A stretch of 64,000 nt of DNA from Isurus oxyrinchus. Its lineage: Eukaryota. This document shows positions 1-64,000 of the stretch, piece after piece; position 1 is the first letter of the stretch, and the number at the start of each line of letters is the position of its first letter. The notes below the pieces were generated by a model. That model searched no databases, was not told the DNA's origin, and saw only the letters and a program-made list of their open reading frames with translations. The DNA is taken from NCBI GenBank assembly GCA_026770705.1, contig JANJGN010000007.1, positions 97,464,001 through 97,528,000 of the forward strand, in the 5' to 3' direction. The position numbers and the translations under genes were made by a program.

Positions 1-320
1 TAAGATGGAGAACAAGAGGATACAGAATTAAAGTAAAAGAAGTAATGGAGATATAAGGACCAATTGTTTCACAAAACCAATCGTTAAAATCTAGAATGCA
101 CGGCCTGAGGGATAGAGGAAGCAGTTTCAATCTAGGCATTTCAGAAGGATTGGATTACTATGTAAGAAAGAAGACTTTGCAGGGCTAGAGAGAGAAGGTG
201 GTGCATGGCATTAATTGCATTGTTCATTCGGAGAACCGGAAATCCGATGGGCCGGATGTCCCTCTTCAACAACCCCGTAATTCTGTGAACTGTTTTTCTC
301 CCCATATTCTGTGAACTGTT
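1..320 (+). mobile_element. 3' end of a CR1-group LINE (decayed)
   Basis: Resembles the reverse complement of the CR1 3' ends elsewhere in the window (e.g. near 3770-4000) and ends in short repeated ATTCTGTGA units. Confidence 0.55.
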
Positions 321-554
321 CTTCTCCCTATATTTCTCCTTAGACATGTACTGTCCACCTTCGTGATTTTTGGCGCCCCGGTTGTCAATGCTCCTCTGGA
401 AAATGACCCAGCGCTCCCTTGCAGATGTTCTTTGTTTAATGGGTACCAGTCATGCGGTGTTTGAGCGTGATTGAATCAATGACTAATGATAATGGAAGAA
501 AGGAACATATAACTGCCAAGATGACGCGAGTATTAATGCAATGAAACACTAAAC

Positions 555-660
555 AGGGTAAAACCAAAGAAAGTATTGGAGAAAATCAGCAGGCCTGACA
601 GCATCTGTGGAAAGAGAGAAAGTTAACGTTTCAAATCCACTACGACTGGTCTTCAGAACT
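555..660 (-). mobile_element. Penelope-like terminal repeat fragment with minimal hammerhead ribozyme motif (621-660)
   Basis: Homologous to 2943-3024, 9085-9184 and 12160-12255. The minus strand reads AGTT-CTGAAGA-ccagtcgtagtggattt-GAAAC-GTT-AACT. Confidence 0.65.
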
Positions 661-1829
661 CCGGAATGAAGTGCAATTTGATGTATGGAGACCATATTTT
701 GGAGCAGGTCAAGCCATAGTACGCGGCAAACATTCTGAGATTGATCTCCCAGGTGTGCACCCCATCTACTTCATCAATGCTATTAACAGCAGCCCTGTGG
801 ATATCAGAATTTTACTATCTGCTTTAGTTCAGTTGCACATGTGTAACACGTCACTCACTTCCCCTTTTCAATCACATTCTTGTTGTTCTTTCCGTCTATT
901 TGTTATCTAGTGCGCGCGTATCTGTGTGTGTGGTTTATTTCTGTCTCTTTCCATAGCTATGCTGTATTGCTCTTTGTTCACTGCATTATTACCCTCGGTT
1001 GCTGCCTCTTGAGCGAGACAGTTCAAACGCATCAACAGTGATGCTGCTGACCGACGAACGTCCTGCAGCAATGGTCAGTACCTCTGTGCGCGAGCGCTCC
1101 ACTGTTTCTGCTCCAATCCAATGCATTTGCACCACTGCTGAGAACTGGATATGCTATTTTTCCTACCAATTTCAATAACGTCAGGATAACCCATGCTATG
1201 CTCCAATAACCATTATTGTCTCACTTATTTAAACTATACATATTGATTTCTACACTCTTTATGTCCTCTTCACAATTTGCTTTCCCTACCTATCTTTGTA
1301 AATCCTATATTTGTATGGATACACAGGTCTGTTTTTTAACCTCTTTTGTTTCTAACTTCCCACAATTTACAAAAAGACTTAAGTTTGAGGAGATCAAGTA
1401 AGATGGTGTTTATGAGTTGCAATCGTATATGCATTTGCTCGTACGTACATAATACAAATACACACACGTAAAATGCATCTGCACATATATATATGGAAAA
1501 CAGAAAGCTTTCTTTCCCCGAAGGAAAATAGCAGGGGCAACACATACTAAAACAAAAGCAAAAACATCACAAATAGAATACAAACATAATAGTTACTTAA
1601 AACATAAACACACACATAAGGCGTGCACACTCCAAGCACAAGAAACATGCACATGAAATACACACATTGTTTCCTATGCACACATGAAACTCACATAAAC
1701 ATGCTAACTGCACAGACATGCAAAACTGAAGAATTAGTCTGGACATTCGTCCAGTGATGTTTCTTTATAGATCAGCTGGGTAAGTACAAATAACACAGAG
1801 ATACACACAAACGCACCTATATAATATGG

Positions 1830-3490
1830 AGCAGCACTGCCAACCAGTTACCAACAGCAGATTGAAAGAGACATGAGTCACCAGCAACATCATCACTCAG
1901 TCACCAATCGGATCACCTATCCATCAGTAACATGACCTCCAATAGAACCAAACCATCACAATAAACATTAACAAGCTACCAGCAGCAGCAGTCAGCCATC
2001 ATCGGCAGCACCAGGTCACCAGAATCATCAAGAAGGGAAAAGAAACAACACTGATCTGTCACAAGCATCAATCAGTCACCACCAGCCACATCCCAGTCAC
2101 TAGCAAAATCACCCCGTCTCCTGAATGAATATGCACTTAACGAAAAGATAGCAACTCACCAGCATTCTCAGATATTGACCAGCGCCACCATCACAGACCC
2201 ACCTGAAGTAGTGTCTACTTTCCAGCAGCACCATCCAGACACAAGCAACAGCGTCACCCAACCAACAGCACCAATACTTTAATCACCACCTGCTTCACAC
2301 TAGCACCATGAGCACCAGCAATCACCAGCAGCGCCGTTACCCAGTCATGGAAAATATTATCACCCATTCGCCATAAAAAAGCATCACCTGCTGCGCATCA
2401 GCTCATCACCTGATCACCAGCAATGGCATCAATGTGCCGCCAAGAAGAGCGCCACTCTATTGCCACCACCAATATAGACTTCCTTTGCCAGCAATATCAA
2501 CACAAATTACCTGGAGCACCTTCATCAGTTGCGAGAAACAGAAGAACCGTCATTGGAGAAAGATACAATAACTAGCACAAGTTGTCAATCAACAACAGTT
2601 TATTATCATGCAGTTACTATCAGCATTGACAAAATCGCAGCAGCTTCACACAGTCACCAGCATCATCACCCAGTCACCTAGTCACCAATGATAGTATTAT
2701 GCAGACACTACCAGAGACTCGACCAAGAGAATTGTAAACGAGGCACAATTGTCATCACCCTCATCAACATTGTCCAGCGACAAAATTATTCTCCACCGCC
2801 CAGTCATCAGTAAGAAATCTGAGTCGTAAAAGCAGCATCGAGTCTCCAGCAGAAACATATGGATATCAGCAGCATTAATCAAAAATCAGAAATGCCATCA
2901 ACCAGTGATCACCACCATCACGATTCACCAGCATAGATGCCTGGAAAAACTCAGCAGGTCTGGCAGCATCGGCGGAGAAGAAAAGAGTTGACGTTTCGAG
3001 TCCTCATGACCCTTCGACAGAACTAGTTCTGTCGAAGGGTCATGAGGACTCGAAACGTCAACTCTTTTCTTCTCCGCTGATGCTGCCAGACCTGCTGAGT
3101 TTTTCCAGGTAATTCTGTTTTTGTTTTGGATTTCCAGCATCCGCAGTTTTCTTTGTTTTTAGCATAGATGCCTAGTTACCAGCAACATAGCCATATCAAT
3201 AACTTGATATTCAACAGCACAATCAACCATTCCCCAGACAAAGCCACAGTCACCAACAATTTCTCAATCACTAGCAGCGCCATCTCAAGACAGAGTAAGC
3301 AGCAGCCAGTCACCGGCAGCATCACACAGCAAGCAATAACTTCACCCAGTCACTAGTAACATTATCACACAGCAGCGACCAAAGTTATCAGCTAGGTACC
3401 AGCAACAGAAGCATCAGTCACTAAACCATTATGAAATCCCCAGCAGCACTACGCCGTCACCAATTGCATTACCCAGTCAACATCAGCTGC
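1830..3490. repeat. Degenerate minisatellite (about 20-23 nt unit, consensus near CAGCAGCATCACCCAGTCAC), unit 1
   Basis: Recurrent CACCAGCA / CAGTCAC words with strong C+A bias on the + strand; paralogous to 28990-30475 and 54850-56005. Confidence 0.8.
2943..3160. mobile_element. Young Penelope-like terminal-repeat insertion forming a 170-bp palindrome, 13-bp TSD
   Basis: Arms 2940-3024 and 3025-3109 are reverse complements with one mismatch and no spacer. Flanked by AGCATAGATGCCT at 2930-2942 and 3161-3173. Sequence matches the termini of the element at 9085-13472. Confidence 0.85.
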
Positions 3491-3767
3491 CCACTGGGTA
3501 TAAGTTAAACAATTTTATCCTCAGATGATAACAAATTATGACTAACCTTTGAGAAACCTATGGTTTAATTTCGGCTAAAGGTTCCATCCGAGCATTTCTA
3601 TATATTTACTATGCTGAAGGTCAATCGCCTTAAAAGACCCAGACGGCTTCTTTCAGTTGATGTGCAACGGTCTCGACAATGAAGAACACACTGATAAACA
3701 ACGCCGTGGTGTGCAGTCTGCCAGGCAAATTTCCATTGAATATCCCTAGCATTCTGAGGCCAAACAA

Positions 3768-5345
3768 AATCACGCAGTCTCAAAACCTTTACAGTGCAGA
3801 AGGAGGCCATTTGGCATATCAATTCTGCACCGGCTGGCTGAAAGAGCATTCTACCTAATCCCACTCCCCTCTCTTATCTCCGTAATCTTACACATTCTTT
3901 CTTTTCAGAGAGCAGGCCAATTTCCTTTTGACTACCTCAGTCGAACCTACCTCCACCACCCACTCACGAAGCTTTCTCCAGAACCCAACCACCCACTGGA
4001 TCAAATAAAATGCTCACATCATTTCAATTCCTGATGGTCATTATTTTGCACCTGTGCATTCTAGGTCTTAATGTATTCTTGAGTTGACACAGCTTCTCAC
4101 CATCTACCTTGTCCATACCCCTCAGGTTCTTGAATACCACGATCAAATCTCCTCTAATCCTTCTTTTCGCCAAGGAATATCGTCCCAACATCCCCAATCA
4201 ACCCTCATAGCAACAGTTCTTTATCCCTGGAATCATTCGTGTGAATCTCCTCTGAACTGTTTCCAACTCCTTAACGTCCTTCCTCATGCATGGTGCCCAG
4301 AACTGGACGCAGCACTCCAGATGAGGTCTAAATAATGTCTTATGCCAGTTTAACACGACCTCCGTATTCATGTATTGTATCTCCTTGTTAATAAAACCTT
4401 GGACACCATACGTTTTATTAACTGCCCTCTCAACATGCCCTGCTACCTTCAATGACTTATGCACATATACTCCGATGCCCCTTTGTTCCTGCACCTCCTT
4501 TAGAGTTCGTCTCTTTATTTTATGCTGTCCCTCAATATTCATCCTTCCAAAAGGCATCACCTCACATTTCACTGCTTTGAACTTCATCTACCATTTGTCT
4601 GCCCAATCCACCAACTTATCTATTTCCTTTTGAAGTTAAAGACTATCCCCATCACAGTTAACAATGTTTCCAATCTTCGTATCATTTCCAAATTTTGAAA
4701 TCATGCCCTGCACATCACAGTCTAGGCCACTAATATATTTCAAGAAGAGCAAGGGACACGAAAATGAGCACTGGTGAACTCCACAACAGGCCTTCCTCCA
4801 ATCTGAAAAACAATCATTTATCACTACTCTCTGTTTCCTGTCACTGAGCCAATTTCTTATCCAATGGCCTAATTTCTATTTTATTCCATGAGCTAGAATT
4901 TTGTTTTCAAGCCTGTATCAAATGCCTTTTGAAAATCCATATACACCACATCAACAGCATTGCCCTTATCAACCTTCACAGATACCTCGTCAAAAAACTG
5001 CAGCAAGTTAGTTAAACATGATCTTCCCTTAATCAATCCGTGCTGGCTTTCCATAATATCCTGCACTTGTCTAAACGACTATTGATTTTGTACCGAACTA
5101 TAGCTTCCAGAAGTTTCCCTGCCACTGAAATCAAACTGACTGGTTTGTAGTTGCCGACATTATTCTTGCAGCCCTTTTAGAACAAGAGAACAAGAGTGTA
5201 ACATTGGCAATTTTCCAGCCCTCCGGCATCATTACTTTGTCTAAGGACAACTGAAGGTTATCACCAGTGCATCTTGAATTTCCACCCTCACCTCCCTCAG
5301 TATCCTCATCCGGTCCTGCCAGCTTACCTATTTCAAGTAAAGATG
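3768..5345 (-). mobile_element. 5'-truncated CR1 LINE (RT and C-terminal region, decayed)
   Basis: ORFs 4198-4587 (RPHLECCVQFWAP...LETVQRRFTRMIPG) and 4636-4824 (ISKFGNDTKIG, decayed FADDTK) are typical CR1 ORF2. Not present at the matching position of units 2 and 3. Confidence 0.9.
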
Positions 5346-5538
5346 GCTTTTCCGATGAACGGAGTGATATGTTTGGTCAACACCTGCACGAACGTTCCGT
5401 AAACAATTGGACAACCTTGTACATTATATATAGATGTATGGATACAGAAAGTTTAACTTGGTGTAAAAATGTTCCATTTTCCCTTTAAAAACATTAAGAT
5501 ATGGGTGGCTTCAACTTCAACAAATTTATTCTCACCTC

Positions 5539-5546
5539 TGACGTAA
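5539..5546 (+). promoter_or_regulatory. CRE/ATF-like motif TGACGTAA upstream of leader 1a
   Basis: Same position (about 165-175 nt upstream of ATG) as TGACGTAA at 6135-6142 and TGACGTTA at 56466-56473. Confidence 0.35.
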
Positions 5547-5712
5547 AGGTAAAATCAATGCTTTGACGCTGTAGCATCGAGGATCTGCTTGTGCAACCAT
5601 TTTGCAACAGGCCCAATGCCTGATTACCTTCAAACTCTTTCCATCCTCGCACCCTTCAGTGTTTCCCGCTAACTTGCAGAACGAGTGATTGAGTTCATAG
5701 TCATTGCGCAGA

Positions 5713-6043
5713 ATGTCTATATTCGATGTACTGAATTACCTCTTAGCGCTGGATTATTTACGCGGGTTAGATATCTGCACTTATCTGATAAATAGAAAGA
5801 GCAATTAGAACTGTGTAGGGATAATATCTCTTCAGCAATTATTGAAGATTATTTCATTTCCTTCCGTTATATTTCGCACATACTATTTCTTCACTTTTAA
5901 CCATCCCAATCATTTCCTCTGCCTGTAATCCTGCCTATGTTTATATCTATAAGCTACTGACGGGACCGCTCTCAGTGCTTCATATCCCGGGCCGTGTGAC
6001 TCCGGTGAAAGGTACAAACGTAAACATCATTTCCTGTGTGTCG
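5713..6043 (+). pseudogene. Copy 1a: frameshifted leader exon plus truncated 5' part of the V exon (5954-6043)
   Basis: ATGTCTATATTCGATGTACTGAATTACCTC aligns with the leader at 56630. 5954-6043 aligns with the first 30 codons of the V exon (RVTPVKGTNV), has a 2-nt deletion, and then jumps back into promoter sequence. Confidence 0.85.
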
Positions 6044-6303
6044 GAAATATTCACATGACGCGAAATTATCTCATGTTCTCTGGAACAACAATGAGATGTG
6101 ATTGGTTTCAACTTCCATTGCGTGTTCTCACCTTTGACGTAAAAATGAAACCAGTAAACCGAAGCTGGAGTTTCAACTGTAGCAATGGTGGACCATATTG
6201 CAGCACGCCCAATGCCCAATCTTCAATTTTTTCCATTCTCCTACCCTTCAGTTTTTCCAGCTGATTTGTAGCACGAATGACCAGTTAATCGGCTTTGAGC
6301 AGA

Positions 6304-6790
6304 ATGTATATATTCTGTGTTGAATTATCTCTCAGCGCTGGCATTATTTACACAGGTGTCTATATTAGACCTGTTCGATAAATGTTTACTGTTGATTGTA
6401 CATTTTCATTTTTTCGTTGTATTTCCTTCCTTTGAATCTTGCCGATCATTACCCTTACGGCAACCCTGTGTGTTTATTTCTGATATTTACTGACGGGAGC
6501 GCGCTCTCACTGATTCAGGTCCCTGATCGTGTGACTCAGGTGGAAGTTACAAATGTGTCCATCAATTTCTCAGGGTCGCTTTTGTTTCTCAACGCAATGC
6601 TGGATCTTTATTGGTGGCGAGAGGGCCAATACGCGACTTTGGATACGGCTGCAGACATAAGGAAAACAGTGATGTCTTCCAAACAAGGGTCTTACAAGTT
6701 CCACCTGCTGAATGTGAGTTCCTTATTGCAGCGTTCCAGAAGGGGCAGGAATGATTTTCAATGGTGGCGGGGCTAACCTAATGATACAAG
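6304..6790 (+). pseudogene. Copy 1b: leader exon (6304-6355) and VJ exon (6488-6790) pseudogene
   Basis: Leader MYIFCVELSLSAGIIYT with ACAG|GT donor. The V acceptor AG is mutated to AT, the first Cys is Phe, and a deletion removes the DSG motif and shifts frame; the donor AAG|GTGAGT is retained. Confidence 0.9.
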
Positions 6791-7059
6791 GTGAGTGGTG
6801 CTGACAAGAAAATGGGTTCGCGTAAAATTATGAAGTGAATTTCAGAGAATATCTAACTGAAGGGCAGGAAGGTATTTTCTCTTAGACCTGATCTTCGTCT
6901 TTTCACTTGCCGTATTTGCAGTGAATCCTATCTGTTCACAAAGAGCACCAACAATTACCGGTCTGTGTAAAAAAGAGCGCCTGACTTCAGTCAATAATTG
7001 TTCTCTTACCCCGTACCTTTTATTATTTTTCGAATATCCGTATTTGTTTAATGGGTTCT

Positions 7060-7650
7060 CGGTAACAGCATTGTTGGCACAAGTGACATTATTTGAATAT
7101 CTCTATTTATGCTTGAGCAGGTAGTCGCGATCCTTTTTTTCTTGATTGTCTGCCGTCGATATTTTGAATGTACTTGTACCTTGCTATCATATCTGAAGTT
7201 CCAAGCTTTGGATCCCGTGGGAAGAAACGGATTGTCATAAATGTCCAAGTCAAGATGATTCATGACCTCTACGAGGTTGCATGCACTGGTCATCACATCT
7301 GGCTGTCGCTCTTCACATTCCATATGATATAACTCACAGATTTGACGCGCCCCTGGTGCACAAGAAGCCTTGTGAATGTTGCTATGCAACTTATAGATAG
7401 CGGACACTGCAACCGCCGTGCGCATATGGTGAAGGGAGTGGGTGTGTACACTGGCGGAATGACTGCCACCTGGTGGATTATTTCCCCTACGATCGTCTTG
7501 AGAATCCTCATCCAGAAACGAGGAGACTATGCCATCAGACTCCTGACTTGTAGCTGGTGGAGAGGCTTTGCACAGTTAGCAGCCATATCACCTGCTGCAA
7601 CATTTACAACTCCTGACGTGTATAATAACCACGACAAATATATGACCATT
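7060..7650 (-). mobile_element. Ancient LINE 3' fragment shared by all three units (also about 31930-32480 and 57440-57970)
   Basis: Translations (AVAVSAIYKLH, GSKAWN, VAVCAIYKMH) resemble the C-terminal region of the LINE at 60985-63955. Confidence 0.65.
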
Positions 7651-8649
7651 TATACACATCAATTACAAGTAAAAAGAGACATATTTTAATCCATATTTCT
7701 CTGTTTATCCATTAAGGAAAATGTGCGTTTGCCTCTCAATAGGGTGCTGCTGGGAATCACTTTATTCAATCCTCTCTTCACTGACATGCCGAGCTCCAAA
7801 GATTTCGCCAGACTCAGGTGCCCAATGTGCATTTTTTTGGTTGCCTGTTCAGTCAAATCCGGGAAACAACAATTAGATTGTCACTGACTGTTCGTAAGTT
7901 TATGCAAGAATTGCACAACGAGTTAAGGGGCACGGGGAGGCTGGGTGGGGGGGGGGGGGAGCTATAGGAAAGGAGAGGATCACACCAAACGGTACTTTTC
8001 TGCATGCTTAACGGAATAAGTGATGAGCATATTTGCTGAGAACAGATTTATTTATGCACATACACGTTAGGTGACCAATGAAAATCCGTTGACCTCCCTG
8101 ACGTGTTGCATTTGTACAATTAGAATTTGCGTGCAAAGCAACTCGATTCTCTTTGCATACATATATATCATTTGCAGTAGAGACGTCAATGCATTGACTA
8201 CCAACGCTAACGGGAGATTATAAGTGAATTTCTCTTGATTTGCAGTTGATCGTTTTATTTTCAGTGGGGCAGTAGAGTTATATTTACGGATCTTTTTATG
8301 TCTCCTACAGTGCTTAGATCTTTACAGTTGTGAAATGCGTTTTTCGAGCACTTGATCGTGCAGCATTTCCAAAAGAAAACCACAATTAAGCCCCAAACGT
8401 ACATCCCGTATTGGAATTGCCTGCTGTTCCAACTCAGCTTGAGGGTCGAGCAGGACCCCATTGTTTCTCATAGATACTGGTGCCAGTCAGCAATACTTAG
8501 TTCAAACAATAGAGCAAAGTGTGGATGGGAAGTTGGTGACAGAAGTCCTGGATCAAAAATAATTTACCAAAGGCCTGTATCCTCTTCAGGAAACGTGAAG
8601 ATGGCATTTTCAGCCAGGAGCCGGTGATTGTGTTTGGTGAATGTAACAT

Positions 8650-9084
8650 ACGAACACACGGAAATAAGAATTATGAGCAAGATTAAGCTCCTCGGCCTCT
8701 CGAGCATGCTCTACCATTCAATAGATTAATGGTTAATCATGTTATAACATCAGTTCCATATTCCTGACGACAGCCGATAACCTTTAACCCCCTTGTTTAT
8801 CAATAATCTATCTAGCTCTGCCTTAGACATATACAAGTTTCTGCTTCAGTGTCTTTTGTGAAAGAGAGTCCCAAACACTCATGACCCTCTGAGAGAAAAA
8901 CAATTCTCATGATCTCTGTTTTAAATGATAGACCTCTTATTGTTAAACAGTGAAGCCGGGTTCTAGATTTTCCCATAAGAGGAAAAAGTATCTACGCATC
9001 CACTCCATCAAGAACCTTCAGGATCTGAGCAGTTTCAACCAAGCTGTCTCTTACTCTTCTAAACTCAAGTGAATACAAGACGAG
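8650..9084 (-). mobile_element. CR1 LINE 3' part, interrupted by the Penelope element; continues at about 13475-13845
   Basis: Similar to the CR1 3' ends at 36140-36710 and 45165-45600. ORF 13471-13665 (LYKALVRAHLTYCAQYWS) is the continuation. Confidence 0.8.
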
Positions 9085-12000
9085 AACAAAAACAAAAATA
9101 CCTGTAAAACTCAGCAGGTCTGACAGCATCTGCGGCGAGGGATGCAGTTGACATTTGGAGTCCATATGACCCTTAATCAGAACTAAGACATATAGAAATG
9201 AGATGAAATATAAGCTGGTAGAGGGGGGTTGCTGGGACAGGTAGGGCTCGATAGGGGGCCAATGATAGGTGGAGGCAAAGAAGAGACTGCCAAAGATGTC
9301 ATAGACAAAAGGACAAAGCGGTGTTGACGGTGGGGATCTGATATTGTTGAACTCAACATTAAGTCCGGAAGACTGTAAAGTGCCTAGCCGGAAGATGAAG
9401 TGCCGTTCCTCCAGTTTATGTTGAGGTTCACTGGAACATTGTAAAATGCCAAGGATGGATATGTGGGCATGAGAGCAGCTTGGTTTGTTGAACTGGAATG
9501 CGACAGGGAGGTCTAGGTCATACTTGCAAACAGAGTGAAGGTGTTCTGCAAAGTGGTCACCTAGTCTGTGTTTGGTCTCTCCAATGTAGGGCAGCCCACA
9601 TTAGGAGTAGCGAATGCTGTAGACTAAGTTGAGGTAAGTGCCAGTGAAGTGCTGCTTCACTTGAAAGGAGTGTTCGGGATGTTGGACGGTGAGAAGGGGG
9701 GAAGTAAAGGGGCAGGTGTTGCAACTTCTACAGTTGCATAGGAAGGTGCCATGGGAGGGGGTTGACGTATATGGCGTGATGGAGGAGTGGACCAGGGTGT
9801 CCCAGAGGGAATGATCCCTGTGGAAAGCCGCCAGGGGGCATGAAGGGAAGATGTGTTTGATGGTGGCATCATGCTGGAGTTGGCAGAAATTGTGGAGGAT
9901 GATCCTTTGCATGTGGAGGCTGGTGGGGTGATAAGTGAGGACAAGGGGGACCCTATCATGGTTCAGAGAGGGAGAGGAAGTTGTGAGGGTGGATGCGCAG
10001 GAGATGAGCCGGAAATGGTTGAGGGCCCTGTCAACTACTGTAGGTGGAAAACCTCGGTTAAGGAAGAAGGAAGAGATATCAGATGACCTGTTTGGGAAAG
10101 TGCATCATCAGAACATATGTGATGGAGGCTAAGGAACTGAAAGAAAGTGATGGGTTCCTTACAGGAAGTGGGGTGTGAGCAGCTGTAGCTGAGTTAGCTG
10201 TGGGAGTTGGTAGGCTTGTAATGAATATTGGTGGGCAGTCTATCTCCAGAAATTGAGACTGAGAGGTCAAGGAAGGGAAGGGAAGTGTCAGTGATGTACC
10301 ACGTGAATATGATGGAGGGATAGAAATTGAGAGCAAAATTAATAAACTTTTCCAGATCCAGAACAGAGCATAAAGTGGCACTGAAGCAGTCATCGATGTA
10401 CCAGGGAAAGAGTTCTGGGAGGGGGCCTGAAGGGGACTGGAACTAGGAATGTTCCACATACCCCATAAAGAGAGAGGCATAACTGGGGCCCATGCGGGTA
10501 CCCATAGCCATACCTTTTATTTGGAGGAAGTGTGATGAGTTTATGGAGAAATTGTTCAGTGAGAGAATAAGTTCAGCCAGACAGAGGAGATTCGTGGTGG
10601 ATGGGGATTGTTTGGGCCTCTGTTCGAGGAAGAAGAGGAGATCCCTCAGACCATCCCAATGGGGGGTGGAGATGTAGCGTGATTAGATATCCATGGTGAA
10701 GAGGAGGCAGTTGGGGGGCAGGGAACTGGAAATTGTTGATATGATCTAGGGCGTGCAAGGAATCATGGATGTCGGTGGGAAGAGATTGACAAGGCGAGAG
10801 AGAATAGACTTAAGATAGCAAGAAATGAGTTCCATGGGGCAGGAACATTGCTGACATGATCAGTCTGCCTGGATAGTCCTGTTTGTGGATTTGGGGTAGG
10901 AAGTAGAAGTGGGCCGTCCAAAGTTGGGAGACTATGAGGATTGAAGCTGTGGAGGGAAGAGCTCCAGAGGTGATAAGGCAGTGACAGTCCTGGAAACAAT
11001 GAGTTGATGTTCAGTGGTGGGGTCATGGTCCAGAGGGAGGCAGAAGGAAGTGTCTGCATGTTGATGTTCAGCCTCTGCGAGGTAGAGGTCAGTGCACCAG
11101 ACAACAACAGCACCACCCTTATCAGCGGGTTTGATGACAAAGTTAGGGTTGGACCTGAGAGAAAGGAATGTGGCAAGTTCAGAAAGAGAAAGGTTAGAGT
11201 GGGTGAGAGGGGCATAGAACTTGGGATGACTGATGTCACGCCAACAGTTCTCAATGAAAAGATCAAGAGCAGGTAAAAATCCAGAGGGAGGAGACCAGGT
11301 GGAGGGCGAATATTGGAGGCAGTTAAAAGGATCCGTTGAATGGGGAGATGACTACTGCCCAAAGAATTGAAAACGAAAGCAGAAGGGATGGAAGAAGAGT
11401 TCAGCATCGTGCCAAGCATGAAATTCATTGAGGTGAGGGCGTAAGGGTGTGAAACTGTGTCATTTGCCGAGCACTAAACATTCAGCATCAGAGAGGGGAA
11501 GGCAGAGGGTATGTTGAATACACAGCCAGGGCTGGGATTGGAAGATTGGATGGGTACAGAGGGCCGGGCAGGGGTGCAGGGTCCTGGGTGGGCGTCGGTG
11601 TTGATGGTTTGTTAGAGCTTGCATTCCTTTGCATCTGAAAGGAAGAGACAAAGTTTCTTGTTGAGGTGTCAGATGAGACGAAGAATAAAATGAAACTGGG
11701 GGCCAGGTCATCTTAGAAATAGAGTGTGTCAGTGCCCTTATGGGGAGAGGTAGAGTGTGTTCATTAGGCGGCAGACGGCACTGCGTGTGGAACTCAGGAT
11801 GCAATGAGAAAAGCAGCCTGAGGAGCGTTGTATGTCACAGAGATTCTTGTAGTCCTGTGCTGGTTCGAAACATGAGGGGTGGAACTTCAACTGGAATCCA
11901 CATGTGGTAAGTTGGAGACGAAGAAATTCACTGAGGAATGAAATAGGGCTGTGAAAGCAAGTTCTAGTAAACACCTTGTCAAACACCAGGAGAGAAATGG

Positions 12001-13472
12001 AAAGCAATGAAGGTGAACACGGCAAAAGAGACAGGCAGAAATCCTGTCGGAGAGAAGGGCAATACATCTTCAACGTAGATATCCTTTGAGGAGAAGTGGC
12101 AGTCAATTAAACACTAAGATAAAAGCAAAATATTACTGGATGCTGGAAATCTAGAACTAAAACAAAAATACCTGGAAAAACTCAACAGGTTTGATAGGAT
12201 CTGTAGAGAGGGATACAGCTGACGTTTCAAGTCCGTATGACTCTTCATCAGAACTAATACATATAGCAATTAGATGGAATATAAGCTGGTAGAGGGTGGT
12301 GGGTGAGACAGCTCGATAAGGGGCCAGTGATAGGTGGAGGCCAAGAAGAGACTGCCAAATGTTTCATAGACAAAAGGACAAAGGGGTGTTGACGGTGGTG
12401 ATATTATCTAAAGAATGTGCTAATGGGGATATTAAGGGTAGAATCAGGATGAGCAAGTGACAGATGGCCTTAGTGGGGGCGGAGTGGGGGAACGTGATCA
12501 AAATGGGTGAAAAGGCGGAGATGAAACAATAGATCGAAATAAAAGTAAAAATAAGAGGGAAAAGAAAAACATATTTGGAAATAAATTATAAATTATTGGA
12601 AAAAAGGGGATCAGAAAGGGGGTGGGAATGGAGGAGACAGTTCATGATCTGAAATTGTTGAAGTCAATATTAAGTCTGGAAGACTGTATAGTGCCTAGTC
12701 GGAAGATGAGGTGCTGTTCCTTCAGTTTGCATTGAGCTTCACTGGATAATAGATCATATGCTTGCAGACCGGCCGAAGGTGTTCTGCAAAGCAATAACCC
12801 AGCCTGCATTTGGTCTCTTCAATGTAGAGGAGACCACATTGGGAGCAGCGAATGCAGTACACTAAATTGAGGGAAGTGCAACTGAAACACTGCTCCACTT
12901 GCAACGAGAGTTTGGGCCCTTGGGCAGTGAAGGGTGGGGAAGTAAATGTGTTACACCTTCTGCGGTTGCAAGGGAAGCTGCTATGGAAGGGGGTTGAGGT
13001 GTAGGCGGTGATGGAGGAGTGGACCAGAGTTTCTCAGAGGAAATGCTCCCTGCAGAATGCCGCCAGTGGGCTGTAGGGAAGAGGTGTTTGGTGGTAGCAT
13101 CATGCTGGAGTTGGGGGAAATGGCGGAGGATGATCCTTTGAACACGGAGGTTGGTGGAAGATAAGTGAGAACAAGGTGGACCCTATCATATTTCTGGGAG
13201 GGAGAGGAAGGTGTGAGGGTGGATGCGCGGGAGAATGGCCAGACACAATTGAGGGCCCTGTCAACCACCGTGTGTGGAAAACTTCGGTTAAAGAAGAAGG
13301 AAGACTTGTCAGATGAACTGTTTTGGAAGCTGGCATCATCAGAGCAGATGTAGCGGAGGTGAAGGAAGTAAGAGAATGGGTTGGAGTCCTTACAGGAAGC
13401 GGGGTGTGAGAAGTTGTTTTCGAGGTATCTGTGGGAGTCGGTAGGCTTGTACGGAATATTGCTTGACAGCCT
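9085..13472 (-). mobile_element. Penelope-like retroelement, partial tandem (near-complete decayed copy 9085-12117 plus 3' part of a second copy 12118-13472)
   Basis: Minus-strand motifs VIKPADKGGAVVV (about 11100-11138), GMAMGTRMGPSYASL (about 10470-10514), WYIDDCF (about 10383-10403) and a GIY-YIG-type NLVYCIRCSQCGLLYIEETKCRL (12722-12904). The terminal repeat occurs twice, at about 9085 and 12120. Confidence 0.92.
12217..12255 (-). ncRNA. Minimal type I hammerhead ribozyme in Penelope terminal repeat
   Basis: AGTT-CTGATGA-A-GAGTC-ATACG-GACTT-GAAAC-GTC-AGCT: intact CUGANGA and GAAA core, stem II, stem I and a GUC cleavage triplet. Confidence 0.75.
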
Positions 13473-14899
13473 ACAACTGTTCAGTGGACAAGACTAACCT
13501 GTCCAGCCCTTCCTCCAAAGCCAACCTGCCCGCCTCTGGTGCTTTTCCAGTAATTCTTCTCTGAACTGCTACGATCGTTTTTACATCCTTCCATAAATAA
13601 GAGGACCAATACTGTGCACAATATGTCAGATGTGCTCTTACCAATGCTTTGTACAACTGAAACATAACCTACCTTCGTTTGCATTCAATTCCCTTTGCAA
13701 TAATTGATAGCATTAGCTTTGCTAAATATTTGCTGTACCTGCGTAGCAATCTTTTTGCGATACATGCGCTAGAACAGTAAAAACCCTCTGATTCTCAGAG
13801 TTCTGCAATCTCGTACCATTTAGAAAACATGCTTACTTTTTATTTAATTACGGAGCCGCTGACTGGGGTGCAACCCGAGGTACTGCTAAAATAGGAATGG
13901 AAATACTGTCATGTGTTTTGGAAATTTAATGCATAAAATACGTTTTGAACCCAGAGATGAAATATTGTTGTAAAGCAGGCAGTGGCTGATCATTTTATTG
14001 TTTGCACAGAGCTACACAGTGTGGAGTAGGGGTGAGCTGTGGTCATTCGTGTGTAAGTTGGCTCCTGAGTAACAAGGATCAGCTTACAAAAGAAGACATT
14101 AAGATTTGAAAGTGGAGTGGACGTCGCTTGGACAGGATGGAGCTAAAGTGCATAATTGGCCGAGCATTATTAGTTTCAAATTGTAAATTCGCCGGTCTGA
14201 CGGAGATTAAAGTGTTTAAAAACACCTTCAGCAATTAATCAAATAAATTAAGAGCCAACACCGGGATTGTGGAGTCTTGGGTCGCAATATATTTGTAACG
14301 GAAATTCAGCGTAAACCTGAGGAATTTTCCATGATGGTCTGTTGACGATACATGACTAATTATTCACCTGGAAAGACTTTTCAGACTACTGCAAGCCTCA
14401 GATCTTTTCCGTTGACGGCGTTTGTTCTGTCCTATGTCTCTCGTTACAAGTGGAATGCAGATTCCAGTAACTGGAGAGTGATTGTTTATTTTTTATTTAA
14501 ATCATGTTGCTTTCATAGCCAGAAAAGGGAAACGGTTCGTTCCCTGGTCTGAGGGTGTTCCCAATGGGGACAATAGATTCGGATTGGACCTTATACATTT
14601 TCTTAACTCCTCTATTATCCCGTTGATGAGGCTAGAGTAACATTGCGCACACAGAGCCGCCGGACTCCACTAGTTGCGATTGCGAATTCAGAGTGTAACA
14701 TTGCCTGCATTTGGGTATTAAAATGTCAAGGAGAAGGTACAAGGTGAATTTACTTGATGATACCATGCCCAAATCCTGAAGATCAAAACGAGTGAAAGCC
14801 GGGTCCAGTGGAAGCGGTTTGAGCAGCATTACAACTGCAAGTAAGGTGGCATAACTTTAGAGTTAGTTGAAGAAACACAAAAGGCATGTTAGAGGAATA

Positions 14900-16400
14900 T
14901 TTATGCTGAGCGGATTGAGGAAGCCACTCACACAGCCTATCTATATCCGCCTGCAACCTCCTTACGCCCTCCTGATAACATTATTTCTTACCAATCTTTG
15001 TGTAATCTGCCAATTTAGCTACAATGGCCTCGCCCCCCTCTTGCACGGTATTGATGTAACTTGTAAAAAGTTGAGACCCAAGAGAGACCCCGGCGGGGCT
15101 CTACTCGTGTCATCATGCCAATAAGAAAAATACTCATTTATGCAATTTATCCTTTTCTGCCAGCCAGCCAATCTTCTACCCATGCTAATACCGCGTGCAC
15201 TAAGAGCTTTTATTTTCTGCAATAACGTTTGACCTGGCACCTTTAAAATCCCTTCTGGAAATCCAAGTACAGCATGTCTACAAGTTGCCCTTTATCCACA
15301 GCACATATTATTCCTTCAGAGAACTCCAATAAATTGGCTAAACATGATTTGGCTTTTACAAAATCATGCTGATTCATCCCAAATATCTTGAGTTGTTTTC
15401 GAAGGGCCCCGCTAGAACGTTTTAAATTATTAATTCTAACTGCTTCCACACGACAGGCATCAAACTAACTGGTCTATAGTTTTCTGCTTTCTGCCTCCAT
15501 CCCCTCCTGAATAGAGGTTATATTTGTTAATTTCCACTAATGGAACCTTTTCTGAATGCAGCAAATTTTGGAAAATTAGCACCAATGCATCAACTACCTC
15601 ATTAGCCACCTCTTTTAAGTTCCGAGGTTGAAGTCCATCTGGACCCAGACACTTGTCAGTCTCCAGCTCCATCAGTTTGCTCAGTACTTTTCCTTAAGTT
15701 TGATGCTGTCCTTAATTTATTTAGTGAACCACAGAAGATGGTCCTCCACTTACATTTGTTTCCTTATATTGGGAATTTACTTTCTCTGAGTATTCTGAAA
15801 TGTCCCCTTAAATGTCTGCCACTGCTTCTCTAGTGATCTGTTCCGCAGCCTAGTAAACCAGACACTTCAGTTAGCTCAGCCTTCACGCCCACATAGTTGC
15901 CTTCATTTAACTTTAAAATACATGCCTTAGTCTCACTCTTCTCCGTTTCAAAATGGATGAAAAATTCAAACACATTATGATCGCTGCTCCGAGCATTGCC
16001 TTTACTTTGATTTCATTAATTAATCCTGTCACATTACACAACACTAAAACTAATATAACCTGGTCTCTGGTTCGTTCCAAAACATGCTGGTCTAAGAAAA
16101 TGCCTCGAATGCATTCTATGAGCTTCTCATCGGGCCATTACTACCAATCTGATGTTTCCAGTTTATACAGTGATTAAAGTCACCCATGATTATGGCTGTC
16201 CATTTATCATACGCATCCAATATGTTTTTCTTGCATGCTTTGTCCAACATTTTGGTTACTATTATGGGGCTTGTAGACAACTCCCACTCGTGACATCTTT
16301 CCCCTACTATCCTCCATCTCCACTCAAACCGACTATACATCTTGATCTCCTGAACCAAGGTCATCTCCAACTGTTGCACCAACTATTGGTAGATTACGTT
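14900..16400 (-). mobile_element. CR1 LINE fragments (endonuclease to RT, internally deleted)
   Basis: ORFs containing IIMGDFN, GPDGLQPRNLKEVA, LYLDFQKGF and PPGSLLG. Confidence 0.85.
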
Positions 16401-16519
16401 TAACATGGATACCAGTATTTTAATATAAGTGGACAGGTCGAATGCGATGGGCTCTGAATTAAGTTATGTTGAAAGGGAAAGAAAGGTGGTTACTGTTGTG
16501 CGCAGTATCTAAAGGGTCA

Positions 16520-18300
16520 TGATGACTGCCACAAGGCGCTAGCCAATAAAAGCAATAGCATGGAGATTAAAACAAGGATAAATCAATAAAATAGTTTTGT
16601 AATCAGCTTGTCCTTAATCAGCTGCCATCTGCAACATTGCATGTAGTTCCATTCTCTCGTCTGAGGAAAGGTCTCAGAAAATTTTCTGAGGAGAGCTGAC
16701 AGGTTGATCATTTCTTTTTTTTTTGCAATCATTTTTTACCATGATTTCTACTTTAGAAAGGCATATAATTCGTTGGAAGGTAATTCAATCATGAGACTGT
16801 GCACAGGTGGGTGAAAATTTCAATTGGATATACGTGAGAGAACGTGGGTTAAGGAAGACTTGTCATATAAGCACAGGGCTACCTCAGCTGTTAGGCCACT
16901 TGTTTTCTGTCATGATGTGGCCAGCTTCGTGGATAAGATGAAGGTCAGTGTAGTGAGTGTACAAACGCTGCACATGTTTAAAAGGGGATGTCTATGATCC
17001 TGGAAATCATAGACATTTGGTGATGATATCGCCTGGAAGGAGGTCATTTGGATCATCGAATCAGTGCAAGCTGGTACAGAGAGTTATCCAATTAGACCAC
17101 TCATTATTTTTTCCCATTCCCAATTCTCTTCTGAATGTTACTGTTACATATGCTTCTTTTGTGCTTTCAGTCAAAGCCTCCCCGATCAGATCAACACACT
17201 GGGTAAAATATCTCCTCTAGTGTTGCCGCTGATTTTGTGCAAATTGTGCTAATTAATCCTGTTTTCTTGAGTAACCGGACTGGAACTTTTCTTATTTAGC
17301 CTATCAGCCTGGTCAGGATTATAATCACCTCTTTCAAATTACTCTTAAATTTCTCTACACGTTGAAGAGTGGCCCTAGCTTCTCCTGTCATTCTACATTG
17401 TGAAAACACCACGACGCTGACACATTCTTGCAAATCCACACGCAAATCCACACGCCCTAAAATATTTTGATATCGTCCTTAGGTGTGGTGTCCAGATTTT
17501 AACACAATACTTCAGACGAGAACTAGCGAGTGTTTTCTAAATGCTGAACACAGCTTCATTTGTTTTGAACTGAATCCCTCTATTAATAAAGGCAAGGATA
17601 ACCATAATGCAACATCAAATTTGTCCTCCCACAACGAAATATTTGTATCCGTATATCTTCTGAGCTTTCTGTTCCAGCAACTCATTCGAATTGCATAACT
17701 TAGCCAAATACACCACCACCCACCCAACCCCCGCAATTGTTCTTATCAATATGCACCATTACACATTTTTCTGCGTCAAATTCCGCTATAACCATCTTCG
17801 TTGGTCACCGTATTTCTGCTTTTTTTGATCAGCTGAGAACAATGAAATTATGCCATGTATACCCAGGTCCACATCATCAACGTGCATCTAAAGGAGCAGT
17901 ATCCTCATAACAACGGTTGAGAAACTGGTTGCAAACCCACTCTGAAAATACAACCGTTCATCACGTGCCTCTGATAGTCGCCTCTTAGCCTGTTCTTCCC
18001 TCTTACTTTAATCCAATTGGTTTTAGTTTTTGGTTGAGTCGAATATACAGCATACGTTTCAGGCGCCTTTTGCAAATCCATATTATCCAAATCAACCGTC
18101 GATCCTCTCACATAATAATGAAATTTCTCCGACAAGCTCGCCAACTGTGTTTTGCCTTTAACATTCCGCACTCACTTACATTTAACTAGCAAATACTTCC
18201 CTTAAAAAGCAACATTTCCGGGGAATTTTAATTGATGTTTTTCACGCCACATAAGGTATGCTTGTTACATTCAACATTCTCCGCCTCAGGTGTAATATTT
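16520..18300. mobile_element. Old decayed CR1-type sequence shared with unit 2 (about 36000-38550)
   Basis: Colinear similarity between the two units plus residual CR1-like words; no open frames. Confidence 0.5.
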
Positions 18301-18855
18301 TTGATTGACCTAACCCTCCGATTGTTCTCCGAAACTTAATTTCGTGTCGAAGGCCAGACACGCAGTCGATCCCTCAGTATAATATCACTGAGAACAAAAT
18401 GCAGATGGGATCCTGCATGATGTACTTAATGGTTATTTTCATTCACTGGAACTCCTTTCTTTGGCTCTTCGAGTAAAGTGCCATTAACGCAGTTTCTCTA
18501 ACTCGCACAGGACAGATTTTCGATCCGTTTGGGTGCTTTGGGGACTCAGAGAGACACAATGGCATTCATGCGCACTGTGAACAAAGTTGTATAATCTTTG
18601 AGTAAAGTATGGTGTATAATCTGAATAAAGGGCTGATGTTATCACCAGTGCATGCGGTGATCTGTTTCGCGCTTGGTTGTTTAATACTGCAACAATAGGG
18701 CCTCACGGTAAATGAAAAGTGAGAGGCTGCGTTATACCTCAATGAGAGAGGATGACTTTGATATGTCAGTGCGGCCTATTAAGTGACGTTGCTTAATTAT
18801 TTAGCATTATCTGCTCTCCAAAATGCTTACGTTCCACTTTCTCTGCCCCCTTTAT

Positions 18856-18978
18856 GTAAGCTGGACCGTAATTTCCCCCATGGCCTCGGGTCTAGGTCAG
18901 CAGCAGGCGGGGTGATAATTTTAGTGATGATGCTGTTACTGGCACTTCTCAAACGATGCAAATTGGATAGACCTGATG
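18856..18978 (+). pseudogene. Transmembrane exon of copy 1
   Basis: Encodes KLDRNFPHGLGSRSAAGGVIILVMMLLLALLKRCKLDRPD: hydrophobic run, then basic stop-transfer KRCK, then phase-1 donor G|GTAAGA. Preceded by a polypyrimidine tract whose AG appears mutated to AT (by alignment with 39101-39107). Confidence 0.75.
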
Positions 18979-19278
18979 GTAAGAGATGGCACGATCCTGA
19001 TTCACAACTGGGTTTTATTGTCTACATACAGTTCAATGCTGCGGCAGAGGGGAGCTCCAATGGTGCAGACTTGATCTCCATTTCGAGAGCAGCGTCTATT
19101 GTACAGGTAGAATTTGTCCTTTTGTGCACAGTGAAGTGATGAGGGCAAGGCCCAAACACACCAGAATAATTTCACCAGCTACCATCATTAAACTTAACTG
19201 TGTTTTTGTTCTTGGCGATAACTGAATGTGATGATGGGAACTCTGTAGGTTAAATGACGCTAACTTTGGTCTGTGCAG

Positions 19279-19320
19279 GGAAGGACATCAAGCATGGGGC
19301 AGAAACCCTGAAGCATGAGG
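19279..19320 (+). pseudogene. Candidate 42-nt cytoplasmic mini-exon, copy 1
   Basis: TGTGCAG acceptor, G|GTAAAT donor, phase 1-1, open (GKDIKHGAETLKHE). The paralog near 39527-39568 lacks the donor. Confidence 0.35.
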
Positions 19321-20477
19321 GTAAATTTAACACCAGTCTATATCAAGACAGAATATTCTGGAGGAACACAAGGATTCAGATAGTATCTGTGGAAGTGAAA
19401 GCCGAACCTAGATCTGGAAAATAACTCCCTTTCTTTTCTCCAAGGATAAAATCTGCCCTTTTGAGTACTGACAGTAGTTTATATTTTTATTTCACATTTT
19501 CAGCATTTGCGGGGAGTTTACTTTTGCTTATGACACGTGGTGTTCTGGTGTAAAATGGATACCATCGCAGCCATCAGTAGAACTGGATGTCACTTTTCCA
19601 TTGATGACCAGTCCATTCATTTTGTTCGAATATTGAGTATTTTTCGGCAAATACATTGCAAAGGATGAAGTTGATCATTGGTGTAATTTCACTCAGGATA
19701 TGCCCGGCCAGTTCGAGGATCAGGTCAGTTTCAGTTTATTATACTGAGAAATAGGCTGTTATTTCAATGTACTGAACACTTACACCATAGATATACTGGT
19801 ATTCCTGGAACATGAGAAGTATCTCGCTATTGATGGCGCAAATGGCAAATCAATTCTCAGTTCATGGAATCCTCAATTACCTCCTCTAATGTGAAATATG
19901 GTCAGTGACCCGTCAGGACAACAATGATACCGGAGTCCAGGCAATACTCCTGATCCCGCAGATATGGTTGCTGATGTTTGGCTGTTGTCAGTGACGGTTG
20001 GGGGGCTATTCAGCCGCATGAAGGAACAAAGCTAACTCGATTCTGTGATCACATTTATCCCCACGTATGAACTTTTCAGCGTAATCCCTGAACATTGACC
20101 GCGGCTGCTCACTGACAGGGATAACGCCCCTTCCCTGGCCTCAGTGCCTCTGTGAAAATAGATATCTGCTGAAATAGTCAAATTCAGAACTCGGATTTAC
20201 ATTAACTACTGGGTGGCGCATGCGCGAGTTTTTGGCCCACTCAGTTAGGGCGAGTTCCTGATAACACAGATTGTGATTGAATGTTCAGAAATATGAAACC
20301 AATTAGTAAACGGTTGTCTCCGATGTCCTTGTAAGAATATTGTCACTGGGACAATGTCATTTTCAGGTTTGATCTGCAGTCATTAAACCCACCCAATGTG
20401 TTTATTTCCGGTTGTTGTTTTTGTCTTCTATTGGTAATATAAAATATTGCTAATATTTCTCAAAAGTCTCCCCACAG

Positions 20478-20678
20478 ACCATACACGGAGGAGAGGAGGG
20501 TAGTCCGAATTCCGCTGCTCTCACCTTCAGAGAGCAGAAGAAAACTGGGAAAGCCAGAGGTGAAGAAGAGAGCACAGTCTATGCACAGGTACGGCCGGCA
20601 AACGTAACAGTCCATTGTAAACTGGGACGCTCTGACGCAGCTCTGATCTCAGTAATGTGCAGTAACAGACTGAAATAA
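20478..20678 (+). pseudogene. Terminal cytoplasmic exon of copy 1 with ITSM-like TVYAQV
   Basis: CCCACAG acceptor; open frame TIHGGEEGSPNSAALTFREQKKTGKARGEEESTVYAQVRPANVTVHCKLGRSDAALISVMCSNRLK*; motif at 20574-20591. Confidence 0.7.
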
Positions 20679-23600
20679 TTAATCTGAGTAACAGGCGTCG
20701 CTGAAATGTTAATGTTGCTTCCACAGACCAATCACGAGACCAATAGTAAACTGATTTATGCGCCTTTGTATTTAACCGATTCACAGAATGGAGCAAGAAG
20801 GAAACAGCAGAAAAACGGAGTTGAGTACGCAGAACTCAAGATAAACAAACCAAGCCGAGAACCTGGCGTTGCATGAGCAGCAACAATGTCCAGAAATGTT
20901 GCAGTTACACGGGGGCCATTCTTCCTGTTGTCTCAATACTACAACTAACTGTATGTAGTGCGCTGTTCCTGAACAATATCGTTGAAGAGGGTATTCCCTC
21001 CAATCCTGCAACTATCACATAGGCCAGTTGAAGAGGAGAAAATACAATCCCTAACCACATAGCGACCAGAGATACTTAAACTTCCTTTACCGGTTTCTTT
21101 TCAAGTATATGCAAGGGAGCTGCAAGCATTCCTAAGAATGAAGACCCAGCTTCCTGACTGATTGTTTTTCATTACTTTTGTACTTTTTTCTTATCACAAT
21201 ACATTTGAGTACATTTGAATATATCCAATCGGTAACCTACACATAGGTACTACGTTAAAACTATTCAGTACATTTTGCGAATGAATAATTCTAAAGGGTG
21301 TATACATAGTTATATTATCCAATCAAAATTAAAACACGTACGCAAAGACCTTGGTTCTCACCACTCAAGACTGCTAGTGTTTCATCAAAGACCTCTCTTG
21401 TCTTATATGTCTTCTCATAGCTAAGCTAAACCATGTGTCCTGTTCTTATCTGAGAGAGTAGTACACCTAAACTAACTTCCTGTTATGTTTTAACTCCAGT
21501 CCAGTTCTCAAGACTTCACTGCATCGTTGCACCATTTGAATGGTTCTGCCTGTGTAAATCACACAAACTGAAAGCTCCTTTGTGTGCAATGTCCATCTAC
21601 TTACGTTCAGCTGTCAGTAGGTTTAACATCCATGGCTGCTTGGAGATTTGAAGTGCTCTTCAGCAAATTCTTACAGTGTTCTCTTTTAGCATTTTTAATT
21701 TCCCCTAACAATCGTAATTAACTGAATTGGATGGAAGGAGCAGGAGATGTAATTGCAGCAAGAAACTGGCATCAGGACCTGCGCCTATTCGTGAAAGTTT
21801 CAATTCAGGAAAAATCAATGGAAACGATGCATTACTTATCATCGTCTTCACATGGGAAAGAAGGGAATTGAGGACCCTTGTCTAGCCCGATTGGAGACGA
21901 CATGACTGTTTAGCTGGTTCAATTTGACACATTGTACTCCATGGCAGACTTATATAGTATTTACAACAGAGAAGCACACCACTCGTCTCAACAGCTCTAT
22001 GCCAAGGCCTCAAAAAATCTATACGAATTTATTTCAAAGCTTCTTCAACAACCCACAATGACTATCCACCCGTTTATTTCTACCTCCTTTATTTCTCTAA
22101 CTTCCACTTAAATGTATTGTTAGTGGTGTCAATACTCACTATGCTCGTGAATTGCACATTCTAAACATAAAGCGTTTCCTCGGAATTGGATTAGCGACTA
22201 ATTTATGTTTATGATTTCTAGTTCTATCATTGCCCACATTTGTGTCATGCCTAACCTGTTAATCCCTTTTATAGGCTAAAAGCTACCATCAGATTATGGC
22301 TTCTATTAAAATCATAACAAATATGAACAGGGGTAGACTATTGAAGAAGATCCTCGATGATGTTTCAAACTAAAATAATAAATTTCCAAAAATAGTGTTA
22401 CCTCTGTGAAATCATATTCATTGTTTCCAAAAGCTCAGTTACCACTTTCTCAATAAGTGATTCTGGCATTTCCCTAAAACGAATGGCAGGCTAACTGATC
22501 CATCGTGTATTTTATCCGCTCTCACATCCATCATTCAACCCACCCCATAAATGCCCCACTTTGGCAGAACTGCACCCCATCCCCCCACACACATAGACAC
22601 ACACACACACACACACCTCCACACAACGCCTACCCCGCCCTCACCACTCTACCTTTCCAAATTGTGCGGTTACGTTTGTACATTCGTGACCTTCAGGTCC
22701 ATGTACTGGGAAGTAAAAACCAAAGCGGCCGTGATCTCTGCAGCTAACACTTCAGAAACGATAGGATACAAATCCACTATTCCAGGAGCTGTATTCACTT
22801 CCAGGGTCATTTATAAAGATCCCAGCGTGTCTGTCATTTGTTCTCTAACATATTTAAATGTGTAAGAGCGTATTTCAGCCTCACTAAGTTCTTTCAGTTT
22901 ATTAGTTTTCTATCATCTTCCAATCTTGAATATTTCTCTTTTGTCTGATACGTTCTTCCAATGTCACAAATCACTATATAAGCACTTCTAACCAGCAATG
23001 AAGTAAGTTAATTATTTAATTACCCGCTCTTTGCTGTCAGCAGTGATGTAAGTAATGATGAAGATCATTACTGGATTTGAAGAAAATGTCCCACAAAAAT
23101 ATAATGATGTCCATGGCAGGTATTGTATTTCTCGATGTTTGTGTGAATTTGGCAGCAACGTCACTAGACGTCCAGTAACAATGAGGTTATCAAGCAAAGT
23201 AGAAGCATCCAATCACATAGAAGTATTCTCACAGACAGCAAGCAAGTCATTAGACTGCACTGAATATCCTTCATTATTTAACATCATCGCACAGACTGTA
23301 TCAATGGAAAATGTAAGGTCGAATCTGAAAAAGTAGAAAGAAACTTTAGAAAAAGAAAATTGTGACCAACTATTGCCTGCCAATGGTGAAACAAGAGTGC
23401 TTGACATTGAGCCAAAGGTAAGCTGCTGTAGAGATACAGAAATCTCTGTGGCATGGTTTCACTAATCTGAATGGGCTTTAAGTCTGGTGCTGAGACAGAA
23501 GATAATGTCGTATGTCACAACCTGACGTTAGCAAGCAGGCAAATATCCAATGATATTTAGTTACTCACACATCTTCAGCTAGAAAGTTAACAGCAATTGA

Positions 23601-26494
23601 TGCCCTTAATTCGCGATTTATATTCAGTTAGAGAAGCAGATGGTTTTGTTTCTATTTAGATGGCGATAAAATAAAATGAATGCGACCTTAAACACAGGGA
23701 TGATAAAAGAAATGTGGAGCTTCTTATCATTGTGGAAATGGTGATAATCCGCATTTATAATTAAATACTTATGAACATTGTGACTGTTCAGCAACAATTA
23801 TGAGGTTAGTAAACTATTACAAACTCAGGTACACCTCATTCAACAAGATGTTACTTGCTCAGTGGTTTACAATTTGAAACTCTCAGCTGAAGAGTGAAAG
23901 TTCCACTCACGGGCTTTCCCATTGAGTGTTGTTCTGTAGCGCACCCTCTCGAGATGCATAGAATTACTGACAACAGTTTCAGACTGCGGGTTTATTCCGA
24001 GCAGGTGCAGACCCCAGACTTTGTTGTCCAATTCAGTGGAATAATAATGACAATTGCGGACAGTTACATCAATTTAGACCAAATAAAGTGGCAGTTACTT
24101 CGGGACTCTGCACAAACTCAGTTCAAAACAGAAATCTAGAAGTTGCTGCCGCAATTCTATGATTCAGTATAAGGTGTGTTGTTGAAGAACCCACAAACTT
24201 CAATCCATTTGGTGTCACTGGAGGATGACAAGAACTCCTTTTAGGCTATTAGTCTCGCTGTAAACAGCTACACCTTATTGAATGAGGGGAAACTGGCATT
24301 TTAAACAAATTCCAAGGCTATAATTACTGCTGCATAAACTCTCTAGAAGCAATAAACCGATATTCAATTTGTGGAATGTCCAAATTATTCTTTGCGATAA
24401 ATATTTCCAGCAAGGGTTAATTCTGCAATTTTGCTGCCACTTTCTGTGAGTACAAAGCATCAGGGCCTATCTCTACCATATTGCTTTCTCTGTAACATAT
24501 GTGACTGTATAACTCATTACTATTTATTGTCATTGTATGTTCTACATTTTATTTAGAAATTTATCAGTCGACTTCCAAATTGTTTTTCGGCATTTCCATA
24601 AACTTTTCATATTCATTTTGTTCATCCACTCCTTTACTGTCTTTGTATTGAGTGTAGCTAGTTGTAATCTTCTCCATATTCCCAAGTTTATCAATGACTT
24701 GCATTACTCGTTAGTGTGATCTTTATTGGCTATATTTATCCTGTGCTCTATGATTCATCGTTTCAAATGTTTCCCTCTCCTGCTCTGTTTATTTGTCACT
24801 ATTTTACTCAGTTTATTTTCCAGGTTTACATTACCATTCAAAAAAGTCACCCTTTTTCTGATTCATTATTTAGGCTTTTGCTTCCCTTGTGCTCTTAAAA
24901 TGTCGTCAAACCCTGACATGTTTTTATCGCTGTTGCCTTGATGCCCCCTTAACTTATTTATCTGGCCTTGGCTGGGTCATTTCCCCTTAATTAATCAGCT
25001 GTACCCCTCATTTCTTGGGATTTTTAAACACAGGACAAGAAAGAATCCTCCACACGTTGCAAACACCCTATCAGTTTTATCACTGCCGCTAACGTTTCAT
25101 TTTAGTTTATTTGAGGGCAGTAAACATGACTATTCTCCCTTATCATTTCAAATGTTTGTTTCCATATGTCTTACCCATACAATTTTCCCTTAAGGTATTC
25201 TGTATCATAACCCTATTAGTCTGACTGATGTTTCCTTATCTTTTATGTTACTCCATGTGGTTCCTGTTTTTAACCTCCTGCTAGTTGTAAAACTTTCCTT
25301 CTGCTACGATTATATTATCATTAATTAGTATACAAAATTACCTCTTTGGATTTCTATTCAAGTTCTAACCTGCATTATTTTATTGCTAGTCCAATTCTTA
25401 ATATACGAATCCTTCAGTTATTCCTACTGTGCCTGCATTTCCGCTAGTGTTTATTCCTCCACATCTCCATTTTCTTTTCAATATTGTGTATATTTCTGTA
25501 CAGGTAATATGATTTCTCTTCAACACCTGTTCCTATTACTTTATGTATAGCTTGCAATTGATGCATGTAATTTGCTAACTATTCCATATAGCTTCCTGGC
25601 AATTTATGCTAATTTGGAGGCTTGGAACGTTGGTATTTATTTTAGATTTTTTTCGGGAAGAAATCTGAGTATGAACAGAGTGCTTAATAAGGTCTATGTA
25701 GATGATGAATAACATTTATCGGGCTCCTAACGGGCCCTTGGCATAATGTTTGGTGGCTGCACATCATTCATCGAAGACATTTCGATTGAGGAACTGCTGC
25801 TCTTTCATCTTAATCCAGCTGATTTAAATTTTGAAGGTTTAAATTCCTTTCACTTCCGGGTTTACATTTTGCGGATGCATTCATGTTGTAAGGAGAATAT
25901 GTCTACTTCATTGAAAAGATTAGATACGCGTTAGTGGTTGCATGGTGCCAGATATTCGTAAGGGCCATTCGGACGGACTGTCAACTGTCTGTATCTCTTG
26001 CTTCAAGGTCCCGTTGACATCTCATGAGTTCTTTCAAACTCAAGCCAGTGGAGAATGAAGATAGCGCGGGGCTGGAAAGTCTTGAGGCCAGCTACCACCA
26101 TGAACCCTTGTGTCTCTCCGTGAAGAAGATCGTGACCGATCTGCATCAGTCTGAATATGGTTCAATCAGATATCAGCATGTTAAGGTTACAGTAGCTTAA
26201 TGGTTACAATGCTTCAATTCAATTCATCGAAGTCTGAAATGATGACTTGGAGAGCTGAGTTCAAATCCCACAGCGACAGATGAGGAGTTTAAATTTATTT
26301 CATTAACACATTTGGAATTTAACGAAAACTGGTAATTTTAGCAGAACAGAAAATGCCAGAAATACGCAGCAGGTTTGGCAGCAACTGTCGGGGGAGAAAC
26401 AAAGCTAATGTTTTTGTTCGATGGACTACAATCAGAACCAGATAACGAATTGGATTTTCCGAGGTTTTAAAAAGACAGCTCTTGCTGAACATTC

Positions 26495-28130
26495 TGCATA
26501 AAAATCAGGACAAATCTAATCCAGCTAATTACTGCCCCATCGGTCTGTTCACTGCCACCAGCACAGTAATGGAATGTGTCTTCCACAGTGCTAACAAGTG
26601 ACACTTACACAGCAATAAACTGCACTGTGGTGCTCCGTTTGAGACACTTGACTCATTCCCTCATTATAATCTTGCTCCACCCATGGACAAAAGAGTCAAA
26701 CCCATGAGGTGACGTGAGAGAGTGCGACCTTGGAGTCAGTATTTGACTGAGTATGAGATCAAGGGCGCTGGCAAAATTGAAGTATGTGGAACATACCTGG
26801 GCAAATCTCCATCTTGTTGGATAGATGTGTGTATGGTGTATATACTGGAACATCTTGACTCAGACAGACCTCGCTCTGGGGCACACGTATTTTGCACTAA
26901 AGCTCTGATATTGTAAGGGTCTATACAGTTTACAGTATCCAGTGGCTTCAGCCGTTCCCTGGAATCACCTGGAGTGAATTAAAATCTGACACATGGACCT
27001 GAGGAAGTGGCCAAGATGGATCATCCACTCTGAATTTCTGACTGAAGACTTTTGTAAATGTCTTTCATGTGAATGTATTGAGCTCGCTGATCATTGAGAT
27101 TGGGGAAATTAGTGGAGCCTCCTCCTATGCTTAGCTGTTTAATATTCTACCACCATTCTTGAAGGTATGTAGCATGACAACAGATCTTCAATCTGGCATA
27201 TTAGTTTCTGGATGGTTAAGGCCTGTTGATCGCATTTTACTCCCGCTATTTGGAAAGCCTGCACTACTGTGCTGTAGTGTCACTAGGAACATACTTCATT
27301 TTGAATGTGTTTAACACTGCTGTGGGTTTGCCTCCTCCGCTGTTGAATGAACCACATTTGCTCTCCTAGCTTGATGCCTGTATTGCAGTGTGAGACATAC
27401 TAGGCCAAGAGATTACAGATTGTGGTTCAACATAATTCATTTGCCACTGATGGCCCCCAATTCTGCAAAGAAGCCCAGTTATGAGCTCCTAAATCAATTT
27501 TGACACTATCATATTTAGTGTGGTGCGCCTGCCACACAATAAAATGGAAGATATTCACAGTGTGATTAAGATTGTGTGATGGTCAGTATGACCAATTCTG
27601 CCTTCGATGGATGCACCCACGACAGGAAATTTGATGAGGGCTAGGGAAAGTGCGTTGTTTGCCTCTTGATGTTTCTCTCAACAACTATCACAGGGCTAGA
27701 CTAGCAAATATGTCTTTCAGGAAGTGACCTATTTGGTCAGTATATGTAATACCGAGCTATCTATCAAGCTGGGCAATGAAGCCCGCCATCCTGAGGAGAT
27801 TCCCTGCCCTTGCTACTCTCAGTGCATCTTCAATGCAACGTTCAGAATGGAGGAGTGCTGATTTATGAATCGAGGGACTGTGCTTGGTGGCAATCAGCAG
27901 GGAATATTCATTGCGCAATTTTGACTTCACACCATTACACTTCATGGACTCCAAGGTCGACGTTGAGGACTCCCAGGTCAACCTTTTCCCGCATGAGCCG
28001 TGACATGTGGTGGATCTGTCCGGCCGGTGGGGCATGACCTAACCAGAGTTAGTGATGGAGGTGCCTGAGACATTGGCTCAATGGTGTGATTCACCGAGTG
28101 TGATCATTTCTGTATGTTATTTGAATAATT
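26495..28130. mobile_element. Ancient rearranged LINE relic shared with unit 3 (about 52535-54180)
   Basis: + strand QDKSNPANYCPIGL (RT region) followed by minus-strand endonuclease-like sequence similar to 62400-63550. Confidence 0.65.
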
Positions 28131-28989
28131 ATTGTTACTAGACAGTCTTCATACAATAGCAAACTATTTTCCTGTGCTCACACCACAGCTTTACATTTTC
28201 TACAGAGCTAAATTTGAATCTGAAACACGGGTCACGATCAGGTCTGCTGAAATGATTCTGATAGATCTGTTGGTGTTCAGGCCTCTCTGTCATCACAGCA
28301 TTTGGAGTTTTGCTCTTTTATCTGTTCTTCCTAAGAAGCTGACCTTGGATTTCCCACTGATGCCGCAATTATACATTACGCACTTGCTTCACTTAAGGAT
28401 ATCCACTTTAGATATTCTTCCTGACCTCTTCACAGTTTGATTTCCAACTTACACTTTGAATTGGGCCATGTGCCTACACACACAACTTTTTTTGAACTTC
28501 TACAGCTTTTAACTTTTCAAAATTTAGAAAAGATGTAAAGTACGTTTCGGAAAGTTATATTAAGTTGATGATTATGAGTTGGTAACCCATATCCAGTTGC
28601 TCATATGCACAAGAAACGCCGACGCATATAGTCACAAACATGCATCTGCACACACCTGCATGCAAACTGGAAAACTTACCTAAGAAGTCAGTGGAAGGGA
28701 GTAGAACACACGCTTAAAAGACAGCACAGGGAGACAAAACAAATATAACATATACTTAACTCATAAACTCATCCATAGGGAAATACAAAGAGAGCCAAAG
28801 CTCACATAACACGCACACAATATAGCCAAGTTCTGGGGAACTCACACAAAGAACTTACATAAGCAGAAAAAACGCTCATACATGCAAAACTGAGGGGCTT
28901 GCCTGCAAAGTCACTCCAACAGTCGCTCTAATTGGTTACCAGGGAAAGTACAACTAACACTCCGATATACACAAACACATCAATAGACT

Positions 28990-30475
28990 GTCATGCTATC
29001 GCCTAGTTGCCAGCAGCACAATCACACGGCCACCAGCAGCGTTCCGCATTCATCAGTGGCACCATTAGCCAGTAGCCAGCAGAATGACTCTGCTATGGTA
29101 AACATTACCAAGGTACCAACAGCAGTATCCAATCATCATCAGAGGTAACCAGAAATGAGTACGGCCATCAGTCTGTCCACCAGCAGCAATCAGTCAACAG
29201 TAGAAACACACCAGTTACCAGCAGCATCACATAATTTCAGACGTGACATACAAACACCTGCCGAAAAACTAGCAGTTTCACTTAATGACAAGCAGCACCA
29301 TGGCCCAGCCACCAGAAGTAGCGTCCAGACACCAGCAGCAGCATCGCCTAGAAACCAGCAACAGCACCAACAGCCAGAAGCTCCAACACACAATAATTAT
29401 AATACTTAAATTGACATAATGGGCATCATCAGCCAGTGATGAGCGGTGCAATCACTCAGCCCTCAGCAATAACATTACCCAATCAACAGCAGTGGCATTA
29501 CTCACCCATCAGCAATAACATCACCCAGGCACCTGCAATGACATCAGCCCATCTCCAGCAGCGGATTTTCCGAGTCACCAGCAATTGCAGCACTCAGTCA
29601 CAAGCAAAAGCATTAAACAGCCGTCAGCAATGGTATCATTCAGCAAGCAGGATTATTATTACCAGCCATCAACAGGTGCACATCTCAATCACAAGCGACA
29701 GTGTCACCCAGTCACCAAGATTGGCACAATTTGTCACCAGTAATCTCATCAACCAATCATCAGAAACACGAAAACCTAATCGCCAGGACTGCGTGATAAT
29801 TGGAGACTCATCCTGTAACTAGCAGAAATAAGCATTAACCATCGTGCTCAACCATTCAACAGCACTGATATAGTTCAGTCACCACAATCCTTTGTCACTA
29901 ACCAGAAGTTCATTGAATTCACCAGCAGCAGCATCAGAGAATTATTAACAATGAGGCTCCATCGCCAGCATTATTGTGTTCAGTCAGTATTATCATTGCC
30001 CTTGGTAAAATGACCCAGCAGCATCACCAGCAGCATTGTCCAGTTACCATCAGAAACTCTGAGTTAACTCCAACAGTATCCAGTCTAAGGCATAAACATT
30101 CGGTCACCAACAGTATTAAACAGCCACTGTCACTCAGTCATCAACCCCATCATCAGCAATAATGAGCAGTCAACAGAATACTATATATTCGTCAGCACCA
30201 TCACTTAGTCACCACCCGAAAGGCCGGTCACCAGCAACTTCTCAACCACAAACAGGTCCATCCCCTGGACAGAAGCAGCAGCATCCAGTTCACCCAGCAG
30301 CATCACACAGACATCACGAACTTCACCCAATCACAAGTAACATTATCACACAGTCATCAGCAACAACATCATCTCGTTACAAGGAGCAACATCGATCATC
30401 AACAACATTTTGCAATCACCAGCAACTCTATAAAACCACCAGCTGCATTAGCCAGTCAAAAGTAGTTATCCACTA
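28990..30475. repeat. Degenerate CAGCAGCATCACCCAGTCAC-like minisatellite, unit 2
   Basis: Same motif and strand bias as 1830-3490; source of the Q/S/T/H-rich spurious ORFs. Confidence 0.8.
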
Positions 30476-31115
30476 AACAAAAATTAAAATCCGTTCTTCC
30501 AAGGAAATAACAAAAACTGACGAACCTTCGAGAACCATGCAATCTAATTAGGACTGAGATCGAATTCAAACATTTCTATATTTTTGGTACCCTAAGTGTC
30601 CTGCAATTTCACCGCTTCATATCTGCTCAAGGTCTGACGGATTGTCTTAGGTTAGTTTTCAGGGATCTCGATAGCAAAGGACACACTGATAGCCAAAACC
30701 ATGCTTACATTCGTCTGGCTGTGTTTGCACTGAACAACCCCAACAGCCTGGGCTCAAGATACAGGGAATAGAACCAAACGGTATTCACGGCGCCTGCAGG
30801 CAAGTACTTGCAAACGTTTCCTCACATTTTAAATTATTTAAGAGTTGCATCAATACGGAAACATTCACACCGTTCAAAAATGTTCCATGTTCACTTGGGA
30901 AACATTGAGATGCGGGTGGTGTCAACTCCCAGTGAATGTTCTCACCGCTCACGTTGAGGTGAAACCTGAACATTGATGTTGTAGCTTCAGCTCTCTTGCC
31001 CTGCGCCAGAATGCAGCACGTCGAACCTCTGGTTATCTTTAAATCTTTCCATTTTCGCACACTTCAGTTTTCCCCACTGACTTGCAACTCGAGTGACCGA
31101 TGTCATCGCCATAGG

Positions 31116-31623
31116 ATGCCTATATTCGATGTGTTGAGTTACCTCTCATCACTGACATTATTTGCACAGGTGTGTTTACTTATACCTGCTTGACAAATTA
31201 GGGAAGGGAATTTCCCTTCAATATCTAACGTCGTTTCTTCCCTTGGAATTCTGCCAATCATTACCTCTGCACTTAATTCTTGTTTGTCTTTATCTCTGAC
31301 AGTTAGTGACGGGAGCACGCTCTCACTGCTTCAGGACCCAGACCGTGTGACTCTGGTGAAAGGTACAAATCTGTCAATCAATCGCTCTGTTTGACTTTTT
31401 GTTCCCGACGCAATGCTGGATGTTTCTTCATGGAGAGAGGGCCATGACACAACTCCGGATCCGACGACAGACACAAGGAAATAAATGATGCCTTCCAAAC
31501 AAGGATCTTCCCAGTTACACCTGCAGAATGTGAGTTTCCAAGACTCCGGAGCCTATTATTGCAGCGTTAAAGAAGGGGCAGGAATGATTTCCATTGGCGG
31601 CGGGACTGATCTTAGTGCGCATG
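31116..31623 (+). pseudogene. Copy 2: leader exon (31116-31169) and VJ exon (31303-31623) pseudogene
   Basis: The leader is 54 nt (1 nt short, wrong phase). The V exon is full length (321 nt) with intact splice sites and QDSGAYYCSVKEGAGMISIGGGTDLSAH, but the first Cys is Arg and there are two in-frame stops (TGA, TAA). Confidence 0.93.
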
Positions 31624-33764
31624 GTAAGTGATGCTGAGGGGGAATGGACCCGCGTACAATTGCACAAGTGAATATCAGAGAGTATGTAACTGAATAAGAA
31701 CAGGAATTTTCCCTCAGGTCCGATTTGAGACGTTATTTTCTCGCATTTGCAGTGCATTCTGTCTGTTCACAAAGAGCGGCAACATTTACCGGACTATGCA
31801 AATTACAATGACAGCAATCAGCCAATCATTGCTCTCCTATGGGACATCTCTAATGGAGGCTTTTAATATCCGTTATTTGACCTAAATTATTCTCAGGATA
31901 AGAGTCTCTTTAGCACGCTAAGCATTAATTCTTTATTCCTATTCCTCCTTGAGGAGGTGGTCCCGCACGTTTTCCTTTGTAGGATGCCGTCGATGCTTTG
32001 AACGTGCTGGAGCCATGCTGCTATGTCCGGATTTCCGGAGTTTTGATCCTGTGATAAGGGATGGACTGTGATAAATGATCAACTCAGAATGATGCCTGAC
32101 TTGGGGGGAAGATGGAGTCCTGCTCGTCCCATATGGCGGCAGCCCTTGTCATTTTCGATGCAGCAGCTCACGTATTTGACAGATGATGCACAACAAGCCC
32201 TGGGGGTGGTGTTATGCATCTTGTAGACGACGCAGATTGCAACACCGAGACGCATTTGATGAAGACAAAGGGTGTATATTGTGGTGAGCTGACTGACGTT
32301 AAGTGTATATTTTGCGGGACCTTGTCGAGCCTTCTTGCAGCTATTCTCATGCAGACAGGAGATGACTTTTCCATCAGAATCCTGTCTCGTAAATAATGGA
32401 GATTCTTCTGGGAGTCAACAGCTTCATCACTCGGTTCAGAACATCCAGCCTCTGGCCTGTTCTAGTAACTTCGGCACTTATATCCCCTAGTTAAAAACAG
32501 AAAGTGTCGAACTAGTTGACTTTATTTCTCAACATTTATCCAATCAGGAAAAAATGTGTTGGTCTTTGAATATATTCGTGCTATGAATCACTTCATTTAA
32601 TATTCTTTGAAAATGCAGAGCTACAGTCAGGAGTCAAGTGATTCCCCCACATCCACTGCCTCCACCCAACAATTCCATTTCCCCCTAACGCACCCCGCCC
32701 CCACTGCCGCCCCCATCCCCTATTGAAAAAAAAGCAGGAATATAAACAGTGAAATTGTCAGTCAGTGTCAGGAAATATATGTAATTATACACAGAGACAG
32801 GTGGCATCAGGAGTCTGAGAAAGAAAAGTGATAGCAAGGGAGAATGGTAACAATATAAACACCAAAGAGTCGTTTACTGCATAATTAATGTAATAAAGTA
32901 ATGAGCACATTTTGTCACTGCAGATTTTATTATGCGGATAAAAGTTACTTTATCAATGACGATTTATTTCCTTCCATTATCCGTTCCATTTGTACAATTA
33001 AATAGCATTTACAGACAAACAACTTGCATTTAGATTTATATATTTTACTCCAGTGAAGACGCTGCCTGTACTTGCATAATCTACTCACGCTAACGGGAGA
33101 ATATAGCTAGATTTCTCTTAAGTTGCAATTGGTGGATATATTTACAGTAATACATATGTGATCCATTTCTGATCTATTTATGAATGCTGCAGATTTTAGA
33201 TCTGAACTGCTAAGAAGTGGGGTTTTGAAATACTGGATAAGGAACATTTCCACAAAGCAGAACTCAGCCTCAGACTGTGAAAACCGTGTGCGGAATATCT
33301 CCTGCTTCAACTTGGCCTAAGACTCCAGCAGGAAAGTGATGATGAAACTAAAATATCCCCCAGAGCTCCTGGTGCCAGGGAGCAAGACATGTTTCAAATA
33401 AGGAACGGAAGGCCTGGAGGAGAAATTATTGGGAAAAGGATCTGGGTAGCAAATAATTTAACAACCATGTGTAATCATCTTCAGATTATTTGATGATTGC
33501 ACTCTCATAGAGGTGCTGAAGATTGCGTTTCGTGAATCTAACAATGAGTGAGTCGCTGAATGGGGCATAGCCAGAGGTAATGCTAGGAGAGGAATGGAAC
33601 CAATGTAACATGTTGGAAAGATGTATGGAAAAACGACGTTTGGAATTGAAATGAATACAAATTGTAAGTGATGATATTAAGATATTAAGAGTGGGAAGTG
33701 GACTAATGGGGGTTTGCACGGGGCAGAGGTAAAGTAAATAATTAACCAAGAAATTCCAATTTGG

Positions 33765-34330
33765 TTATTACTAAAAAGAAACAACTCGATGCTTTTAGTT
33801 TGGCATTCATCAGAGCACTGGCAAGAATAGCAAAAAAGGGGAAAAGAACCATTTATTCTGTATGTGAAGGGAGTGCTGATTGGTTGTGTCTTTGCCGTGG
33901 ACAATGCACCATAGATGGTGATTGACAGTTAAGTGCCAAGCACTGTTTGAAATTTTAAACCTGGCAGTTTGGCACTGATTCGTCAAGGCATTGCACTGCG
34001 GAATGAGTCAGCGAATTTAGTTTAGAGGAAACAGGCGCAACTTGGCTACAAGTTCTTACTATCTGCAAAGAACAGGGCCCTGTGCATTAATATATGTAGC
34101 TTCCAGCACACGCGAATGTGTCAAATTGAGAGGACGACTGACACTTTGTTTTGAGATTTCCAAGCACGGGCAGGTTAGGTACGGTTTGTATCTTGCCCAA
34201 TGCGAACAGCAAAAGGAACTTATGGTCCTCCAGTCTAAGGGATGTACGGTCTGCAAACCTAGCATCACACTGGCACTGAAATACATACACCACATTATGC
34301 AATTGTGTGATAGCCAGAACATCGTTTTAG
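33765..34330 (-). mobile_element. Penelope-like 3' fragment (GIY-YIG region) of a second family
   Basis: ORF 34087-34302 NVVYVFQCQCDARFADRTSLRLEDH resembles the GIY-YIG endonuclease; a degenerate CTGATGA motif lies near the 3' end. Present only in unit 2. Confidence 0.6.
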
Positions 34331-35580
34331 CTTAATGGTAGCATACTGTTAGTGGCGAATACCCCATAGTAGCAGCGTGAAACAGCCGAACTGATGGAGA
34401 TTAGAGTGAGCTAGAAAGAACTTCAACAATTATTCAAAGACAGTGAAAAGGAAGCACTATGATTGTCAGATACATTGCCCCTCCAAGGTAATCTGTGATA
34501 AACTGGGCACTTTTCAGGCCCGTTCATGAGTTTTCGTGCTATAAAAGCAAAATGTTCTGCAGGATGCCTTTAATGCCCCCTATTTCAACATTAAGCTTGC
34601 GTGGTGATCAAATAGATTGAACCTATTTACAAGTTGATGATAAGATCAACCTTATAGAATGTTGGACGATAAGATTCCCAAAACGTATACTAACTAGTAG
34701 GCGTGCTGTGGACCAGGAGAGAGAAGCCCCTGGGGGAATCACTCAATTAGTAAATCAAGGAAGGGGAGTTCATCTTACTGTTCTATTTCATGGATGAATT
34801 TGAGCACAGAATGGAGCCCATGAAAACATGTCAGGAAATTGTTACATGCAGCGCCGGATTTAAATATTGTAAACAAATCATCCATATATCGGATATATGC
34901 GAGTGTTGGGGCCATTTTCAAACTGAGACCTCGTCGATCTGATAGAAATTGGAGTGAGCTAGAAAGAACTTCAACGCTTTTTCAAAGAAAGTAAAGAGGA
35001 AACACGTGAAATGTGGAACGTTGCATCACAATGCATTTGTAGCCGAAAACCCGGACAGATTTGAGGAACTTTCCATCAAGATTTGTTGAAGATGGCTGAA
35101 TCCCGGTAATTATTCATTTCGCCCTAATCTGAAAGTGAACATTCTTAAAGAAATTAGGTGAAGGACGCTACAGTGAATATGTTACGATGTAGCTTGTTGT
35201 TGCGTGCGATTCCAGGGCAGGGCGTGGTTGGGATGGGTAACCCGGAGAATAGCTGTTGATGTTATCGATACCAAGCGAAGGTTTTCTACTAGTTGGCTTC
35301 AGTAAGGATCGGTCTATGGGCCGTTACATTTCATGTTTTCCAGCAGTGTTCTAACAGGAATCATCCGGAAATCGGATGGTACGTACCTGTAATGGTGTCA
35401 GAACCGCTGAGGAGCAAAGCAAAATACATTGTAGTTTGATAGGGTGTCGAAGCGCACTTGACACTAGTAGATTATGTTTAACGTGGATATCGATATATTA
35501 ATACAAGTGCGCAGAACGAATGTCAAGAATCTGCAGAGTGTGATGAGCTCTGAAGTAATTATCTCGAACAGGAAAGAAAA

Positions 35581-35915
35581 TGAGACGGTGGCGTAGTGCT
35601 AATGTCACTGGCTAGTAACCCAGTGGCCGAGTTTAATGCTCTGGGGAATTGGGTTCAAATTGGAGCTTGAATTTAATAAATAACATCCAGGATTGAAATC
35701 TAGTCTGGACCATGAAATCGTTTTCGATTGTTGGACAAACCCGCCTGATTCGCTCATGTCCTTTAGGGAGGGAAATCTGCAGCCTTTACCTAGTTTGGCC
35801 CACATATGATTCCAGCCCCACAACGACGTGGTTGATTTTGAAATGGCCGAGCAAGCCACGCTTCTTAGAGGAAACAAATGCTGGTCTTGCCAGCGACGCT
35901 CACATCCCATGATAA
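35581..35915 (+). mobile_element. tRNA-headed SINE with LINE-derived tail
   Basis: Box A-like GGTGGCGTAGTGCTAA and box B-like GGTTCAAAT. The body is homologous to 63705-63955 (minus) and the tail to 60985-61040 (minus). Confidence 0.85.
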
Positions 35916-36134
35916 AAGCAAGAAAAAATAGGTAGGGTTCATTGTGTACATTATCTAAAGGGTCACAGTGAATTCCATGAGGATAAAGGCAAAACAAAAA
36001 GCATTAGGGTGTATAGCAGTGATAAGCCACTAAAAGAGTGTTCTAATGACCTTGCTCTTGCTCAGCTTCCATCTATAACACAGTGTGCAGTTCGGCTCCT
36101 GCATGTGACCAGAGGGAATGAGTAACATTTCATA

Positions 36135-36712
36135 CTATATACCAGCTAGGAGCAGGAGTAGACCTCTTGCCTGCTCTGCCATTTCATAAGACCATTGTTG
36201 ATGCGAATGTAACCTCAACTCCACGATCCCACTTACCTTTGTTTAACAAGAAACTATCTACCTCTGCCCTAAAATATTCAAAGACTCTGCTTCTATCGTC
36301 GTTTATGGAGTGTTCAGAGGGCTCATGAACCTCTGAGAGAAAGAGACTCCCTTCATATCTGTATTAAATGAGCGCCCCCTTATTTTTATTCAGTGACCCT
36401 TAGTTCTAGATTCTCCCACAAGAGGGAACATCCTCTCCACACACACTTTCTCAAAGCCCCTCAGGACCTGATAAGTTTCAATCAGGTTGTGTCTTATCCT
36501 TCAAAACTCCAACGGATACAAGGCTAATTGCTCACCTTTTCATTTTAATACAACCCGTCCTTTCCAGGTATTAGCCCTGTTAACATTCTCTCAATTGCTT
36601 CCAGTGCATTACATACTTCCTTAAATAAAGAGTCCAAAACGGCACCCAATACTCCAGACATGGTCTCAGCAACGCCCTCTATAACTCAAGCACAACCTCC
36701 CTACTTTTGTAC
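36135..36712 (-). mobile_element. CR1 LINE 3' fragment
   Basis: Similar to the CR1 3' ends at 8650-9084 and 45165-45780. Confidence 0.75.
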
Positions 36713-39107
36713 TTGGCCAGTTGATGGGGGTGTGGGGGTTGGGGGGGTGGGTGGGGGGCGGGTGGAGGAGGTACTCAATAGGTTGATCACTAGTTATCAT
36801 GATTTGCACTCTAGAAAAAGATAGACTTCACGGGGAAGTAAATTAATCAGAAAGCCTGTTTACATGTGGAGAAAATATTTGAATTGAATGCATTGACAGA
36901 GGAGGGCGCAGGAAGACCAGCCATGTAAGTGCTGGACTACTTCAGCTGTTTGGTGAATTGTCTTCTGCCATAATTTCAATAGTCTCGGGAATAAGATTAA
37001 GGCCAGTGTAGTGAGTGCAGATTCTCTACACATGTTTAAAATGATCTGTCCAAGTCCCCAGAAGTGATATATGTCATAGTGATCATACGGCACGGAACGA
37101 GACCATTTGGCTCATCGAGTCAGTGCCAGCTGTTTCATAGAGATATCCAGTTAGTCCCAGTCATCCGTTTTCCCCATACCCTTGTAATGATCAAGCTTTT
37201 CTCCAAACCTATTTTGAATATTACTATTGAAGATGCTTATATAGCGACTTCAGGCAATCCATTCCTGATCACATCAACACACTATTTATGAAATTTTCTC
37301 CCCATGTGCCCTCTCATATTCTGCAAATCGCCCTCATTCTTTATTTTTGGTTAACCGTACTGGGCCGTTTCTTATTTACCCTATCAAGCTGATCAGAGTT
37401 ATAAACATCTCCATCAAACCTCTATCAAACTTCTCTGCACCATAAAGAACGGCCCGAGCTTATCCTGTCTCTCCACATAATGGAAGTACCATGGTCCTGG
37501 TAATATTCTAGCAAATCTCCTCTATACACCCTGAAAGACTTTGAAATCCTTCCGAAAGTGTTGTGTTCAGATTTTGACACAATTCTTTAGGTGAAAACTA
37601 ATGAGTGTTTTATAAAGTTGAACAAAACTGCTTTCATTTTGATTTCTATTCCAATATTAACAAAGCCGAGCATAACTATTTTGTAAACTCAACTTAGCCT
37701 GCCACCATGAAATATTTGTATACTTATATCCTCATGGCATTCTGTTCCAGCAACCCATTTACATTCCATAATTTAGTCATGCTACCCCACCCCAGCACCC
37801 ATAGCCCCACGCCCCACTCCACCTCAACACCTCCATGTTCTTCTAATCAAAACGCACCATTACATATCTATCTGCATTAAATTTAATTAATACTGAACCT
37901 ACTCAATCTGCCATCATGTATGTAGCCGTCTGCATTTTGCCACTACCCTGTTGATTGTTTACCATATTTCTGGGCTTTTTAATAACCTGATAATGTTGAC
38001 AGTATGCCCGAAATATGCAATTCCACATCATTAAGTGCTATCGAAAAGAGTTTTCCTAATAAAAGCGTGGAAAAACAACACTCGATGCACCACCACCCCA
38101 CATTCCCCCAGCGCCCACCCCCACACCCCCACCACCACCCCCCCCCCCCCCCCCCACCACCCCCACTTCCCCCCCACCCCCACCACTCCAAAAAAATCAA
38201 CTGCTTCTCACTAAACTTTGATTGTCGTCCTTTGGTCTATTGCTGACTGTTCCTTTAATCCAGATAGCCTTAAGTTAGTTAATAACTTTAATATGCAGAA
38301 CTTTGGCAACGGCCTTTTGAAAATCCAAACCAACCATCGGTCATCTCAGGTAATTTTGCAAAAAACACCATCAAATTTGCCGAACCCCCTTTTGCCTTCA
38401 ACAATCAGTATTAACTTTCATTTGACTAGAAAATACGATTCCCATAGGCCAACTTTCCCTGGGTTACGATATTTAAAGTTTTTCACCCCACTTTAGGATA
38501 ACTTGGCCATGGTTGTTCGTATTAACATTTCTATTCATGGAGCAAAGGTGCAACATTTTTATTCCCCTGACACTGCTCAGAAATCCAATACCGCTTTTAG
38601 GGCCAGACGAAACCGAGCAGATCCCTCAGCATAATATCACTCAGCACGAAAAGCAGATGGGGGACTCCGTAATGTATTGAATGGTTAAGTTCATCCACTG
38701 GGACGAGATTCTTAAACTCTCAGAGAAACTTTCCTTTAATGCATTTTATCAATAAAACAAGATTTATTTTTAGTCAATTTGTGTGCTTTGGGGGCACAGA
38801 GTGAGACAAACAAATGCATCCATACGCATCCGCAAGAAAGTTGTACAAACATTAAGTAAAATGCGATATATAACCTGAATAAAGTGTTGATGTTATCATA
38901 AATAGTTACTGTATGCGTCGACCTGTGTTGCACTTTGGTTGTTTAATACTACTACTATAGGGCTCAAGGCAAATGAAAAATGGGATGTTCCTTGGTCCCT
39001 CCATCAGAGAGGATGATTTTGATATGTCAGTTAAATGACGTTTCTTAATTATTTAGCATCATCTGCTCTTTAAAATGCTCACATTCCACTTTCCCTGTCC
39101 CTTTTAG

Positions 39108-39223
39108 GTCGTACTTTCCCCTATCGCTGGTGTCTGGTTCTGCAGCGGGCGGATTAATGATTTCAGTAATGATGCTGTTGCTGGCAGTTCTTGTCAAGCG
39201 ATGCAAAATGGATAGACCTGATG
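39108..39223 (+). pseudogene. Transmembrane exon of copy 2
   Basis: CCCTTTTAG acceptor; encodes YFPLSLVSGSAAGGLMISVMMLLLAVLVKRCKMDRPD. The 5' end is frameshifted and the donor is removed by a 10-nt deletion between GATGG repeats relative to copy 1. Confidence 0.75.
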
Positions 39224-39893
39224 GCACGGTCCTGATTTAAAACTGGGTGTTACCGTCTAGACACAGTGAAATGCTATGGCAGGAGGCCGGGAGCTTATAT
39301 GGTGCAGCCTTCATCTCGATTTCGAGACCAGCGTCTATCGCACAGGGAGAGTTTGTCGGTTTTGTCCCAGTGAGGTGATGAGGGTAAGGACTCAACTCGA
39401 GAGGCAGATCAGAATAAGCTCACCAGCAACGACCATTAAATTTGACTGTGTTTCTGTTCTTGGCGATTACTCAAGGTGATGGTGTGAACTCCATGTGTTA
39501 AATGCCGCTAAGGTTGGACTGTACAGGGAGGAGCAGCAAACTTGGGGCAGAAAACCTGAACCAGGAGTATAAATTTAATGCGTGATATCTAAAGACAGAA
39601 AATGTTGTAAATGTTCACCAGTACATATGGAGATAAAATCAGCATTGATGCTTTATGCGTATGACCTTTGGTCAGAACCGGGACTTGGAAAAATAACTCT
39701 GCTTTTCAGCATCGGTTGTGTTTTATTTTTATGTAAAACCGTAAAATGGACACCATCTCGTCCACCTGTAGAACCATATGGTAATTTTCTACTGATGATG
39801 AGTCTGGTCACGTTGCTCGAAAGTTGGGTAATTTTTGGCGGACACTTCGCACATGATTAAATTGATTCTTGATGTAATTTATTTCTCCGAAAG

Positions 39894-39937
39894 GCAGGGC
39901 GATTCCAGAGCTCATGACCAACCAGTTCGAGCAGCAG
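39894..39937 (+). pseudogene. Candidate 44-nt cytoplasmic mini-exon (phase 1 to 0), copy 2
   Basis: Reads GRAIPELMTNQFEQQ. The paralog at 19697-19723 ends CAG|GTCAGT. It would bridge the phase-1 TM exon to the phase-0 terminal exon. Confidence 0.3.
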
Positions 39938-40668
39938 TCAGTTTCAGGTTAATTTAATGAAAAATAGGCTGTTATTTCACTGTCCTGAACACTCACAGCA
40001 TAGTTATACTGGTTGTCCTGGGGCGTCAGAAATGCTCCTGCTCATATTGGAGCACACAGCAAAAAAATCTGAGTTCATGGTATCCTCAATATCCTCCGTA
40101 ATGTGAAGTATGCTCAGAGGCCCATCAGCACAACAATGATACCCGAATCCAGGCAACCCTCCAGCTCTCGCAGACACCGGCATTCTTGTTTCCGTTTAGT
40201 CAGTGCCGGTTAGGCGCCTACTCAACCATATTCAGCTCAATTCTGTGATCACCCGATACCCCCACCCATGAACTACTGAGCGGCATCTGCATGTTGACTG
40301 GGGCTGCTCACTGAGTGATACCGCTCCTGTCCAGGCCCCAAAGCCCCCGAAAAAAGTTAACTTCTAAAATAATCAAACTCCGAACTTGTTTGTGCGTTAA
40401 ATGTTGAGTAGCGCATGCGCCAGTTCTTGGCCTAATTGCTGATAACACAAATGATGACTGCATCTTCAGATAAATGAAGCCAATTGCGAATGAGATGTCT
40501 GCGATGTACTTGTAAGACTATTATCACAGGGACATTACCAACTACAGGCCTGACCTGCAGTAATTAAACTCAGCCAAAATGTTTATTTTTCGTTGCTTTG
40601 GTTCCCCTCTATCTTCGTTTGCTGATTTAATATATAGCAGCTAATATTTCTCCAAACTATCTCCACAG

Positions 40669-40821
40669 AGCAAGCATGGAGGAGAAGCGGGGAGTCCGAC
40701 TTCCCCTGCTCACCTTCAGAGAGCAGAGCAAAACAGAGATACCAAGGCGAGAGAAAAAAACACCTCCTATGCCCAGGTTCGGCCGATAAACAGAAGTCTA
40801 TTCCAAACAGGCCCGCTCTGA
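40669..40821 (+). pseudogene. Terminal cytoplasmic exon of copy 2 with ITSM-like TSYAQV
   Basis: CTCCACAG acceptor; SKHGGEAGSPTSPAHLQRAEQNRDTKAREKNTSYAQVRPINRSLFQTGPL*; motif at 40762-40779. Confidence 0.7.
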
Positions 40822-41168
40822 CACAACGTCTGATCTCAGTAATGTGCATTGACAGACTGAAATAATTAATGTGAGCAAAAGGTGCGAATTGTCCTTGTTT
40901 CTACAGACCAAGCACGGGACAAATGGTAAGCTAACTTATGGGTTTTTGGATTTCACCGATTTCCAGAATGGGCAAGGAGGAAACAGGGGAAAAGCGGAGT
41001 GGAGCATGCAGAGAACGATATAAGTAAACCAAACGGATAGACCCGGGTTCCCTGAGCATCACCAAAGTCCAGCACTGTTACAGTTACACCGGGGCTACTT
41101 TGTTGTAACCTGAATTCTACACTAACCGTGTATAATACACCGGCAATACATTGTGCTGTACTTGATTG

Positions 41169-42076
41169 TGTCATGAAAATATAATAATTCGCGTAATATT
41201 GATATGAGTTATTGTAAAAGTGGGTTAATAGTGGCGTTTGGATAATGTATGTATGTGTGTATCTGGTATTCAATTGAATTTCAGTAGCTGGTCTGGGGGT
41301 TCAGAGTAATCAAAAAGAAGCTAGGTTAGAAATACTAAATACATAAACATTGGTTAAGTTTTAGAATATGAGGTGTAAGGAAATTTGCATGTTTCGGTAA
41401 ATTAGGTTAAATTAAGTTTCAAAGAGATGATAAGATGTTTCGGCTGGCCAGCAGAAGCTAAGACAAACAGTCCATTTATTTTTATTCCCAAATGCTGGTG
41501 ATAAAATTAATATTTTGAAAAGATTTATATTATGAGAGAGGTGAACATCCAAACATATATCAGAACAATGGAATTTGCATTAAGAAAGGAGAAACATGAA
41601 TAAAGAAGATGAGGCTGTGTGCCAGAGGCAAGGATTTCTAAGCTCTAACCCAAGTGTGAACAGCCTCCAGCCTCTGTGAATCAAGCAGCTGTCTGCAGGA
41701 ACCGAAGCTGAGAAAATTAAGTTTGAATTATCCTATCCATGATATTGTGTTGCTTTTCCTGCGTCTGTTTAAATCTATTTATTTTTACTGTTGCCTTAAC
41801 GGGGTTGTAATTGGAAGCCAGATTAATTAGGAGTTTTACCACTTAATATAGTAGTAATTTGTAGACCTATACACGTGCTTGAAATATGGCATTTTATAAA
41901 TAAATGTTTAATTTAGTTTTCTAAAAAATTCTGAATTCGTGATGGCCTTATTTTCTCTGAATTCAGGACATGCATCCCGAAGTAAAATACAAATTACAAA
42001 ATAGTTGTGACCACGTGATCAAGTTTCCCTCGTGGATTTGATCCGCCTGGCACGCATAGCCTGCTACGTCAAAACA
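41169..42076. mobile_element. Solo LTR (probably Gypsy-type)
   Basis: 908 bp with termini TGTCATGA...TCAAAACA and a 4-bp TSD ATTG (41165-41168, 42077-42080). Absent from the paralogous site near 21720. Confidence 0.75.
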
Positions 42077-44829
42077 ATTGGAACAGGAGGAAGGAGCAGG
42101 AGATTTAAGGCAGCAAGACTCTGGCATAATGACCTGCGTCTATTCTTGAAATATGCATTCCCTGTAAAATCAAGGAGAACAATGTGTTACTTATCATAGG
42201 CTTCAAATGGGAACGAAGGAAATTGAAGACCAGTGTCTAGTCTGATGGGATGCTATATGACTATTTAGTTGCATCAATTTGTCATATACCGTTACATAGC
42301 AGTCTTACATACTACTTACCGTGGAGAAACACGCCACTCGTCTCAAAATGTCTAGGTCAGTGCTCTTCACAATTATTCTCCAATCTTTTTTGTCAAGCTC
42401 CAATGACCATCCTTCCATTTCTTTTTACCTTTAGCATGTTTCTAGCTTCCACTTAAATACGTCTATGTCAGTGGTGTCAAGTGCTCATGGGGTCGCGAAG
42501 TCCACATCCTAAAGGTACCCTGGCTAAAGAGATCCCTCACAATTCGGTTAGCCACTAACTTTTATTTGTAATGTTAAAGTTCTACTATCTCACACATGTG
42601 TAAATATATTTGTCACAACTATCCTGCTAATCCATTTTATAAAGTCAGAACCCTTTTTCAAATTATCCCTTCGCATTAAAATCATACGAAATAGCAACAG
42701 GAGCAGACTACTCAAGGCGATATTCGATGATATTTTACTTAAGATTTACCATTCCTTAGAATCTATGCAAAACTATCCATCTACCTATCAAATGTAAAAT
42801 AAAGGTTGCACTTATGTAGTGCTTTCACAGCCTGATGATGAGGCAATTGACTTTCCTGCCAATAAAATATTTATGGAAGTGTTCTCAAAGTAGAGATATA
42901 TTAATAGCCTCAACAATAAATCCAGGGCTTCAGCACCTTAATTGCACCTCACAGATGCCTCTACCCCAGCAGTCTTCTGAGGGCTGGGGAGCTCAGCTGA
43001 ACCTGCCTCCTCCTGCTGCAGTCATGTGTCCATGCATGGAACACCAGATTGTGAACCTGAGTCTGATTCATATCTAGGTTCCACCAAGGCATGTGTCTCT
43101 GAAACTGCAGGCCACATGCCCCTTTACGCTATGAGTCTCGCTGTAAACAGCTGCACCTTGTTGAATGAGGAGTAACTGGCATGTTAACTGGATATTAACC
43201 TTATAATTACTGCTGAATAACCTCTCGCGAAACAGTACACCAATATTAAATTTGTGAGATGTTGAAGTTATTCATTATGATAAATGAAATGTTTTGAACA
43301 AAATTATTTCTGCAATTTCGCTGCCACTTCTTTTGAGTTTATAATGTGATGTTCTATCTCTATCACATTTTGTTCTTTGCCATATATTTGACTGTATAAT
43401 TCATCACTACTCATTGTCATTGGATCTTCAAACTTTAATTTAGAACTTCCTTTGTTGATTTCCAAACTGCTCATTTGGCTTTTTGATTAAACCTTTAACA
43501 TTCTCTTTTTCATCAATACCTTTGCTAGTTGCAATCTTCTATATATTCCCTTATTTATCAATGGCATGTGCTACTCGTTAGTGTGCTCTTTATCTTTATT
43601 GGATATACTTACCCTGTAGCCTATGGATCACCATTTCAAATGATTCCCGCTTCTGCTTTGTTTATGTATCATCATTTTTCCTAGCTTTTTTCCATGTTTT
43701 GATTATCATTCACGAAATGTCGCTTTTCTGATTTATTACTTTGGTTTTCGTCTTGTGTTCTTAAAATGTTGTTATATACGAAAATGTTGCTATCACTATT
43801 GCCCAGATGCCCCCCTATGTTTATTTATCTTACCTTGTTTAGGTCATTTCCTATTACTGTATCCTGCGATGCTTGTCATTTGTTGGGATTTTTAAATACT
43901 GTGTAAGAAAGAAATCCCCCACACATTTTAAAAGCCCCATCAGTTTTATCACTACTGCTAAGTTTACATTGTGGTTTATTTGAGGGCAGTAACATTAATT
44001 AATCTCCTTTGCCCTCTGTCATTCTATATGTTTGGTCCCATATTGCTTCCTCCATACCCTTTTCCCGATGAGGTACTTTGTATCATGAACCCCATTAGTC
44101 TAATTGATCTTTACCTATACTTTATGCCACTCCATGTGGATTTGGTTTCTCACCTCCTGTTAGTTATATCCCGTTTATTCTGCTACTCATATATTAGCAT
44201 TAATTAGTGCAAGCACTACCTATCCCCCAACTCCCCCCCCCACCCCCACCCCAGCCCTCACCCCACCCATCACAGGCCCTGTTTCAACCTCAAGCTAGTG
44301 GAGAGTGATCACAACCACGGGCTGGAGATCACTGAGCCCAGCTCGGAGCGAGCTGTATCTGTCCGTGAAGGACATCATGATCGATATATTTCAATAAAAA
44401 TATGATATTATCTGACAATCAGCATGTTAATGGAGCCGTAGCATAATGGCAAGAATGCTGAACTTGAAGTCGTAGAGGCCTGGGACAATAATCTAGACAG
44501 ATGAGTTCAAAACCCCTCAGGGCAGGTGAGGAATTTTAATTTAATTAATACATTTCGAATTTAACGAAAGATAGTTATATGGACAGAACAAAAAAAAAAC
44601 GAAATACGCAGCCGGCCTGGTAGCACCGATGGCGAGAGTAACAGAGTTAATGCTTTAGATCGATGAGCTATCATCAGAACTAGAGGAAAATTAGTTGCAT
44701 TTTTAAGAGGTTTTAAGGAGTACAAAGGCAATATTGTGTTGCCAGTCCACTTCTAAATATTCTCATCCTTTAGTGACACCTTCTGCATCTAGTTCACTGC
44801 TTTAGATTATTATTTCTGAAACGCCCAGG

Positions 44830-45160
44830 ATGCGGGCAAGATCGCGTTAGATCGGTATTTGGAAAATGTCATTCCATTATTGAAAAAAGGGAGGGAGGCA
44901 GAAATCCCAGCACTACCGGCCTATTACTTAACATCTGCCATCGGGAAAATGTTATAAGCTATTAATGAAAAAGTAATAGCAGAGCACTCGGATCAACTCA
45001 AGACCATCAAGCAGAGTCAACGTGGGTTTTGTGAAAAAGAAATCGTGTATGAGGAACTTACTGGGGTCCCTTGAGGAAGTAGCATGATCTGTGGATAAAG
45101 GGGAATCGGAGGAAGTAATGTATTTTGATTTACTGAAGGGATTTGCTAAAGTGGCACATC
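44830..45160 (+). mobile_element. CR1 LINE RT segment, split by a later CR1; continues at 50049-51160
   Basis: NPSTTGLL-like NYRP region and ...GFAKVAH resume as QRLFAEIKAHG at about 50050. Confidence 0.75.
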
Positions 45161-48100
45161 ATACGAACATACTATCAAGGAGCAGGAGTAGGCTAGTCGG
45201 CCCTTCGAAACTACTTTGCCATTGAACAAGATCATGACTGATCTAATAGTCACCTGAAATCTGCATCGCACCTACCCTCGATAAGCTATCGACCCCCTTG
45301 CTTGCCCAAGACTCTATCCACCTTTGCGTTACAAATATTGAAAGACACTGCTTCCACCACATTTTCAGGAAAAGAGTTCCTAAGGCTCATGAACCTCTGA
45401 GTGAAAAAACGCCTCATTCCTGTTTTAAGTGAGTGACCGCTTATTTATAAAGAATGACACGTAGTTCTAGATTCTTGCACAAGAGGAAACATCCTCTCCA
45501 CATCTACCTTGACAAAATCCCTCAGGCCTATATATGTTTCAATCAGGTCGCCTCCTACTCTTCTAAACTCCTGCGGAAGCAAACCTAGTCTGTCGAAACT
45601 TTCTTCCTAAGACAACCCACCCATTCCAGGTTTAAGTCTGGTAAACCGTCTCTGAGCTGCTTCCAATGCATTTGCATCCTTCCTTAAATAAGGTGACCAA
45701 AATTCTAAACTGTATCCCAAATCTAGTCTCACTAGTGCTCGTAACAACTGAAAGATATGTTTCCTGCTTTTGAATTCAATTCCCCTCAAAATAAATGATA
45801 ACATTCTATTAGCGTTCCTAATTACTTGCTTTACTTGCATACTAGATTTCTGAAAATCATGCTCTAGGACAGCAAGGTCCCTCTGCACCTCAGAGCTCTG
45901 CTATCTCTCACCATTTAGATAATATGCCTCTCTTTTATTCTTTCAGCCAAAATGGAAAATTTCACATTTCCCCACATTATACTTCATCTGCCAGATCATT
46001 GCTCACTCGCCTAACCTGTCAATGTCTTCTTGTAGCCTCGTTGTTCCCTCTTCACAACTTACTTTGCTACATAACTTTGTGTCATCAGCGAATTTCGCAA
46101 CCATTCATTCATCTGAGTCTCATATATTAATTGTGAACAGTTGAGGTTTTAGCGCTGATCTGTGAAGCTCACCACTCGAGACATCTTGCCAAACTGAAAA
46201 AAACCCATTTTAGCCTACTCTCTATTTTCTGTTAGCTAGCCAATCTTCTATCCATGCCAATGTGCTACCCACTGTACCATAGATTTTATTTTCCGGAATA
46301 ACCTTTGCAGTGGCACTTCATCAAATACTTTCTGGAATTCTAAGTACAGAACATCCTCTGCTTCCCTTTGATCTAAAGCACATGTTGCTTCCTCAAATGA
46401 CTCCAATAAGTTGCATGAACACGATTGTCCTTTCACAAAAGCACGTTAACTCCGCTTGATGATCTTCAGCTGATTCGAGTGCCCTGCTATAACTTATTTA
46501 ATAATAGCTTGTAACATTTTCCCTAAGACAGATGTTAAATTAATTGGCCTCTAGATTCCTGCTTGCTGTCCCCCTCCATTTTTGCACAGTAGAAATACAT
46601 TTGAAATCTTCCAATCTGTTGGGGCGTTGCCCAAACGGAGGGATTTTGGAACATTTAAACCAATGCATTAACTATTAGACTAGCCACTTCTTTTAAGACC
46701 CTGGGATGAAGTCCATGAGGACCTGGCTCCTGTCATCCCGCTGCTCCAACAATTTACTCAGTACCACTCTCTTGTGGCTGTACTTTTCCTGACTTCCTTA
46801 TGCACTTCCATTTCCTGGTTTATAGCGGCTTCTAGGATGTTATTTGTATCCTCTATAGTGAAAACAGATGCAAACTACCCGTTCAATTCGTCTGCCATCT
46901 CCTTGTTTCCCATTATCAATTCTGCAGATACGCTTTCTATAGGACCAATGCTCACTTTGATAACTCGGTTCTTTGTAAAATATTCATAAAAGCTCTTACT
47001 ATATCTTCCAATATTTCTGGCTCGATTTCTCTAACACTCTAAACAACTCCTTCCCCCACCCCCTTTCCGTCACCCACGCCCCCCCACCCCCACCCCCACC
47101 CCGCCCCCCCCACCACAACCCCCGACCTCGTACCATTAGTATTTTAGTTATTATTTGCTGTTCTTTGTATTCTGTCCAATCTTCTGACCTGCCACTCTTC
47201 TTTGCACAATTATATGTTTTTCTTTGAAGCTTGATACTAACTTGAACTTTTCTAGTTAACCACGGATGGTGTGTCCGTCGCCTTGGAATCTTTCCTACAC
47301 GTTGGAAGGTATTTATTATGTGCATTCAGAAATAACAAATTAAATATTAGCCACCGCATCTTTATTGGCAGATCCTTAATGTAAATTTCCAATTCACTTG
47401 AAGCAGCTCAGCTTTATGGCCTCGCAATTGTCCTTATTTAAGGTTTAAAAACTTAGTCTCATACCCACTCCTCTCTTCATTAAATTGAATGTAAAATTCA
47501 AACATATTATAGTCGCTGCCAAACAGGAGGACATTAACTATGAGATCATTAATTTCTCCCACCTCATACCAGCATAGATCTAGAATAGCCTGCTCTCTGG
47601 TTGGCTCCAGAACATGTTGTTCTAACAAACTACCCCAAAAACATTCAACGTACTTCTCATCTAGGCGACTTTTGCCTGTCTGACTTTTCCACACTGTATG
47701 CAAGGTAAGCTCTCCCACGGTTATCACCGTGCTTTTCTAATTAGCTCCAATTATTTCTACCTTTATGATCAGCACTACAATGTGGTTACTGATTGTGGGC
47801 CTGTAAAAAACTCCAACAAGTGGATTTTTCCCTTTGCCATTTCGTATTTCTACACAAACCGTTTCCACATCCTGGTTTCCTGACCATGGGCCATCCCTCT
47901 CTATCTTCTAAAGCCACCATTAACTAACAGAGCCACGCCTTCACCTTTCTTGACGCGTCCTGTCCTCCCTAAACATCATGGAGCCGTCAATATTCAGGTC
48001 CCAATAAATGTCCTCCTGCAGCCATGTATCCATAGTGGCTATGAAATCATGATTATTTATTTCTACATGCACTCTCAGTTCGTCTGTTCTGTTTTCATTG

Positions 48101-50048
48101 CTACTTCCATTCAGATGCAGAGCTTTAAGTTTTATCATTGTTATCATTTTATAATCTCTAGTTTCATCTGTTAATTTACTGTTAGATTTGAACGCTCTCT
48201 CCCTTGATTGCATGGTCTGCTTGTCATTTCCCATAATGGTACCTTTTTCTAATGCGTTGTCTCTCCTTTTCGATTTACTACAACTTTTCAAATTTGATCG
48301 CTTGCCTGCACTTTTTAGTTTAAAACCCTCCCTACCTCCCAGTTATGTGGCTTACAAGAACAATTGTCACAGCATTGTTTGAGTGTAGACCGTCCCGATG
48401 GTACAGACCCCACGTGCCCCAATACTGGTACCAGGGCCCCAGGAACCAGAGCCCACTTCGAACACACCAGTCTTTAAGCCACGCATGCAACTCCCCAATC
48501 TGATTTGTGCTGTGACAATTGGCATGCCGTTGATGTAATAATACAGAGATTATGAACTTTCCAGTTCTGCTTCCTAATTTGGTGCCTACGTCCTCATACT
48601 GACAGTTCAGGTGCTCCTTCTTTGTCTTGCCTATGTCCTTGGTAGTTACATGGACCATGACGACTGGGTCTTCCACTCCCATTGCAAGTTCTTCTCCAGC
48701 CCCAAGTATATGTATCGAACCATGGCACCGGGCAGTCAACACAGCCTTCTGGACTTATGCCCTTTGCTGCAGAGAACGGTGTTAATCCGTCTGCTTATAC
48801 TGTCCTCTACTACCACTACTTTGTTTTTTTGCTCCCCCATTTGAATGGCTTCCTGCACCTCAGTTCCATGGTCGGTTAGAACATCCACCCTGCTGTCCCA
48901 ACTCTCATCCAAACAATATGCAAAAATCCCAAACCTGTTGGACCATTACAAAGGCTCAGACACTTCTGCTCCTACCCTCTGAATCCCTTTACCTGCCTCA
49001 TTCTCAGTCACACTCTCCTGTCCCCTACCACTGCCCAATTCAGAAGACTCTGTCTTAAGAGGTGTTACTGCCTCATGTTACAAACAATCCAGATAAGGTT
49101 CGCCCTCCCTAATGTGCCCCAGTGTCTGTAATTCAGCCTCTAGTTCATTGACCCAGAGCTGAAGCTGGTCAAACTTTAAACACTGACTGCAGACATGTTT
49201 GCACCGTATCAAATGGGCAACCAGGAACCCCATATGTTGCAGCTGCGATACATCACCCGTTCTGACTTCCTTAATATGTCTTAATTAACGATGTGAATAT
49301 TTTATTTAATTAAATATTCTGATTTTGTTTTTAGATATTGTATTAACCTTACCAGCAGTTGCCAAATTACTTTGAAATTTTTCAATAGAATAGACTTTAG
49401 CACTTACCAGATGCTCACCACATAACCAGTTTCTTCTCTTGTAGCAGAGTACAACTACTCCCTGAAAACTGAGAAAGATAGAAAGCAGAAAGAAAAAGAA
49501 CACCTGGTACCCTTCCTTCCCTAACGCCCTTAATTACCAAACTTCAAGCAGTATTGTAAGTCGCACTTCTTGCTATAAACCTGACTTACAGCATCTCGTT
49601 CCCCATATGCACCGAATCCCCACTTTGAACCAATATCCCAATTGCATTCATTCAGTTTCTGTCCCACTCAGGCCAAAGTCCCCAGCTGCTGATCATGCGC
49701 CTTTCAAGTTCCTTTCTTAACTTAATTTGTGATGAGTCATTCTCTAGCCTTGCTTCCTGCTCCAGCTATCAACACCTACTTTAGGCCATATTCTGGCAAA
49801 GGTGAGTCAGGTGATTGACAGTTAACTGCCACTAAGACAGGTGCTCATTTAACTCGGCTACTTATCTTAAAGACTGTTAATTCAGTGTTGTTAGATTTAG
49901 GTCAGAAACGGACTCTTAATCGAAAATTGAAATTGAAAAAGATTTATTAGTTGAATTCCCACTTTAAACCAAACTCCCAAATATATTCACCTGCTCTCTG
50001 TCTCACATAGATCAAATTCTTTCATCACTGATCCTGCACCTCTTACTG
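45161..50048 (-). mobile_element. Near full-length decayed CR1 LINE (esterase-type ORF1, endonuclease, RT)
   Basis: ORF 48332-48742 has SGNH/GDSL-like blocks (VVMVHVTTKDIG, RDGLHSN); 47941-48291 and 47434-47727 are APE-like (PTREQAILDL); 46248-46436 has LYLEFQKVFDEVP; 45607-45888 is the C-terminus. Confidence 0.9.
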
Positions 50049-51160
50049 ATCAAAGGTTATTTGCAGAAATAAAAGCTCATGGCATGGGGTTAACACATTG
50101 ACATGGACAGTAGATCATCGGCTAGCTAACAGGAATTAGAGTAGGTATAACTGAGCCTTTATCAGATTGGAAAGATATTTGTCACAGGGATCATTGCTAG
50201 CACCTCAACTGTTTACAATTTATATTAATGACTTGGATGAAGGGATGGATGGGATGGCTTCCAAATTTGCTGATGATACAAAGATAGGTAGGAAAGTAAG
50301 TTGTGAACAAGACATAAGGAGGCTACAAAAAGATAAGGAATGGTTAAGTGAGTGGGCAGAGATCTGACCATTCGACTATGATGTGAGAACATGTGGAATT
50401 GTCAATTTTGTCAGGGAGAATAAAAGAGAAGCATATTATCCAAATGGTGAGAGATTGCAGAGCTCTAAGATGCAGAGGATTCTGAGTGTCCCCGTGCATG
50501 AATCGCAAAAGTCTAGGACGCAGGTACAGCAAGCAATGAGGGAAGCTAATAAAATGTTATATAAAGCAAGAAGATTTGAATACAAAAGTAGGATGTTCTG
50601 CTTCAGTTAAACAGAGCACAGGTGAGACCACATTTGGAATACTGTGCACAGCATTGGTCGCCTTATTTAAGAAAGGATGTAAACGTTTTGGAAGCAGCTC
50701 CGAGTTTTACCATAATAATGGGCGGGTTGCCTTGTGAGGAAATGCATCCGCTGGAGTTTGGAAAAGGAAGAGGCGACTTGATTGAAACGTGTAAGATCCT
50801 GAGGGCTCTTGAGAGGATGGATGTGGAGAGGATGTTTCCTATTGTGATATAATCTAGAACCATGGGTCATTCTTTCAAAATAACGGGTCACCAATTTAAA
50901 ATGGAGATGAGGTGAAACGTTTTTTTGTTCTCCCAGAGTCGTGAGTCTTTGGAATTCTCTTCCTGAAAAGGTGTTGGAAGCTTGATCTTTTTTTAAGGCA
51001 GATGTGGATAGATTCTTGGTAAGTAGGGGGTAATAAATGATCGTGGTAGGCAGGAAGCAGACTTCAGGTGACTATCAGATCAACCATGATCTTATTAAGT
51101 GGCGAAGAAGGCTAGAACAGCCAAATGGCTTACCCCTACTCCTCGTTCGTATATTCGTTC
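50049..51160 (+). mobile_element. CR1 LINE RT 3' half
   Basis: SQGSLLAPQLFTIYINDL...SKFADDTKIG and RPHLEYCAQHWSPYL. Confidence 0.9.
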
Positions 51161-51439
51161 CGTTCTCTTCTGAATGCTGTGCTCATTCTTGTACAGTAGG
51201 TATAATTTCTCTGCAATACTCATTCTTGTTACTTTATTCTTAGCAAGCAATTAATACATGTGATTTATTAATTATTCTATTAATTCAGTCTATTATTTAA
51301 ATCTCTTTCCTGGCAGCTTATTTTAATTTGGAAGCTTTGAACGTTGGTATTTATTTTAGGCCCTTGTCGTCAATAAATCAGAGTCCGAAGAGGCTTCTGA
51401 ACGCAGTCTATGTCGGTAATGATCAAGCAATCAGAAAAT

Positions 51440-51670
51440 TAATGGTTCTGAAGCGGACTGGCTATAATGTTGAAATTGAAAACCTAGAAGTCTCAAAACA
51501 TGAGTTATAGATTTGAGTGCAAATCCCACAACGACATATGGGACATTGAATCCAAGTGATTGCACTGCAGCGGTTCAAGAAAGCAGCTCACCTTCACCTT
51601 CTCAAGGGCAATTAGGGGTGGGCAATAAATGCTGACCTAGCCAGCGATGCCCACATCCCTTGAATGAATA
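51440..51670 (+). mobile_element. Decayed SINE-like head with LINE-type 3' tail
   Basis: 51565-51670 matches the LINE 3' end at 60985-61090; the head resembles 26185-26335 and 44430-44570. Confidence 0.55.
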
Positions 51671-51704
51671 TATTATAATGGAATTTAAAGAAAACTACTG
51701 ATGT

Positions 51705-52490
51705 GAACAGAACAGGACATGTTAGAAATACGCAGCAAACATAATACCAACTGTCGGGAGAGAATCAGTGTTTACGCTTTAGTTCAATGAACTATAACCA
51801 GAATCAGAAAATAAGTTGAATTGTAAGAGGTTTTGAATAGCAGGGCCAGTGTGTAAGGGACAAAGAGAAAAGGGGAAGCTCTGCGATAGGCTGCAAGGAA
51901 AGGAAGATTCGTGGACTAACTGGACTATGGTGCAAGGCAAAAGGAGATGGTGGTGATACAAATGAAGAAACAAGCCATGTGTCTACGGAGCGTATTAATG
52001 TGAAAGCAGAATCATCACTAACTGCTCAACCACCGCCAACACACCCTCCATTTCCTAAGGCACCATCACTTTCAAACAAACGAGATTCAACACAGGCCTT
52101 TGTACCGCGTCCCTTCTCAATATCGGAGAACCCAGCACTCCCTCCTCAGTAAAAGAGATCTTATGGTATTTTCCTAGTTTAGTATGCATCCATTCACTGT
52201 TCCAGATGCTGCTTCATCAACATTCGGGAGACTAAACACAGATTTTGTGATCACACATTAGAGGATACTTTTGTTCATTCCCCCCATCAGGACCCCAAGA
52301 ACCATGATGGTTGTCAATTTACTTATGCACTCCATTCCCCCCTCTGACCTCTCTGTCCTCAGCCTCCGACGCTGTTCTAATGATGTGCTTGAGGAACAGC
52401 ACATCACTTTACAGGCGCTTTACAGCTACCTGGGCTCAAGATTAAGTTCTACAAATTCCGATCACAGCCTTCCCTTCTCCAATGCCTTAT
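51705..52490. mobile_element. Decayed Penelope-like fragments in inverted arrangement
   Basis: Terminal-repeat-like 51705-51810 and + strand GIY-YIG-like remnants (IHCSRCCFINIRETKHRF, LEEQHI). Confidence 0.5.
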
Positions 52491-54849
52491 TTATGTTGTA
52501 TTTTCATATAACAGTTGTTTTTGAATATTCTGCATAAAAAGCAGGACAAATCTAATCCAGCCAATCACTGGCCTATCAGTCTGCTCAATCAAGTGGCAAG
52601 CAGAGTAATGAAATGTGCCGTCCACAGTGTAATCAAGTGACACTTACACAGCAGTAGACGGCAAAGTGGTGTTCAGTTTGAGACTTACCAGGGACACAGG
52701 ACTCCTCCCCTCATTACAATCTCGGTCAGCCATGGATCAAAGAGCAGAGCGCATGAGGAGAGGTGCTAGAGTGCGCCCTTGGAGTCAGCATTTGATGGGC
52801 TATGGGATCAAGAAGCTCTGGTAAAATTGATGTTGATAGAACTACCTGGGCAAATCTCCACATTTTTGGATGCTTATATGGTATCTGTACTAGAACAGCT
52901 TGACTCAGACAGAGGTAGCTCGGAGCACACGTTTTTGCTCTACATTGATAATGTTGTCAGGGTTTACATTCTTAGCGAAATTCAGTCCCTTTAGCCGTTT
53001 CCTGATATTGCATGGAGTGCATTGAAAATGTTGAAGAATGAGATCAGTGATGCATGGATCTTAGGAGGAGGCCTAGATACATCATCCAATCAGATTTTCA
53101 ATCTGAATATGGTTGTAAACGCTACAGCAACAGTGTATTGATAAGAATGTATTGCGCCCGCCCATTATTCAGGGCGGGGTATCATTGGGGCCTGCTGTTC
53201 GGGGTTAGTTGTTTAACAGTTCACAATCATTCTCATAGTAATGTGGCAGGAGTACAGAGCTTTGGTCTCAACCAGTAGTTTATGGATCACTTACATCTGT
53301 TGATTGCATCTTGCTTCCACTCTTTGGCAAGCATGTGGTCCGTTGCTGTAGCTTTACTCGGATGTTGCCTCATTTTGCAAGTGCTTGATTCTGCTGCTGG
53401 TTTGCACTCTAGCGCTCCTCATTGAACCAGGTTTGATCCCCTAGCCTGCTGGCTGTTTTAGAATGTGAGAGATACTGGACCATGAGGTTACAGATAGTGG
53501 TTCAATATAATTCACTGATGGTCCACATTGCTGCAAGAAGTCCCAGTTATCAGCTCCTTGATCTGCCCTGAGGCCATCCTATTTAGCACGGTAATAGTGC
53601 TGTACAACAAGATGGAATATATTTTCAGCCTGAAGAAGATTGGGTAATTGTCGCTCTAACCATTACTGCCTTGGATAGATGCATCGAGGACAGGAGATTT
53701 TGTGAGGGCAAGATAAAGTACATTGTTTCCCTCTTGTTAGTTTTCTCACCACCTATCACAGGACCTTGCAGAACTTGGCCCGTTTGGTCAGTATTAATGA
53801 AAGTGAATGACTCTTGATGCTGGGCACTGAGGAACGCCATTTGAAATACATTATCTGCCCTCAGTGCTTCTTCCACTTAGTGTTCAATATGGAGGAGTAC
53901 TGAATCGTCTGTTAAGGGACAGTGGTTGGGGGCAATAAGCAGGAAATATTCATTGCCTAATTGTGATCTCACACAATTTCATTTCATGGGCTCCATTGAA
54001 GATGTTGAGGGCTTTCCTGTCAACATTCAAATGAGCGTATAACTGTGTCGCCACCAGTGGTCGATCTGTTCTACCAATGGGGCAGTGATTACCCAGGTTT
54101 GGTGATGGAGATGCCTGGGACATTGGCTGCTTGGCATGATTCGTTAAGTATGATCATCTCAGTATGATGTTTGACTACTTCTTGTTACCAGACTCTTCTG
54201 ACAGTCTTCATACAACAGCAGATAATTTTCCTGTGTTCATGCCACAACCTTAACTTTTCTACAGAGTTATGTTTGAACAAGAAATACGGGCCACGATGAA
54301 ATCTGCTGAAATTACTCGGATGGAAAGTTGCTGCTCAGGCCTCACCCTCATCAAAACATTCGAAATTTTGTTTTGCTGTTCTTCCTACCAAGAGAAACTA
54401 AAACTTTCCCACCTGATGCTCCTTCCATATTTTCCCACTCATTTCGCTAAGGGATTCCCTTATATACCTTATCACCACCTTACAGTTTCATCTCCAGTTT
54501 ATCTTTTGAATTGATACATGCTCCTGTACACACAACTCTCTTTGAACCTCTACTGCGTTTTCAATATTTAGAAAAGATTTAAAGAAAGTTTCGGGAAGCT
54601 ATGCCAAGTAGATGATGACAACTTTATAACACAAATACAACTGCTCATACGCTCAAGAATCACTGACACGTTAATGCATATAACATGCAACTGCACATAT
54701 ATCTTCACATACATGTACACCATCTGAAAAACGTACCTGCCAAATCCCTGGAACAGAACAGAATACTCACTAAAGGGAAAGTCACCGAGTGAACACAAAC
54801 ATAACATATACTTAACGCATAAACACACCCATGGAGAAATACTCAAAGG

Positions 54850-56005
54850 GACAGCAGCAACATCACCCAGACATCAGGAACAGCACCAACAGCCAGCAGC
54901 ATCAAGACACAATAATCAGAATATTCACACAGACATAATGAACACCATCTGCCTGTAACGAGCAGCGCAATCACTCAGTCCTCAACAATAGCATTACCCA
55001 ATCAGCAGCAGTGGCATTAATCGTACATGAGCAATAACATCATCCAGGCACCTGCAATGACATCAGCCAGTCTCCAGCAATGGATTCACCGAGTCACCAG
55101 CAATAGCAGCACTCAGTCACAAGCAAGAGTTTTAAACAGCCATCGGCAATGGCATCACTCAGCAACCAGGAATATTATTAGCAGCCATCAGCAGTTTCTT
55201 GTCTCAGTCACCAGCTACAGTATCACCCAGTCACTGTAAAAATTGGTCACAATTATCTCATCAGCTAATCGTCCGAAACACCATTGTCCAATCACTAGGA
55301 GTAGGACAATCATTGGAGAATCACTCTGTCGCTTATTTCACCCATAACCATCGTGTTCAACCATTCAATAGCACTGACATAGTTCAATCACCATCAACTA
55401 TCGTCAATAACCAGCATTTCCCCGCACTCAGCAGCAGCAGCATCAACCAGTCGCCAACATCATTATTAGACAATCACCAACAACGAGAATTAATTGCCAG
55501 CATGAAGCAGAATTGCTAGTACCCTCAGTAAAATGATCCAGCAGCATCACCAGCAACACTTCCCATCTCCATCAGCCTCTAGCTTGAAGCACTAACTTAG
55601 GGTCAGCTGTACATCAAGCAGTCATAACGAACGCCTTTACCCTGTCATTCGCACTGTTACCAGAAAAAGTGCTCGGTCACCAGCAGCAACAAGCAGTCGG
55701 CAGACCAACTACCTATTCACTAGCTCCATCACTTCACCACAGCCGAAAACCCGGTTCACCAGCAACTTCTTAGTCACAAATAGCTCCATTCCACTGGACA
55801 GAAGCAGCAGCAACCAGTCACCCAGCAGAATCAGACAGACACCAAGAACTTCACCCAACCACGTGTCACTTAATCACCCAGTCACCAACAACAACAACAT
55901 CTACTTCCAAGGAGCAACAGCGATCGTCAACAACATTTGGCAATCACGAGCAGTTCTATAGAATCACCAGCTGCTGCACTAGCCAGTCAGAATTAGTCAT
56001 CCACT
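54850..56005. repeat. Degenerate CAGCAGCATCACCCAGTCAC-like minisatellite, unit 3
   Basis: Colinear with 29310-30475. Confidence 0.8.
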
Positions 56006-56465
56006 GGACATCAATTATAATTAGTTTTTTCAAGGAAATAACAAACGCTGACTAACTTTTGAGAACTGTGTAAGTTAATTAGGACTGAGATTGAATTCAA
56101 TAATTTCAATTTTTTGGATTCCTTAAGGTCTATCAATTTCACCGCTCCATATCTGCTAAATGTCTGGCGGATTTTTTTCAGTTCGGGTCCTAATAGCAAA
56201 GGACACACTATAAACCGCACCATGCTGACAATCGTCCGGCCGTTTTTCCACAAGCAATCCCAGCAGTCTGACCTCACGATTCAGGGGATAAAACCAGACA
56301 GTATTCACCGCGCCTGCAGGAACGTATTTGTGAACATTGAGTCATACTTTAATGTGGTTAAGGGCTGCGTCAATACGGAAACTCGCACGTGGTTCAAAAT
56401 GTTCCATGTTCTCTTGGCAAATAATGAGTTGTGGGTGATTTCAACTGTCACTGTGTTCTCACCTC

Positions 56466-56473
56466 TGACGTTA
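56466..56473 (+). promoter_or_regulatory. CRE/ATF-like motif TGACGTTA in the putative promoter of the intact copy
   Basis: Positionally conserved in copies 1a and 1b; altered (TCACGTTG) in copy 2. Confidence 0.35.
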
Positions 56474-56629
56474 AAGGGAAACCAACATATTAATGTCGCT
56501 TCGGCTATCTTGTGTTGCGCCACATTATAACACTTCCTACTCCTGGTGAACTTCAAATCTTTCGATTCTTATACCCTTCAGTGTTGCCCGCTGACTTGCA
56601 CCACGGCTGACTGATTTCAGCGCCACACA

Positions 56630-56684
56630 ATGCCCCTATTCCATGTGTTAAATTACCTCTCAGCACTGGGCGTTATTTACACAG
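56630..56684 (+). CDS. Copy 3 exon 1: signal peptide (MPLFHVLNYLSALGVIYT)
   Basis: ATG, hydrophobic peptide and phase-1 donor ACAG|GT; splices in frame to the V exon; homologous leaders at 5713, 6304 and 31116. Confidence 0.85.
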
Positions 56685-56863
56685 GTGTCTATTTTCATGA
56701 TTGTTTGCTAAATAGGGAAGAGAATAAGATTAGAAGGCAATTCTCTCCAATGTTTATTGCAGTCTACATTTTATTTCGGTATATTTCATGCATATAATTT
56801 CCCCTTGAATCCTGCCAATCATTGTCTCTTCTGATAATTCCTGTTTCTGTTTATTTCTGACAG

Positions 56864-57184
56864 TTACTGACGGGAACGCGCTCTCAGTGTTTCAGACCCC
56901 CGACCGTGTGACTCCGGTGAAAGGTACAAATGTGTCCATGACTTGCTCTGCGTCGCTTTTCGATCTCAAGGCAATGGTGGAAATTTATTGGTGGACTGAC
57001 CGCCAAGGAGCGGCTTTGGATCCGGCAGCAGACAAACGGAAAATAATAATGTCTTCCAAACAAGGAACTTCCCAGTTGCACCTGCTGGATGTGACTTTCC
57101 AAGACTCCGGAGTCTATTACTGCAGCGTTAAAGAAGGGGCAGGAAAGCTGTCCAGTGGCGATGGGACTGAGATTATTGTACACG
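56864..57184 (+). CDS. Copy 3 exon 2: Ig V-set domain with germline-joined J-like segment
   Basis: Acceptor TTTCTGACAG, donor G|GTGAGT, phase 1-1, open. VSMTC...IYWW...LHLLDVTFQDSGVYYC...SGDGTEIIVH has the canonical Cys, Trp, DxGxYxC and GxGT motifs. Confidence 0.95.
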
Positions 57185-60100
57185 GTGAGTATTAAAGAAT
57201 ATGGTACCGAAGAACTGGAAAGAATTTTCTCACAGGTCTAATTTATGTTATGATTATCCCACATTTGCAGTGAATTCTGTTTGTTTACAAAGAGCATTGA
57301 CCGGGCTGCGCAAACTAGAATGTCAGCATTCAGCTCATCATTGCTCTCCATGGGGTATCTGTCATGAAGATTTTTAATACCCGTTATTTGCATTAATCAA
57401 TTTTCTGAATAAGAGCCGCGTTGGCACGGGCATCAATCAAGTAATCATGTATTGTCCCTATTTATGCTTGAGAAGGTGACCCCCGTGCTTTTTCCTTTAA
57501 CGGCTGCAGCCGATGCTTTGAAGTCATGATACCTTGATATCGTGTTCAAAGTTCCATGTTCTTGATCCCGTGACAAGTGATGGACGGTGATATATGACCA
57601 AGTCAGCATGATGCCTGCCTTGGTGGGAAGATGGAGCCCTGTTCGTCTCATGCGGCTGCCGCTCTTGTCATTTTAGATGATGCAGCTCACGGACTTGACA
57701 TGAAATGTAGTACAATCTTTGGAAAGTGGTGTTATGCATTTTGTAGATGGCACAGACTGCAACACCAAGACGCAGATGATGAAGACATTGGTTGTTTAAA
57801 GTGGTGAGTTGACTGACGTCGAGCATTCGTGCAACTGCTCTCACCCGAACAAGTGTAGAGTTTGCCATCAGAATCCTGCCTGGCAAGATGCGGAGATACT
57901 TTGGGGAGTCAATGGTGCACAATGTCCAGCCGCTAAGCTGTCCCAGTAACCTTGACACTTATATACAATGGTTACAAACACTTTAACCATGTTTGTATAT
58001 TTAATGCATTTGTCAACATTTATTGAATAAAGACAAAGTGAATTTGTCTCCAAATAGATTCCTTTTGAAATCACTTCATTCAATCTTCTTATCACGGAAG
58101 CAGCCCGCATGCAGCGTTCCCCCCACACACAGCCCACCACCCGCCCCCTCAACCCACCCCCCCCCCCCCCCCCCCACCACGTCCCGCCATTGTCCTTTGA
58201 ATAAAAGCTGGGGTACAACAATGAAATTGGAAGTAATTATCAGAAAATATGCGCAAGAATAAGAAACAGATTAAGGGGCACAGGGATACTGGCGGTTAAA
58301 GGCGATCACAAGGGAGAGTATTAACAGGATAATTTCTAAATAGTATTTTGCTGCATAATTAATGAATCAATGAGCACCTTTTACTGACAGCAGATATAGT
58401 TTATGCTCAGAGATGTTAGTTTATCAATGATAATTTATTTGCTTCCATAGCCCGATGCATTTGCAAGATTAAATTTTGTATTAAGTGCAATCAAATTGCA
58501 TTTAGCTCTGTATATATATTTTGCAGTGAGGACGCCGCATGCATTGAATATTCTCCGAACGTTTACAGGAGATTATAATTGGATTTATCATAATTTACAG
58601 TTGATGGATATATTTACAGTGACAGAGATGATTGCAATTTTAGATTAATTAAAACATGCGACAAACTTTAGATATCAACAGCTGTGAAGTGTTTTTTTTT
58701 AAACCACTTGGATGGAGAACATTTCCATAAAACAGAACTCAGCCTCAGACTGTGTAACCCGTGTGCGGAATGTCTCCTTTTTCAACGATATCTGAGACTC
58801 CAGCAGGACAGCGGTGATGAAACCGAAATAATCTCCATAGGTCCCCGTGCCAGGGAGCAAGACATGTTTCAAATAAGGAACGGATCTCATGGAGATGTCA
58901 TTGGGAGAAGGCCATGGATAGAAAGTAATCTAACACCGGACTGTAATCATGTTCAGGCTGCGTGACGAAAACATGGTGTTTAGCGTATCTAACAATGAAA
59001 GAGTCGCTGACCGGGGTACAGTTGGAGGTAATACTGGAACCTGGTAAGGTATTTGGGAAAATTTAAGCATAAAATTCGTTGGAACCAAGGTAAAATATTC
59101 CTGATACAGCAGGTAGCGGCCGCTGAGCTTAAAGTTTTCACAGACCAACATGAGGGCGATGTGAATGTGAGATGCGCTCCTTTCATGGAGGTCCATTCCT
59201 GAAAGTAAAAATAATATAAGTTGTAAATAGGGTTGTTTAGATTGAGAAGTGGAATAGTGTGGTTAGCACAGGATGGAGGTAAAGTCAATAACTACGCCTA
59301 GTTCCAAACTGATCAGATGGAGATTGGAGTGATGGCGAAAGAAAGTCAACAATTATCCCAAGAAAGTGAAGAATAAACACTGGGATTGGGGGATCTTGGG
59401 TCATAACGTGTTTATAGTCCAACTTCCCTGCATATTTGAGGAATTTTCGATGAAGGCTTGTTGCCGGTGATTGAGCCTAGGTAATTATTCCCCTCAACAT
59501 GCTTCATTGACTCGATTCTCAAACCGCAGAATGTCGGTTACAGTGTAAACGCGCTAGAACTTGAACTCCTGAACCCAGTGACCTGAGAGGGGATGCGATG
59601 CTTTTAAAGTGAGATTAGGGGAACGGATTTGCTCCCCTGCATAAAGAGTTGTCAATGCTGAAAATAGAGAGATTGGGTCTTTTACATGGGTCTTTCACAA
59701 CTATTGCCCCCTGTGAGATAATGGATGAGCCTGGCGGTATAATGACCCTCACAGAGGCACTGGACTCCACGTCATGACATTTTGGGTACCATAGTAATAT
59801 GAGACAGTACAAAATGCAATTACTTGCTGACATTAGGCCTGTAGCCTGGGCATCAAAGCGAGTTAAAGGCAGGCCCAGTAGAAGGGATTGAAAAGTGTTC
59901 CCACAGTGGATAACGGCGCATAAATTGACGGTGATTTACAGAAACAGAAAGGAAATGTTAAAAGACATTATTCTGATGAATAGATTATGGGAACGAGACA
60001 CAGATTAGCACAACGACCATTAGATTACATCAGACGGAGGGGCCATGAGTGAACTAATTTCATACTTGCAGGCAAATATTAAAGAATGCGGGGAAAGGAT

Positions 60101-60652
60101 ACCGGGCTGACTGCGGTTGAGCATTAGCAGTGCGGCTTGTAACGTGCTTATCCGCTGGGGACTTCATAACCGGAAAGGATCACAAGGGGCACTGAGGCAG
60201 TCAGATTAGGCGACACTCAGGCCCAAAGCGGTCATAGATGAGACACTCAATGAGATTTCGCTCTGCATCAGCAAGATATTCGCCCTGAAATGGGTCTCGG
60301 GAATTTAATTCATTCTTGAGGAATCAGGCACGGATCTCAGTAAAGGCACAATGTTGGGATGACGAGGTTTATTGATATTTGTTTGTCCTGTCTAACATTG
60401 TATTCTGAATATCTGAACTGTAGCGAAACACCTGCAGTGAGGGTTGAGACACCATACTGGTGGGTTCATGATTTTATTTCAGTATCACAGATATCAGGCC
60501 TTCCCTCGCCATGCTGGCTGAAGACATGATTAAAAACACATTGCATTTGCTGTTTCAAATATTCTCCCTCCTAGGCAGCCATTCTGTCATATGTGTTTCG
60601 AATGTAGAGCACGAATAACAATTTTAACTCATTCCCTTTAACTCATTCACAG

Positions 60653-60934
60653 TGCCTCCAACACCTGTGAAGATTATCCTCCTGTCCTCTCCGTCCCTCA
60701 CACTCCTCTGCATAACAGTTGGCTTCTTCCCAGGAGAGTTTAACCTCAGTTGGTACAAAGATGAAAACGAAATTACGTCGGTAGCAAACACAACGAAAAG
60801 AGAGAACGAGGAGGGATTATATCAAGTTTCCAGCTCCCTTAACCCCGTGGAGAGTTGGGCGGTTTATACCTGTCAGGTTTCTCATGTCTCCCTCGGGGCC
60901 CCAGTCAATGACAGCTACACAGTTCGGGATGCAG
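60653..60934 (+). CDS. Copy 3 exon 3: Ig C1-set domain
   Basis: Acceptor TTCACAG, donor CAG|GTAAGG, phase 1-1, open. TLLCITVGFFP...LSWYKD...GLYQVSSSL...YTCQVSH are C1-set hallmarks (CxxxGFxP, YxCxVxH). Confidence 0.95.
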
Positions 60935-60984
60935 GTAAGGATCCTCAATTACTCTTGTGAATTGTCCCTTGTTAATTTTATTTT

Positions 60985-63955
60985 CATTCATTCACGGGGG
61001 TGTGAGCATCGCTGGCTGGCTCAGCATTTATTGCTCATCCTTAGCTGCCCTTCAGAAGGTGGTGGTGAGCTCCCTTCTTGAACCTCTGCAAGCCCTGTGG
61101 TGTCGGTACACTCACAATTCTGATAGGGAGGGTGTTCCAGGGTTTTAACCAAGCAACAGTGAAGGAACGGCGATATATTTCCAAGTCAGGATGATGAGTG
61201 ACTTGGAGGGGAGCTTCCAGGTGGTGATGTTCCCATTTATTTGCCTCCCGTGTCCTTCTAGATGCTAGTGAACGTGGGTTTGGAAGTTGCTGTCTTAGGA
61301 GCCTTGAAAATTTCTTGTAGTTAGCCTTGTAGATGGTACACACTGCTGCTACTGTGCGTCAGTGGTGGAGGGAGTGAATGTTTGAGGAGTTGGTACCAAT
61401 GAAGTGGTCTGCTTTGTCCTGGACGGTGTCAAGCTTCTTCAGCGTTGTCTTGATAGTGTGTGATTCAGTGATGGTAATGCCAATGAACATCAAGGGGGGT
61501 GGGGGGCGTTGGATTCTCTCCCGTTGGAGATGATCATTGCCTGACACTTGTGTGGCACGAATGTTATTTGCCACATGCCAGCCCAAGCATGGGTAATGTC
61601 CAGGTCTTGCTGCATTTGGGCATGGACTGCTTTAGCATCTGAAGAGTCGTCAATGGTGCTGACCATTGTGCAATCATCAGTGAACACCCCCACTTCTAAC
61701 CTTATGATAGAAGGAAGGTCATTGATGAAGCAGCTGAAGATGATTGGGTATAGCACATTCTCCTGAGAAATTCCTCCAGTGATGTCCTGGAGCTACTATG
61801 ACTGACCTCCATCAACCACAACAATTTTCCATTGTGCTCGGTATGACTCCAACCAACGGAGAGTTTTCCCCCTGATTTCCATTGGCTCCAGTTTTGCTCG
61901 GGCTCCTTGATGCCACACTCACCCAAGTGCAGGCTTGATGTCAAGGGTAGTCACTCTCACCTCGTCTCGGGATATTAGCTCGTTTGTCCATGTTTGAAAC
62001 AAGGCTGTAACGAGTTCAGAGGCTGAGTAGCCCTGGCAGAACTTAAACTGGACATGAGTGAGCAGGTTATTGCTAAGCAAGTGCCACTTGGCAGTGTTGA
62101 TGACCCCTTCCATTACTTTGCTGATGATCGAGAGTAGCCTGGTGGGGTGGTAATTGGCCGGGTTGTATTTGTCCTGTGTTTTGTGTACAGCACATGCCTG
62201 GGCAATTTTCCACTTAGCCGGATAGATGCCTGTGTTGTAGCTGCACTGGGACAGCTTGACTAGGGGTGCACCAAGTTCTGTAGCACAAGTCTTCAGTTCT
62301 ATTGCCGGAATGTTGTTAGTGCCCATAGCCTTGCAATATCCATTCTTTTAGCCGTTTCTTGATATCATGTAGAGTGAATCGAACTGGCTGAAGAATGGCA
62401 CCTGTGATACTGGGGACCACCTGGGACACTGGCATCATCCACTCAGTGCTTCTGGCTGAAGAATGTTGCAAATGCTTCAGCCTTATTTTTTGCACTGCTG
62501 TGCTCGGCTCCTCCATCATTGAGGATGGGGATATTTGTGGAGCTTCCTCCTCCAGTGAGTTTTCTAATTGTCCACCACCATTCACCACTGAATTTGGCAG
62601 GACTGCAGAGCTTAGATCTGATCCATTGGCATTGGGATCGCTTAGTTCTGTCTATCACTTGCTGCTTATGCTGTTTGGCACGCAAGTAGTCCTGCTTTAT
62701 AGCTTCACCAGGTTGTCTCCTCATTTTTAGATATGCCAGGTGCTGCTCCTGCAATCTTCATTGAACCAGGGTAGATCCCATGGCATGATGACAATGGTAG
62801 ACTGGGGGATATGCCGGGCCATGAGGTTACAGATCGTTCTCGAGAGCAATTATTCTGCTACTGATGACCCACAGTGCCTCAAGGATGCCCAGCCTTGAGT
62901 TGCTAGATATATTCGAAATCTACACCATTTAGCACGGTGGTAGTGCTAAACAACACGATGGAGGGTATCCTCAATGTGAAGGCGGGACTTCATATCCAAA
63001 ATGACTGTGCAGTGGTTACTCCTACTAATACTGTCATGGACAGATGCATCTGTGGCAGGCAGGTTGGCGAGGATGAAGTCAGGTATGTTTTTTCCCCCTT
63101 GTTGGTTTCCTCACCACCTGCTGCGGAACCAGTCTAGCAGCTATGCCCTTTAGGACACGGCCAGCTCGGAAAATAGTGGTGCTACTGAGCTAATCTTGGT
63201 GATGGACATTGAAGTTTCTTCATCCAGAGAACATTCTGTGCCCTTGCCTCCCTCAGTTCTTCCTCCAAATGATGTTCAAAATGCAGGAGCATGGATTCAA
63301 CAACTGACGGAGAGCAGTACCTGGTAATCAGCCGGAGATTTCCTTGCTCATGAGGCTTCATTGGGTCCAGAGTCGATGTTGAGGACTCCCGGGGCAACTC
63401 CCTCCTGCCTGTATACCAATGTGCCACCACCTCTACTGGGCCTGTCCTGCCAGTGGCACAGGATATGCCCAGGGATGGTGATGTTTGGAAAATCATCTGT
63501 GAGATATGATTCTGTGAGGACGACTATGTCAGGCTGTTGCATGACTAGCCTGTGAGACCACTCTTCCACTTTTGGCATTAGCCACAGATGCTAGTAAGGA
63601 GGACCGGTCTGCAATTGTGTTGTGGTTTCCGGTGCCTAGGTCAATGCTGGGTGGTCCGTCTGGTTTCATTCCTTTTCTGTGTCTTTGTCGCGGTTTTTTA
63701 CAACTGAGTGGCTTGCTAGGCCATTTCAGAGGGCAGTTAAGAGTCAGTTACATTGCTGTGGGTCTGGAGTGACATGTAGGCCAGATCAGGTAAAGACAAC
63801 AGATTTCCTTCCCTAAAGGAAATTGGTGAATCAGAACGATTTTTACAACAATCAACTATGGTTTCCTGGTCATCATTGGACTTGTAATTCCAGTTTTTTT
63901 TTTCCTTCAATTCAAATTGCTAACCCAATGACATTACCACTACACCATCGCCTCC
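60985..63955 (-). mobile_element. Decayed CR1/L2-group LINE (APE + RT) with a SINE-like 5' head (63705-63955)
   Basis: PDIVVLTESYL...QDRPSRGGG (endonuclease), NPANYHPTRLLSIISKVME and FINDL...FTDDCT (RT), and a (TGAA)n tail. The 5' 250 nt align with the SINE at 35581. Confidence 0.88.
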
Positions 63956-64000
63956 CATCAAGGGCCTGATAGGGGCTTTCAATCTCCCCTCATCGGCAAC

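Follow-up and report, generated by a model that had tools for sequence, protein, structure and literature searches.

A likely inhibitory VJ-C1 receptor gene and two pseudogenes in a cartilaginous-fish receptor cluster

This locus raises the question of what kind of genes its tandem units encode and how quickly such units are gained and lost. The window (the whole stretch of 64,000 nucleotides analyzed here) consists of three colinear units on the + strand, which share 64-73% identity over non-repeat DNA and form colinear blocks at offsets of ~19-20, 25, and 50 kb in a self-alignment. The same unit order is obtained by tblastn with P0002, a relative from the horn shark, which maps back with leader, V, transmembrane (TM), and tail exons to copies 1 and 2 and with leader, V, and C1 exons to copy 3. 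Within the window, a C1 exon is found in copy 3 only and is missing from copies 1 and 2. Self-alignment and mapping thus agree on the three colinear units proposed in the preliminary description. The 25-kb period claimed there is a local feature: it matches the spacing inside the window, where the VJ exons start at 6487 (copy 1), 31303 (copy 2), and 56864 (copy 3) and lie 24,816 (copies 1-2) and 25,561 (copies 2-3) nucleotides apart, but not the neighboring V-to-V gaps of 21, 40, and 73 kb. As set out below, the window very probably comprises an intact gene plus two pseudogenes from a cartilaginous-fish family of non-rearranging VJ-C1 surface receptors, and copy 3 likely is an inhibitory receptor whose counterparts are the predicted activating members of its cluster.

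Copy 3 carries the following features:
56630..56684, + strand: leader exon, intact
56864..57184, + strand: single-exon VJ domain, intact (Pfam V-set, GxGT J motif, no recombination signal sequence [RSS])
60653..60934, + strand: C1-set exon, intact (C1-set E 3e-14)
68167-70261 in extended coordinates, beyond the window, + strand: TM and three tail exons; the gene ends 6 kb past the window

The gene is composed of seven exons with canonical GT-AG splice sites and 362 codons, in the order leader, VJ, C1, neutral TM, and tail, and its tail contains two ITIMs (LTYAYL and VEYAEL) that are 23 residues apart. No RSS was detected near any of the three V exons of the window. A weak search among database proteins returned no ortholog of copy 3, and the structure model of the two Ig domains of P0002 is confident (mean pLDDT 77).

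Searching with the V exon of copy 3 retrieved P0002 (57% V identity), and 39 relatives were collected, all of which are named as sharks, rays, or chimaera; ten sampled lower-ranked matches were frog, lizard, turtle, and coelacanth proteins with 28-34% identity. RefSeq models of cartilaginous fish labeled SIRP-alpha-like, tapasin-related-like, and NCR3LG1-like (P0002, P0007, P0012) belong to the same family, with a leader-VJ-C1-TM-tail organization; within a species, several of them lie on a single long contig. Their labels are automatic and inconsistent. The window genes fit this chondrichthyan VJ-C1 family in their single-exon VJ with GxGT and in their tree grouping, and copy 3 also in its one C1-set domain, TM, and ITIM tail. 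Most relatives have one C1 domain, and a few have a motif count of two. RefSeq models already cover the family, and supplements of genome papers may list its genes; in the main texts of the full-text literature, with most subscription papers outside the search, no paper describing the family was found.

Twin ITIMs recruit SHP-1/2. In copy 3, ligand binding by the V domain would lead to phosphorylation of the ITIMs and subsequently to SHP-1/2 recruitment. The relatives include both multi-ITIM and Arg-TM forms, distributed over sharks, rays, and chimaera, and the Arg-TM members would signal via an adaptor of the FcR-gamma/zeta type, a family for which three TM matches are present in the genome. 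Both SHP recruitment and association with ITAM adaptors are predicted from motifs. Activating TMs of the subfamily (P0011, P0024, P0026, and unit 4 of the cluster) start with NxxR, and more distant ones have Arg alone; among the nine activating-type TMs from the database, three match NxxR, four have Arg without Asn, and two fall outside the search pattern. NxxR is, according to PMC2413239, the TM motif of FcR-gamma-associated receptors. Inhibitory and charged-TM members with related ectodomains are found clustered together, as in paired receptors, to judge by their predicted domains and tails.

The preliminary description had expected the cluster to extend beyond the window and to include activating paralogs. 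In the genome of 4.98 Gb, all 47 V matches are located on contig C7 (at 96.4-97.6 Mb, at 108.7-110.0 Mb, and one at 114.8 Mb), and a census counted 52 V loci on this contig. This census was automatic, left splice sites unchecked, and was confined to the window and 1.26 Mb of targeted stretches rather than extending to the whole cluster. Intact V and C1 exons were scored at 21 of the 52 V loci, comprising 15 with a neutral TM, 4 with an Arg TM, and 2 for which no TM was found. The four Arg-TM members, of which the one at C7:96807577 is an example, have a short tail and are predicted to be of activating type, as had been proposed. The other 31 V loci were scored as broken or incomplete, and 15 C1 exons had no V within 7 kb. 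Together with the intact copy 3 and the activating-type paralogs, these losses bear out the idea of an innate-type receptor cluster under birth-and-death.

Several neighbors illustrate the state of these genes. The last exon of unit A (C7:97386254) is interrupted by a stop directly behind its first ITIM. The C1 of this unit shares 97% identity with a protein of the white shark, in which the ortholog P0010 reads on past the position of that stop. Unit C (C7:97459055) is interrupted in the same way, and units A and C may be one-ITIM receptors or recent pseudogenes. In unit B, no V was found and the C1 is broken; unit 4 has a V, a broken C1, and an Arg TM with a stop. The remnant unit next to the window units, located after copy 3, retains a decayed activating-type TM. 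It also bears a young LTR-like element (C7:97546226-97550122) whose 580-bp direct repeats are 99.3% identical.

No further family exons were found in the 250 kb downstream, where 5 of the 80 ORFs scanned, out of 764 candidates, had Pfam matches. The first gene encountered there, at 97.67 Mb, belongs to the OSGIN family, and an amino acid transporter follows at 97.77-97.80 Mb. The cluster hence adjoins OSGIN- and SLC38-type genes, with the last OSGIN family exon (L125:6334-7380) and the transporter exons (L135:4052-4306, L138:4302-4667) marking its downstream edge. OSGIN1 and SLC38A8 are neighbors on human 16q23. As for other synteny markers, C7 carries COG8 and GPI, which are separated from the window by 55-82 Mb, but no PGK or glypican genes; a supposed link between COG8 and NITRs was not borne out by the literature on NITR synteny. 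Elsewhere in the genome, about two dozen near-identical C1-set exons, 50-150 kb apart, are found at C16:85.8-88.5 Mb and probably represent an immunoglobulin minicluster array.

Which known receptor system do these genes belong to? One answer would be true SIRP orthology, with copy 3 sensing CD47 as a 'don't eat me' receptor. Among the matches of the family profile that are not of immunoglobulin type, SIRP-alpha (2wng) ranks first (E 1e-32), many RefSeq labels read SIRP-alpha-like, and the likeness extends to germline VJ and C1-set domains, a paired ITIM tail, and the coexistence of inhibitory and activating members. SIRP ectodomains are, however, V-C1-C1, whereas copy 3 has one C1, and activating SIRPs have a Lys in the middle of the TM in contrast to the N-terminal Arg observed here. 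Moreover, the IgA heavy chain and UrIg2 outscore SIRP-alpha with the family profile, and SIRP-like proteins of coelacanth and lizard score no better than other VJ-C1 proteins. The human SIRP genes are flanked by a SEP and a syntaphilin gene (NSFL1C and SNPH), and matches to these markers were found on C5 and C12 only and not on C7. We consider SIRP orthology unlikely on this balance.

A second candidate are the NITRs of ray-finned fish, which are also clustered VJ-exon receptors that are mostly inhibitory and evolve by birth-and-death (PMC2442602). The second domain is C1-set in the family described here (E 3e-14) but I-type in NITRs. NITR synteny differs between fish groups; of its markers, men1 (teleost) and runx1 (holostean) were searched, yielding menin on C37 and Runt genes on C6, C18, and C21, with none on C7. 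The ectodomains of LILR, PIR, and NKp46 and of Xenopus XFL are of C2 type, unlike the antigen-receptor-like VJ-C1 ectodomain of the present family. With these receptors the family shares the NxxR-type activating TM and ITIM-bearing partners (PMC2413239).

UrIg, UrIg2, PRARP, and NKp30 resemble the family in their single-exon, non-rearranging VJ, and UrIg2 is a top PDB match both for the C1 exon and for the family profile. UrIg has three C1 domains and is MHC-linked, and UrIg2 has nine and lies within an antigen-receptor complex (PMC12227049), while NKp30 and PRARP have been described as MHC genes (PMC10751288). Here, 31 of the 33 MHC class I matches are on C21 and the other two on C16, with none on C7. 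One of the C21 loci (C21:66132994-66134184) has class I alpha1 and alpha2 matches in one open frame of 845 codons and is separated from the remaining class I genes of that contig by at least ~27 Mb. The fold search returned only antibody light chains with a low TM-score and did not discriminate, and when single exons were compared with PDB sequences, the matches were generic Ig domains. Membership in the SIRP, NITR, and MHC-linked VJ groups thus fails on the number or type of the second domains and because the marker genes lie off C7. By analogy, the family appears to work like the SIRP, LILR, and NITR paired receptors, with membership in none of them shown.

In contrast to copy 3, copies 1 and 2 are disabled. 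The features of copy 1 are:
5713..6043, + strand: copy 1a, a partial duplicate with leader exon and first third of the V exon (pseudo-exons), from alignment
6303..6354, + strand: leader exon, net 3 bases shorter than that of copy 3
6487..6790, + strand: VJ exon, broken (acceptor AG>AT, first Cys lost, 17-bp deletion)
14923..14932, + strand: deletion junction; compared with copy 3, ~5.2 kb are lost here, C1 among them
18856..18978, + strand: neutral TM exon, acceptor AG>AT
19688..20876, + strand: tail exons, the first without acceptor; 20478-20588 and 20727-20876 open, with Tyr motifs

Those of copy 2 are:
31116..31169, + strand: leader exon with 1-bp deletion
31303..31623, + strand: VJ exon, broken (Cys>Arg, TGA, TAA; lesions identical in organism B, a related shark)
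35113..35115, + strand: deletion junction; compared with copy 3, ~4.5 kb are lost here, C1 among them
39108..39220, + strand: TM exon, frameshifted, donor deleted
39894..41055, + strand: tail exons, frameshifted

The lesions previously listed for both copies were all recovered in pairwise alignments, which revealed further ones. In copy 1, AG>AT changes are present at the V acceptor (6485-6486) and the TM acceptor (18854-18855), and a 23-bp deletion spanning the first tail acceptor accompanies the 17-bp deletion in V. In copy 2, the Cys>Arg change is at 31383-31385, TGA at 31392-31394, and TAA at 31482-31484; a 10-bp deletion removed the TM donor, and 1-2-bp frameshifts affect leader, TM, and tail. 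The leaders of both copies have lost 1 bp in the same G run, either by shared descent or by recurrent slippage. The C1 losses, on the other hand, are two events because both deletion ends differ between the copies.

Two independent C1 deletions could also mean that copies 1 and 2 were once functional V-only receptors and that loss of C1 was selected. This would agree with V-TM-tail models without C1 in horn shark, catshark, and manta ray (P0016, P0029, P0033) and with the dN/dS of ~0.5 between the tails of copies 1 and 3. Against it, other dead units nearby have lost V or V and C1, large deletions are common here, and V dN/dS among the three window copies is 1.0-1.4, a value that fits long neutral drift. 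Selection for a V-only stage is therefore improbable in our judgment, and the simpler course would be that copies 1 and 2 died, each losing its C1 separately.

The units are, as their sequences indicate, mosaics, with the 3' half of copy 1 being sister to that of copy 3. TM, tail, and downstream DNA of copy 1 are ~80% identical to those of copy 3, identity between the two climbs from ~69% to 79-89% across the junction at 14923-14932, and their distance is 0.38 in the V intron versus 0.16-0.19 in the 3' half. Copies 1 and 3 group in the tail tree with support of 100/99 and the alternatives rejected (p-AU 0.004), whereas the 5' tree weakly prefers copies 2 and 3 (81/87), with copies 1 and 3 not rejected (p-AU 0.11). 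The 3' block of copies 1 and 3 continues as copy 2 upstream versus the remnant unit, at an offset of 50 kb. The simplest reading of this pattern would be a later unequal crossover over ~50 kb (two units) that joined the V-C1 of copy 3 to a duplicate of the copy 1 TM and inhibitory tail, most of the second block having been deleted thereafter.

Exchange may also occur on a smaller scale. The V exons of units A and 4, which are 185 kb apart, are identical at 293/318 positions (92%), compared with 122/164, 179/251, and 208/270 (71-77%) in flanks and C1. Such V-limited identity is the pattern expected of gene conversion between inhibitory and activating genes, and V exons may thus occasionally be converted between these paralogs. 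In trees, the Arg-TM proteins of sevengill, manta, and bamboo shark sit with neutral-TM proteins of the same genus.

It had also been claimed that the window copies turn over rapidly, and this part does not stand. Most unit pairs have non-coding K2P distances of 0.26-0.38, with a single block at 0.24; lower values of 0.16-0.19 separate the 3' parts of copies 1 and 3, the upstream region of copy 2 and the remnant, and units B and C. Organism B, which was compared over copy 2, differs by ~3% (133 of ~4,230 bases on one contig). Its Cys>Arg codon and both stops in copy 2 are unchanged in four of four runs from four studies, which show no indels over 31050-31700; each run yields copy 2 as one contig with the same 14 differences. 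No large insertion is seen in the organism B contigs, which span most of the V-TM interval of copy 2 and are briefly interrupted at repeats. In V trees, catshark P0007 and bamboo shark P0012 join copies 1, 2, and 3 in a clade with 100/97 support, the inner order of which is loose. A clade of the three window copies only is not rejected (p-AU 0.37), so the copies may have arisen before or after the shark orders separated.

A young, fast-cycling locus with KIR-style copy-number variation might be suspected from the share of broken or incomplete V loci, from a few close duplicate pairs elsewhere in the cluster (V dS 0.03-0.11), and from the unit A tail stop where P0010 reads on. Yet the window units are 16-38% diverged, copy 2 with its lesions is carried as a single contig in every organism B run, and the V clade takes in other shark orders, which makes fast cycling unlikely as well. 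Unit divergence, the lesions found in organism B, and the clade with other sharks instead point to birth-and-death that is real but slow here, and the tandem duplications that made the three units would be ~10 times older than the organism B split.

Approximately 33% of the window is repeat-like. The features outside the exons are:
8646..13844, - strand: retroelement insertions specific to copy 1 (~83% to other loci), which we take from their motifs to be of Penelope/LINE type
26497..27977, strand not assigned: old transposable element (TE) relic common to copy 3 upstream (52843-53622), from self-alignment and repeat comparison
44864..51158, strand not assigned: unit-specific LINE-type insertions between copies 2 and 3

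Similarity between the units that is solely TE-derived has next to no chance of being true despite this repeat content, as exons align in order between the units and the colinear blocks (54% of the window) lie mostly outside repeats, and such an origin is ruled out by the exon alignments. Among the 18 repeat-like segments, four are TE relics inside colinear blocks (66-73% to other loci), another corresponds to the C1 exon, and a further segment (80%) has 36% of its length within such blocks, while the best-conserved ones (99%, 90%, and 83%) are outside or almost outside. The relics shared between units are the most decayed and the best-conserved ones are unit-specific, broadly in line with the preliminary description. 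In each of the three units, a decayed CAG/CAC-rich minisatellite with a period of ~20-23 precedes the leader exon (1800-3555, 29000-30534, and 54850-56065). At 2940-3109, there is a near-perfect inverted repeat of 170 bp, in which the end of a young repeat occurs twice, head to head.

A wider reading, which we put forward tentatively and hold to be possible rather than probable, is that the cluster is a cartilaginous-fish counterpart of KIR/LILR with ~50 genes. Its members would be unnamed self/non-self sensors that combine a VJ-C1 ectodomain with LILR-type signaling and read MHC or another polymorphic self ligand, at an OSGIN/SLC38 locus apart from SIRP, NITR, and MHC, and new receptors would arise by swapping ectodomains between braking and activating tails. 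The window copies are ordinary products of birth-and-death, to which they add dated slow turnover, ectodomain-tail shuffling, and V-limited conversion. For the debate on the origin of antigen receptors, the family provides a further case of non-rearranging VJ-C1 genes, and one with many members. A large and variable family of paired receptors would indicate how early innate immune cells acquired their inhibitory/activating logic, and its members are testable candidates for self-recognition in sharks.

Follow-up and report, generated by a model that had tools for sequence, protein, structure and literature searches.

Probable decayed 3' halves of two tandem pseudogenes from a cartilaginous-fish receptor family with tyrosine-motif tails

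Gene copies in the window

The window, by which we mean the whole 64 kb stretch of Isurus oxyrinchus DNA analysed here, carries parts of three related gene copies on the + strand. Runs of N are absent from it. Copy 3 is represented by an apparently intact 5' half (56630..60934), which comprises a leader (56630-56684), a VJ exon (56864-57184) and a C1 exon (60653-60934). The leader, VJ and C1 junctions are all phase-1, and Pfam detects a V-set domain (8.8e-10) and a C1-set domain (3.2e-14). The TM and tail of this copy lie beyond the window end. Each exon of copies 1 and 2 was searched separately, and exon-wise HMMs were built from proteins of other species only. Across the whole 64 kb, these family HMMs match only at the TM and cytoplasmic (CY) exon sites of copies 1 and 2.

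Copy 1 begins with a V pseudo-exon (6471..6798) that has lost the first Ig cysteine (INFSGS) and is frameshifted ahead of the YYC/J part. The stretch from this element to the TM exon (18856..18978; 123 nt, phase 1 to 1; HMM E=3.5e-7) yielded no C1 exon. The TM exon encodes a stalk, KLDRNFPHGLGSRS, a hydrophobic core, AAGGVIILVMMLLLALL, and then KRCKLDRPD. Its donor, G/GTAAGA (slashes mark splice boundaries), is intact. The acceptor reads AT at 18854-18855 in the window, and three DNA runs have G at 18855, which gives the TM exon an AG acceptor. An Arg lies three residues ahead of the core (GSRSAAGG), at a position where copy 2 and the family have G or C. Farther downstream, a remnant of CY1 (19697..19723) encodes DMPGQFEDQ and ends in the donor CAG/GTCAGT. 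A 23-nt deletion relative to copy 2 took the acceptor and the 5' part of this exon, and the 3n+2 length that is required between a phase-1 TM donor and a phase-0 next exon is lost. The remnant is among the two top CY1 HMM matches, with an E value that is weak because the exon is short. A small ORF-like piece with AG and GT borders at 19279-19320 was rejected as a candidate extra exon, as matching residues occur in no homolog.

The tyrosine-bearing CY2 exon of copy 1 (20478..20588; 111 nt, 37 codons, phase 0 to 0) encodes TIHGGEEGSPNSAALTFREQKKTGKARGEEESTVYAQ and matches both the family HMM (E=1e-11) and the Scyliorhinus canicula model P0003 (tblastn, E=2.7e-6). It is a penultimate, skippable exon, and its first ITIM tyrosine is lost (NSAAL here; SYAAL in homologs). 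The intron behind it (20589..20726) runs from GTACGG to TTCCACAG. The last coding exon, CY3 (20727..20876), encodes TNHETNSKLIYAPLYLTDSQNGARRKQQKNGVEYAELKINKPSREPGVA plus a stop, and includes two ITIM-consensus sites, LIYAPL and VEYAEL, spaced 23 residues apart. CY3 gives the strongest HMM match in this copy (E=3.5e-17, model positions 1-47), and tblastn matches to it were obtained with P0004 (E=1.3e-10) and P0012 (E=1e-5).

Copy 2 has the same arrangement and is damaged too. Its V pseudo-exon (31248..31628) is interrupted twice, by in-frame stops or frameshifts, and lacks the first cysteine; the DNA downstream of it yielded no C1 exon. The TM exon (39108..39223; 116 nt; HMM E=5.7e-9) retains an intact acceptor, TTTTAG/, and encodes the core SAAGGLMISVMMLLLAVLV followed by KRCKMDRPD. 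The stalk is frameshifted by a 1-nt deletion, and a 10-nt deletion has removed the donor. The initial annotation had reported paralogous TM exons with an uncharged hydrophobic span downstream of both V pseudo-exons, and this description stands: each core has a hydropathy of 2.3 and zero charge, and each is followed by KRCK. CY1 of copy 2 (39894..39937) has kept its 3n+2 length of 44 nt and reads G-RAIPELMTNQFEQQ, which is 61% identical to RAITEDMTDQFDEQ of P0003. At its donor, a 1-nt deletion has cost the exon either the GT or the reading frame. CY2 (40669..40776; 108 nt) ends in TSYAQ/GTTCGG. Owing to two compensating deletions, one of 2 nt and one of 1 nt, its middle third lies out of the ancestral frame, its HMM matches are piecemeal and in two frames, and its first ITIM tyrosine is also lost. 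CY3 (40907..41040), 130 nt downstream of CY2, reads TKHGTNGKLTYGFLDFTDFQNG up to a 1-nt deletion, and the ancestral frame continues as ARRKQGKSGVEHAENDISKPNG and a stop, which means that the fourth tyrosine has been lost (Y to H). This exon retains one ITIM, LTYGFL, and has an HMM match (E=9e-7) with another in a second frame (1.3e-4).

The tyrosine-motif exon is not the last

The motifs TVYAQV (20574-20591) and TSYAQV (40762-40779), on which the initial annotation was built, are present as described, and a conserved ...CCACAG/ acceptor precedes both exons, which start at 20478 and 40669. The added statement that both are in frame from this acceptor applies to copy 1, in which CY2 is open, but in copy 2 TSYAQ is in frame only through the two compensating frameshifts. 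Two further claims, that these exons are terminal and that they end in an ITSM of the form TxYxx(V/I), are not supported. The exons end at CAG/GT donors at 20588 (CAG/GTACGG) and 40776 (CAG/GTTCGG), and CAG/ acceptors open further exons at 20727-20876 and 40907-41040. Because the exon ends read CAG/GT(A/T)CGG, the codon read as V is a splice donor; in copy 1, its GTA and the TAA taken as the stop both lie within the intron. The annotated exon is thus the one before last, and the true tail is longer. The short CY1 exon between the TM and TVYAQ exons was also missed in both copies.

Splicing of the kind predicted for homologs would end CY2 at the GT donor directly after ...YAQ, and the first codon of CY3 would supply the +3 residue, which is Thr in copies 1 and 2 alike. 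The products are TVYAQT in copy 1 and TSYAQT in copy 2, and with a T at +3 (from the ACC that opens CY3) the TxYxx(V/I) consensus fails. Eight aligned homologs keep the tyrosine at the CY2 end; five of them have T at +3, two have I or V, and one has Y. What looks like a canonical ITSM in the unspliced DNA arises from reading through a splice donor.

If the TVYAQV/TSYAQV exon were instead terminal and read through to the TAA near 20676, the mature tail would end in a canonical ITSM, TxYxxV. Intron retention of this kind is possible, and in copy 1 the read-through frame stays open over 29 codons. The intron also holds an unusually conserved block (20628-20690), 89% identical to copy 2 in surroundings of about 73%, which could hint at some function, for instance as an alternative 3' end. 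However, copy 2 reaches a stop after 14 read-through codons, and the two read-through peptides share only VRP and one N. None of the 160 compared proteins ends in this way or resembles the read-through peptide; instead, every long-tailed homolog with CY2 runs on into CY3, which in copy 1 lies only 138 nt downstream with acceptor, frame and stop intact. A terminal exon therefore seems very unlikely, and we favor splicing of CY2 to CY3.

A receptor family in cartilaginous fish

Use of the copy 3 V exon as a query retrieved V(-C1)-TM-tail proteins of sharks, a ray and a chimaera. Their tails are collinear with the TM, CY1, CY2 and CY3 exons of both window copies, according to tblastn and alignment. 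In full-length shark, ray and chimaera homologs, the TM is followed by a short "PGQFEEQ" exon, a "...TVYAQ" exon and a final exon that adds two tyrosine motifs; exon boundaries in these homologs are those of automatic gene models (XP_ records) rather than of cloned cDNAs. Heterodontus isoforms X1 and X2 differ from X3 by exactly the 37 residues that match CY2 (20478-20588), and isoform X4 skips exactly the C1 exon. V-only isoforms also occur among the homologs.

These observations suggest a family gene plan that would consist of a leader, a germline-joined VJ domain, one C1 domain, an uncharged TM and three cytoplasmic exons (CY1-CY3). CY1 would be a short linker (PGQFEEQ), and CY2 and CY3 would be copies of one module, in which a 23-residue spacer separates an ITIM (L/S-x-Y-A-x-L) from a second site behind it (T/V-x-Y-A-x). 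Pfam has no match to the tail exons. Comparison of the CY2 and CY3 profiles (hhalign probability 97.5%, E=8.3e-12) identifies the two tyrosine exons, at the level of sequence, as duplicates of each other.

The family is already present in public annotation, under automatic names only. Examples are XP_067905922-24 of Heterodontus francisci ("tapasin-related protein-like"), XP_038661939 of Scyliorhinus canicula ([quoted passage not shown]), XP_072135199 of Mobula birostris and XP_007902824 of Callorhinchus milii, and several members have been named "SIRP-alpha-like" by the NCBI pipeline. The V and C1 domains of copy 3 are 55-65% identical to these proteins. Copies 1 and 2 share with them the TM-CY1-CY2-CY3 order, the uncharged TM followed by KRCK and the PGQFEEQ linker, and the exon plan of the window has the same four tyrosine sites with 23-residue spacing within pairs. 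Unlike the public proteins, copies 1 and 2 have no C1 exon, a broken V, broken splice sites or frames in the tail, and lost tyrosines. It is highly probable that the window features come from two tandem pseudogenes of this cartilaginous-fish receptor family and represent their decayed 3' halves, and that the initially annotated exon is CY2 spliced to CY3.

Decay of copies 1 and 2

That copies 1 and 2 are pseudogenes, as initially proposed from their V exons, is borne out by lesions in the tail as well, which can be read straight from the alignments. In copy 1, the CY1 deletion causes the TM to read into a stop eight codons inside CY2. Copy 2 carries frameshifts in its TM, CY2 and CY3 exons, has lost its TM donor and has a damaged CY1 donor. 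Exons and introns are equally diverged between the two copies (72-74% identity), as is expected under neutral decay. To judge from these alignments, both copies are dead in tail and V exon alike.

The TM and tail exons could nevertheless be alive if intact V-C1 exons of neighbouring genes in the array used them as alternative 3' ends. In favour of this, P0003 is a gene model in which a single V-C1 is followed by two TM-tail units; in copy 1, the CY2 and CY3 frames are open and their splice sites intact, and the copy 1 TM acceptor is AG in three other DNA runs. Such use is very improbable, however, because the phase-1 TM donor and a truncated or skipped CY1 would leave CY2 of copy 1 out of frame, with the stop after eight codons, and copy 2 has no TM donor, a damaged CY1 donor and four frameshifts. 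Moreover, exons are no better conserved than introns, and a search of sequencing runs yielded no RNA contigs on the stretch. DNA contigs of three runs cover exons and introns alike, and in a run guessed to be RNA only a repeat at about 21000-21700 was covered, and no exon. Contig "joints" in the sequencing runs were considered as splices and rejected, since they arise where a diverged, paralogous DNA contig matches piece by piece.

Although the window is rich in retroelement debris and short tyrosine motifs do arise by chance, it is extremely improbable that the matches reflect random open frames of a repeat-rich region rather than exon remnants. This idea is already refuted by the tblastn and HMM comparisons, which give four collinear exon matches in each of two copies, with E down to 3.5e-17 and splice sites at homologous boundaries.

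Predicted signalling and its significance

The initial annotation also proposed that the family signals alone, as an inhibitory or switch receptor. The uncharged TM and ITIM tail agree with this for long-tailed members, whose TMs lack charge, but some members are short-tailed without tyrosine motifs: P0019, P0023 and P0024 have D/E-H at the inner end of the TM. The accompanying argument that the gene is not a secreted Ig light chain is sound, given the uncharged TM and tyrosine-motif tail. Motifs of the form (S/I/V/L)xYxx(I/V/L) were found together with the uncharged TM, and homologs carry the ITIM-type motifs LSYAAL, LTYASL and VEYSEI. The first ITIM, whose tyrosine is missing from both window copies, is LSYAAL or PIYADI in homologs. 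The family is one of membrane receptors with an uncharged TM and a tyrosine tail, and for the members so built the best reading is therefore that they signal inhibition independently of a charged-TM adaptor. The strongest evidence for it, overlooked in the initial annotation, is the canonical ITIMs of CY3 (in copy 1 LIYAPL and VEYAEL, in copy 2 LTYGFL).

Functional members would become phosphorylated on the four tyrosines of the tail, and each pair spaced by 23 residues would then bind SHP-1/SHP-2-type phosphatases through their tandem SH2 domains, leading to an inhibitory signal. Phosphatases dock on the tails of SIRP-alpha, PD-1 and PECAM-1, which this tail seems to resemble, and we infer docking from the motifs by analogy with them.

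The corrected gene model thus has three cytoplasmic exons rather than one, with four tyrosine sites in two duplicated modules. The family represents so far unstudied inhibitory receptors, antigen-receptor-like (VJ-C1) and found across cartilaginous fish, which undergo gene birth-and-death turnover; copies 1 and 2 are dead members that add little beyond evidence of decay. More speculatively, and with a rather low probability in our view, the exon-encoded two-tyrosine module could be an early docking cassette of the SIRP-alpha/PD-1/PECAM-1 type, spread by exon duplication and shuffling, and the family a non-rearranging relative of antigen receptors that already has paired forms. If so, these forms would be the long-tailed inhibitory members and the short-tailed members with an acidic TM residue.

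Comparison with known receptors

UrIg and UrIg2 are non-rearranging shark VJ-C1 genes, and UrIg2 has nine C1-type domains (Flajnik et al., PMC12227049); ITIM, ITSM and SIRP are unmentioned in that text (PMC12227049). The present family resembles them in its germline-joined VJ exon and C1-set domains. The C1 exon of copy 3 matches the first C domain (C1) of UrIg2 crystal chain 9dmx_A with E=7e-19, among the top PDB matches, and UrIg2 is absent from the best 60 PDB matches of the copy 3 V exon. The family differs from UrIg2 in having a single C1 and an ITIM tail instead of multiple C1-type domains.

The order of motifs is reminiscent of PD-1 and SLAM, in that an ITIM is followed about 23-25 residues later by a site of the T-x-Y-A-x type. 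Some homologs have a true TxYxx(I/V), namely TEYAQI (S. canicula), TEYAAV (Mustelus) and TEYAGI (Mobula), whereas the window copies and most tyrosine-keeping homologs differ from the PD-1/SLAM ITSM by T at +3 after splicing (TVYAQT). The ectodomains are also distinct, with VJ-C1 in the present family, V only in PD-1 and V-C2 in SLAM, and its module is duplicated, unlike that of PD-1 and SLAM.

No SIRP structure is among the best 60 PDB sequence matches of the V exon or C1 exon, and a full-text literature search found no paper on SIRP-type ITIM receptors in cartilaginous fish, nor did any of the papers listed for SIRP and ITIM in sharks deal with this family. A protein search with the tail only (P0004 residues 243-342) returned just six proteins, all from sharks; because its word filter is coarse, it has no bearing on homology to SIRP-alpha or PD-1. 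The family has at most one C1 domain in all models, whereas SIRP has one V plus two C1-set domains. The tail of SIRP-alpha contains four tyrosines in two pairs, each an ITIM and a TEYAx-type site about 23-26 residues apart, and recruits SHP-1 and SHP-2. The four-site tail of the present family appears to resemble this tail, and the two receptors (SIRP-alpha is also called SHPS-1 or PTPNS1) are further alike in their VJ-type V domain, C1-set domain(s) and uncharged TM.

The cytoplasmic exons of copies 1 and 2

Copies 1 and 2 of the shark VJ-C1 receptor family are tandem pseudogene units that carry the motifs TVYAQV (copy 1, codons ACA GTC TAT GCA CAG GTA at 20574-20591) and TSYAQV (copy 2, ACC TCC TAT GCC CAG GTT at 40762-40779). 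Both lie in an open frame after a conserved CCACAG| acceptor, as the initial annotation had described. That annotation also took the motifs for ITSMs in a terminal exon, a reading that does not survive comparison with homologs. Homologous proteins aligned to the window with tblastn give collinear matches in both copies, leading from a membrane-anchor (TM) exon to a short exon, CY1 (19697-19723, DMPGQFEDQ; 39894-39937, RAIPELMTNQFEQQ), then to the motif-bearing exon, CY2, and finally to a further exon, CY3. CY2 of copy 1 has 37 codons (20478-20588) and ends at a CAG|GTACGG donor; the copy 2 donor is CAG|GTTCGG. CY3 of copy 1 (20727-20876) encodes TNHETNSKLIYAPLYLTDSQNGARRKQQKNGVEYAELKINKPSREPGVA and a stop codon, and its counterpart in copy 2 is at 40907-41040.

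Exon-wise HMMs, trained solely on tails of other species and run on a six-frame translation of the 64 kb, match CY3 at 3.5e-17 in copy 1; in copy 2 they match it at 9e-7 in one frame and 1.3e-4 in another. CY2 of copy 1 is matched at 1e-11, and the family tail HMMs match nowhere else in the 64 kb but at TM and CY exon sites of copies 1 and 2. Relative to isoforms X1 and X2, Heterodontus isoform X3 is missing exactly 37 residues (ILRR...TVYAQ), which are the exact counterpart of the exon at 20478-20588; in isoform X4 it is precisely the C1 exon that is missing. Collinearity, the CY3 matches and the 37-residue skip therefore point to CY2 as an internal, skippable exon of phase 0-0.

The final "V" of both motifs is the GT of the splice donor directly after YAQ. 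After the CY2-CY3 splice, the +3 residue is threonine in both copies, from the ACC that opens CY3, and the predicted motifs, TVYAQT and TSYAQT, fall outside the ITSM consensus TxYxx(V/I). Among eight aligned homologs that retain the CY2 tyrosine, +3 is threonine in five, and tyrosine, isoleucine and valine in one each. Gene models and isoform differences among homologs, together with phases, splice signals and exon homology, underpin the predicted splice; the sequencing runs found to contain the stretch consist of DNA contigs that extend through the introns.

Part of the CY2-CY3 intron (20628-20690 and 40812-40874) is 89% identical between the two copies, versus ~73% for flanking exons and introns, and a diverged paralogous contig in DNA runs X1-X3 also aligns, from 20642 on. 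This block could control splicing of the skippable CY2, or could stem from local gene conversion.

Membrane anchor and tail architecture

The TM exon of copy 1 (18856-18978) encodes KLDRNFPHGLGSRS-AAGGVIILVMMLLLALL-KRCKLDRPD, and its copy 2 paralog (39108-39223) encodes ...SLVSGSAAGGLMISVMMLLLAVLV-KRCKMDRPD. The translated hydrophobic cores are free of charge in both, as first noted, and the TM is uncharged in all long-tailed homologs. A TM HMM from other species matches the exons at 3.5e-7 (copy 1) and 5.7e-9 (copy 2).

The CY2 and CY3 profiles match one another over 32 columns (97.5% probability, E=8.3e-12). The tail consists of one module duplicated in tandem, each exon holding one copy: first an ITIM (L/S-x-Y-A-x-L), next a spacer of 23 residues, and last T/V-x-Y-A-x. 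The 23-residue spacing was counted for both pairs in the homologous protein P0004, and from LIYAPL to VEYAEL in copy 1. The last tyrosine site has a hydrophobic +3 residue (VEYSEI, AEYAEI, TEYAGI, TEYAQL) and fits an ITIM or ITSM-like consensus.

The tandem SH2 domains of SHP-2 and SHP-1 dock on a pair of phosphotyrosines spaced by ~23-26 residues, the first in an ITIM and the second in an ITSM-like site. Such a pair is present in PD-1, PECAM-1 and, twice, SIRP-alpha. Because the paired-tyrosine layout resembles this docking pair, intact members most likely function in inhibitory signalling through SHP-type phosphatases. The proposal of an inhibitory receptor retains its signalling part, supported by the uncharged TM and paired tyrosine motifs, and loses its terminal ITSM exon.

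Decay of copies 1 and 2

Copies 1 and 2 are dead members whose tails are broken in addition to their V exons, which have lost cysteines and acquired stops and frameshifts. No C1 exon is detectable for either copy in the window. In copy 1, CY1 has lost its acceptor and 5' part to a 23-nt deletion; from the phase-1 TM donor, CY2 is then read out of frame to a stop after eight codons, whether the CY1 remnant is used or skipped. The first ITIM tyrosine is also replaced (NSAAL). Copy 2 has 1-nt deletions in the stalk part of its TM exon, at the CY1 donor and in CY3, as well as 2-nt and 1-nt deletions in CY2; its TM donor is deleted and its first and fourth tyrosines are lost. Identity between the copies is 72-74%, with exons no more conserved than introns, as is expected under neutral decay.

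The TM acceptor of copy 1 is destroyed by a T at 18855 (TTTAT|GT). Three DNA runs, drawn from two studies, have G at this position in every contig (TTTAG|GT). The T may reflect an assembly error, or a lesion confined to the individual or haplotype that was assembled.

Tandem units and surrounding repeats

Self-comparison divides the window into three tandem units of 20-26 kb, ~70-80% identical, and a V-type exon opens each of them. Within the window, copy 3 is intact, and all junctions of its leader (56630-56684), VJ exon (56864-57184; Pfam V-set, 8.8e-10) and C1 exon (60653-60934; Pfam C1-set, 3.2e-14) are phase-1. At 5903-6052, ~500 nt 5' of the V pseudo-exon of copy 1, a local and incomplete duplication has left an extra partial leader/V 5' fragment (...GRVTPVKGTNVNI...).

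The units are separated by remnants of decayed reverse-transcriptase sequence. Decayed retroelement fragments occur at 61493-61792 (-), 50155-50364 (+), 4201-4875 (-), 9000-13500 (-) and 47000-48800 (-); two match RVT_1 at E ~1e-5, under the Pfam cut-off. In copy 1, one large insertion separates the V exon from the TM exon. Long open frames with abundant Q, H, T and S (...ITQ.PA.TS...) occupy 29149-30473 and 54728-56052 on the + strand, ~1 kb 5' of the leader/V exons of copies 2 and 3, respectively. They are mutually homologous, have no Pfam match, contain a short 23-nt tandem repeat as the sole repeat detected, and are most likely a decayed low-complexity repeat. A very high-copy repeat (20991-21700) begins ~115 nt past the copy 1 stop codon. 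Its contig depth reaches into the thousands in all runs, and no other part of the examined stretch occurs in the run guessed to be RNA.

Relatives in other cartilaginous fishes

A full HMMER scan with the copy 3 V exon retrieved proteins 35-58% identical in V from Heterodontus, Scyliorhinus, Mobula, Heptranchias, Mustelus, Carcharodon, Chiloscyllium, Cetorhinus and the chimaera Callorhinchus. Those examined are V(-C1)-TM-tail receptors with inconsistent automatic names (SIRP-alpha-like, tapasin-related-like, Ig lambda-like, NCR3LG1-like, CD276 homolog), and all family-signature matches looked up are chondrichthyan. The Scyliorhinus canicula model P0003 (XP_038661939, 450 aa) has two near-identical TM-CY1-CY2-CY3 units after one V-C1, probably because the annotation runs on through tandem tail modules, or because orphan tail exons are used.

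In some V-C1 members of the family, P0019 (Chiloscyllium), P0023 (Heterodontus) and P0024 (Carcharodon), the tail is short and lacks tyrosine motifs, and the TM closes with an acidic-His motif (IVDHLK, IMDHFL and IVEHLK, respectively). By analogy with SIRP-beta and SIRP-alpha, these members may act as non-inhibitory counterparts to those with ITIMs, although SIRP-beta has a basic TM residue where these proteins have an acidic one.

Comparison with known systems

Judged by sequence features, the shark family would work like an ITIM/ITSM inhibitory receptor of the IgSF. Full-text literature on SIRP or signal regulatory protein and ITIM in sharks or cartilaginous fishes yielded no paper on this family. 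Copies 1 and 2 are one more pair of members, both dead, and their significance is modest. Other non-rearranging VJ genes covered in the literature include UrIg, UrIg2, NKp30 and PRARP (sources include PMC12227049). The copy 3 C1 exon matches the first C domain (C1) of shark UrIg2 at 7e-19. However, UrIg2 has many C domains, unlike the single C1 of the shark family, and its description mentions no ITIM tail (PMC12227049). The 60 best PDB sequence matches for the V exon, and likewise for the C1 exon, include no SIRP structures. By tail layout, the nearest system is SIRP-alpha, which differs in having two C1 domains where the shark family has one.

What the first reader, a model, noticed from the sequence alone, without database searches (positions are those of the whole stretch)
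56630..60934. Intact non-rearranging antigen-receptor-like gene: leader + germline-joined VJ + C1
Seen: three open, phase-matched GT-AG exons encode a signal peptide, a V domain whose G strand (SGDGTEIIV, GxGT) lies in the same exon, and a true C1-set domain. I saw no heptamer/nonamer RSS in or next to the V exon. Established: C1-set domains are largely confined to Ig, TCR, MHC/B2M, tapasin, SIRP and some B7 members, and an unsplit VJ exon joined to C1 is the architecture predicted for the pre-RAG ancestor of antigen receptors. NKp30, SIRP, PRARP and shark UrIg are the relevant comparators. Inference: this belongs to a poorly characterised or undescribed cartilaginous-fish VJ-C1 receptor family.
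Basis: partly seen in the sequence, partly recalled or inferred. Interest (0 to 1): 0.9.

Follow-up and report, generated by a model that had tools for sequence, protein, structure and literature searches.

The report
Shark non-rearranging VJ-C1 receptor gene
These are the first three exons of an apparently intact cartilaginous-fish gene for a cell-surface immune receptor with a ready-joined antibody-like variable domain and a true C1 constant domain. It belongs to a large family found in sharks, rays and chimaeras that sits in databases under contradictory automatic names, and I could find no paper describing it.

Summary
Exons 56630-56684 (split leader), 56864-57184 (V domain with its J-like G strand in the same exon) and 60653-60934 (C1-set) are open, all phase 1, and have canonical GT-AG sites. 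There is no RSS at the V exon.

The gene is not an Ig/TCR, UrIg or UrIg2 gene. Both exons place it, at 52-68% identity, in one subfamily of a multigene family. The family is present in sharks, rays and chimaera only as automatic NCBI models named "SIRP-alpha-like", "tapasin-related-like", "NCR3LG1-like" or "Ig lambda-like". Full-length members are leader-VJ-C1-TM plus a tail with up to four conserved tyrosine motifs. Others have short tails and an Arg in the TM. This is the layout of a paired inhibitory/activating receptor, closest in working to SIRP.

The window gene's TM and tail exons lie beyond base 64000. Two decayed copies lie upstream in the window.

I found no RNA evidence (only DNA contigs) and no paper in the library I could search. 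First readers of this scan noted similar clusters on at least seven other pieces of this genome, and also 992 kb before the window's start and 32 kb beyond its end on this piece.

Whether the family is orthologous to SIRP, or an independent VJ-C1 lineage, is unresolved.

The parts
56330..56629 (+). Upstream/promoter block, conserved among the three tandem units
   Evidence: about 80% mean column identity between 56330-56700, 30816-31186 and 6000-6370. Function as a promoter is inferred, not shown.
56630..56684 (+). Exon 1: split leader (MPLFHVLNYLSALGVIYT plus 1 base), phase 1 donor
   Evidence: Matches the leaders of homologues (e.g. P0167 at 78% over 18 aa).
56685..56863 (+). Intron 1 (179 bp, GT..AG)
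56864..57184 (+). Exon 2: end of the leader plus a V/I-type Ig domain with a J-like G strand (GDGTEIIV) in the same exon; no RSS
   Evidence: 52-58% identity to family members.
57185..60652 (+). Intron 2 (3468 bp) with a high-copy repeat at about 58127-58283
   Evidence: depth around 1e5 in DNA contigs.
60653..60934 (+). Exon 3: C1-set Ig domain (VPPTP...LLC...WYKD...YTCQVSH), phase 1 at both ends
   Evidence: 60-68% identity to family members.
60935..64000 (+). Start of intron 3: a SINE at about 60953-61100 and LINE/RT debris on the minus strand. There is no TM or tail exon here, so the gene continues beyond the window.
31116..31623 (+). Unit 2: decayed leader and VJ exon (1-base deletion in the leader, two in-frame stops, first Cys lost)
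39106..41037 (+). Unit 2: TM exon (39106-39213) and decayed tail exon (40895-41037; the last Tyr is now His). No C1 exon detected.
6308..6790 (+). Unit 1: leader and decayed VJ exon (first Cys lost, frameshift near 6718)
20475..20873 (+). Unit 1: two cytoplasmic-tail exons (20475-20594 and 20724-20873) that keep STVYAQ, LIYAPL and VEYAEL. The first Tyr motif is lost.

Best explanation
The three exons are the 5' part of a germline-joined, non-rearranging member of a multigene family found across cartilaginous fishes. Family members are type I membrane receptors built as split leader, VJ domain, one C1-set domain, short stalk, TM and cytoplasmic tail.

Shown here:
- the exon structure, the domain types and the absence of an RSS;
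- family membership of both exons in the same subfamily;
- the family's presence in sharks, rays and chimaera;
- two tail types in the family: a long tail with up to four alternating tyrosine motifs (xxYAxL, TVYAQT, LTYAxL, xEYAEI), and a short tail with an Arg in the TM.

Inferred: the V domain binds an unknown ligand. In long-tailed members the phosphorylated ITIM-like tyrosines recruit SH2 phosphatases and dampen the cell. Short-tailed members pair with an ITAM adaptor through the TM Arg. This is a paired inhibitory/activating receptor system that works like SIRP-alpha/SIRP-beta.

The window gene is most probably a long-tailed (inhibitory) copy, with its TM and tail exons about 4-6 kb past the window's end. 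It is the one surviving copy in a tandem array of three, whose two upstream copies are pseudogenes.
For: Exons and domains. No RSS.

Family: the V exon hits chondrichthyan proteins of 230-450 aa at 1e-32 to 1e-8, and every one of the 30 looked up is of this family. Full-length and profile searches again find only chondrichthyans, then a gap from 227 to 37 bits. A C1-only search gives the same picture.

Trees: the V and C1 exons both fall in the same 12-row elasmobranch clade, SH-aLRT 99.

Architecture and tail motifs. The motifs are conserved from Callorhinchus (MVYATL, TVYAQT, VTYAAL, TEYAEI) to sharks and rays. Short-tailed forms have TM ..FRLILG...IVDHLK.

Local support: the tail exons of the two neighbouring decayed units in this same window carry the same motifs.

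SIRP-like features: the family profile aligns to SIRP-alpha V-C1 at 59 bits and to SIRP-alpha d3 alone at 46 bits, against 23-31 bits for the Ig CH and UrIg2 C domains scored on their own in that search (the Ig light-chain C domains were scored only together with V). It shares the SGxGTE(L/I)xV G strand and the VPPT start of the C1 domain. C1-less isoforms in other species (P0004, P0008, P0016) parallel the D1-only SIRP variants.

Reading frames are kept in roughly 97%-identical DNA contigs of another individual or species, and all 10 listed indels are intronic.
Against: The window gene's own TM and tail are outside the window, so its signalling type is inferred from relatives, from neighbouring pseudogenes and from an unchecked first-reader note. 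Its subfamily also contains short-tailed members (P0017, P0165, P0168).

I could not obtain RNA evidence. The only runs holding the stretch are DNA.

ITIM/ITSM-like 'xxYAxL ... xxYAEV' tails are common in unrelated inhibitory receptors (e.g. the multi-V proteins P0116 and P0046). Tail likeness to SIRP may therefore be convergent.

SIRP has two C1 domains and this family has one. Structure searches do not single out SIRP. The V model's best Foldseek match is NKp30. The C1 model's best matches are MHC class II beta2 domains, with SIRP-gamma d3 tied within 0.5 Z.
Confidence: 0.7

Rival explanations
1. The family is the true chondrichthyan orthologue or co-orthologue of the SIRP family (SIRP-alpha/beta/gamma) and has lost, or never gained, one C1 domain. 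The gene would then be 'a shark SIRP', a known kind, and NCBI's name 'tyrosine-protein phosphatase non-receptor type substrate 1-like' would be right.
For:: SIRP-alpha d3 gives the highest score (46 bits) among the C domains that search scored on their own. The VJ G strand (SGAGTELSV against SGDGTEIIV) and the VPPT domain start are shared. The four-tyrosine tail and the paired long/short-tail forms fit. Many models are auto-named SIRP-alpha/beta/gamma-like. SIRP-gamma d3 is among the tied top C1 structural matches.
Against: There is one C1 domain rather than two. V-C1 scores against Ig kappa/lambda (61.6 and 65.1 bits) and UrIg2 (53.3 bits) are about the same as against SIRP-alpha (59.0 bits). 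No SIRP V domain appears in the top 60 PDB sequence hits or the top 50 Foldseek hits of the V exon. No bony-vertebrate SIRP appeared in any database search, but the two word-indexed searches are weak at that distance. Synteny was not testable.
Confidence: 0.25
2. This copy is non-functional or not a membrane receptor: a recently dead pseudogene like its two upstream neighbours, or a truncated or secreted form ending by read-through after the C1 exon (...RDAGKDPQLLL*).
For: Two of the three tandem units in the window are decayed. No TM exon lies in the 3 kb after exon 3, which is filled with SINE/LINE. There is no RNA evidence. Some database models of the family lack a TM.
Against: All three exons are open, with every canonical residue and consensus splice sites. 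The frames are kept in divergent DNA contigs. In the neighbouring units the distance from V to tail is 9-14 kb, so the tail is expected beyond the window.
Confidence: 0.15
3. It is a member of the shark NCR3 (NKp30) family, or a B7-like gene, that has acquired or retained a C1 domain.
For: NKp30 structures (3noi, 6yjp, 3pv6) rank 1, 2 and 11 of the Foldseek hits of the V model, among a very large number of antibody and TCR chains (E 1.5e-9, TM 0.77). The G strand 'NGxGTxLxV' resembles the NKp30 G strand as I recall it. Some models are auto-named NCR3LG1-like or CD276-like.
Against: Identity to NKp30 is only 21-23%. NKp30 is absent from the top 60 PDB sequence hits. VIA-align ranks NCAM, IgNAR V, CD79b and TCR V equally (Z 13-15), so the fold match reflects a compact V/I-type domain. 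NKp30 has no C domain. Pfam prefers C1-set (53.5 bits) to the B7-type C2-set_2 (25.3 bits).
Confidence: 0.08
4. It is a secondarily germline-joined Ig light-chain or TCR cluster gene, or a UrIg/UrIg2 paralogue.
For: Sharks do have germline-joined Ig clusters (background knowledge). Split leader, VJ and C1 is the Ig/TCR/UrIg layout. Some models are auto-named 'Ig lambda-1 light chain-like' or 'TCR beta chain-like'. UrIg2 is among the top PDB hits.
Against: None of the hits I named or read among the 150 best of the exhaustive V search is an Ig, TCR or UrIg V domain, whereas family members score 50-126 bits. The best PDB Ig/TCR V matches are 25-38 bits. UrIg2 C domains score 20-31 bits each. Family members carry a TM and a tyrosine-motif tail after a single C1 domain. 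UrIg has three C domains and is secreted, and UrIg2 has 9-11 C domains.
Confidence: 0.03

Closest known systems
SIRP family (SIRP-alpha/beta/gamma; PTPNS1/SHPS-1)
   Same: A non-rearranging V domain with a J-like G strand (SGxGTE(L/I)xV). True C1-set domain(s). Inhibitory long-tailed and short-tailed forms, the latter with a charged TM, which makes a paired-receptor system. Splice forms lacking the C domains. The best-scoring C domain among those scored singly is SIRP-alpha d3, 46 bits.
   Different: One C1 domain instead of two. Large tandem clusters with many divergent subfamilies. The V domain is compact (V/I-type, no C'' strand). No sequence-level clustering with SIRP was demonstrated, and the ligand is unknown.
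UrIg and UrIg2 (elasmobranch non-rearranging Ig-like genes; Flajnik et al. 2023, 2025)
   Same: Cartilaginous-fish genes with a canonical split leader, a single-exon VJ and C1-type domains. UrIg2 is among the best PDB matches.
   Different: UrIg has three C domains and is secreted. UrIg2 has 9-11 C domains. This family has one C1 domain, a TM and a tyrosine-motif tail. It is also present in chimaera, is highly multigenic, and shows only generic similarity (20-31 bits per C domain).
NKp30 / NCR3
   Same: A germline VJ-type, compact Ig domain. It is the best Foldseek match of the V model.
   Different: NKp30 has no C1 domain, has a short tail and signals through a TM Arg. Identity is only about 22%.
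Ig light chains and TCR chains
   Same: The leader-V(J)-C1 exon plan with phase-1 introns. V-C1 profile scores are similar to those for SIRP.
   Different: No RSS and no separate J. There is a TM plus a signalling tail of its own. It is not among the closest V relatives.
[quoted passage not shown] 2019) and lamprey TCR-like / agnathan APAR
   Same: Non-rearranging VJ domain, TM and ITIM-type tail. This rests on my recollection and on the citation.
   Different: As I recall, PRARPs have a C2-type domain or none, and the agnathan genes lack C1. Here the domain is C1-set.

Membership tests
Unnamed chondrichthyan VJ-C1-TM receptor family (NCBI models such as XP_067905922, XP_038661939, XP_078399065) | V exon and C1 exon each cluster with the family | tested here: met
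   V at 52-58% and C1 at 60-68% identity. Both exons fall in the same 12-row clade, SH-aLRT 99.
Unnamed chondrichthyan VJ-C1-TM receptor family | Stalk, TM and tyrosine-motif tail (or short tail with TM Arg) after the C1 exon | not testable with these tools
   Exon 3 ends in phase 1 at a consensus donor, and the rest lies beyond base 64000. The neighbouring units in the window have such exons.
SIRP family | N-terminal V-set domain with a J-like G strand, non-rearranging | tested here: met
   (SGDGTEIIV against SIRP-alpha SGAGTELSV).
SIRP family | [quoted passage not shown] | tested here: not met
   Full-length relatives have one C1 domain between V and TM. There is one C1 exon in the window.
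SIRP family | Sequence or phylogenetic clustering with SIRPs, and shared synteny | tested here: inconclusive
   The profile scores against SIRP-alpha are 59 and 46 bits, similar to IgL V-C at 61.6 and 65.1 bits. No SIRP sequences could be brought in for a tree, and there was no flanking sequence.
SIRP family | ITIM tail recruiting SHP-1/2, or a basic TM residue pairing with DAP12 | not testable with these tools
   Motifs are present in relatives. There is no biochemistry, and the window gene's tail is unseen.
UrIg / UrIg2 | VJ exon followed by three or more C1-type domains | tested here: not met
   Relatives have a single C1 domain followed by a TM, against UrIg with 3 and UrIg2 with 9-11 C domains.
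UrIg / UrIg2 | V and C domains closest to UrIg/UrIg2 | tested here: not met
   UrIg2 C domains score 20-31 bits. None of the 30 closest V relatives looked up is UrIg.
Rearranging or germline-joined Ig light chain / TCR | RSS or its remnant, and V closest to IgL/TCR V families | tested here: not met
   No RSS. None of the hits I named or read among the top 150 of the exhaustive search is an Ig or TCR V domain.
NKp30 / NCR3 | Single VJ-type domain, no C domain, TM Arg, short tail | tested here: not met
   A C1 exon is present. The fold match to NKp30 is the top Foldseek hit, but identity is about 22% and the hit is tied with many others.
PRARP | VJ domain, C2-type domain (or none), TM and ITIM; sequence clustering with PRARPA/B | not testable with these tools
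   The paper is not held and no PRARP sequence was obtainable. The domain here is C1-set by Pfam and by fold.

The most novel reading that the evidence does not exclude
The chondrichthyan VJ-C1-TM family is an undescribed, ancient lineage, already diversified before sharks, rays and chimaeras split, of non-rearranging antigen-receptor-like genes. On this reading it is neither SIRP nor UrIg nor Ig/TCR. It combines an NKp30-like VJ domain with an MHC-class-II-beta2-like C1 domain in one chain, and so descends directly from the kind of proto-MHC VJ-C1 gene that the RAG transposon is thought to have split.
Probability: 0.3. Interest if true: 0.75.

Novelty: new variant of a known kind. Interest (0 to 1): 0.55.

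Why it matters
Single-exon VJ domains joined to true C1 domains are the architecture sought as relics of the gene that RAG invaded. Recent work singles out UrIg and UrIg2 as the non-rearranging VJ-C1 genes retained in elasmobranchs.

This gene shows that cartilaginous fishes also carry a much larger, membrane-bound, self-signalling VJ-C1 family. The family is expanded in tandem clusters, undergoes birth and death of copies, and exists in databases only under contradictory automatic names.

If it proves independent of SIRP, it adds a third and far more numerous candidate lineage to the origin-of-antigen-receptor question. If it proves to be SIRP, it pushes the SIRP paired-receptor system back to the base of jawed vertebrates and suggests V-C1 as its older form. 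Either result can be tested directly with existing genomes.

Tried and rejected
- RNA evidence: the only runs holding the stretch are DNA contigs that run straight through the introns. Runs guessed to be RNA hold next to none of it. Expression is therefore untested, not absent.
I obtained no exon maps or synteny for other species.
- Literature: ten searches found no description of the family. Fu 2019 (PRARP), Ohta 2019, Flajnik 2012 and Flajnik 2023 are not held. Prior description in a subscription paper cannot be excluded.
- Outgroups for a tree: the word-indexed searches with a full-length homologue, a family profile and the C1 region alone returned only family members plus three weak outsiders. 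A V/C1 phylogeny against SIRP, IgL, TCR, NCR3, UrIg and tapasin could not be built.
- Atlas searches gave only generic V-set clusters for the V exon and nothing for the tail.
- Homodimer test of a homologue's V-C1 ectodomain (P0151 residues 20-228, two copies): no verdict, score 0.00. This is no evidence either way, and I make no claim about dimerisation.
- RSS-like site at 35964: examined and set aside as chance beside a SINE.
- Joined protein: the spliced protein of the window gene was never assembled or searched. Each exon was searched by reference, and full-length inferences come from database homologues.
Full report
OBSERVATION. An ATG at 56630 opens an 18-codon leader exon that ends ACAG|GT at 56684/5. 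After a 179-bp intron with a pyrimidine tract and AG, exon 2 (56864-57184) is open throughout and ends CACG|GTGAGT. After a 3468-bp intron, exon 3 (60653-60934) starts behind CAG and ends GCAG|GTAAGG. All junctions are phase 1.

Pfam calls exon 2 V-set (8.4e-10, whole model) and exon 3 C1-set (3.2e-14, against 1.6e-5 for the B7-type C2-set). The V exon carries Cys27, Trp42, DSGVYYC and the G strand GDGTEIIV, so V and 'J' are one exon. A scan for heptamer-12/23-nonamer signals found none in or next to it.

AlphaFold models of each exon are confident (pLDDT 89.5 and 90.6). The C1 model matches classical C1-set domains: MHC II beta2/alpha2, IgNAR C3, SIRP-gamma d3 and UrIg2 C3, at Z 12.6-13.0 and rmsd about 2 Å over 87-90 residues. 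The Foldseek top 50 are all MHC II beta chains. The V model is a compact V/I-type domain without a C'' strand. Its best Foldseek hits are the NKp30 structures (E 1.5e-9, TM 0.77), just ahead of VHH, VNAR and TCR V domains. VIA-align ties NCAM Ig1, IgNAR V, CD79b and TCR V at Z 13-15.

The spliced protein of the window gene was not assembled or searched. Each exon was handled by reference.

WHAT ELSE IS IN THE WINDOW. The gene is the third of three tandem units on the plus strand, about 25 kb apart.

- Unit 1: leader at about 6308 and V at 6474-6790. It has lost the first Cys and is frameshifted, but keeps two tail exons (20475-20594 and 20724-20873) encoding ..STVYAQ....LIYAPL.. and ..VEYAEL...
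- Unit 2: leader at 31116 and V to 31623. It has a 1-base deletion in the leader, two stops and no first Cys. It keeps a TM exon (39106-39213) and a decayed tail (40895-41037).
- Neither unit has a detectable C1 exon.

About 300 bp upstream of the leader is conserved among the three units.

After exon 3 of the finding, the window holds only a high-copy SINE (60953-61100) and LINE fragments. The distance from V to tail in the neighbouring units is 9-14 kb. The missing TM and tail exons are therefore expected beyond base 64000. An unchecked first-reader note places a four-site inhibitory tail 4.2-6.3 kb past the window's end.

WHAT FAMILY IT IS. I ran an exhaustive HMMER search with the V exon against 1.84 billion representatives. 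The top hits fall into two groups. One group is giant multi-Ig proteins, whose scores are summed over many domains. The other is about 40 proteins of 200-450 aa, each with a single V match at 1e-32 to 1e-8.

I looked up 30 of this second group. All are from cartilaginous fishes: Heterodontus, Scyliorhinus, Cetorhinus, Carcharodon, Mustelus, Heptranchias, Chiloscyllium, Mobula, Hemitrygon and Callorhinchus. None of the hits I named or read is an Ig, TCR or UrIg V domain; the giant multi-domain hits and the remaining single-V hits were not named.

Their names are automatic and contradictory: SIRP-alpha-like, tapasin-related-like, NCR3LG1-like, CD276 homolog, Ig lambda-like, MHC class I/II-like, TCR-beta-like or uncharacterized. 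Searches with a full-length homologue, with a 19-sequence profile and with the C1 region alone again gave only chondrichthyans, followed by a gap from 227 to 37 bits. Those three searches are word-indexed, however, and weak at long range.

In V-only and C1-only trees the window's exons fall in the same 12-row elasmobranch clade (SH-aLRT 99). At least four further subfamilies include chimaera sequences.

ARCHITECTURE AND LIKELY WORKING. Full-length members read leader, VJ, C1, short stalk, TM and tail. Invariant or nearly invariant positions include Q..P, G.N(V/I)(S/T) just before the first Cys, YWW, DSGxYYC, NGxGTxLxV, VPPTP, FxP, WYxNG, GLY and YTCxVSH.

Long tails carry up to four alternating tyrosine motifs (xxYAxL, TVYAQT, LTYAxL, xEYAEI). 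These are conserved from Callorhinchus to sharks and rays. Several fit the ITIM consensus.

Other members have short tails and a TM with an Arg near the outer face and D/E-H near the inner face (P0017, P0024, P0025, P0165, P0168, P0177). Some isoforms skip the C1 exon (P0004, P0008, P0016).

This is the layout of a paired inhibitory/activating receptor family. The mechanism is inferred, not shown:
1. The V domain binds a ligand.
2. ITIM tyrosines are phosphorylated and recruit SH2 phosphatases.
3. Short-tailed members signal through an ITAM adaptor.

A homodimer test of a homologue's ectodomain gave no verdict.

COMPARISON WITH KNOWN FAMILIES. I searched the family profile against PDB sequences. 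V-C1 pairs score about equally: Ig lambda 65.1 bits, Ig kappa 61.6, SIRP-alpha 59.0 and UrIg2 53.3.

Among the C domains scored on their own, SIRP-alpha d3 scores highest at 46 bits, against 23-31 bits for Ig CH and UrIg2 C domains. SIRP-alpha also shares the SGxGTE(L/I)xV G strand and the VPPT start of the C domain.

SIRPs are V-C1-C1 paired receptors with ITIM tails and D1-only variants. SIRP is therefore the closest known system in how this family works.

Membership in SIRP is not established. A defining feature, two C1 domains, is not met. Structure searches do not single SIRP out. Similar ITIM/ITSM tails occur in unrelated receptors.

UrIg (three C domains, secreted) and UrIg2 (9-11 C domains) differ in architecture and show only generic similarity. 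A germline-joined IgL/TCR gene is effectively excluded. PRARP could not be compared.

NOVELTY. The proteins are in public databases, so the family is not unseen. I found no paper describing it in ten searches of the held library. The 2023 and 2025 shark papers on non-rearranging VJ-C1 genes do not mention it. Several key subscription papers were not readable, so prior description cannot be ruled out.

First readers of this scan noted similar clusters on at least seven other pieces of this genome. On this piece they noted one cluster 992 kb before the window's start and another gene 32 kb beyond its end. These notes are unchecked. All MHC notes lie on other pieces.

LIMITS.
- I could not obtain RNA evidence. 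The runs that hold the stretch are DNA contigs, about 97% identical, contiguous through the introns, with all 10 listed indels intronic. Four of the five V-exon differences are non-synonymous.
- No tree with outgroups could be built.

VERDICT. This is a real, probably functional 5' part of a non-rearranging VJ-C1 receptor gene of a chondrichthyan-wide family that works like SIRP. Its orthology to SIRP and its relevance to the pre-RAG ancestor remain open.

Noticed in passing
window 35964-36002 (+): Near-perfect RSS-like signal: CACAGTG, 23-bp spacer, ACAAAAAGC. It lies in the intron of decayed unit 2. There is no V-like coding sequence upstream in any frame, and it sits just after a tRNA-derived SINE. 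A rough estimate of the chance expectation is about 0.01-0.03 per window, so it is probably chance, but it is odd inside a VJ-C1 gene cluster.
   Followed up: partly
window 6308-6790, 20475-20873, 31116-31623 and 39106-41037 (+): Two decayed tandem copies of the same gene type lie upstream of the intact one. Both have lost the first V-domain Cys and have no detectable C1 exon, yet they keep recognisable TM and/or tail exons. This is birth-and-death turnover within the cluster.
   Followed up: yes
window 5894-6052 (+): An extra fragment of the 5' half of a V exon (..LSVLHIPGRVTPVKGTNVNIISCVSEIF..) lies about 440 bp upstream of unit 1's V exon. It is a partial internal duplication.
   Followed up: no
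window 56906, 56942, 57010, 57030, 57050: In the V exon, the roughly 97%-identical DNA contigs of 'organism A' differ at five sites. Four are non-synonymous (R>H, T>N, A>T, M>K) and one is synonymous. The overall divergence across the 4.7 kb is about 2.9%. This hints at diversifying change in the V domain, but the numbers are too small to test.
   Followed up: partly
window 58127-58283 and 60953-61100: Very high-copy repeats (summed contig depth 1e5-1e6 in four DNA runs) flank the C1 exon's intron. Many short contigs 'join' the two copies, which is a repeat artefact and not splicing.
   Followed up: partly
database proteins P0003 (XP_038661939) and P0024 (Heterodontus model): Annotation artefacts in the family. 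P0003 carries the stalk-TM-tail block twice. P0024 has a reverse-transcriptase fragment fused to its N-terminus, which produced spurious hits on LINE debris in the window (4564-4707, 45964-46104, 50251-50406, 61544-62125).
   Followed up: partly
database proteins P0116, P0046, P0076, P0092, P0075, P0145: A separate set of receptors has two or three tandem VJ-type domains, each ending NG(S/T)GTxVTI. These are followed by a TM and a VTYAxLxF...(V/I)IYAEV tail. They are another non-rearranging multi-VJ family worth identifying.
   Followed up: no
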